A stretch of 24,041 nucleotides of DNA from Bdellovibrionales bacterium. Its GTDB lineage: Bacteria > Bdellovibrionota > Bdellovibrionia > Bdellovibrionales > UBA1609. The notes beneath the pieces are model-generated. The model made no database searches and was not told the origin of the DNA. It saw only the letters and a program-made list of their open reading frames with translations. Position numbers and translations under genes: made by a program. The DNA is taken from positions 1-24,041 of the forward strand of contig CBDHDF010000001.1 of the NCBI GenBank assembly GCA_965261545.1. The letters are read 5' to 3'. Below are positions 1-24,041 of the stretch, one piece after another. How positions within the stretch are numbered: the stretch's first letter is position 1; each line of letters opens with the position of its first letter.

Positions 1-13
1 CCCCTTATAAGGG

Positions 14-2567
14 CAATGGCATTCGTTTAGTGAGAGATCCCATTCGGTTAAGGATTTGAACCTCTAACTCCTCGGGGGTGGGCTAACCCCAAGTTTTTTT
101 CTTTGATCCATGTGATTATCCGTTGGCCATAGCCCCCCTAACCTCTTTACTGGGTCTCCATACTCCGATGGGTTTTCTAGAAACTCGGTCGTAATGCCTA
201 TTCGGACGTAGCCTTTGTCGGCAGGTCTTCATATTTGTAATGATGCAATTGAGGGTTTTACTAAGCACTACCTTTTGTTGAAGAAAAAGACCTTCAATAT
301 TTCTTGCAATTGTCAGTAAATTGTTTTTAAAGTTTGTCTGCATGGTTTGTTTTTTACTATGGGATTGAGATGTATTAAGACGGTCTTCCGTGTAGTTGGA
401 AAATAATCTTGTCAGAGTGATAAGTGTGAAGTGTGCAAACAATTCTTGTTTGACTCCCCTTTCACTTTGAGAATGAAACTCTTCAATGGTCATCAGTTCT
501 TTGGATATTTTGTACAGTTCCTCTATACTCCAGCGTCCATGATAGAGATTGGCCAGATCATCAATGGAATATTTTTTTTGATCCATTAAGGTTGTTCCTA
601 GAACAAAAGTAGTTTGTCCAATTTTATATTTGACCAAACGCAAAGGGTAGGCTTTGAAGTCGTCTTGTGGCTTTTTTTTATGTAGTTCTTTCAGAATTTG
701 CTTGCTAGGAATGACTTGGATCACTGAGTCTTTTTGATCATTATTAATAAATTCATCAAAAACAGTGTTGGCATTTCTCCTTATCCTAAACACCGCATGC
801 AGACTTCGCACCTTATGCTCATGAAGCATTTCGTAGGAATAATAGCCACGATCATAAACCACAACATCGTTTTCAAACAATTTTTTGAAATGAGTTTGTG
901 CAGCCTTTCTCTCATTGTTATGGGCAAAGAGATCAAAATCCACAGGAATCTTCGACTGTAGTTGGTACAGGCAACTGACAAGACCTTGAGGGTACCATGC
1001 TTTTTCCCATGGTTGCTGATACCCATTATCTACGAGTTGACGTGGTAAATTTATTTTCGATCCATCCACTGCGAAAACCTTATGGCCCTTCCATAAGGTA
1101 CTAGAATTGGATATACCGTCTTGTTTAAGAATTTCATCATGCAAAACTTTAAATATATTTTCATCTACTTTAGCCCGTGCACTACACATAGTGGATGCCC
1201 GAACTGGTTTAGGTTGAGGGAGTTCAATGTCTAATATGCGACACTGCTCCCAAAGTTCAATCAAAGTTGTATCATAACCTTGTTTTCCTTTAGAGAAAAC
1301 AAGTCGGAAGATGAAAAGTATAATCAACAATGTATTCAAGACACGTTGACGCTTTTGCCAGGTTCGGTCGTACTCATCTGCAATGATAACCACTGTCTTG
1401 ATGATGTTTTGCCAAAGATGCACAAAAGAGTCCTCTAGCATAGGCTCAGCCAAGTTCTTATGTGGCTTGATGGTGGGTTTCCCGACGGGTTTCTTGATAG
1501 CGCATTGGGGGCCATTCAATAAGATAGACTGATAATTCTTTGTCAGAGGTTGAACATAAACACCTTTTTGAGTTTTTCCCTTTACATTTTTGTAGGCACG
1601 ACTCCCATTTGTTTTGCCCAAATAAAGCCAGTTGGCAGCACGATAGCTCGTGGCATTAAATTTGGTAAGGTCGACAAAAGTCTCCATGAGTACAGGTTTG
1701 AAAGCATGTTTTAACTCCCAGTCTGTGGGAAGTTGGCGAGTTGCCATAGATAAAGCCATCGAAGCAAGATGGCGAACCTTTACCCAGGGAAAGATCAAAA
1801 ATCGACTATTGTTCACCACTAAATTCAAGTGCTTTTTGTAAGCTCGATTTTGCCAACCGATCCATTCATCACGGCAAGGCAAAGTGGATGTGCCAGCTTC
1901 AAATAAAAGACAACCCAATCGTCGCCCACAATTATCTAGGATGAAATAGCGCAAATGGGGACCAAAGGGACGTCTGTAATTGAGATAATGATGCCGATCG
2001 ACAACTTCATTCCATTCCTTAATGGCCTCTTGATCAGTTACGATTTGCAAAGAAAGTGGGGTCAATGAGTCTAGTTTATCGTTGATGAGAGGCTTTTCAT
2101 CTGTTCGGTGTGTCCAAGTGATTTTTTTGGAGGGGACACTCCGCTTTGACATGTCTTTTTCTGGCAGGGATAGAATGTCAAGTTCCTCTAGCGTCTCAAG
2201 CATACGAAGGCACGATTGGATGCGATGATCACCTTTGGGAGTTAGCCAACCAAGATGCTCACAAACTGTATAACCCAGTTCACGGCGACTTAAAGAAGGA
2301 AATAGCGCCACCGTCTTTTGAATGTCGGCAATTTGCTTGCGCGTCAAGCGTCTTCCAAAAAAAGTTGTTGAAGGCAATGTCTCTATGCGTGGGTCCATTT
2401 GAGTCTCTCCCCTTTGGGAATGGTTCAAATATAATGTGACACAACGATGGGGTGGACTCAAGTATTTTTTTTCGGAAAAAGAAAAAAGATAAAAGCCCCC
2501 TTAACTCAGTATGTTAGAGGGAGTCAGAAAAATGTGGAAAAACCTTCTGCAAAAACGAATGCCATTG
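14..2567 (-). mobile_element. IS4-family element (IS4-1) encoding a DUF4338-DDE fusion transposase
   Basis: Perfect 15-bp terminal inverted repeats CAATGGCATTCGTTT (14-28) and AAACGAATGCCATTG (2553-2567) enclose one long minus-strand ORF; the 2567 end interrupts an IS256 transposase gene. Confidence 0.9.
116..2398 (-). CDS. Fusion protein: N-terminal DUF4338 (DruA-like) domain plus C-terminal IS4-family DDE transposase, ~760 aa
   Basis: N-terminal motifs HHYLNY, RDEWIGW, VVNNSRFLIFPWV, LMETFVD, SYRAANWLYLGKT fit DUF4338; C-terminal VFAVDGS, VVYDRGYYS, LYHGRWSIEELYKISK fit the IS4 DDE and YREK motifs. ATG at 2398 is preceded by AGGGGAG; the ORF is open up to 2461. Confidence 0.88.
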   Translation of the reverse strand: MDPRIETLPSTTFFGRRLTRKQIADIQKTVALFPSLSRRELGYTVCEHLGWLTPKGDHRIQSCLRMLETLEELDILSLPEKDMSKRSVPSKKITWTHRTDEKPLINDKLDSLTPLSLQIVTDQEAIKEWNEVVDRHHYLNYRRPFGPHLRYFILDNCGRRLGCLLFEAGTSTLPCRDEWIGWQNRAYKKHLNLVVNNSRFLIFPWVKVRHLASMALSMATRQLPTDWELKHAFKPVLMETFVDLTKFNATSYRAANWLYLGKTNGSRAYKNVKGKTQKGVYVQPLTKNYQSILLNGPQCAIKKPVGKPTIKPHKNLAEPMLEDSFVHLWQNIIKTVVIIADEYDRTWQKRQRVLNTLLIILFIFRLVFSKGKQGYDTTLIELWEQCRILDIELPQPKPVRASTMCSARAKVDENIFKVLHDEILKQDGISNSSTLWKGHKVFAVDGSKINLPRQLVDNGYQQPWEKAWYPQGLVSCLYQLQSKIPVDFDLFAHNNERKAAQTHFKKLFENDVVVYDRGYYSYEMLHEHKVRSLHAVFRIRRNANTVFDEFINNDQKDSVIQVIPSKQILKELHKKKPQDDFKAYPLRLVKYKIGQTTFVLGTTLMDQKKYSIDDLANLYHGRWSIEELYKISKELMTIEEFHSQSERGVKQELFAHFTLITLTRLFSNYTEDRLNTSQSHSKKQTMQTNFKNNLLTIARNIEGLFLQQKVVLSKTLNCIITNMKTCRQRLRPNRHYDRVSRKPIGVWRPSKEVRGAMANG

Positions 2568-2902
2568 CTCGCATAGAGGGTCAGAATACTGTCTTCAAAG
2601 CCCTCAAGACGAGTCTTGCCTTTGGGAATGACTTGGGGCTCAAAGGAGGCACTTCGGTCACGGGGGACCTGAAGCTCCACCTCGCCTTTCTCTCCCTTTA
2701 TGGTCTTTCTACTGTAACCATTGCGAGTGTTGGATTTGCGGGTCTCAGACTTCTCATGCCTCTCATAACCTAGGTGATCGTCCATTTCCGCATTAAGAGC
2801 TGTCTCTAAAACAACCTTCATCAGTTGACCCGTTATGTCGGATAAATCCTTTTGGGTCTTGACGTTCTTCGCTAGTTCCTTGCCTATTGTCTTGATATCC
2901 AT
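2568..2902 (-). pseudogene. Truncated IS256-family transposase (N-terminal ~110 aa)
   Basis: AEMDDHLGYERHE, NTRNGYSRKTIK, VPRDRSASFEPQVIPK; RBS AAGGAG upstream; the frame runs into the IS4-1 inverted repeat. Confidence 0.9.
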
Positions 2903-2975
2903 TCTGCCTTCTCCTTTCAGGATGATAGTTCATCCTAATATGATTCGGCAGTTACACAAAATAGTTTACAGGCTC
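2568..2975 (-). mobile_element. 5' fragment of an IS256-family element
   Basis: Minus-strand end GAGCCTGTAAACTATTTTGTGTAACTG starting at 2975 resembles IS256-family termini; cut at 2567/2568 by IS4-1. Confidence 0.85.
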
Positions 2976-3062
2976 AAAAAAACTTGGGGTTAGCCCACCC
3001 CCGAGGAGTTAGAGGTTCAAATCCTTAACCGAATGGGATCTCTCACTAAACGAATGCCATTG
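2976..3062 (+). repeat. Isolated 87-bp downstream end of a second IS4-1 copy
   Basis: Exact inverted copy of 14-100, abutting the IS256 terminus. Confidence 0.9.
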
Positions 3063-3131
3063 CTTATAAGGGGGCTTAAAAGCCCTCTAAGGCGTTGAGA
3101 AATGCTGGAATACGAGACTATGGTTAGGGTA

Positions 3132-3871
3132 CAATGCCGTTTCCTTAAGAAAAATCTCTTGAAATTATTAGATAAATCGACAAGAATAAGACTTGTTTTA
3201 TTTTACACCCAACCCTCAACCAAGGAGTAAGTCACATGCAATCCAATATTGATCTCGAAAGCCCCCAAATGACGAGTTCGCGTCACAGATGACCATTTTA
3301 TTCTACCAAAACTTGATTCTTCCTTCAAGCCAGAGCACCTTGTCGATCCAGAAAAACAAAAAAGGAATCGAAAATTTAATCCTCAAATTTTCTTTTTTAC
3401 CATTATCTATCTTATTTCCGGAACAAATTACGAAGGCTACCAAATCGCTCTTAAGACGGTATGGACTCATTTTGGTGACCTGCTTCTCATGCCAGTCAAA
3501 AGCAGTCTCAGCAAGATACGTCAAAGTATTTCTTACCTATTTTTTAAAAATATCTTTGAATCTCTGATTACAGACTACGAACCATTGAGAAAAACGTTTC
3601 ATGGTTTTTATATCTATGCCATAGATGGCGACCAATTAGCACTTCCTCGCTCTAAAGATCTTTTAAAGGAGGGTTATTGTGGGTACCCTTGCCCAAATGA
3701 GATGGAAACTCATTTCTTACGTATGTATCTATCTCATGCTTATGACGTTTTATCGGGTGTGACAAAGAATCTTTGCTTTTCTCCCGCTCTCAACGAAATC
3801 GCCAATGCTATTCAAATGATAGGTAGTTTTGAGAGTAATAGCATAACTCTCTACGATAGGCTTTATTTATC
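3132..3871 (+). mobile_element. IS4-family element IS4-2, copy 1 (left part only)
   Basis: Begins with IR CAATGCCGTTTCCTTAAG; near-identical to 8039-8535 joined to 11787-12028; identity stops after TTATTTATC at 3871. Confidence 0.9.
3273..3871 (+). pseudogene. IS4-2 transposase, N-terminal portion, interrupted
   Basis: Frame open from 3273 (RNRKFNPQIFFFTIIYLISG...PVKSSLSKIR...YAIDGDQLALP...LYDRLY); cut just after the second catalytic Asp. Confidence 0.8.
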
Positions 3872-4029
3872 GTAACATTCATGGGGGCGCCTTGCTTCCC
3901 CACCCACGCCCATGAATCTTTCTAGGCCCCCACTTCTTTGCACGAAGCAACTCGGTGGACAGCTTCGCTGGTCTATATAATTGGCCTCTTTTAGTTACTC
4001 TGGACTTTTGATTGTATTTTTGTCATGTA

Positions 4030-4250
4030 TGATTCCGATACAATAAAGGATAAAGCAATAACATTATTGGAAGGTGATAAGATGAGTGGCCGTTGAATAG
4101 ATTGGTAATTTTAATTCCGTGAAGTAACATGGTCTTGAGCTTTGGATCGAACCCACGCATGTACCTGCACTCTGAGTGTATGGACGTATAGTAAGTTGAC
4201 CTATTTTCGCTTTAGAATTTATGGCAAAATCCCAAGGCTCTAGTTTTATC
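4030..4250 (+). ncRNA. Candidate IS110 bridge RNA in the ~410-bp upstream non-coding region (boundaries approximate; also present in copies B and C)
   Basis: IS110-type elements such as IS621 encode a guide RNA upstream of the recombinase. Short segments match the target (TGAATAG 4094-4100) and the donor junction (AGTAACAT 4123-4130; CCCACGCATGT 4152-4162). Structure not computed. Confidence 0.55.
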
Positions 4251-4713
4251 ACCTTCTTTTTTTCTAACAGAAAGGAGGAGTCATGTGGATATTATTTATA
4301 GTTCTGTTTGTGGAATAGATGTTCATCAACATATGTTGATGTGTACGATTGTCAAAGTGGAAGACGGTAAGAAGAAGTTTTTCACAAAAGAGTTCAAGAA
4401 TTTTCCAAAAAATTTTCCTAGAATGCGCTCTTGGATGAAGCCACATAAGGTTGAGAGAGTTCTTTTTGAGAGCACAGGGATTTATTGGAATTCTTTATAC
4501 GATGATTTGACAGAAAAAGGTTATGAAGTAGATGTTATCAATGCCTTTCATGTCAAAAATATTACTGGTAAAAAAACTGACGTGTTGGATAGCCAGTGGA
4601 TTGCAGAGCTTGGTGCTTGTGGTCTTCTGCTGAATTTCACGAGTTTGACCCACTGAATTTCACGAAGTTTGACCCACCCCTCAGTCAGTCAATTTGAGGT
4701 CCAATTTTGAATT

Positions 4714-5121
4714 TCACGGTGGCTCAAACTTTGTCAATTTAAACCTTCTTTTTTCTGCTGACTCAGTAACTTTTACACCCTCAATGTCACGATGTCCCAA
4801 CGGTGGGTTAAGGCTTATTTGCCAGAATGTTAGATGCCAACTAAAATTGGCCACTTTGTCATTGAGAATCTCGGCCCTTCCCATTTTTGAGGTTTCAATG
4901 GAGGGTTTTTCGATGGGGATGTTGAACCCATGGCTCAAAATGGCAGAGAATAGCGAGCCAGTTATCCACAAATTTATCCATGGTGACGCTGCGTCTGTGA
5001 CCCCGATGTCTATCAACGCAGCGCTGCCGTGGGTAAATTTTGTGGATAACTGGCGGGTACATGATTCAATAGTTCCGATGGAGTGTCTCCCGATGGTGTC
5101 TTCTAAGGTCTGCTTTTGCAT
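4714..5121 (-). CDS. Possible 135-aa hypothetical ORF downstream of istB
   Basis: ATG with good RBS (AAGGAG) immediately after the istB stop; no recognisable motif, and it runs through a DNA palindrome. Confidence 0.25.
   Translation of the reverse strand: MQKQTLEDTIGRHSIGTIESCTRQLSTKFTHGSAALIDIGVTDAASPWINLWITGSLFSAILSHGFNIPIEKPSIETSKMGRAEILNDKVANFSWHLTFWQISLNPPLGHRDIEGVKVTESAEKRRFKLTKFEPP
4957..5054. repeat. 98-bp imperfect palindrome containing TTATCCACA boxes
   Basis: GCCAGTTATCCACAAATTTA...TAAATTTTGTGGATAACTGGC; homologous to 11379-11476 and 20769-20866. Confidence 0.9.
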
Positions 5122-5130
5122 GGATTCTCC

Positions 5131-5859
5131 TTAAATCGTCTTTCTCTGCCTAAATGAGCTTCCAGACATGGCTATTTTGATAGCTTGAGAGGTTATGCGA
5201 TCCATAATAGCTTCACAAACGATGGGATCCCCAATGACTTCACTCCAATTTTTTATTGGAAGTTGGGTTGTAAGAATGAGGCTCAGGTCAGGGCCTCGTT
5301 CATCAATCACATCGTAAAGGTCTTGATATTGGCTGGAGGTAAGGGGTTTGATACCAAAGTCATCCAACACAAGTATAGAGATTGATTTTAGCCTTTTAAG
5401 GAAGTTTAGATATGTCCCCTGGGCTCTTTCTAAGTTGAATTTTTCAACAAGAGTATTCATTCTGAAGAACTGAGTGGAAAAACCCTGGCGACAGGCGTGA
5501 TTGCCTATGGCACAAGCCAAATATGACTTTCCAACACCTGTTGGGCCAGAGATAATTATATTTTGACCTCTTTGAGCAAATCTCATAAGGGCTAGATCAC
5601 TCAAAACTCTTCGATCGACTCCTCGGCTGGGCTTGGTTTCAAAGGCCTCAAGGCTTGCTTTTTGCTTCAAAGCTGCTCTTTTGATAAGTCTTAAGACCTT
5701 CTGATTGTCACGATGGATTTTCTCGTCCTCAAAGATGACATTTAGAAAATCTTCGTAACCAAGATCCTGCTCCTCAGCTTCTTTGAGCCTCTGGCTCAAG
5801 GTTGCTAAAACTCCCCTCATTTTTAATATCTCTAATAAATTTTCTGTTTGTTTAATCAT
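5131..5859 (-). CDS. istB: IS21-family helper AAA+ ATPase IstB
   Basis: Walker A GPTGVGKS, Walker B LVLDDFG, plus LILTTQLP and EAIMDRI. Confidence 0.95.
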   Translation of the reverse strand: MIKQTENLLEILKMRGVLATLSQRLKEAEEQDLGYEDFLNVIFEDEKIHRDNQKVLRLIKRAALKQKASLEAFETKPSRGVDRRVLSDLALMRFAQRGQNIIISGPTGVGKSYLACAIGNHACRQGFSTQFFRMNTLVEKFNLERAQGTYLNFLKRLKSISILVLDDFGIKPLTSSQYQDLYDVIDERGPDLSLILTTQLPIKNWSEVIGDPIVCEAIMDRITSQAIKIAMSGSSFRQRKTI

Positions 5860-5939
5860 TTTCTTCTCCTATACGACCTCTCTTATGGAGGTCCAAATGA
5901 CCCGTTAGGTGGTTGAGAACCACCCACCGGGGCTATGGA

Positions 5940-7454
5940 TCAGTGCCAAGTATTCTCCCAGTGCCCTGAACCTCTTAAGTTTTCATTAGGTTGACGGCAG
6001 ACTCTTGGCTCCTCTTTTCGATGACTTTTTGCTGAAATGACTTTCTCAACTCCACGAACCCTAATGTCACTTAAAGCTGCATCTACAAAAAATGAGCAAG
6101 CCTGCTCCAAAGAAGCTGTTGAATAACGCTTTCTTAGATTGAGTATCCCCTGAACACGGCGAAGATACATAAGCGGATGGCGAGGCTCTTTGATAAGCCG
6201 TTGAGCAACTTTGTGAATGCTTTCTCCAAGGCTTGATGCCTCTTTAAGTACATTTTGTGGCGTTTGCTCTAAAATGGCCCGGTGGGACTCAGGGAGATGA
6301 GATTTTGTCGTAAAATAGCGCCCTCGACTTCCCTGGGGGATGTGATGTATCGCCACCCGCTCTAATTCTGAATAAACCTCCAAGCATTGTTGGCTAATAC
6401 GAATATCTAATTTCTTGCCGCGATGCTTATAAGGAACAGAGTAAAAATTGTAGTTATATTGAATGTGACAATCCGGATGAACCTTGGCATGCTTCCAGAA
6501 TCCACTCTCATAGCGTCTTTCAGGAAGAGGATTCAATTTTGACTTCTCAAAAGATTCAAACTTCTGTCGACGACTCAACCCATACTTTTTTTGAATACGA
6601 TCATTGAAAATAGCTGCCAAATGCTTCAACTCAGCGTTGATGTCTGCTAGAGAATACATTTGTCGCTCTCTTATCTGGGGCCAAGACCAGCGCCAAAAGA
6701 CTCCAAGGGTATTTTCGATAAGACTCTTGTCTTTGGGATGAGATGGCCTCATCGCCAAAGGAGCCACATTGTAGTGATCACACAAGAGGTGAAAATCAGA
6801 GTTAATATCGGGATCATAAGTATCAGCTCTTGTCACTTGAACCTTTGCGTTATCAAAAGCAATGGTTCCGGTCACACCACCAAAAAACTCAAAACCAGAA
6901 GCTATGGAGGAAAAAACATCTTCCCGCTGCTCTGTTAATGTGGCGCAGGGAAAGAAAAACTGACTCGATGGAAGTATCATCCCAAATAATCGACATTGGA
7001 TGAACTCCCCAGTCTTGGCATCTGTATAGCCAAAACAAGAGTCTTTTCCCTTATAGTCAAACTCACTCCGTTCACCAGGGGTGAATGTCTGGTGCATATC
7101 AAGCTTTATACTTGGGTGCCTCCGACGAAACTCTCTCCAAAAAGAAAGATAACTCACACCGTCAATCTCGGACTGAATATGTCGCTCCCAGTAATGAGCC
7201 AATTGAGTCCCTAGGCTTTGCTTGAGGCGAACATCTGTCCAATTCACCTTGGATGACCATGGGGCTTGGTAGGGCCCATGCGACCCCTTTGAGCGGCTGT
7301 TAGGGCCTCCGGGACTATCCTTCACATACTTCTTCACAGTGTTCCGACTAACACCCATAGCTCGAGCTATTTGTCTCGAACTGAGTCCAAGCTCTATGTA
7401 TTTCTTAATATTGTTGATCATTCTTGCTCCTTTTTTCTTACCTTGTTTGCCCAT
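5940..7454 (-). CDS. istA: IS21-family transposase IstA
   Basis: N-terminal HTH (SRQIARAMGVSRNTVKKY), PGERSEFDY, FDNAK, PKDKSLIEN, VHPDCHIQY..NFYSVPY; GAGGAGG upstream of the ATG at 7454. Confidence 0.95.
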   Translation of the reverse strand: MGKQGKKKGARMINNIKKYIELGLSSRQIARAMGVSRNTVKKYVKDSPGGPNSRSKGSHGPYQAPWSSKVNWTDVRLKQSLGTQLAHYWERHIQSEIDGVSYLSFWREFRRRHPSIKLDMHQTFTPGERSEFDYKGKDSCFGYTDAKTGEFIQCRLFGMILPSSQFFFPCATLTEQREDVFSSIASGFEFFGGVTGTIAFDNAKVQVTRADTYDPDINSDFHLLCDHYNVAPLAMRPSHPKDKSLIENTLGVFWRWSWPQIRERQMYSLADINAELKHLAAIFNDRIQKKYGLSRRQKFESFEKSKLNPLPERRYESGFWKHAKVHPDCHIQYNYNFYSVPYKHRGKKLDIRISQQCLEVYSELERVAIHHIPQGSRGRYFTTKSHLPESHRAILEQTPQNVLKEASSLGESIHKVAQRLIKEPRHPLMYLRRVQGILNLRKRYSTASLEQACSFFVDAALSDIRVRGVEKVISAKSHRKEEPRVCRQPNENLRGSGHWENTWH

Positions 7455-7506
7455 AGACACCTCCTCGTTAATGCGTAGCGCAGAAAGAATATCTATGAAG
7501 ATCTAA

Positions 7507-7606
7507 GTGGGTCAATGTTTGGTGAAATTCAGTGGGTCAAACTTCGTGAAATTGGGTGGGTCAAACCAGGTGAAATTGGGTGGGTCAAACTAGGTGAAAT
7601 TTTGCA
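7507..7606. repeat. Four ~24-bp tandem repeats GTGGGTCAAAC-N4-GTGAAATT (putative IstA binding sites)
   Basis: Units start at 7507, 7532, 7556 and 7580; two inverted counterparts at the other end (~4633-4677). Multiple terminal repeats are typical of IS21. Confidence 0.88.
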
Positions 7607-9102
7607 CTTCTAAGAGCTAGCTTCATTCCTCCACGTGAGATTCGTTCTATTAGACTTTTGGCTCGTTATCGTACAAAAACGATCCGCCAAATATCTTCGG
7701 AACAAAATCGTATGTATAAGGTTCTTGAATATTCAGGCATTCGTTTAACCTATGCAATGTCTAAAGCTGACTGCGTATCTGGTATGGCCATGATTCGTGC
7801 CATAGCTAATGGAGAGAGATCAGTTTCTAAATTGATGTCTCTTGCCAGAGGGTCTTTACGTCAAAAGACCGAAGAATTTTCTTACGCCCTGTCGGGAAAG
7901 ATGACGGAAGAAAATCGTTTTGTTCTTCAACGCATTCTTGATCGAATAGATTTTTTGAAAAAAGAATGCTCTCAAATTGAAGAAGAACTTTTCATTCGTA
8001 TGAAACCCTATGAAAGGCAGTGGCATCTACTCCAGACTCAATGCCGTTTCCTTAAGAAAAATCTCTTGAAATTATTAGATAAATCGACAAGAATAAGACT
8101 TGTTTTATTTTACACCCAACCCTCAACCAAGGAGTAAGTCACATGCAATCCAATATTGATCTCGAAAGCCCCCAAATGACGAGTTCGCGTCACAGATGAC
8201 CATTTTATTCTACCAAAACTTGATTCTTCCTTCAAGCCAGAGCACCTTGTCGATCCAGAAAAACAAAAAAGGAATCGAAAATTTAATCCTCAAATTTTCT
8301 TTTTTACTATTATCTATCTTATTTCCGGAACAAATTACGAAGGCTACCAAATCGCTCTTAAGACGGTATGGACTCATTTTGGTGACCTGCTTCTCATGCC
8401 AGTCAAAAGCAGTCTCAGCAAGATACGTCAAAGTATTTCTTACCTATTTTTTAAAAATATCTTTGAATCTCTGATTACAGACTACGAACCATTGAGAAAA
8501 ACGTTTCATGGCTTTTATATCTATGCCATAGATGGTGTTAGCTGACAATTAAAATGCCCCACCGTCGCCAATGAAAAGTGGCCACTTTTCAGAGGAGGAC
8601 CTATGGTGATTTTTGGCATTGTCAACCGAGACGCATATAATCAATTGATATTACTCATAAAAAGGCTCCGAGCTGATAAGAACTCCTTTTGGGTTCTTGT
8701 CGACCTGGAAAGGGGCTCCGTGTTGGAGAGTCCTTCCATGACAGCCTATTCAGGTTCCATATTTGTCATTTGTAGACTGTTTCTGGATTTCAATGAGGTT
8801 AAATATATAGTCAAGAAAAGCCTGTTTAGGCTGTGCCCATTTTCTAAAGTATTTAAATTCCACAAGATTCCAACATTTGCCTCAATTTTCATGGAATTTC
8901 TTTCTGAAGACAGGCTTCCCTTAAAGCCGTCGCCAATTAAAATGTCCCACTTTCAATATGGAGGTTGTCGCCAATGAAAAGTGACCAATCTTCAGGGAGT
9001 GTTCAAATACTAGACAATGAAGTCTCTTCTTCTGATATAGATACTAAGCTCACAGAGTCCCTCCCTCTTGCAACTCAAAAGGTTAGCAATGAGGAGGATC
9101 TT

Positions 9103-10569
9103 ATGATTAGTCAATACACTTTCGGCCGCATTCGTGACCTGAGTCACAGTGGTAAAAATAAGACAGAAATATCTCGTGAATTAGGGATCAATCGTAAGAC
9201 GGTGCGCAAGTACTGTGAGTCCAACACCCCACCGAAGTACAAGGCGAGGTCCAAAAGAACTCGCCCAGATCCCCTTAATGGATATATGGATCGGGTGAAG
9301 TACTTTTTGAAGTTGAACCCAAGTAACACCGCCCGTGAAATATATGAGCTATTAGTTGAGGAGGGTTATCGTGGGAGTGAGAGAACGGTTCAGAGAAGAG
9401 TTTGTGAGATTCTTGGTTCTCGCCCCAAGGAGCGTTTTTTCAGCCAAAGATATGATCCTGGAGAACAGGCTCAGTTTGATTTTAAGGAGAAGGTTGCTTT
9501 ACCATTTGCCGATGGTGTTCAGATCGTTCATCTCCATTTTGGAACATTGCCTTGTAGTGGCACCTGTTGGGTTCGTGCCTACCCCTTTCTTGTCTATGAG
9601 TGTTTCATCGATGGGGTGCATGCTTTTTTTGAAAAGATAGGTGGGATGAGTGCGAACATCCGTATTGATAATTTATCTCCCTGTGTGAAGAAAGTTCTTA
9701 AAGGAAATCAGCGAATTTACACCCAATCTTTTGATCGAGCCATCCAATACTATGGATTTAAGGTTCTTCCCTGCCGCGCAGGGAAGGGCTCTGACAAGGG
9801 AGATGTGGAGCGTGATATTCGAACCTTCAGTTCTCGGATAAAAAATATTGTTAGAAACAAAGGAATTGTTTTTAAAGACTGGGATCATTTGAATCAGTTT
9901 TTAGAGTCTTATATGGATCAGCATCAGAGTGACTCCACCAAATCTCGCTTTGAGGAGGAGGCCAAAGTTCTTAAGCCTTTGCCTCCACGAGATAAAGATA
10001 TTCTCTGTAAGGTGAATATTTGTCAAAGTAATGGTTATGGGACTTTGAGAATAGGTAAAACCACATATTCCATACCTGATGAGGTGATCCAAGCTCCCTG
10101 TAAAACCGTACAGGGTCCCTATCATGTCACGATCTATCGTGCAGGAGGGAAGCAAGAAATTGTCGCTCGCCATCAAAGAAAACCTGATGGGGAGCATAGT
10201 CTTCTTCTTGAACATATCCTTCCCTCTTTAGTTCGTAAGCCGCAAGCCATGGTAAGATGGGCTCACCGATCCATTCTTTTTCCAACAAATGTGTTTGAAA
10301 ATTTTTATCAATACCTCAAGCAACAAGATTCAAGCCGTGCCGAGCATGAATATTTAAGAGTTATCAACTTGATTCAGCATGTGAGTTGGCAGGACTTATC
10401 TACAGCCATGGAGCTTCAATTAGAAAGTCGTGAGATTTTCGACTTTAAATCCATAAAAGATTTGCTCTTAGGCAATCCCACCAAAATTAATTTGAATGAC
10501 CAACAAAAACCACTTCAACCTAGATTGTCTCAATATGACAGTCTTGTTCCAAACATAGGAGGTTCTTAA
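9103..10569 (+). CDS. istA: IS21-family transposase IstA
   Basis: HTH ISRELGINRKTVRKY, PGEQAQFDF, IRIDNL, DKGDVERDI; ATG at 9103 follows GAGGAGG (ORF open from 8965). Confidence 0.95.
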   Translation: MISQYTFGRIRDLSHSGKNKTEISRELGINRKTVRKYCESNTPPKYKARSKRTRPDPLNGYMDRVKYFLKLNPSNTAREIYELLVEEGYRGSERTVQRRVCEILGSRPKERFFSQRYDPGEQAQFDFKEKVALPFADGVQIVHLHFGTLPCSGTCWVRAYPFLVYECFIDGVHAFFEKIGGMSANIRIDNLSPCVKKVLKGNQRIYTQSFDRAIQYYGFKVLPCRAGKGSDKGDVERDIRTFSSRIKNIVRNKGIVFKDWDHLNQFLESYMDQHQSDSTKSRFEEEAKVLKPLPPRDKDILCKVNICQSNGYGTLRIGKTTYSIPDEVIQAPCKTVQGPYHVTIYRAGGKQEIVARHQRKPDGEHSLLLEHILPSLVRKPQAMVRWAHRSILFPTNVFENFYQYLKQQDSSRAEHEYLRVINLIQHVSWQDLSTAMELQLESREIFDFKSIKDLLLGNPTKINLNDQQKPLQPRLSQYDSLVPNIGGS

Positions 10570-11351
10570 TGAATCACGAAGAACTTATAGGTTCTCTTAA
10601 AAAACTCCGACTTCCAGCGATGGCGGATGAATATGTTGCAACGGCTAGAGTTGCCGAAAAAACAAAAAAGACGTATGAACAGTATTTAGGTATACTCGTT
10701 CAAAATGAGCTTGCTGACAAGCATTCCCAGAGAGTGAAAAGATTGCTTAAGGGGGCCAAGCTTCCTCAACTTAAATCACTCCAAACTTATAACTTCCAGA
10801 AAAGAACGGGAGTGACAGCTCAGCAAATTAATTGGATGGCAGAGGGAGAGTGGGTCAGAAAAGCCTGTAATGTTGTGTTTTACGGAAGCTTTGGAATGGG
10901 GAAAAGTCATTTGGCCATGTCCCTAGTTCGTTCACTCTGTGAACAAGGCTATCGATGTTTATGGGTCACCACTCATGAACTTATTGAAACAATGCGTGAA
11001 AGCAAGAAAGAACTCTCATTGAATGCTCTTTTTAAGAAATTAGACCGTTTTGATCTTATTGCTTGTGATGAACTTGGCTATACAGCTTCCTGCACAGAGG
11101 GGGCAGATCTTTTCTTTCAATTCATATCTCAGCGATATGAAAGGAAAAGTCTCATGATCACTACAAACTTAACATACTCTGAATGGGATAAGGTGTTTCT
11201 TAACCCTATTACCACCGCTGCTGCTGTTGATCGAATCATTCACAACTGTGAAACCCTCAACATTGAAGGAAAAGAAAGTTGGAGAACCGAATCGGCAAAA
11301 GCCAAGTCTAAACAGAGCAAAGAGGAAAGTTCAACCAAAGAAGTTCATTAG
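10569..11351 (+). CDS. istB: IS21-family helper ATPase IstB
   Basis: GSFGMGKS, IACDELGY, RYERKSLMITTNL, AAVDRIIH; TAATG stop/start overlap with istA. Confidence 0.95.
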   Translation: MNHEELIGSLKKLRLPAMADEYVATARVAEKTKKTYEQYLGILVQNELADKHSQRVKRLLKGAKLPQLKSLQTYNFQKRTGVTAQQINWMAEGEWVRKACNVVFYGSFGMGKSHLAMSLVRSLCEQGYRCLWVTTHELIETMRESKKELSLNALFKKLDRFDLIACDELGYTASCTEGADLFFQFISQRYERKSLMITTNLTYSEWDKVFLNPITTAAAVDRIIHNCETLNIEGKESWRTESAKAKSKQSKEESSTKEVH

Positions 11352-11378
11352 AGATCCCCACTTTTGGGGAAGGAACTC

Positions 11379-11476
11379 GCCAGTTATCCACAAAATTTAT
11401 CCACAGCAGCACTGCGTTGCTAGACATCGGGGTCACAGCCGCAGTGTCGCCATGGATAAATTTATGGATAACTGGC
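11379..11476. repeat. 98-bp palindrome with TTATCCACA boxes downstream of istB
   Basis: TTATCCACA at 11384-11392 and 11397-11405, with inverted near-matches on the other arm. Confidence 0.9.
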
Positions 11477-13384
11477 TTTTACCGTACTATTTGCTCGTCA
11501 CTCTCGCGGAGCTTTAGACATTAGCTGCGCCAAGGAATCCTGAAAAATACTCCATTTACCTCTGCCATAGGGCTGAAGGATGCATTTGGGGTCATGCCAA
11601 AAGTGGTGGGCAGAAAATCATTCCTCAGAATCTTGTGGCATAGTCCGAGTTAAATGATGAGCAAAATAAAGACACTTGACTAAACTCTGAACGAAGAATA
11701 ACTAAATCAGTACATCATCAACTGGCCGTTTTTCATTGGCGACGGCTTCTAAAAATGGCCAATTTTAATTGGCGCCTAACAGATGGCGACCAATTAGCAC
11801 TTCCTCGCTCTAAAGATCTTTTAAAGGAGGGTTATTGTGGGTACCCTTGCCCAAATGAGATGGAAACTCATTTCTTACGTATGTATCTATCTCATGCTTA
11901 TGACGTTTTATCGGGTGTGACAAAGAATCTTTGCTTTTCTCCCGCTCTCAACGAAATCGCCAATGCTATTCAAATGATAGGTAGTTTTGAGAGTAATAGC
12001 ATAACTCTCTACGATAGCTTTATTTATCTACAGAGATTATTAAGGCCCATGCTCAAGCCAGTAACTTCTTTATTGCGCGTTGTAAGCGAGGCTCTACTTT
12101 TATCCCCATCGTAAATTTATTTAATGGCCCAGGTTGGTATTCACAAATGGTTATTGAGGGGGTGGTCATTCATCTCTATAAGTATAAAAACCCAAAGACT
12201 GGGGAGTTCTCTGTTTTGGCCACTAATCTTCCGCATGGCTCCTTGGACAAGAAGGATATGGTTGCTCTTTACTCTCGTCGTTGGGAAATAGAAACGACAT
12301 TTCGTGATTTTACATCGACAATGAAAATGGAGCAGTGGCACTCAACAAGCCTTAATGGAATATTGCAAGAGCTGTATTCTTATTTTTGGCTCTTCAATTA
12401 TACAAAGATTCAAATGAGCATAAATGAGGATGAAGACAGTGTGAATCAGTTGGTAAAAAATGACTACAAAAAACCTAACTTTAAACTGATTCTTGATTTC
12501 ATAATGGATAGCATCCCCCTTTTTGTTGCGGGGCTCTATCAGAAATTTAGGAAGCAGATAAAGTTGCTGATGAAGATTTCAATGGAGAAGAGGAGGCACT
12601 TCAAAAGAAGCTATGAAAGGTCTATCAAAAGGGCTGGGAGTTCTTTTAAAAGAAATAGCTTAACGCAGAGGCAGAGGGGTGTGGTGGCTTAAGGAAACGG
12701 CATTGACTCCAGACTATACCTGGAATTGACGAATTAAGTGCAGCGCTTTTGATTGCAGAAATAGGAGGCAATGTGAAGTCTTTTAAAAATAAAGGAAATT
12801 TTTGCTCCTGGATGGGGATTTGCCCATCCAATAATGAGAGCGCAGGAAAAAAAAAGTCTTCACGAACGAGGAAAGCGAACACATATGTGAAATCGTTGGT
12901 ATGTGAGATGGCCAATAGTGCTATTAAGACGAATTCACAATTCAAAGGCAAATACCAATCACTTGTTATAAGGCGTGGGCACAAGAGATCAGTGATTGCC
13001 GTTGGTCACAAAATGATGGGAGTTGTTTATTCAGTCATAAGTAATGACACCCCCTACAAAGACCCTGGAATTGACTATGAAAAGCTCATGGTGAAAAAAA
13101 ATGCACCAAGGTGGATTAGAGCGTTAAAAAAGTATGATTTCATGTAATGTAGGATGATTTAAAAACTCGGACATTTGAAAAAATTCGAAGAACGGATAGT
13201 GGATTCGTGCGTCCAAACTACCCCGGAGATTCATAGTAACATTCATGGGGGCGCCTTGCTTCCCCACCCACGCCCATGAATCTTATCTAGTCGCTGTCGC
13301 GAAATAGACTTAAGAAATCCATCATTCAGCTTCAAGGTGGTCTTTTTGATAAATATAATTTTCAATTTGCATAAGATTTTTAAA

Positions 13385-14802
13385 GGGTGTGCTAACGATA
13401 TACTGTAGTATTTATGCAGCCACGGGATACCCATATTGATCAATTTTTTGCCAGAACTGACCCCATCGACAGTCCGTATGGCTTAAAGATCGTAAAGAAA
13501 TGACAGAAGCTGCTCCTTTCTCTTTCCACCTCATCCCAGAATTGCAAAGCCTTTGTTTTATTAATGTCTTACATGCTGCCTCTGTAACACCTGAGCCAAT
13601 TGGAAGATTATTCTCCTGATTTTGTGCATATCTCATTTTAGACTTATTATTCTCAAAATATGTAATGGCAGACACTAACTCCCCTTTCTTGGCTTGACTC
13701 AGTCGATGAGTGTCTTTAAACCCCTTGAGCTCATTGAGTAAGCGGGTCGCTGCCCCTATATTATGCTTAAGCTTATGACATGCGTTATCAAGCCACTCCT
13801 TACGTTCAGATTTTTTCTTGTCACCAGCAAACATAGCCCCCGCAGCCCTCCCCAAGTACTCTGATGCATGCCAAAAATCAATGGTCTGATTATCTGTTTT
13901 ACTCTTTAAATAATCCCAATTTGACTTGGTTCCATCTGCAATACCAATATAGGTAGACTTAGGGTGTCTCTCTTTTACCTGAGTCAACTCCTTCTCAAAT
14001 CTTGAATAAAATTTACCCTTACCATACTCTGGTGTTGCTCCTACTTGAATCGTATGCATGCGACTTCCCTTATTGTCATATAAACTAATTGTTCCCACCA
14101 TGGCTTCTCGCCAACCATCTTCAACCATTAACATACAAGTGCCGTCTACTCCTACAGCAACACTATTCACCTTCTTGGGCATAGAGGGAAGATCATAGCT
14201 CCATGATTCATCCTTTGCTAAAGCAACAGCTCCAACCGCATCACAAAGGTGCTTTAAGTAAGGTCTAGATATATTTCGACCATGACTCTCCTTCAAATCA
14301 AAAAGAACACGACTAGAACCCATATCTGAATATTTACTTGTAACCCATTTAGAAAAACCGGGTGTTGAAGTTAGAATAATTCGTGCATCCCTTTCCAATG
14401 GGCAAAACTGACGACCACCCTTAGAGCTTTGATAAACATGACGCTCTACATCGACTTCTCCCCACATTGTTTGGTAGGTCTTATTAACTCTACCTCTAGA
14501 AGTTAACTTACTGTCTCCTATAACAATTGGTGATCCATCTGCATCAAATCGACGTAAAGCTGATTGGGTAGCTATACAACCTGCTTCATTAAGGCCATCT
14601 CTTATCATCTCTTCTGTCTTTAACATTGAACTGGATAATGGAATTATCAACTCAATAGTGACTGAGTTTGAACTACTTGATTTTAACTTTGCCTTTGGTT
14701 TTGACATAATACCCTCCTTGGTCGTAAGTCCAGCTAAAATAAAGTATCCCAAGGAATAAGGTATTTGTCTACAAATAATTACAGTATATCATTAGCACAC
14801 CC
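13385..14802 (-). mobile_element. ISKra4-family element (1418 bp)
   Basis: 23-bp IRs GGGTGTGCTAA(C/T)GATATACTGTA with one mismatch; 8-bp TSD TTTTTAAA (13377-13384, 14803-14810). Confidence 0.93.
13412..14707 (-). CDS. ISKra4-family transposase
   Basis: GVDGTCM, IADGTKSNW, DFWHASEYL, LPIGSGVTEAACKTLIKQRLCNSGMRW; AAGGAGG before ATG 14707. Confidence 0.92.
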   Translation of the reverse strand: MSKPKAKLKSSSSNSVTIELIIPLSSSMLKTEEMIRDGLNEAGCIATQSALRRFDADGSPIVIGDSKLTSRGRVNKTYQTMWGEVDVERHVYQSSKGGRQFCPLERDARIILTSTPGFSKWVTSKYSDMGSSRVLFDLKESHGRNISRPYLKHLCDAVGAVALAKDESWSYDLPSMPKKVNSVAVGVDGTCMLMVEDGWREAMVGTISLYDNKGSRMHTIQVGATPEYGKGKFYSRFEKELTQVKERHPKSTYIGIADGTKSNWDYLKSKTDNQTIDFWHASEYLGRAAGAMFAGDKKKSERKEWLDNACHKLKHNIGAATRLLNELKGFKDTHRLSQAKKGELVSAITYFENNKSKMRYAQNQENNLPIGSGVTEAACKTLIKQRLCNSGMRWKEKGAASVISLRSLSHTDCRWGQFWQKIDQYGYPVAA

Positions 14803-15168
14803 TTTTTAAATGGACTCCTCTCCTGAAGATAGCGAGTAGAGAATTCTGGGTCAAAATGGTTCATTTTACACATATCCATGATGATTTTTGCTTTTGGCCC
14901 CACTGTCCTTTTTGATGTGTTGAAGTGCTCAACAATCTCATCCATGGAAACATATGGTGACGTCTTGCTATCATAAAGAAAGTTAATTCTCCCAATGGCA
15001 TGAATAATCCCCGCAGCCCAAATTTCTACTCTTCCTGTCATGTAAGGGACTTGTCTTTTTCGAGACATTCTTGCTACTACACCGTGACAGAGGTTTTTAT
15101 ACTCATCGTTTATATATTGGTCACAAAAATCACTAATAGCCTTTTCAAGTTCTTTCCTTCTTGGTTGA

Positions 15169-16701
15169 ATGATTTGCTTCTTTTTCATTGGGCCTCCTGT
15201 TAACCTTATTACCATGTTTCACCTCATGATAAAGGATTATCGCTATGAGTTTATGCCCAGAAGGCCTCGAAACCAAGGTCCACCCTGCCAAGGTATCTAT
15301 TATCGTCACAGAATCCGATCCTCTGATTCAACTGGCCAACCACGTCGATTGGAGCTATCTGTCGTGTCTGGTCATGCCCGACTTAAAAGCCACGACTGCA
15401 AAGGGTTTTTGGTGGCTAGGAAGAAAGCTCTTTTTAAGAGTTCATCTAGCCGTGCTGCTGCTTCAGGTTCTATTCAAACTCACGGATCGAGGGGTGGAGC
15501 AACGGATAAAAGAAACGGCCAGTTATCAGCTTTTTTGTGGTCTAAATATCCTCAAAAAATGGTGTTGTCCCGATCATACGAAAATAGAAAAATTTCGCAA
15601 TCGACTGACGGAAGAGACTCACAAAGAAATAGGAGATTATATTCTTCGCTTGGCTCAATCCCTGGGGTTTGCAGACGCCTCTCATTTGGATGTCGATTCG
15701 ACCGTTCAGGAAGCCAATATGGCTTATCCCTCCGATGCCAGTCTTTTGAAAAAGTTGGCTCAGAAGTGTTACAAAATTCTTTCGTATCTTCAAGAAAAGC
15801 AGAAGACCTACTTACCATCGGGTATAACCATAGATATCAAAGCCATCATCAAGGCCGCTCGAAAGTATTTTTTTCTAGCCAAAAATTGTGTATTAGAGAA
15901 GAAGAGGGAGGTATTTTCAGACCTTCACAGTCTTGTAAAGTCAGAGTTAAAAGCCTTTATAAGGTTTGCAGAAAATCTTTCTCCACAGGCTCTAGCGAGT
16001 CTTCCTTGGAACCACCGAGAAGCCGTCACAGAAGTGAGAGACAAGGCTTGGAGATACCTTTTGGACGTGGCCCATTTTGTAAGAACTCACACCATCAAGC
16101 CTGGCAAAATCCTTGCCTTCAAATTGTGTGCGGTCGCCTGTATCAAAAAGGGGAAGTTAGGCAAAGACAAGGAGTTTGGGAGGGTCTTCCAAGTCGGGCG
16201 GATTGGTGGAAATTTTATTGTTCCCTATACTTGCACTTCTGTGAGAATGGACGACAAGGAGTCATTGCCAGCTATATTGGAAGAACATCAAAAAATATTT
16301 GGCGAAGATATTTTAGAGTCAGTTACAACAGACAAGGGGTATTATTCACAAGCCAACGTCAATCTCGTCAAAGATGTTGTGGGAAATGCAGATGGAATTC
16401 AAAGACCTGCCAACGTAAAAGAACAGGTCGAAGCCCCCCAGAAAGAAGAATTATACAATCGCAGGTCGGGGGTCGAACCTCTCATAGGGCATGTCAAAAA
16501 CTTTGGATTAGCAAGAAGCAAGATGAAAGGGGATGGGGCCACACTGGCTTCGGGGTATCGCTCGACCATGGGGTTCAATCTGCACCAAATTATGAGAAAT
16601 TTAGCGGTGACGATGCCAACTCCAAGCTTCAAGGGTGGGTAGAACAAGGGAAAGTTAAAAAGAGGCTACTTCAGAGCCCAAGTCCAAATGAGGGCACATA
16701 A
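15169..16701 (+). CDS. Candidate overprinted ORF (up to 510 aa) in the -1 frame of the IS5 transposase
   Basis: Stop-free across the whole transposase gene; in-frame ATGs at 15214, 15226 and 15253; no recognisable domain. Confidence 0.35.
   Translation: MICFFFIGPPVNLITMFHLMIKDYRYEFMPRRPRNQGPPCQGIYYRHRIRSSDSTGQPRRLELSVVSGHARLKSHDCKGFLVARKKALFKSSSSRAAASGSIQTHGSRGGATDKRNGQLSAFLWSKYPQKMVLSRSYENRKISQSTDGRDSQRNRRLYSSLGSIPGVCRRLSFGCRFDRSGSQYGLSLRCQSFEKVGSEVLQNSFVSSRKAEDLLTIGYNHRYQSHHQGRSKVFFSSQKLCIREEEGGIFRPSQSCKVRVKSLYKVCRKSFSTGSSESSLEPPRSRHRSERQGLEIPFGRGPFCKNSHHQAWQNPCLQIVCGRLYQKGEVRQRQGVWEGLPSRADWWKFYCSLYLHFCENGRQGVIASYIGRTSKNIWRRYFRVSYNRQGVLFTSQRQSRQRCCGKCRWNSKTCQRKRTGRSPPERRIIQSQVGGRTSHRACQKLWISKKQDERGWGHTGFGVSLDHGVQSAPNYEKFSGDDANSKLQGWVEQGKVKKRLLQSPSPNEGT
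15245..16642 (+). CDS. IS5-family DDE transposase, 465 aa
   Basis: LTDRGVEQ, YQLFCG, PDHT, DSTVQEANMAYPSD, KGKLGKDKEFG, TDKGY, RRSGVEPLIGHVK, GFNL. Confidence 0.9.
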   Translation: MSLCPEGLETKVHPAKVSIIVTESDPLIQLANHVDWSYLSCLVMPDLKATTAKGFWWLGRKLFLRVHLAVLLLQVLFKLTDRGVEQRIKETASYQLFCGLNILKKWCCPDHTKIEKFRNRLTEETHKEIGDYILRLAQSLGFADASHLDVDSTVQEANMAYPSDASLLKKLAQKCYKILSYLQEKQKTYLPSGITIDIKAIIKAARKYFFLAKNCVLEKKREVFSDLHSLVKSELKAFIRFAENLSPQALASLPWNHREAVTEVRDKAWRYLLDVAHFVRTHTIKPGKILAFKLCAVACIKKGKLGKDKEFGRVFQVGRIGGNFIVPYTCTSVRMDDKESLPAILEEHQKIFGEDILESVTTDKGYYSQANVNLVKDVVGNADGIQRPANVKEQVEAPQKEELYNRRSGVEPLIGHVKNFGLARSKMKGDGATLASGYRSTMGFNLHQIMRNLAVTMPTPSFKGG

Positions 16702-18492
16702 ACGGCCCTTTTTAATTTCGCGACAGCGACTATCTAGGCCCCCACTTCTTTGCACGAAGCAACTCGGTGGACAGCTTCGCTGGTCTATATAATTGGCCTC
16801 TTTTAGTTACTCTGGACTTTTGATGGTATTTTTGTCATGTATGATTCCGATACAATAAAGGATAAAGCAATAACATTATTGGAAGGTGATAAGATGAGTG
16901 GCCGTTGAATAGATTGGTAATTTTAATTCCGTGAAGTAACATGGTCTTGAGCTTTGGATCGAACCCACGCATGTACCTGCACTCTGAGTGTATGGACGTA
17001 TAGTAAGTTGACCTATTTTCGCTTTAGAATTTATGGCAAAATCCCAAGGCTCTAGTTTTATCACCTTCTTTTTTTCTAACAGAAAGGAGGAGTCATGTGG
17101 ATATTATTTATAGTTCTGTTTGTGGAATAGATGTTCATCAACATATGTTGATGTGTACGATTGTCAAAGTGGAAGACGGTAAGAAGAAGTTTTTCACAAA
17201 AGAGTTCAAGAATTTTCCAAAAAATTTTCCTAGAATGCGCTCTTGGATGAAGCCACATAAGGTTGAGAGAGTTCTTTTTGAGAGCACAGGGATTTATTGG
17301 AATTCTTTATACGATGATTTGACAGAAAAAGGTTATGAAGTAGATGTTATCAATGCCTTTCATGTCAAAAATATTACTGGTAAAAAAACTGACGTGTTGG
17401 ATAGCCAGTGGATTGCAGAGCTTGGTGCTTGTGGTCTTCTAAGAGCTAGCTTCATTCCTCCACGTGAGATTCGTTCTATTAGACTTTTGGCTCGTTATCG
17501 TACAAAAACGATCCGCCAAATATCTTCGGAACAAAATCGTATGTATAAGGTTCTTGAATATTCAGGCATTCGTTTAACCTATGCAATGTCTAAAGCTGAC
17601 TGCGTATCTGGTATGGCCATGATTCGTGCCATAGCTAATGGAGAGAGATCAGTTTCTAAATTGATGTCTCTTGCCAGAGGGTCTTTACGTCAAAAGACCG
17701 AAGAATTTTCTTACGCCCTGTCGGGAAAGATGACGGAAGAAAATCGTTTTGTTCTTCAACGCATTCTTGATCGAATAGATTTTTTGAAAAAAGAATGCTC
17801 TCAAATTGAAGAAGAACTTTTCATTCGTATGAAACCCTATGAAAGGCAGTGGCATCTACTCCAGACTATACCTGGAATTGACGAATTAAGTGCAGCGCTT
17901 TTGATTGCAGAAATAGGAGGCAATGTGTTAGCTGACAATTAAAATGCCCCACCGTCGCCAATGAAAAGTGGCCACTTTTCAGAGGAGGACCTATGGTGAT
18001 TTTTGGCATTGTCAACCGAGACGCATATAATCAATTGATATTACTCATAAAAAGGCTCCGAGCTGATAAGAACTCCTTTTGGGTTCTTGTCGACCTGGAA
18101 AGGGGCTCCGTGTTGGAGAGTCCTTCCATGACAGCCTATTCAGGTTCCATATTTCTCCTTTGTAGACTGTTTCTGGATTTCAATGAGGTTAAATATATAG
18201 TCAAGAAAAGCCTGTTTAGGCTGTGCCCATTTTCTAAAGTATTTAAATTCCACAAGATTCCAACATTTGCCTCAATTTTCATGGAATTTCTTTCTGAAGA
18301 CAGGCTTCCCTTAAAGCCGTCGCCAATTAAAATGTCCCACTTTCAATATGGAGGTTGTCGCCAATGAAAAGTGACCAATCTTCAGGGAGTGTTCAAATAC
18401 TAGACAATGAAGTCTCTTCTTCTGATATAGATACTAAGCTCACAGAGTCCCTCCCTTTTGCAACTCAAAAGGTTAGCAATGAGGAGGATCTT

Positions 18493-19959
18493 ATGATTAG
18501 TCAATACACTTTCGGCCGCATTCGTGACCTGAGTCACAGTGGTAAAAATAAGACAGAAATATCTCGTGAATTAGGGATCAATCGTAAGACGGTGCGCAAG
18601 TACTGTGAGTCCAACACCCCACCGAAGTACAAGGCGAGGTCCAAAAGAACTCGCCCAGATCCCCTTAATGGATATATGGATCGGGTGAAGTACTTTTTGA
18701 AGTTGAACCCAAGTAACACCGCCCGTGAAATATATGAGCTATTAGTTGAGGAGGGTTATCGTGGGAGTGAGAGAACGGTTCAGAGAAGAGTTTGTGAGAT
18801 TCTTGGTTCTCGCCCCAAGGAGCGTTTTTTCAGCCAAAGATATGATCCTGGAGAACAGGCTCAGTTTGATTTTAAGGAGAAGGTTGCTTTACCATTTGCC
18901 GATGGTGTTCAGATCGTTCATCTCCATTTTGGAACATTGCCTTGTAGTGGCACCTGTTGGGTTCGTGCCTACCCCTTTCTTGTCTATGAGTGTTTCATCG
19001 ATGGGGTGCATGCTTTTTTTGAAAAGATAGGTGGGATGAGTGCGAACATCCGTATTGATAATTTATCTCCCTGTGTGAAGAAAGTTCTTAAAGGAAATCA
19101 GCGAATTTACACCCAATCTTTTGATCGAGCCATCCAATACTATGGATTTAAGGTTCTTCCCTGCCGCGCAGGGAAGGGCTCTGACAAGGGAGATGTGGAG
19201 CGTGATATTCGAACCTTCAGTTCTCGGATAAAAAATATTGTTAGAAACAAAGGAATTGTTTTTAAAGACTGGGATCATTTGAATCAGTTTTTAGAGTCTT
19301 ATATGGATCAGCATCAGAGTGACTCCACCAAATCTCGCTTTGAGGAGGAGGCCAAAGTTCTTAAGCCTTTGCCTCCACGAGATGAAGATATTCTCTGTAA
19401 GGTGAATATTTGTCAAAGTAATGGTTATGGGACTTTGAGAATAGGTAAAACCACATATTCCATACCTGATGAGGTGATCCAATCTCCCTGTAAAACCGTA
19501 CAGGGTCCCTATCATGTCACGATCTATCGTGCAGGAGGGAAGCAAGAAATTGTCGCTCGCCATCAAAGAAAACCTGATGGGGAGCATAGTCTTCTTCTTG
19601 AACATATCCTTCCCTCTTTAGTTCGTAAGCCGCAAGCCATGGTAAGATGGGCTCACCGATCCATTCTTTTTCCAACAAATGTGTTTGAAAATTTTTATCA
19701 ATACCTCAAGCAACAAGATTCAAGCCGTGCCGAGCATGAATATTTAAGAGTTATCAACTTGATTCAGCATGTGAGTTGGCAGGACTTATCTACAGCCATG
19801 GAGCTTCAATTAGAAAGTCGTGAGATTTTCGACTTTAAATCCATAAAAGATTTGCTCTTAGGCAATCCCACCAAAATTAATTTGAATGACCAACAAAAAC
19901 CACTTCAACCTAGATTGTCTCAATATGACAGTCTTGTTCCAAACATAGGAGGTTCTTAA
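18493..19959 (+). CDS. istA: IS21-family transposase IstA
   Basis: Two amino-acid differences from 9103-10569. Confidence 0.95.
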   Translation: MISQYTFGRIRDLSHSGKNKTEISRELGINRKTVRKYCESNTPPKYKARSKRTRPDPLNGYMDRVKYFLKLNPSNTAREIYELLVEEGYRGSERTVQRRVCEILGSRPKERFFSQRYDPGEQAQFDFKEKVALPFADGVQIVHLHFGTLPCSGTCWVRAYPFLVYECFIDGVHAFFEKIGGMSANIRIDNLSPCVKKVLKGNQRIYTQSFDRAIQYYGFKVLPCRAGKGSDKGDVERDIRTFSSRIKNIVRNKGIVFKDWDHLNQFLESYMDQHQSDSTKSRFEEEAKVLKPLPPRDEDILCKVNICQSNGYGTLRIGKTTYSIPDEVIQSPCKTVQGPYHVTIYRAGGKQEIVARHQRKPDGEHSLLLEHILPSLVRKPQAMVRWAHRSILFPTNVFENFYQYLKQQDSSRAEHEYLRVINLIQHVSWQDLSTAMELQLESREIFDFKSIKDLLLGNPTKINLNDQQKPLQPRLSQYDSLVPNIGGS

Positions 19960-20741
19960 TGAATCACGAAGAACTTATAGGTTCTCTTAAAAAACTCCGA
20001 CTTCCAGCGATGGCGGATGAATATGTTGCAACGGCTAGAGTTGCCGAAAAAACAAAAAAGACGTATGAACAGTATTTAGGTATACTCGTTCAAAATGAGC
20101 TTGCTGACAAGCATTCCCAGAGAGTGAAAAGATTGCTTAAGGGGGCCAAGCTTCCTCAACTTAAATCACTCCAAACTTATAACTTCCAGAAAAGAACGGG
20201 AGTGACAGCTCAGCAAATTAATTGGATGGCAGAGGGAGAGTGGGTCAGAAAAGCCTGTAATGTTGTGTTTTACGGAAGCTTTGGAATGGGGAAAAGTCAT
20301 TTGGCCATGTCCCTAGTTCGTTCACTCTGTGAACAAGGCTATCGATGTTTATGGGTCACCACTCATGAACTTATTGAAACAATGCGTGAAAGCAAGAAAG
20401 AACTCTCATTGAATGCTCTTTTTAAGAAATTAGACCGTTTTGATCTTATTGCTTGTGATGAACTTGGCTATACAGCTTCCTGCACAGAGGGTGCTGATCT
20501 TTTCTTTCAATTCATATCTCAGCGATATGAAAGGAAAAGTCTCATGATCACTACAAACTTAACTTACTCTGAATGGGATAAGGTGTTTCTTAACCCTATT
20601 ACCACCGCTGCTGCTGTTGATCGAATTATTCACAACTGTGAAACCCTCAACATTGAAGGAAAAGAAAGTTGGAGAACCGAATCGGCAAAAGCCAAGTCTA
20701 AACAGAGCAAAGAGGAAAGTTCAACCAAAGAAGTTCATTAG
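19959..20741 (+). CDS. istB: IS21-family helper ATPase IstB
   Basis: Protein identical to 10569-11351. Confidence 0.95.
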   Translation: MNHEELIGSLKKLRLPAMADEYVATARVAEKTKKTYEQYLGILVQNELADKHSQRVKRLLKGAKLPQLKSLQTYNFQKRTGVTAQQINWMAEGEWVRKACNVVFYGSFGMGKSHLAMSLVRSLCEQGYRCLWVTTHELIETMRESKKELSLNALFKKLDRFDLIACDELGYTASCTEGADLFFQFISQRYERKSLMITTNLTYSEWDKVFLNPITTAAAVDRIIHNCETLNIEGKESWRTESAKAKSKQSKEESSTKEVH

Positions 20742-20768
20742 AGATCCCCACTTTTGGGGAAGGAACTC

Positions 20769-20866
20769 GCCAGTTATCCACAAAATTTATCCACAGCAGC
20801 ACTGCGTTGCTAGACATCGGGGTCACAGCCGCAGTGTCGCCATGGATAAATTTATGGATAACTGGC
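20769..20866. repeat. 98-bp palindrome with TTATCCACA boxes (copy in IS21-b copy 2)
   Basis: Identical to 11379-11476. Confidence 0.9.
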
Positions 20867-21643
20867 TTTTACCGTACTATTTGCTCGTCACTCTCGCGGA
20901 GCTTTAGACATTAGCTGCGCCAAGGAATCCTGAAAAATACTCCATTTACCTCTGCCATAGGGCTGAAGGATGCATTTGGGGTCATGCCAAAAGTGGTGGG
21001 CAGAAAATCATTCCTCAGAATCTTGTGGCATAGTCCGAGTTAAATGATGAGCAAAATAAAGACACTTGACTAAACTCTGAACGAAGAATAACTAAATCAG
21101 TACATCATCAACTGGCCGTTTTTCATTGGCGACGGCTTCTAAAAATGGCCAATTTTAATTGGCGCCTAACACAATGTGAAGTCTTTTAAAAATAAAGGAA
21201 ATTTTTGCTCCTGGATGGGGATTTGCCCATCCAATAATGAGAGCGCAGGAAAAAAAAAGTCTTCACGAACGAGGAAAGCGAACACATATGTGAAATCGTT
21301 GGTATGTGAGATGGCCAATAGTGCTATTAAGACGAATTCACAATTCAAAGGCAAATACCAATCACTTGTTATAAGGCGTGGGCACAAGAGATCAGTGATT
21401 GCCGTTGGTCACAAAATGATGGGAGTTGTTTATTCAGTCATAAGTAATGACACCCCCTACAAAGACCCTGGAATTGACTATGAAAAGCTCATGGTGAAAA
21501 AAAATGCACCAAGGTGGATTAGAGCGTTAAAAAAGTATGATTTCATGTAATGTAGGATGATTTAAAAACTCGGACATTTGAAAAAATTCGAAGAACGGAT
21601 AGTGGATTCGTGCGTCCAAACTACCCCGGAGATTCATAGTAAC

Positions 21644-23345
21644 ATTCATGGGGGCGCCTTGCTTCCCCACCCACGCCCATGAATCTTTCTAGGCCCCCAC
21701 TTCTTTGCACGAAGCAACTCGGTGGACAGCTTCGCTGGTCTATATAATTGGCCTCTTTTAGTTACTCTGGACTTTTGATGGTATTTTTGTCATGTATGAT
21801 TCCGATACAATAAAGGATAAAGCAATAACATTATTGGAAGGTGATAAGATGAGTGGCCGTTGAATAGATTGGTAATTTTAATTCCGTGAAGTAACATGGT
21901 CTTGAGCTTTGGATCGAACCCACGCATGTACCTGCACTCTGAGTGTATGGACGTATAGTAAGTTGACCTATTTTCGCTTTAGAATTTATGGCAAAATCCC
22001 AAGGCTCTAGTTTTATCACCTTCTTTTTTTCTAACAGAAAGGAGGAGTCATGTGGATATTATTTATAGTTCTGTTTGTGGAATAGATGTTCATCAACATA
22101 TGTTGATGTGTACGATTGTCAAAGTGGAAGACGGTAAGAAGAAGTTTTTCACAAAAGAGTTCAAGAATTTTCCAAAAAATTTTCCTAGAATGCGCTCTTG
22201 GATGAAGCCACATAAGGTTGAGAGAGTTCTTTTTGAGAGCACAGGGATTTATTGGAATTCTTTATACGATGATTTGACAGAAAAAGGTTATGAAGTAGAT
22301 GTTATCAATGCCTTTCATGTCAAAAATATTACTGGTAAAAAAACTGACGTGTTGGATAGCCAGTGGATTGCAGAGCTTGGTGCTTGTGGTCTTCTAAGAG
22401 CTAGCTTCATTCCTCCACGTGAGATTCGTTCTATTAGACTTTTGGCTCGTTATCGTACAAAAACGATCCGCCAAATATCTTCGGAACAAAATCGTATGTA
22501 TAAGGTTCTTGAATATTCAGGCATTCGTTTAACCTATGCAATGTCTAAAGCTGACTGCGTATCTGGTATGGCCATGATTCGTGCCATAGCTAATGGAGAG
22601 AGATCAGTTTCTAAATTGATGTCTCTTGCCAGAGGGTCTTTACGTCAAAAGACCGAAGAATTTTCTTACGCCCTGTCGGGAAAGATGACGGAAGAAAATC
22701 GTTTTGTTCTTCAACGCATTCTTGATCGAATAGATTTTTTGAAAAAAGAATGCTCTCAAATTGAAGAAGAACTTTTCATTCGTATGAAACCCTATGAAAG
22801 GCAGTGGCATCTACTCCAGACTATACCTGGAATTGACGAATTAAGTGCAGCGCTTTTGATTGCAGAAATAGGAGGCAATGTGAAGTCTTTTAAAAATAAA
22901 GGAAATTTTTGCTCCTGGATGGGGATTTGCCCATCCAATAATGAGAGCGCAGGAAAAAAAGTCTTCACGAACGAGGAAAGCGAACACATATGTGAAATCG
23001 TTGGTATGTGAGATGGCCAATAGTGCTATTAAGACGAATTCACAATTCAAAGGCAAATACCAATCACTTGTTATAAGGCGTGGGCACAAGAGATCAGTGA
23101 TTGCCGTTGGTCACAAAATGATGGGAGTTGTTTATTCAGTCATAAGTAATGACACCCCCTACAAAGACCCTGGAATTGACTATGAAAAGCTCATGGTGAA
23201 AAAAAATGCACCAAGGTGGATTAGAGCGTTAAAAAAGTATGATTTCATGTAATGTAGGATGATTTAAAAACTCGGACATTTGAAAAAATTCGAAGAACGG
23301 ATAGTGGATTCGTGCGTCCAAACTACCCCGGAGATTCATAGTAAC
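21644..23345 (+). mobile_element. IS110-family element, tandem copy C (uninterrupted, 1702 bp)
   Basis: Complete unit between GTAAC at 21639-21643 and 23341-23345; no TSD and no terminal IRs, as expected for IS110. Confidence 0.93.
22052..23252 (+). pseudogene. IS110 recombinase copy C, frameshifted in a poly-A run
   Basis: A7 at 22954-22960 versus A9 in copies A and B; restoring A9 gives a 400-aa protein. Confidence 0.85.
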
Positions 23346-23744
23346 TATTCAGGGGGTGCTGCATTAATTCGAACAATTTTTTTAAAAAAAGTATAAAAAT
23401 TCTTGACAAGTTTTTGAAGCAAACGACCTCTTTCATTTGTTCTTTATCGAATATGTTCCTGCATATGCCTTAAACTCTCTGAGAGCCATAGTATTGAAAG
23501 ATTGTGAAACATAGGTCGCGGGGGGCACTTCTCATTCCTTTTGCTTCTTAGAACGAATCCTAGTGCATTTTTTTTAATGAAAAAAAGGCATGTTAATATT
23601 TTCATAAGGTAAGTATGAAAATAGAAAATATTGACGTGTCTTCAGCCATAAATAAAATCAGGAAGCTTCTTAAGAAAGAGAAGTCCCTTTCTCCCGCTTT
23701 TATTGTGGCCATTGAGTTGTTGATCAAAATCATCACTATTCTAG
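23341..23744 (+). mobile_element. Left part of an IS66-family (ISBst12-like) element
   Basis: Starts GTAACTATTCAG (IS66 termini begin GTAA) and is followed by an IS66-like transposase N-terminus. Confidence 0.7.
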
Positions 23745-23779
23745 TTTCTGTCCAGAAAGGCCCATTTTTTGTTCTCTGA
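23615..23779 (+). pseudogene. N-terminal fragment of an IS66 (ISBst12-type) transposase, cut after ~44 codons
   Basis: MKIENIDVSSAINKIRKLLKKEKSLSPAFIVAIELLIKIITILV resembles, from memory, the segment preceding the NSxNSSxPPSxD motif; below the length cut-off of the ORF track. Confidence 0.6.
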
Positions 23780-24041
23780 CACTCCCCATTGAGCCTCCCA
23801 ATGCCTCAATGGGGGAGTGAGAGTTGGAGATTTGCCACACAAACTCTACAGATTAAGGGGAAAAAGGTCTTTAAGCGACTTGCGCCCTAGTTTTTTCGAT
23901 TTGAAGACGCACCCCTACCTTTGGAAGATTTTAGCACCTTCGACCTGGTCCATTGCTGTTATTCCTAATGGATAAATTTAGGTGACAGTTGATAATTCAT
24001 GTCTTGCCAAGACAACAAAATTATAGGCACAAACGGCATTC
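23742..24041 (-). mobile_element. Downstream end of another IS (IS5/ISNCY-like), continuing beyond the window
   Basis: Minus-strand ORF tail NAVCAYNFVVLARHELSTVT* (stop 23978-23980) resembles DDE transposase C-termini; putative end TTTCTGGACAGAAACTAG coincides with the break in the IS66 ORF. Confidence 0.5.
23780..23819. other. Strong hairpin CACTCCCCATTGAG-N11-CTCAATGGGGGAGTG
   Basis: 14-bp stem with one bulged G near the putative IS end; no clear U-tract. Confidence 0.6.

Follow-up and report, generated by a model that had tools for sequence, protein, structure and literature searches.

Tandem arrays of an IS110-family element at the ends of an IS66-family element, and a target site probably renewed by each insertion

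Results

Layout of the locus

The analysed window is an entire contig of 24 kb (24,041 nucleotides) from a Bdellovibrionales bacterium. It contains only repeats, and both its ends lie within repeats. Self-comparison, together with BLAST of the intact unit against the genome, reveals three head-to-tail copies (units A, B and C) of a 1702-bp element of the IS110 family. The array adjoins the end of a 1715-bp single-ORF element of the IS66 family, here named IS-T. Units A and B are each broken up by nested insertion sequences (IS21-, IS4- and IS5-like). The features are as follows:

3132..3871, + strand: left portion of IS4-family element copy 1, which IS-T and the IS110 array interrupt at 3871
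3864..3871, no strand: TATTTATC, by analogy presumed to be the left-hand repeat of the 8-bp duplication made by IS-T at its target
3872..3876, + strand: GTAAC, the outermost five bases of the IS-T terminal repeat, holding the crossover and common to all four junctions
3877..13240, + strand: IS110 unit A, the most distant one from IS-T; nested elements separate its unit positions 1-752, 748-1179 and 1163-1702
4629..7606, - strand: IS21-family element nested in unit A; IstB_IS21 at 1.7e-60 (ORF 5131-5859)
8039..12698, + strand: IS4-family copy 2 nested in unit A, containing a 3247-bp IS21-like element (8535-11781)
13241..21643, + strand: IS110 unit B, in the middle; unit positions 1-49, 42-1239 and 1233-1702
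21644..23345, + strand: IS110 unit C, uninterrupted, 1702 bp, adjoining IS-T
23341..23745, + strand: first 405 bp of IS-T; terminal repeat at 23341-23358, transposase ORF starting at 23616
23746..24041, no strand: high-copy repeat interrupting IS-T; the contig terminates inside it, at 24041

GTAAC is present at each of the four array junctions. The first one reads ...TTTATTTATC/GTAAC/ATTCATGGGGG (3872-3876; slashes mark boundaries), both inter-unit junctions read ...ATTCATA/GTAAC/ATTCATGGGGG (13236-13240 and 21639-21643) and the last one ...ATTCATA/GTAAC/TATTCAGGGGGTG (23341-23345). On the left side, IS4-like sequence is interrupted exactly at 3871, while the unbroken copy in the window continues as ...TTTATTTATC TACAGAGATT (12019-12038). 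Comparison of the two IS4 copies shows that 3132-3628 equals 8039-8535 and that 3623-3871 equals 11781-12028 at 99.6%. Neither the right partner of TATTTATC nor the other IS-T end joined to it and to the remainder of the IS4 copy could be located in the assembly.

Besides the IstB-like frame, the IS21 element of unit A carries an ORF (5940-7460) matching the Mu-transposase C-terminal domain, and ORF 12147-12692 of IS4 copy 2 matches DDE_Tnp_1. The same IS110::IS4 insertion point is seen again at G000 C7 348517-351647. Unit B is split by 13291-16729, with DDE ORFs of IS5/IS4 type, and by a 3247-bp IS21-like element at 17925-21171. BLAST with the contig tail and with the first 400 bases of the contig gave 93 genome matches for the two queries; among the 40 listed, all of which belong to the tail, 38 are full-length at 99-100%.

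Two small differences distinguish the units. Unit A lacks an A at position 45 and has a run of nine adenines (-/A9), unit B has both the A and the A9 run (A/A9), and unit C lacks the A and has a run of seven (-/A7). The second marker is a homopolymer, which could vary via slippage or sequencing error.

The IS110 element

The recombinase gene of unit C is frameshifted at its A7 run (22954-22960), which leaves ORFs 22052-23011 and 22941-23252, while A9 copies encode an intact recombinase of 400 amino acids. This protein matches PF01548 (4.8e-23, residues 9-154), PF02371 (4e-21, residues 253-338) and the NCBIfam model NF033542, "IS110 family RNA-guided transposase" (8.2e-73). It thus has the domain order of the IS110 family, an N-terminal DEDD (RuvC-like) and a C-terminal Transposase_20 domain. 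As in other members of this family, the element (left end ATTCATGGGGG..., right end ...GATTCATAGTAAC) has no terminal inverted repeats, and its junctions have only (G)TAAC in common. Its identity to any protein with readable DNA is about 33-46% or less. Non-coding DNA around the recombinase ORF amounts to 408 nt upstream and 93 nt downstream. With its putative guide region in the non-coding DNA that precedes the gene, the element probably belongs to the IS110 group. The IS1111 group, defined by a downstream guide region and subterminal inverted repeats, was considered and rejected, the conserved scaffold being located upstream of the ORF.

The target element IS-T

Positions 23341-23745 match, with 100% identity, an end of a 1715-bp element; the 478-aa transposase ORF of this element belongs to the IS66 family (Pfam PF03050, DDE_Tnp_IS66, at 1.6e-49; NCBIfam IS66, NF033517, at 8.1e-85). 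Both ends of IS-T read GTAACTATTCAGGGGGTG, the terminal repeat starting with GTAAC, and perfect 8-bp duplications flank all three free full-length copies. Terminal inverted repeats starting with GTAA and an 8-bp target duplication are given as traits of the IS66 family in the available part of PMC11946415, and IS-T has both of them besides its DDE_Tnp_IS66 transposase. In the occupied full-length copies of IS-T, the 8-bp duplication is found outside the IS110 copies (4/4, by eye). The IS110 element is located inside IS-T.

Canonical IS66 elements consist of three genes, tnpA-tnpB-tnpC. IS-T departs from this layout by its one transposase ORF and resembles the single-ORF, ISBst12-like subgroup. 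Two further frames, of 80 and 111 aa, are present on its opposite strand.

Target use in the genome

The first-pass annotation had read the window as three head-to-tail IS110 units with GTAAC at all four junctions, abutting an IS66-like sequence (23341-23744), and had predicted that other genomic copies would be flanked by TATTCAG at IS66 ends. Self-comparison, BLAST, junction sequences and the transposase matches agree with the first two statements, and the prediction held as well: right ends of 16 of the 35 IS110 copies abut (G)TAAC/TATTCA, 15 of these reading TATTCAGGG. Such a sequence-specific target is typical of the IS110 family. Another 8/35 right ends abut the left end of a next unit, and 11/35 are irregular. 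Left flanks are variable up to (G)TAAC.

Among IS-T ends that keep GTAAC, 13 of 30 are occupied; both ends of IS-T are used, in a single orientation. None of 13 look-alike GTATC/TATTCAGGGGG sites is occupied. Genome-wide, occupancy is 16/38 for TAACTATTCA and 16/728 for CTATTCA, and TAAC stands upstream in all 16 occupied CTATTCA sites. Two off-target copies have TTAAC, which confines the shared core to TAAC. At the off-target site C10 579515, the match to CTATTCA is exact and the sequence is divergent afterwards. From base composition, GTAACTATTCAGGGGG is expected 0.002 times in the genome; given this number and the recurrence of the IS110/IS-T junction of the window at 15 more right ends of the element, the junction is not a product of chance.

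Candidate guides in the 5' non-coding region

The 5' non-coding region contains several stretches related to the target or to the ends of the element:

21644..21684, + strand: imperfect 41-nt palindrome at the left end (ATTCATGGGGGCG...CGCCCATGAAT)
21861..21867, + strand: TGAATAG, complement of C/TATTCA (right target half), on the 5' strand of a conserved internal loop
21888..21897, + strand: GAAGTAAC+AT, on the 3' strand of the same loop
21955..21961, + strand: ATAGTAA, copy of the right-end terminus, candidate donor guide

The position of the loop follows from an alignment and consensus fold of 10 sequences, across which its closing stem covaries (compensatory changes in 11 of 19 predicted pairs). 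AGTAAC in the loop equals the last 6 nt of the right end of the element and, over 5 nt, every naive site; the AT that follows GAAGTAAC equals the first two bases of the left end. Both loop matches occurred within 60 nt in 0.09% of 20,000 shuffles, the match lengths having been chosen post hoc. These two strands are candidate target guides, which would overlap by 1 nt. With a 7-nt complement of C/TATTCA and a 6-nt copy of AGTAAC in the loop, a rebuilt site (...AGTAAC/TATTCAGGGGG) matches both loop strands at least as well as a naive one.

Among eight relatives examined, seven have a block homologous to ATAGTAA that matches, over 7-9 nt, a stretch lying 94-242 nt downstream of the ORF; in L024, L034, L067 and L092 this stretch resembles the conserved right end of the element. 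No guide that would match the left-end terminus could be identified, no sigma-70-like promoter was seen on the + strand at the junction, and Rfam gave no match.

The left-end palindrome and possible movement by the IS66 transposase

A hairpin similar to the left-end palindrome (TCATGA...CATGAAA) opens the 5' region of relatives with 44-46% identity. In the genome under study, the 41 nt of the left end also exist between GTAAC and GTTAC as solo 51-bp palindromes, with 8-bp duplications in the two copies read (C2 618614 and C6 99933; by eye). Together with the similarity of the left terminus of IS110 (GTAAC-ATTCATGGGGG) to the IS-T repeat (GTAAC-TATTCAGGGGG), and with two IS-T copies that are flanked by inverted IS110 copies and have the 8-bp duplication outside, they raise the possibility that both elements are co-mobile. 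The IS66 transposase would then use the left terminus of IS110 as a substitute end, and some apparent insertions would be copies of IS110-IS-T composites. However, entry of IS110 after IS-T would leave the duplications in the same place. Moreover, the IS-T copies flanked on both sides differ from each other in structure, and no two composites share an identical architecture at different sites. We regard co-mobility as quite improbable.

Arrays in the genome

Eight perfect junctions of a right end with a left end are present on four contigs, including those of 0.6 and 0.9 Mb. K-mers of this junction, which circular intermediates of IS110-family elements would also contain, were found in the reads, where tandem copies and circles give the same junction; their depth fits about 8 junctions per about 37 body copies in the assembly. 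That the window array is a mis-assembly of dispersed IS110, IS4 and IS21 copies, a danger also noted in the first-pass annotation, might be suspected from a contig composed of repeats up to both ends. Against it stand the junctions on long contigs, the junction unitigs in reads at a depth expected for 6-10 junctions (a test of the genome as a whole rather than of this particular array; contigs do not separate tandem copies from circles) and the unique nested insertions in every unit of the window. This explanation is very improbable.

In seven arrays out of seven, the unit adjoining the target is uninterrupted, and interrupted or truncated units (4/4) lie farther out. Where two units meet at a perfect junction, the position-45 indel or the A-run distinguishes them in 5 of 7 comparable pairs; in two tandem pairs both markers agree. 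Because neighbours differ and the unit proximal to IS-T is intact, we infer that arrays grow by repeated insertion.

Simple re-insertion cannot account for several arrays elsewhere in the genome, which need further events. A 52-bp left-flank duplication is present at C7 311418/313178, C7 226760-232568 consists of three 2051-bp repeats, each of IS110 plus about 350 bp, and right-end fragments of 22-24 bp lie between units at C7 122914-122935 and 266593-266616.

Discussion

A proposed self-renewing target

We propose that an RNA-guided IS110 element targets the IS66 end, rebuilds its own site and forms arrays by re-insertion, which we consider the probable course of events. The 1702-bp element, probably of bridge-RNA type, recombines into the outermost bases of the IS66 terminal inverted repeat, between GTAAC and TATTCAGGGGG, always with its right end toward the IS66 body. 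Recognition would come mainly from the IS66 side: the 7-nt guide in the loop of the 5' non-coding RNA may pair with C+TATTCA, while the short guide on the opposite strand of the loop would read only (A)GTAAC. The right end finishes in ...ATAGTAAC, and every insertion therefore leaves ...AGTAAC/TATTCAGGGGG at the right junction, which is an intact IS66 end and a full target at once. The next copy would enter this rebuilt site and displace older copies outward, giving a head-to-tail array. In this scheme, the sequence data establish which families the two elements belong to, what site is targeted and in which orientation, what sequence is rebuilt and that arrays exist, whereas the guide roles and the reuse of the rebuilt site are inferred. 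Against the scheme speak the two tandem pairs without marker differences, the arrays that need further events, the order of the loop strands and the 1-nt overlap compared with IS621, and the failure to find a left-end guide, a promoter or an Rfam match. The first-pass annotation had held both that each insertion rebuilds GTAAC/TATTCAG and that the rebuilt site receives the next copy. The former can be read directly from the sequence as a fact; the latter is suggested by the unit markers and the loop matches. The piling up of copies is best explained by the tail of IS110, which ends in the five bases of the target and so rebuilds the site.

Alternatively, the IS66 end is targeted but arrays form in place, by unequal crossing-over, replication slippage, one-sided ("half-match", donor-arm only) recombination or insertion of multimeric circles, and the rebuilt GTAAC/TATTCAG is a by-product of the shared core. 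Boundaries of repeat units are ascribed to left-donor-only matches in the accessible part of 10.64898/2026.08.14.744561, and an IS110 assay gave tandem cargo repeats in 3/96 colonies, as stated in the portion of 10.1101/2025.10.25.684509 at hand; the arrays with flanking DNA or right-end fragments and the two pairs with identical markers point the same way. Growth in place does not account well for neighbours that differ about as often as independent draws from the copies of the genome, for three window units that all differ and carry different nested elements at different positions, or for interrupted units that are always outer ones. Moreover, flank-containing arrays also terminate in the rebuilt site beside IS-T or a look-alike. 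We consider growth in place unlikely.

Relation to known systems

IS4321, for which a target logo is given, inserts into the terminal repeat of another transposon (Partridge and Hall 2003, by its title, as cited in PMC11187229). Like IS4321/IS5075, the present DEDD-recombinase element occupies a fixed position, in one orientation, within such a repeat. It differs in that its putative guide region precedes the gene (408 nt, compared with 93 nt on the downstream side), its host is an IS66-family insertion sequence, it inserts only 5 bp from the tip and leaves the host end complete, and tandem arrays are common. With IS621, as far as described in the available parts of PMC11208160 and PMC11208158, it shares the protein family, a long 5' non-coding region in which the strands of internal loops may likewise match halves of target and donor, and agreement with the "handshake" rule, since AT after the short guide fits the left-end terminus of the donor and not the target. 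Unlike in IS621 (PMC11208160, same parts), the loop strands are in opposite order relative to the orientation of the element, a difference that would vanish if the target were read on the other strand. In addition, the candidate guides share 1 nt where IS621 has a 2-nt CT core, and the left target half would be read over only 5-6 nt.

Natural multi-copy IS110 loci are likewise head-to-tail, and our arrays with flank or right-end fragments fit the one-sided, "left-donor only" picture drawn in the accessible part of 10.64898/2026.08.14.744561. Unlike at those loci as described there, the right junction here equals the target letter for letter; the word "IS66" does not occur in the accessible part of that account. 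Targeting of transposon ends and tandem IS110 modules have thus both been described already, while a self-renewing IS110 target was not found in the published literature.

Xer-dependent integrating elements (CTX phage) and tRNA-gene islands also rebuild their attachment site and accumulate in tandem. Similarly to the process proposed here, their integration restores a usable site, so that successive integrations stack. In contrast, they use host or phage tyrosine recombinases and integrate into a housekeeping sequence of the host instead of a transposon end.

According to current accounts, insertion of such elements destroys the target and leaves two hybrid junctions. The natural element studied here points to an easy way around this: if the donor right arm copies the few bases read by the short guide, the right junction would become a full target again and copies would stack at one address. 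Self-renewal would explain a part of the tandem IS110 loci found in surveys. Bridge-RNA recombinases are under development as genome-writing tools, and repeated stacking of payloads at one landing site is suggested as a design idea.

More speculatively, and in our opinion with rather low probability, the match between right end and target edge is an adaptation and more than a mere shared core, giving a mobile, widespread and self-renewing safe harbour, with the IS66 transposase moving IS110 or the 51-bp palindrome in return. In such two-way parasitism, with an RNA-guided transposon on one side and a DDE transposon on the other, a very short guide would read the outer edge of the IS66 repeat, an edge that the IS110 tail carries as well, arrays would store ready-made donor junctions in the chromosome, and the left terminus of IS110 would double as an IS66-type end.

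Biologically, the self-renewing target would also be a clear example of a transposon that exploits another and does not inactivate it. Speaking against the proposal, an IS110 homologue was found beside the target 16-mer at none of 82 metagenomic sites. The 16-mer itself is common to many IS66-type elements across environments, being present in more than 120 metagenome contigs on diverse elements of this type.

Organization of the IS110 array

The genome comprises 4.3 Mb in 11 contigs, and the window is the whole of one of them, contig C1. By self-comparison and a genome-wide BLAST search with the uninterrupted unit, positions 3877-23345 consist of a 1702-bp IS110-family element in three copies, head to tail. 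The first two are split by nested elements, whose families were assigned from domain matches of their ORFs.

Features of the array
3877-13240: IS110 unit A, split at unit position 752 and ~1179 by nested elements
4629-7606: IS21-family element, splitting unit A at unit position 752
8039-12698: IS4-family element, splitting unit A at unit position ~1179
8535-11781: 3247-bp IS21-like element inside the IS4-family element of unit A
13241-21643: IS110 unit B, split at unit positions ~49 and ~1239
13291-16729: 3.4 kb with IS5/IS4-type ORFs, splitting unit B at ~49
17925-21171: second copy of the 3247-bp element, splitting unit B at ~1239
21644-23345: IS110 unit C, uninterrupted
23341-23745: part of IS-T (a 1715-bp IS66-family element), 100% identical to one of its ends

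GTAAC is found at all four junctions (3872-3876, 13236-13240, 21639-21643 and 23341-23345), just as the first-pass annotation had read them. At 23745 a further high-copy repeat interrupts IS-T, and the contig ends within this repeat. Three IS110 copies share one IS4-family insertion, at unit positions 1163-1179 and with an overlap of 17 bp, although they stand at separate loci: window positions 7607-13240 and positions 348517-351647 and 115835 of contig C7; either this is a hot spot or IS110 has moved carrying the IS4 element as cargo. A 781-aa ORF at 116-2461 (- strand), with a DruA-type domain (1.4e-35) and an IS4-type DDE domain, is bracketed by 100-bp inverted repeats (1-100 and 2976-3073).

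Contigs of the stretch are present in public runs from one sample, possibly the one from which the assembly was made. Junction depth in these runs, scaled to ~37 body copies and 17 IS-T copies, corresponds to ~6-10 junctions (8 in the assembly); tandem copies are indistinguishable from circles in read contigs, and this depth says nothing on the window's own array. Run X5, from a second study, contains IS-T and a 340-nt contig in which the IS110 right end extends 13 nt into TATTCAGGGGGTG, the IS-T repeat; one side of this contig is too short for it to serve as bridging evidence.

Target choice

Both ends of IS-T read GTAACTATTCAGGGGGTG, and its main ORF codes for an IS66-family transposase of 478 aa. 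Repeats of IS66 elements begin with GTAAGCG and their insertion generates 8-bp duplications (PMC11946415); perfect 8-bp duplications flank all three free full-length IS-T copies. The flanks of IS110 across the genome demonstrate that these ends are its target. At 36 left ends, the left flanks vary right up to (G)TAAC, except for ends adjoining another unit and ends with a common duplicated flank. The right ends (n=35) are followed by TATTCA in 16 cases (15 TATTCAGGG, one TATTCATTATCG), 8 directly adjoin the left end of another unit, and 11 are irregular. The two usual continuations beyond TATTCAGGGGGTG are the two ends of IS-T. Thirteen of the 30 IS-T ends that keep GTAAC are occupied (7/17 and 6/13 for the two ends of IS-T), always with the IS110 right end facing IS-T, and the same 16-mer, expected 0.002 times in the genome from base composition, is occupied at two more sites in other contexts.

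Genome-wide, 16 of 38 TAACTATTCA sites are occupied, and the occupied CTATTCA sites are the same 16, out of 728. None of the 13 GTATC/TATTCAGGGGG sites of another element carries IS110 in the genome motif census. The base A precedes GTAAC, counted by eye, at 4 of 21 occupied versus 2 of 18 empty sites, with no evident enrichment.

Four full-length IS-T copies with IS110 at one or both ends have, as inspected by eye, their 8-bp duplication (GAGTCAAC, AATTTTAC, AAATTATC and AAATTCTT) outside IS110; the insertion point of IS110 is therefore within the IS-T terminus, 5 bp in from the tip. The corresponding eight bases in the window are TATTTATC (3864-3871), and in an uncut IS4 copy the IS4 sequence goes on as TACAGAGATT. 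The partner IS-T end with the duplication TATTTATC is absent from the assembly.

Two further cases involve another IS110 (loci: contig C7, 263190-266592, and C11, 725962-729293): one insertion lies inside another IS110 at TTTAAC/CTATGC (unit position 890), and a second copy is joined at AGCAAC/TCGGTGG (unit position 75). Both are look-alike sites with AAC in common.

Rebuilt site and growth of arrays

IS110 terminates in ...GATTCATAGTAAC, and the right junction after insertion reads ...ATAGTAAC/TATTCAGGGGGTG. This junction is again a complete IS-T end, with 16 bases identical to every naive site (an IS-T end without IS110). As a matter of sequence, then, the rebuilt site is a fact. The first-pass annotation had proposed that IS110 targets an IS66 end, rebuilds its own target and in this way forms a tandem array; the present data support this reading, and we infer its last step, reuse of the rebuilt site, as the best-supported account of the arrays, with other processes also at work.

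Several observations bear on this step. Copies vary at two markers: unit position 45, where an A is present or absent, and a run of seven or nine A (A7/A9). Copying in place should yield identical neighbours, whereas independent draws from the copies of the genome should differ in about three of four pairs. Neighbouring units differ in 5 of 7 comparable pairs (there are 8 perfect junctions of right end to left end genome-wide); in the window the markers are -/A9 in unit A, A/A9 in unit B and -/A7 in unit C. Seven arrays adjoin a target; in each of them the unit closest to it is uninterrupted, and the interrupted or truncated units (4/4) are all farther away. Such outer interrupted units are as expected if the newest copy enters beside IS-T, as it would under reuse; given the units per array, the outer-only pattern has a probability of ~0.1 by chance. 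The 16 occupied sites carry 11 units beyond the first, and 38 sites have received 16 first insertions; by these counts, the rebuilt site is used at least as readily as the naive one.

Some arrays cannot be explained by simple re-insertion. One repeats IS110 together with 52 bp of left flank, another repeats IS110 with ~350 bp three times, and two contain right-end fragments of 22-24 bp between units. They fit the one-sided events described in a 2026 preprint on tandem IS110 loci (10.64898/2026.08.14.744561). The rebuilt site still terminates several of them.

Recombinase and candidate guides

In 8 of 22 full-length copies, those with A9, the ORF codes for an intact protein of 400 aa with DEDD_Tnp_IS110 and Transposase_20 domains, named "IS110 family RNA-guided transposase" in NCBIfam. 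Copies with A7 or A8 are frameshifted, among them unit C (A7, run at 22954-22960). Homologues of 65-80% identity from other samples likewise stop at 299-317 aa (shortened proteins P0005, P0006, P0007 and P0015), several of those with 67-80% identity at ~314 aa as in the A7 form, which hints that the A-run is a conserved slippage or frameshift site and not a sign of decay.

A search of 21500-24041 against Rfam (E <= 1) returned a chance poxvirus motif and no family match. Therefore, 5' regions of the closest relatives with readable DNA (44-46% protein identity and below) were aligned, and a consensus fold was derived from 10 sequences. It contains an internal loop with a covarying closing stem and a second, strongly covarying hairpin, with compensatory changes at 11 of 19 predicted pairs. 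Variability in the alignment is highest in the two loop strands. Single-sequence folds of the left end gave no clear two-loop structure, and the Endozoicomonas copies (L024-L029), tried as a template for guide positions, have flanks without a consistent target.

Candidate guide segments
21861-21867: TGAATAG, 5' strand of the loop, exact complement of C+TATTCA
21888-21895: GAAGTAAC, 3' strand of the loop
21955-21961: ATAGTAA, third block, copying the right-end terminus

AGTAAC in the 3' strand equals the last six bases of IS110, and every naive site contains GTAAC. The AT following GAAGTAAC does not match the target but is the dinucleotide with which the IS110 left end starts, in agreement with the "handshake" rule, which describes such donor-matching bases in IS621 (PMC11208158). 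Among 20,000 shuffles, 0.09% had both loop matches no more than 60 nt apart, a generous figure, as the lengths were picked post hoc. An off-target copy (contig C10, 579515) sits at a site that follows the target exactly through CTATTCA and diverges after it, which fits a putative 7-nt guide. When the loop strands were compared with the flanks of single-copy relatives, the first strand gave only 6-nt, non-adjacent matches. In 7 of 8 relatives examined, the block homologous to the third one has a 7-9-nt match in a segment downstream of the ORF, at a distance of 94-242 nt; in L024, L034, L067 and L092 this segment resembles the conserved right end of the element.

Several traits differ from IS621. 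The loop strands stand in the reverse of the order described for IS621 (PMC11208160), a difference that would vanish if the opposite strand of the target were the one read; the guides overlap here by one base, in contrast to the two-base core of IS621; and, unlike in IS621, no convincing guide for the left-end terminus was found. Because of these mismatches (strand order, overlap, missing left-end guide), we infer, with support, candidate guides in the loop of a predicted RNA. With such guides, the left half of the target would be read over only 5-6 bases, so that IS110's own tail could replace it.

A scan of the junction and unit C gave no promoter on the + strand and no terminator. A 65-nt piece of the IS110 left end (21721-21785, unit positions 78-142) shares 94-97% identity with non-coding sequence of an IS256/Mutator-type element of ~1.8 kb (one copy examined). 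It has ~70 matches across the genome and includes TGGACA-N14-TATAAT, possibly a shared or captured promoter.

Distribution and precedents

No close relative of this IS110 element with readable DNA was found. A single-protein search of a contig collection (genome_contigs) gave none, 101 related genomes contain relatives of only 31-35% identity, none besides the source genome was found in 401 genomes of the phylum at E <= 1e-90, and a profile search of a species-representative collection reached 46% identity at best. The closest proteins (P0002-P0006, 67-80% identity) come from other collections. The exact right-end junction pattern had 0 matches in JGI metagenomes.

The 16-mer GTAACTATTCAGGGGG occurs in at least 120 metagenome contigs. 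At 17 of 82 such sites, in 80 loci, an IS66-type transposase (28-52% identity) lies inward; the target is thus a conserved tip of diverse IS66-type elements. No IS110 homologue lies outward at any of the 82 sites, which is weak evidence, since assemblies of metagenomes are prone to breaks at repeats of this kind. An IS110 element of an Endozoicomonas MAG (L024, L029) is 44% identical, ~1613 bp long and present in at least 7 copies; a solo left-end fragment lies 335 bp upstream of one copy, and another copy has a 538-bp partial tandem repeat of its right part.

Targeting of terminal repeats of other transposons is known for IS110-family elements: IS4321 and IS5075 insert into those of Tn21 type (PMC11187229). 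Tandem cargo repeats were reported for 3 of 96 colonies in an IS110 assay (10.1101/2025.10.25.684509). Apart from preprint supplements, which may bear on this, the literature surveyed gave no account of an IS110 element with IS66 ends as its target or of one that restores the site it inserts into; 10.64898/2026.08.14.744561 does not mention IS66.

Solo palindromes of the left end

The first 41 nt of IS110 (21644-21684), flanked by GTAAC/GTTAC, also occur as solo 51-bp palindromes in ~13 copies, three of them without terminal GTTAC and some with CTTCATGG; their loci include C2 618614, C6 99933 and C10 576456. Because both palindromes inspected have perfect 8-bp duplications (AATGAGAC and CAAATACA), these repeats resemble miniature elements mobilized by a transposase of IS66 type. 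The IS110 left end would then be either the source of the palindromes or the captor of one.

Follow-up and report, generated by a model that had tools for sequence, protein, structure and literature searches.

An IS110-family insertion sequence of a Bdellovibrionales bacterium with a very probable bridge RNA of mirrored layout directed at the tips of an IS66-family element

The window, by which we mean the whole stretch of 24,041 nucleotides analysed here, comes from a Bdellovibrionales genome of 4.3 Mb in 11 contigs and is a nest of insertion sequences that includes three copies of one IS110-family element. This element is an insertion sequence of ~1.71 kb which is present in about 35 copies in the genome, and its transposase carries the domains DEDD_Tnp_IS110 (PF01548, 4.8e-23) and Transposase_20 (PF02371, 4e-21) and scores 245.5 bits, with a cut-off of 140, against the NCBIfam model “IS110 family RNA-guided transposase” (NF033542). 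Genome-wide counts give 35 full leaders, 37 right ends and 35 exact copies of 4088-4205. Fifteen left-right end pairs lie 1707-1713 bp apart, with the 400-aa frame intact in 4 of the 15, and the full 400 aa of the transposase are found at 9 places in a genome search. The parts of the window that are needed in what follows are listed here.

4285, 17097 and 22052: transposase starts of IS110 copies 1, 2 and 3.
4285-4632, + strand: first 116 codons of the copy 1 transposase, interrupted by a nested IS21-like element.
3872-3876, + strand: GTAAC common to the target and the element at the left junction of copy 1, placed by comparison of 35 leaders.
3874-3875, + strand: crossover (core) AA, placed from variant junctions and from its invariance in nine homologues.
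3877-3917, + strand: left-end terminal hairpin ATTCATGGGGGCG..CGCCCATGAAT, beginning with the right donor half, which is similar to the IS66 repeat.
3954-4018, + strand: 65-nt segment including TATAAT (3979-3984), 95-98% identical to a different repeat of ~50 copies.
4088-4201, + strand: conserved core of the predicted bridge RNA, within a covariance-model match at 4080-4209.
23341-23358, + strand: occupied target, an IS66-family terminal repeat GTAACTATTCAGGGGGTG that follows without a gap on the right end of IS110 copy 3.

Several other frames and units share the window. A 781-aa frame on the minus strand (116-2461) carries both a DruA (Druantia) domain (1.4e-35) and a DDE_Tnp_1 transposase domain (5.6e-21), and three IS21-like units, each a large frame followed by an IstB-like frame, lie inside or beside IS110 copies at 4633-7640, 8603-11351 and 17993-20741, two of them being near-identical direct repeats with frames of 534 aa and 260 aa. 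In IS110 copy 3 the transposase frame is broken in the 22952-22960 region by a run of seven A residues where intact copies (e.g. L001:715-1917) have nine, which is either a homopolymer sequencing error or a slippage-prone switch of the transposase. Eight of the 15 full-length copies end after 319 aa, the length at which copy 3 stops, the cause having been inspected in copy 3 only.

The ends of the element are sharply defined by comparison of its copies. Divergence among the 35 leaders begins exactly upstream of GTAAC-ATTCATGGGGG, the 37 right ends finish in ..GGAGATTCATA-GTAAC (..ATTCATA-GTAAC), and the junction between the right end and the left end (RE-LE) of the element reads ..ATAGTAACATTCATGG. 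Variant junctions, TTAAC on the left and GTAAG on the right, restrict the exchange to TAA, and the core is placed at AA because these two bases do not vary in either of the two sense guides described below across the nine homologues. As in the IS110 family, a short core is common to both junctions (here within GTAAC), terminal inverted repeats are absent and insertion is site-specific; comparison of the left and right ends by eye revealed no repeat common to both. Homologues have nnTCATGA..ATGAAAG at the position of the left-end hairpin, and downstream of the stop codon there are only about 100 nt. The left end GTAACATTCATGGGGGCG itself resembles the IS66 target GTAACTATTCAGGGGGTG. Head-to-tail junctions between two IS110 copies that have one GTAAC in common occur 10 times in the genome, and partial duplications of the right end, in which CTACCCCGGAGATTCATAGTAA is repeated, occur twice; the window junctions that belong to these two classes are at 21641 and 13235.

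The segment at 3954-4018 is part of an extra stretch which is missing from the IS110 leaders of homologues, and because these leaders do not have it the segment looks like a module that was acquired by, or is common to, two mobile elements. In the one inspected copy of the other ~50-copy repeat, a gene for a Mutator-family (IS256-like) transposase lies nearby on the opposite strand. The TATAAT at 3979-3984 may serve as a promoter; a promoter scan returned nothing either at this position or at the RE-LE junction, and no terminators were found.

The target is a second insertion sequence, of 1715 bp, with an 18-bp terminal inverted repeat GTAACTATTCAGGGGGTG and with 8-bp duplications around all four of the free copies that were inspected. 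Its 478-aa protein contains DDE_Tnp_IS66 (PF03050, 1.6e-49) and scores 285.2 bits against the NCBIfam IS66 model (NF033517, cut-off 180), so that the element is a member of the IS66 family, whose terminal repeats begin GTAA. The initial annotation had proposed, from the window alone, an IS66 tip in which only GTAAC is constant on the left, and the IS66 identity of the target and the varied DNA to the left of GTAAC bear this out. Of the 37 IS110 right ends, 15 adjoin TATTCAGGG, 10 adjoin the left end of another IS110 copy, 2 adjoin partial right-end duplicates and 10 adjoin other sites, some of which match the right flank poorly; TATTCAGGGGG is part of GTAACTATTCAGGGGGTG, the 18-bp repeat of the IS66-family element. 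The insertions are found at both IS66 ends. The right flank reads GTAA followed by CTATTCAGGGGG, inside which lies CTATTCA, and the DNA to the left of GTAAC is whatever happens to flank the IS66 copy and is therefore variable.

The genome contains 52 sites with TATTCAGGGG, of which 32 are preceded by GTAAC, and an IS110 right end lies on 14 of these 32. A second group of tips reads GTATC-TATTCAGGGGGG (13 copies) or, in one case, CTATC, and none of these 14 is occupied by an IS110 insertion. Near-cognate off-target sites retain parts of CTATTCA. One IS110 copy (C10:1009936 and C10:1020936 in genome G000) lies inside the leader of another copy, exactly at ATAGTAAG, which is the DNA for the left-donor guide (the equivalent of 4188-4195 in the window); this off-target site matches the left half of the donor, not the target.

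The evidence for a structured RNA in the leader comes from comparison with homologues. A scan of metagenome contigs with an alignment of 45 proteins gave 80 related loci at 32-48% identity; for the eight most similar of these (41-48%) the leader can be aligned to window positions of about 4066 to 4205. A single-protein scan of genome contigs found no close relative, a clade-alignment scan for close relatives gave just pieces of 24-53% identity, and 40 related genomes yielded three matches at 32-34% identity. The proteins of the closest relatives are 67-80% identical, and the covariation data all come from homologues of 33-48% identity. The nine leaders (the window and the eight homologues) were aligned with MAFFT, the alignment was folded with RNAalifold, and a covariance model was built from the same nine sequences.

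RNAalifold places three helices, at 4088-4092/4130-4134, 4103-4119 and 4160-4186. In the unfitted MAFFT alignment the basal stem 4088-4092/4130-4134 is paired in 93.3% of cells with two compensatory changes, C-G in the window being replaced by U-A in homologues and by A-U in locus L074. In the model-fitted alignment 96.9% of cells are paired and 14 of the 17 pairs show compensatory changes, a result equalled by none of 500 shuffles, and G-U pairs fix the strand of the RNA. The covariance model finds all three copies in the window with the same score (93.6 bits, E 1.5e-28), the matches at 16892-17021 and 21847-21976 being identical to that of copy 1, and it matches 48 of 92 other loci (E<=0.01), always on the transposase strand and upstream of the gene. 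The target loop (4088-4134) thus comprises a basal stem enclosing two strands around a hairpin, and the donor loop (~4148-4201) has a hairpin, which covaries, and two strands; a basal stem for the donor loop was found neither by eye nor by RNAalifold on 9 and 64 sequences, and RNAalifold predicts no stem at the CGAACCC motif (4148-4154). Rfam has no family that reaches its gathering score here, the sole match at E<=10 being a chance snoRNA at E 8.8. The sequencing runs that carry the stretch comprise five of DNA type from two studies, with none of RNA type among those listed. The parts of the RNA, with its four loop strands labelled J1 to J4, are the following.

4088-4092, + strand: 5' strand of the target-loop basal stem, GGCCG, pairing with 4130-4134.
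4093-4102, + strand: J1, target-loop 5' strand, whose UGAAUAG (4094-4100) is antisense to the CTATTCA found in the IS66 repeat.
4103-4119, + strand: target-loop distal hairpin UGGUAAUUUUAAUUCCG, five pairs, all with compensatory changes, 98.9% paired.
4120-4129, + strand: J2, target-loop 3' strand UGAAGUAACA, containing GU, the core AA (4126-4127) and CA.
4130-4134, + strand: 3' strand of the target-loop basal stem, UGGUC, covarying.
4148-4154, + strand: invariant CGAACCC motif at the entry to the donor loop, seen as invariant alignment columns.
4152-4162, + strand: J3, the 5' strand of the donor loop, CCCACGCAUGU, antisense at 9 of 11 positions to the start of the left end, ACATTCATGGG.
4160-4186, + strand: donor-loop distal hairpin, seven pairs, five with compensatory changes, 98.2% paired.
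4187-4197, + strand: J4, the 3' strand of the donor loop, in which AUAGU and AA (4188-4194) equal the right end ..ATAGT-AA in sense.

Among 1000 shuffles of the leader, an exact 7-nt match arises to the left donor in 273 cases, to the right donor in 197 and to the right target in 222, and a 5-nt match to the left target arises in 760. The short matches on which the initial annotation had relied are all present in the window, but taken alone they are no better than chance. What the homologues add is covariation between loop strands and the DNA on either side of the junctions, and three of the four strands display it.

The two 3' strands give long exact matches. In J2 the GU-AA-CA equals GT-AA-CA of the left junction in sense, and in all eight clade homologues the corresponding strand equals the core and the DNA that adjoins the element on its left, over 6-9 exact nucleotides, often extending 1-3 nt into the left end; a match of at least 8 nt between this strand and its own upstream DNA is found at 22 of 35 loci, compared with 1.5% of 1190 non-cognate pairs. 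In J4 the corresponding strand equals the right end plus the core in 6 of the 6 homologues whose right end is on the contig, the strand and the right end changing together (GGTAA, GTTAA, ATTAA, GGCAA), and a match of at least 8 nt to the downstream DNA is found at 20 of 44 loci, compared with 2.3% of 1892 non-cognate pairs. On these comparisons J2, which has the position of the right-target guide and handshake bases (RTG+HSG) of IS621, is assigned as the left-target guide together with the handshake bases, and J4 as the left-donor guide.

The two 5' strands are antisense to the DNA that they match. J1, which is at the position of the left-target guide (LTG) of IS621, is predicted to be the right-target guide in the transposase frame: it matches CTATTCA at 7 of 7 positions, and the match can be extended into the core only by way of a mismatch or a bulged A (UGAAUAG-A-UU). 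In a set of 22 loci, from which a redundant one had been dropped, its cognate right flanks give a mean of 3.45 matches compared with 2.59 for the others, a difference reached by none of 5000 permutations, and register by register (21 loci) the p values range from 0.003 to 0.021; against the donor it gives no signal (p 0.43). The pairing of J1 in the clade homologues is short or irregular, because an unbiased scan of six of them found no consistent right-flank pairing column. J3 is a candidate right-donor guide, matching the left end of the window element at 9 of 11 positions, or 6 of 8, with its last 3 nt doubling as the base of the next hairpin; its covariation with the left end is not robust (p 0.38, with a best p of 0.022 in one of seven registers).

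Taken together, the ends of the element, its target, the conserved fold of the leader and the covariation of J2, J4 and J1 with the flanks lead us to regard it as very probable that 4088-4201 is a bridge (guide) RNA of the IS110 element, in which J1, J2 and J4 are guides, J3 is probably one, the target is an IS66 tip and the layout is the mirror image of that of IS621. The order of the guides in the transposase frame is right-target, left-target, right-donor, left-donor. On the left side of the target only GT and the AA core are predicted to be read, and specificity would therefore rest on TGAATAG, because the left flank varies beyond GT. A role of this kind for TGAATAG as right-hand guide had been suggested from the window alone, and the covariation of J1 with the right flank agrees with it.

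It is improbable that the mirrored polarity reflects a convention, or a wrong homology map between the window and IS621, instead of a biological difference. The mapping onto IS621 was made by eye, without an alignment tool, and one would expect so common a layout to have been remarked upon, but the contrast can be stated without any alignment. In the available portions of the IS621 report the junction is printed in RNA sense (..ACAGTAT-CT-TGTATTATCCCTCC-AGTGCAGAG, directly before the RNA start), and because of this the guide which is sense-identical to the right end plus the core, ACAGUAUC, can be seen to lie 5' of the donor hairpin (PMC11208160), whereas in the window the equivalent AUAGUAA lies 3' of the hairpin; the target loop is reversed likewise. 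The alternative register, in which J2, a hairpin and J3 would form the target loop, was rejected, since J3 gives p>0.27 against the right flanks in all registers. In addition, both orders occur in nature according to the available text of Siddiquee et al. (PMC11187229).

Still less likely is a reading in which only the sense strands J2 and J4 act as guides, J1 and J3 being structural and the fit of TGAATAG being a coincidence or a sequence read by protein. J2 and J4 are indeed the strands with long exact matches, J3 lacks robust covariation, J1 matches in homologues are short, and a lone 7-mer match is at chance level; against this, J1 covaries with the right flank (0 of 5000 permutations) and not with the donor, every target position conserved beyond GTAA is on the side which J1 would read, the near-cognate off-target sites keep parts of CTATTCA, and J1 stands where the available IS621 text places the left-target guide.

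The map first drawn for this leader is very unlikely to hold as it was written. The initial annotation had taken the RNA to have the IS621 order, with AATAAC (4057-4062), TGAATAG (4094-4100), AGTAACAT (4123-4130) and CCCACGCATGT (4152-4162) as left-target, right-target, left-donor and right-donor guides, with a stem between GGTCTTGA and TCGAACC, and with ATAGTAA (4188-4194) as an alternative donor guide. All of these motifs lie at the positions given, their order is that of IS621, the reverse complement of TGAATAG occurs exactly, as CTATTCA, in the right flank, AGTAACAT and the RE-LE junction agree over 8 nt without a mismatch, and 9 of the 11 positions of CCCACGCATGT fit ACATTCATGGG in reverse complement. 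However, both the conserved RNA and its basal stem lie 3' of AATAAC, which takes this motif out of consideration as a guide, and the covarying stem encloses AGTAACAT and TGAATAG in one loop. AGTAACAT lies in the 3' strand of the target loop, and because the strand homologous to it repeats, in each element, the core and that element's own left flank, it is assigned as left-target guide and handshake bases and not as a donor guide. The proposed stem is paired in just 55.6% of cells in nine homologues with no covariation, and the GGTC of the GGTCTTGA region pairs instead with GGCCG at 4088-4092. The order of the guides is accordingly not that of IS621 when read in the transposase frame. What survives of that map is its central idea that the leader encodes a bridge RNA, now carried by a conserved structured RNA with covarying helices and with loop strands that covary with the flanks, together with ATAGTAA, the alternative it had offered, which coincides with the predicted left-donor guide J4; CCCACGCATGT keeps its standing as a candidate right-donor guide by its position and its 9 of 11 fit, with no robust donor covariation. 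Four of the five segments lie in loop strands, two of their 3' ends reaching 1-3 nt into helices (T4130, and UGU at 4160-4162).

That the leader does no guiding and simply serves the transposase as a 5' UTR or a regulatory structure is scarcely credible, for although the energy of its single-sequence fold is no better than that of shuffles (z 0.22), its loop strands covary with DNA outside the element, which is the signature of bridge or seek RNAs.

If the mirrored bridge RNA is used as its counterpart in IS621 is, its action can be outlined as follows. UGAAUAG of J1 would pair with CTATTCA just inside the terminal repeat of the IS66-family element; GU-AA-CA of J2 would read only GT and the AA core, its last two bases serving as handshake bases for the left end of the element itself; AUAGU-AA of J4 would read the right end of the element, and J3 would probably read the left end. 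By analogy with the IS621 literature, the RNA would be transcribed, bound by the recombinase and employed to bridge the RE-LE junction of the excised circle to an IS66 tip, where the recombinase would exchange strands at AA. The element would then come to lie with the flanking DNA on one side and the IS66 repeat on the other, at either end of the IS66 element and always with its right end toward the IS66 interior. On the inner side an intact IS66 repeat would be re-created, because the right end supplies ..GT-AA, and the outer side would be left with GTAAC-ATTCATGGGGGCG, which resembles the IS66 repeat. This outer end is a plausible target for further copies, and the mimicry of the IS66 repeat by the left end probably explains the 10 head-to-tail junctions or arrays.

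The value of this element as an object of study lies in its being a natural bridge-RNA system that is well delimited and of which a single genome offers about 35 copies together with many natural sites, both on-target and off-target. Specificity appears to be carried by 7 nt on one side of the target, with only 2 nt plus the core on the other, and a single core difference between tips (GTATC as opposed to GTAAC) accompanies a complete absence of insertions, which amounts to a natural single-base contrast. The element also illustrates cleanly how an insertion sequence can home to another's terminal repeat. A further consequence concerns guide assignment in general: if the mirrored polarity is general and unreported, then assignment based on IS621 will be wrong for a large share of IS110 orthologues, and it was exactly through the IS621 analogy that the guide mapping of the initial annotation failed.

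Bridge (guide) RNA systems have been known since 2024 (PMC11208160, PMC11208158), and the available portions of these two papers describe each loop of the IS621 RNA as a stem, a left guide, a stem-loop, a right guide and handshake bases, the guides following one another in the order left-target, right-target, left-donor, right-donor, with the 5' strand pairing with the bottom strand. The window system resembles IS621, as described there, in its DEDD/Tnp recombinase and in an RNA encoded upstream of the gene, in the non-coding end; in its two loops, in each of which a stem is followed by UGG-hairpin-CG with a guide strand on either side of it, except that the donor-loop stem was not found in the window; in guides which include the core, the 5' guide having 7+2 nt and the 3' guide 4 nt followed by two handshake bases; and in a core of the form NT (TT in the window). 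It differs from the same description in that, relative to the genes, the strands which are sense in IS621 (the 5' strands) are antisense in the window and vice versa; in that the core is TT in the opposite-strand frame where IS621 has CT; in having about 130 extra nt between the left end and the RNA, including the segment common to another repeat; in the absence of an evident junction promoter in the scan and of a detected basal stem in the donor loop; and in its target, which is an IS66 terminal repeat and not a REP.

The relation between the two systems becomes simple once “top” is defined as the strand opposite the transposase, and it appears to be only in this frame that the window RNA fits the IS621 scheme closely. 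In the accessible code of BridgeRNADesigner (PMC11208160), the left-target guide is target[:9] in sense, the right-target guide is the reverse complement of target[7:], and the handshake bases are the reverse complement of donor positions 6-7. In the opposite-strand frame the window target is CCCCCTGAATAG-TT-AC, the LTG match has 7 nt, the RTG (the core plus AC) has 4 nt, which is the size given in the available text for wild-type IS621, and the handshake bases CA match donor positions 6-7 (TG). The same portion of code (PMC11208160) accepts TT as an NT core with a warning, since it is not CT or GT. With “top” defined by transposase sense, as it is for IS621 and ISEc21 in the text available, the rule that the 5' strand pairs with the bottom strand does not describe the window, where it is the 3' strands that are sense to the transposase strand.

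The seekRNAs provide a second point of comparison. In the accessible text of Siddiquee et al., the seekRNA of ISEc21, an element of IS110 type which targets IS3-family transposase genes, has its bottom-strand match before its top-strand match, and the IS1111-type seekRNAs have the reverse order (PMC11187229). The window shares with ISEc21, so far as that text describes it, a non-coding region upstream of the gene, one RNA segment for each target strand and a target inside other insertion sequences; it differs in that the match which comes 5' is to the bottom strand in ISEc21 and to the top strand (J1) in the window. The placement of the top-strand match before the bottom-strand match is a likeness to the IS1111-type seekRNAs of ISEc11, ISKpn4 and ISPa11, whereas elements of this type are described in the same text (PMC11187229) as having the non-coding region downstream and long subterminal inverted repeats, and the window RNA is upstream in an element with no end-shared repeat seen by eye. 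The window element does not, on these features, fall within the IS1111 group. Homing to the terminal inverted repeats of another transposon is a further trait with a parallel, since IS4321 and IS5075 reportedly target the terminal repeats of the Tn21 family, as Partridge and Hall are said to have found in 2003; those elements differ from the window element in their downstream non-coding region and long subterminal inverted repeats, the window RNA being upstream.

In the available text of the bridge RNA and IS110 literature, a “reverse order” is mentioned only by Siddiquee et al. (PMC11187229 and preprint), for IS1111 compared with ISEc21, and that text holds no statement of the layout seen in the window, an upstream RNA with reversed polarity; figures in this literature (e.g. 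Durrant Extended Data Fig. 10c) may show such layouts. A plasmid protein search for an E. coli IS110 element gave none among the 40 matches listed. The mirrored polarity itself appears to extend beyond the present element, the same sense relation being found at 22 of 35 and 20 of 44 diverse metagenomic IS110 loci, and because so many diverse loci show it IS621 may represent the minority layout. We put forward, as a tentative proposal that is rather doubtful at present, that the window exemplifies a third, undescribed configuration of the IS110 family, in which an upstream guide RNA would be combined with IS1111-type polarity, the opposite strand being cut first, at a core that is AA/AG in gene sense. 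Such a configuration, if it is real, bears on the mining of orthologues and on the assignment of guides for programming.

Follow-up and report, generated by a model that had tools for sequence, protein, structure and literature searches.

A stop-free second reading frame spans an entire IS5-like transposase gene and is conserved as an open frame within one clade of insertion sequences

Long same-strand open reading frames (ORFs) that overlap bacterial genes are usually dismissed as codon-bias shadows. In viruses and phages, overprinted genes are usually much shorter than the overlap described here and are usually detected through reduced synonymous variability in the older gene. Leader or upstream ORFs control a downstream gene by being translated rather than through their product, including through control of Rho-dependent termination, and are tens of codons long, ending before or just inside the regulated gene. 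Within insertion sequences (ISs), internal ORFs are present in Escherichia coli IS5, and the embedded ORFs of IS1414 and IS5 are short. The embedded gene of IS1414, astA (EAST1), lies in a transposase-like gene (cited in PMC3454372). Programmed frameshifting is described for IS1, IS3, and some members of the IS5 and IS630 families (PMC5009743). In Pseudomonas aeruginosa, olg1 and olg2, ORFs of 957 and 1536 nt embedded in annotated genes, are reported to be translated; both run antisense in a GC-rich genome, and purifying selection on them has been reported (PMC8850804).

The window analyzed here comprises 24,041 nucleotides of a Bdellovibrionales bacterium (GenBank assembly GCA_965261545.1, contig CBDHDF010000001.1) and contains an IS5-like transposase gene that is overlapped over its whole length by a second ORF. 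As an earlier note on this DNA had described, the longer ORF is the -1 frame of the 465-codon transposase ORF. The features were as follows.

15169 to 16701, plus strand: stop-free -1 frame ORF, 510 codons from the first ATG and 491 from ATG 15226
15226 to 15228, plus strand: likely second-frame start codon, ATG (-19), assigned from the conserved start position, with ATG 15214 (-31) as the alternative
15245 to 16642, plus strand: IS5-like DDE transposase gene, 465 amino acids (Pfam DUF772, 7.3e-11; DDE_Tnp_1, 2.8e-6)
16643 to 16701, plus strand: second-frame extension past the transposase stop, 19 codons and then TAA
13290 to 13305, plus strand: left terminal inverted repeat of the IS5-like element, 16 bp, an exact inverted match to 16715 to 16730
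16715 to 16730, minus strand: right terminal inverted repeat, 16 bp, pairing with 13290 to 13305
13381 to 14802 (approximate), minus strand: separate ISKra4-family IS inserted in the window copy, from ORF and junction evidence (context only)
14769 to 15188, minus strand: DUF6398 passenger gene, divergent from the transposase gene (Pfam DUF6398, 1.2e-38)

The IS5-like element (13290 to 16730) is larger than had been assumed and is split by the ISKra4-family IS. Its 16-bp terminal repeats are perfect, with 6-bp target duplications (TAACTA, TATCTA, and AAGTTA), and share the core GTCGCTG(G/T)CGCGAAA with the family; three intact copies (2015 bp between repeats) were found in addition to the interrupted window copy. 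The ORF at 13412 to 14752 matched the NCBIfam ISKra4 transposase (1.6e-59), independent genomic copies of this IS matched window positions 13381 to 14802, and in other copies of the IS5-like element the sequence at about 13387 was joined directly to 14803, without the insert. The insertion cut the 3' end of the DUF6398 gene in the window copy; in an intact copy its ORF is 155 amino acids from the first ATG, and AGGAGG lies 5 nt ahead of the second ATG (15188). Because a DUF6398-related gene was found at just 6 of 86 homologue loci (2 open, 3 mid, and 1 closed with respect to the second frame), the passenger is considered unrelated to the open-frame trait.

Both the DDE_Tnp_1 catalytic domain and the N-terminal InsH-type domain (DUF772) of the transposase scored above the curated Pfam cutoffs. 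The best NCBIfam model, IS5_1, gave 174.3 bits and did not reach its cutoff of 275; other scores were 141 for ISNCY_1 (cutoff, 325) and 90 for IS1182 (cutoff, 270). As the NCBIfam IS5 cutoff was missed, the element is referred to as IS5-like, from an uncurated subgroup; several JGI records call homologues "IS5 family transposase." There were 1254 transposase homologues at an E value of ≤1e-3, and the best named relative among annotated plasmids, a "transposase" of a Legionella pneumophila plasmid (38% identity), belongs to the closed clade. Scanning 14803 to 16800 gave 4 promoter-like sites, compared with 2.6 expected, none of them positioned for the transposase, and no plus-strand terminator. 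A 5-bp stem with a 9-nt loop and a T-run around the second-frame stop (16691 to 16719), seen by eye, was absent from loci L091 and L011 and was dropped.

In the transposase coding sequence (CDS), 0 stops were counted in the -1 frame, as had been claimed, compared with 32 in the +1 frame and 22 to 25 in the three antisense frames. None of the 132 transposase codons starting with AA (61), AG (21), or GA (50) was preceded by a T-ending codon, whereas 124 of the remaining 333 codons were; the earlier note had been right about the missing T and had put the number of such codons too low, at about 110. Upon shuffling of synonymous codons, a check that the note had proposed, 28.0 ± 3.6 stops were expected in the -1 frame (minimum, 15), and the ORF was not retained: 0 of 20,000 shuffles were open, with a longest open run of 185 codons. 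For the +1 frame, the 32 stops counted compared with 28.5 expected. That the long shadow ORF is peculiar to this transposase also held: T preceded 21 to 36% of the AA-, AG-, and GA-starting codons in the window's remaining long ORFs, not counting the overlapping ORF, and in a genome-wide survey of 1835 stop-to-stop ORFs with 300 codons or more, 0 or 1 such stops were seen in copies of the transposase gene only. Ordinary genes of the host genome showed mild depletion of -1 stops (median observed/expected, 0.77). Two details needed correction: where the note had spoken of AT-rich DNA, the GC content is 41% in the window and 45% in the transposase CDS, and the ORF does not end just inside the right repeat (its end at 16701 lies 13 nt before it). 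The openness of the -1 frame is real and far beyond chance.

Diverged homologues, where the frame had likewise been proposed for checking, were then compared, using 87 near-full-length transposase homologues; the frame was open, i.e., contained 0 or 1 stop, in 37 of these. The open homologues were approximately 40 to 66% identical to the window transposase and contained 4 stops in total, compared with 809 expected (z, -4.2 to -8.2). In the open clade, the frequency of T before AA, AG, or GA was 0.00 over 4393 junctions, compared with 0.20 to 0.34 before each of the 13 remaining dinucleotides (GG, for example, had 0.31 and GA 0.00). Stop avoidance is thus of exactly three stop triplets in a single frame; it was absolute across GC contents of 0.35 to 0.63 and was missing in sister clades of the same transposase family. 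Four-fold sites in the open clade were saturated (0.29 to 0.30 identity at 40 to 60% amino acid identity), so the open homologues represent independent lineages. Selection to keep the frame open, as had been claimed, is upheld by these homologues and by the frame's own start codon described below. The trait was lost at least 4 to 6 times while the transposase stayed intact throughout, which indicates that the open frame is dispensable. A full-text literature search, whose coverage excludes subscription journals and ISfinder, returned no account of an IS5-like transposase with a second frame along its full length.

A second-frame start codon was present at positions -28 to -16 relative to the transposase ATG in 32 of the 37 open homologues. 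The corresponding counts for the other frames of this clade were 2 of 37 (transposase frame) and 8 of 37 (+1 frame), and the second frame of the closed clade, in which the frame was lost, had such a start in 8 of 37. Of the candidate starts previously listed for the window copy, ATG 15226 and ATG 15214 fit the conserved position, and 15169 and 15253 do not. Several open homologues have a stop immediately 5' of the second-frame start, which is TTG or GTG in 14 of 32. Mean predicted Shine-Dalgarno pairing was -3.5 kcal/mol for the second frame, -5.3 for the transposase start, and -2.3 for background, and in the window copy there was no Shine-Dalgarno match ahead of the second-frame start. The initiation signals of the second frame are weaker than those of the transposase, which counts against its being translated.

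Past the transposase stop, the -1 frame of the open clade remained open for a median of 83 nt, compared with 31 nt for the +1 frame of the same sequences (P = 2e-4, Mann-Whitney) and 23 nt for the -1 frame of the closed clade (P = 8e-7); 2 of 37 ended within 20 nt, and only 2 of 37 ended slightly before the transposase stop. The distance from the transposase stop to the end of the IS was 86 to 146 nt in open and recently relaxed elements; of the 18 closed elements whose terminal repeat was credible, 12 had just 21 to 48 nt. This difference between open and closed states links the 3' spacer with the second frame. The position of the second-frame end relative to the IS end varied from -128 to +92 nt. 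Predicted RNA accessibility around both starts showed no useful difference between open, mid, and closed groups, and predicted long-range pairing of the 5' start region with the 3' region was unconvincing (mean z, -0.62 in open and +0.13 in closed elements); a structure-melting role for the second frame is not supported by these predictions.

We found the encoded sequence to be under no constraint of its own. Saturation of four-fold sites in the open clade equaled that in relatives without the frame, so that the depressed synonymous divergence for which the earlier note had suggested looking was absent. Identity of second-frame proteins, relative to a synonymous-resampling null, was 0.238 versus 0.221 in open and 0.223 versus 0.210 in closed homologues, an equally small excess with and without the open frame. 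No windowed extra synonymous conservation clearly stood out (largest value, +0.067, in the last window), and the open clade had no third-base bias beyond stop avoidance: third-base G (Glu or Gly) was equally frequent before AA, AG, or GA and elsewhere, and Cys and Trp were not avoided. The second frame was rich in AGA/CGA-type Arg codons and GGA was not favored, which suggests that elongation efficiency is not optimized. Pfam and NCBIfam searches assigned no family to the second-frame protein of the window, Pfam assigned none to the open-clade proteins (0 of 28), and AlphaFold2 predicted no fold (mean pLDDT, 34.5, with a 28-sequence alignment). The nonoverlapping tail contained no conserved C-terminal peptide, its length and sequence differing even between close relatives, and a homologue search with the second-frame protein among proteins of 270 to 860 residues gave a single match, a chimera (P0003). 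Preservation of a particular Arg/Ser-rich product, as the earlier note had proposed, is thus not supported, there being no excess conservation, bias, Pfam family, or predicted fold.

Judged from these sequence patterns, the second frame is probably translated and selected for openness only. Ribosomes would initiate at its own start, about 19 to 22 nt upstream of the transposase ATG, and would traverse the entire transposase gene, typically reaching at least 44 nt beyond its stop. Selection would purge every stop from the frame and be blind to the encoded amino acids; with stops purged and amino acids ignored, the preserved feature would be uninterrupted passage of ribosomes along the transposase mRNA and not a particular protein. 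With ribosomes in the second frame, translation would extend over the transcript from its 5' end almost as far as the element's right end, and such coverage might shield the transcript against premature Rho-dependent termination or against decay, or might limit polarity. Ribosomes in the transposase frame should already cover the mRNA, which leaves the need for a second frame unexplained by this model. That the purpose is such a cis-acting passage of ribosomes is offered tentatively; the explanation as a whole, of a translated frame that is kept open only and that probably acts through ribosome passage in cis, has in our estimate not quite an even chance of being right.

A less probable reading, and one that we consider unlikely, is that the second frame is a de novo overprinted accessory protein, long, disordered, and basic, whose function (e.g., as a nucleic acid binder or a modulator of transposition) derives from length, charge, and disorder. 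Its own conserved start, full-length openness, and unique C-terminal extension are gene-like, and the low pLDDT is compatible with disorder. Moreover, from the genetic code, a -1 overlap fixes codon positions 2 and 3 of the second frame through the transposase, so that a physicochemical pattern could be inherited without extra constraint. However, third bases showed no bias for or against charge, Cys and Trp were not avoided, conservation was no greater than in relatives lacking the open frame, and tails were unrelated even among close relatives. A protein acting through bulk properties should also tolerate truncation near its end, and nearly all the open frames run past the transposase stop.

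Far less probable is that the open frame serves frameshifted products, with slippage of the ribosome or RNA polymerase yielding trans-frame proteins comparable to the orfA-orfB fusions of IS1, IS3, and some IS5-family elements. Frameshifting is in use in the IS1, IS3, IS5, and IS630 families, as described in PMC5009743, and P0003 is a natural chimera in the protein database that joins a second-frame N terminus to the C-terminal part of the transposase. P0003, however, resembles a copy with a 1-nt deletion and is most likely a mutated copy, and no slippery heptamer or A/T run was specific to the open clade (top column, 13 of 37 open versus 12 of 37 closed). Frameshifting at one site needs openness on one side only, whereas the frame has its own start and is open over its full length, even ahead of wherever a shift could occur; the transposase itself is a single uninterrupted ORF holding both domains. 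The frameshift product suggested in the earlier note accordingly did not find support. Hardly credible at all is an untranslated by-product of composition, codon-pair bias, or DNA-motif avoidance, since, although long shadow ORFs commonly arise from codon bias in other genes and normal host genes are mildly depleted of -1 stops, the avoidance here is frame specific (the +1 frame is not depleted), is limited to the three stop triplets and absolute over the whole range of GC contents, is seen neither in other genes of the genome nor in sister clades, and goes with a frame-specific start codon.

The codon-bias shadow is excluded by the lack of three stop triplets in one phase, by dozens of saturated lineages, and by the phase-specific start. 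Under the preferred reading, that of a translated frame selected for openness only, this would rank among the longest known dual-coding regions of bacterial elements and would be a rare case in which selection apparently acts on openness alone. Conservation of an ORF is thereby separated from conservation of a protein, which bears on how overlapping genes are detected and interpreted. The system is tractable, in that one change silent in the transposase creates a second-frame stop, and nature supplies controls for comparison in the elements that lost the frame, repeatedly, and whose 3' spacer then shrank.

The second frame resembles overprinted genes of viruses and phages in that it lies in another frame of an older gene, has its own start, and arose within one clade, and in having a basic product with a predicted lack of structure. 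Like such genes, it has a length that withstands shuffling, openness in diverged homologues, and a conserved start; unlike them, it overlaps the whole host gene (~465 codons) with no detectable reduction in synonymous variability and no protein conservation beyond that imposed by the older gene. The exceptional length of an ORF embedded in a bacterial gene is shared with olg1 and olg2 as described in PMC8850804; unlike these, the IS frame is on the same strand, in a mobile-element gene of 45% GC, is conserved across a wide set of hosts, and is under constraint against stops alone. Two same-strand frames, the second in -1, are also found in frameshifting ISs, in which, as described in PMC5009743, the ORFs overlap only in part and the transposase arises from their fusion at a slippery site; here an intact single-ORF transposase is overlapped wholly, with no shared slippery site. 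As with astA in IS1414 (as cited in PMC3454372) and the internal ORFs of E. coli IS5, an extra ORF lies inside a transposase gene in another frame, and the second frame differs from these in spanning the whole gene and beyond. Leader ORFs share selection on the act of translation, with a peptide that is little or not constrained, and a start just upstream of the ribosome-binding site of the regulated gene; unlike them, the frame described here has ~490 to 600 codons and reaches beyond the gene end. This IS clade may keep a full-length "escort" frame in which selection would act on nothing but free passage for ribosomes, a suggestion we make with some reserve; if it is true, translation would here be cis-regulatory over the length of a whole gene, with the polypeptide thrown away.

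The transposase gene of the IS5-like element is overlapped over its entire length by a second frame, the -1 frame of the same strand, in a region that also holds other mobile elements.

Features of the window, with positions of start codons relative to the transposase ATG
15245 to 16642, plus strand: transposase ORF, 465 codons (Pfam DUF772, 7.3e-11; DDE_Tnp_1, 2.8e-6)
15169 to 16701, plus strand: second-frame ORF, 510 codons, -1 frame of the transposase, no family match
15226 (-19) and 15214 (-31), plus strand: ATG codons, second-frame start equivalents
14769 to 15215, minus strand: divergent DUF6398 passenger gene (Pfam, 1.2e-38); intact form at 1149 to 1616 of homologue locus L003
16715 to 16730, inverted at 13290 to 13305: 16-bp terminal inverted repeat
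13381 to 14802 (approximate), minus strand: ISKra4-family IS of about 1.4 kb (ORF 13412 to 14752; NCBIfam ISKra4 transposase, 1.6e-59)
12749 to 13147 and 17097 to 17942: IS110-type fragments

Stop codons within the transposase coding sequence numbered 0 in the -1 frame, as the earlier note had claimed, 32 in the +1 frame, and 22 to 25 in the antisense frames. A -1 stop arises where a T-ending codon precedes a codon starting with AA, AG, or GA (a risk junction); none of these codons followed T, as had been stated, their number being 132 rather than about 110, compared with 124 of the 333 other codons. When synonymous codons were exchanged between sites encoding the same residue (20,000 shuffles), 28.0 ± 3.6 -1 stops were obtained (minimum, 15), the longest open run was 185 codons, and the ORF was never retained (0/20,000); the 32 stops of the +1 frame agreed with its own shuffles (28.5 ± 2.9). 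The other long ORFs in the window had T before 21 to 36% of their risk codons. Of all 1835 ORFs in the 4.3-Mb genome that span 300 codons or more from stop to stop (median observed/expected -1 stops, 0.77), only copies of this transposase gene had as few as 0 or 1 such stops where about 35 were expected. The shuffles, the other window ORFs, and the genome screen together show that the stop-free frame is not due to chance. The sole full-length copy in this genome with a -1 stop (L005, G000:C7:362231..363640; 1 of 131 risk junctions) is also the one IS copy without a left end and is therefore presumably dead.

Three intact copies of the element measure 2015 bp, with 16-bp perfect terminal repeats and 6-bp target duplications; the transposase is IS5-like and scores below every curated NCBIfam cut-off (IS5_1, 174 bits versus a cut-off of 275). 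The DUF6398 gene starts 56 nt from the transposase ATG, and only 6 of the 86 homologue loci have a related gene in that position. In the window copy, its 3' part is the insertion site of the ISKra4-family IS (imperfect terminal repeats of about 32 nt, 13376 to 13407 and 14780 to 14811), further copies of which lie elsewhere in the genome; in other genome copies of the IS5-like element, about 13387 is joined directly to 14803. The flanks 13100 to 13290 and 16731 to 16800 each had more than 20 near-identical genome matches among those listed, so the window copy sits within another multicopy element. The ORF pairs at 8965 to 11351 and 18355 to 20741 (534 aa plus 260 aa each, with matching codon statistics, about 9.4 kb apart) appear to represent a further two-gene IS present twice, and the window as a whole is crowded with mobile elements.

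A protein search returned 1254 transposase homologues. One database protein, P0003 (425 aa), starts in the second frame and continues in the transposase frame from a position matching about 15575 to 15585 of the window; it appears to be a near-identical copy that has lost 1 nt from a short run of A and illustrates chimeric gene-caller output where both frames are open. DNA loci were taken from scans of a genome collection (80) and of metagenome contigs (80), and those with a single ORF aligning from query residue 20 or earlier to 440 or later were kept (86, or 87 with the window); because loci were picked on the transposase frame alone, the second frame played no role in their selection. In the other 74 loci the match was partial or split; these were left out of the counts, and several of them were also stop-free over the part present (e.g., L016, L021, L024, L039, and L042). 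Compared with 300 synonymous shuffles per gene, 37 genes (open) had 4 -1 stops in total (0 or 1 per gene) versus 809 expected (z, -4.2 to -8.2), 13 (mid) were intermediate, with 157 versus 240, and 37 (closed) were near expectation, with 1433 versus 1561. The frame thus stays open in diverged homologues: open genes are about 40 to 66% identical to the window's protein, with a GC content of 0.35 to 0.63, and their four-fold degenerate sites are saturated (identity, 0.29 to 0.30 at 40 to 60% amino acid identity), so that the absence of stops cannot be inherited similarity. In the pooled open genes, T preceded AA, AG, or GA at a frequency of 0.00 (4393 junctions) and each of the 13 other dinucleotides at 0.20 to 0.34 (e.g., GG, 0.31, versus GA, 0.00), C being the main substitute for the missing T. 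Exactly the three stop triplets are purged, in one phase only, which excludes composition, dinucleotide bias, and avoidance of a DNA motif.

The second frame has its own start and 3' extension. When the five -1 frame triplets at -28 to -16 from the transposase ATG were scanned for ATG, GTG, or TTG, a start was found in 32 of 37 open genes (mode, -22), compared with 8 of 37 closed and 3 of 13 mid genes; several of the closed-gene starts meet a stop before the transposase start. In the same interval of open genes, the transposase frame had a start in 2/37 and the +1 frame in 8/37. Several open genes have a stop directly 5' of the start codon, so the second frame opens there. Of three ATGs proposed earlier, 15214 and 15226 are equivalents of this conserved start and 15253 is not. 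Past the transposase stop, the -1 frame of open genes remains open for a median of 83 nt (2/37 close within 20 nt), versus 31 nt for the +1 frame (16/37; Mann-Whitney, P = 2e-4) and 23 nt for the -1 frame of closed genes (P = 8e-7). From transposase stop to IS end, open and mid elements bearing the family terminal repeat have 86 to 146 nt, and 12 of the 18 closed elements whose repeat is credible have only 21 to 48 nt. This suggests that the 3' spacer is tied to the second frame and shrinks after frame loss. In a large sub-clade (L014, L106, L116, L117, L130, L149, L150, and other loci), terminal repeats measure 40 to 90 nt. Each end there can fold into a perfect GC-rich hairpin (core, CTGGCGC-GAAA-GCGCCAG), ahead of which lies a common sub-terminal motif, GAGATCC[T/C]TCGC ... 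GGACACGTC, and the second frame often extends into the repeat or across it.

A quickly built, midpoint-rooted maximum-likelihood tree (LG+G4; SH-aLRT as the sole support measure; some long branches flagged) showed open genes dispersed over a clade of 80 sequences, with closed and mid clades nested inside and closed outgroups, and well-supported branches forced at least 4 to 6 changes of state. Mid genes have lost the start codon in 10 of 13 cases, have partial stop counts, and retain the long 3' spacer, which is what recent loss of the second frame would look like. From these state changes and the mid-gene pattern, the second frame is dispensable for the transposase, yet it is strictly maintained where present. 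By record title, open genes come from MAGs of Bacteriovoracaceae, Pseudobacteriovorax, Silvanigrellaceae, Nitrospiria, and Pseudomonadota, and closed genes mainly from Legionella and other AT-rich intracellular lineages.

The earlier note had proposed that selection holds the frame open for a second product; the stop counts support the former, and no constraint on a particular product was seen. In pairs of genes whose transposases share about 50% identity, second-frame protein identity was 23.8% versus 22.1% in open genes and 22.3% versus 21.0% in closed genes, relative to synonymous codons resampled without -1 stops, and with a similar small excess in closed genes, the excess is not specific to the open clade. 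Synonymous divergence, a check proposed in the earlier note, was not depressed, four-fold identity being the same in closed as in open genes; no 20-codon window showed clear extra synonymous conservation over closed genes (largest, +0.067, last window), and in open genes the third base neither favored nor avoided charge, Cys, or Trp. When 28 second-frame proteins were aligned, 2 columns were invariant, versus more than 100 for 30 transposases; none of the 28 matched Pfam, and AlphaFold2 with this alignment gave a mean pLDDT of 34.5 and a pTM of 0.14. Tails past the transposase stop were unrelated even in close relatives (e.g., L130 versus L125).

The simplest reading of these sequences is that ribosomes translate the second frame, beginning at its own start, and that selection favors unbroken translation and does not act on the polypeptide; the selected property would be ribosome passage through the whole transposase gene and some way past. 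We favor a cis role, in which second-frame ribosomes would cover the transcript to near the right end and so act against Rho termination, decay, or polarity. Against this role, the second start is the weaker of the two in initiation signals (mean predicted Shine-Dalgarno pairing, -3.5 versus -5.3 kcal/mol; TTG or GTG in 14/32; no Shine-Dalgarno match in the window copy), the mRNA should already be covered by transposase-frame ribosomes, and the point where the second frame ends, measured from the IS end, varies between -128 and +92 nt; RNA-structure tests added no information on it. Possibly the second frame encodes a protein kept for bulk properties, which would leave unexplained why its final few per cent are kept open, along with about 15 codons more. 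A programmed frameshift joining the two frames, allowed for in the earlier note, is unlikely, as the search for slippery sites gave none particular to the open clade (best column, 13/37 open versus 12/37 closed) and the -1 frame is free of stops both before and after any shift site that might exist.

No description of such a second frame was found in the full-text literature (ISfinder and subscription journals being outside its scope). It is distinct from the IS families that use frameshifting (PMC5009743), and also from short ORFs embedded in another gene, for example astA of IS1414 (cited in PMC3454372). It resembles viral overprinted genes and the long overlapping genes of Pseudomonas (PMC8850804); unlike both, the second frame of the IS5-like element carries no product constraint and covers, on the same strand, a whole mobile-element gene.
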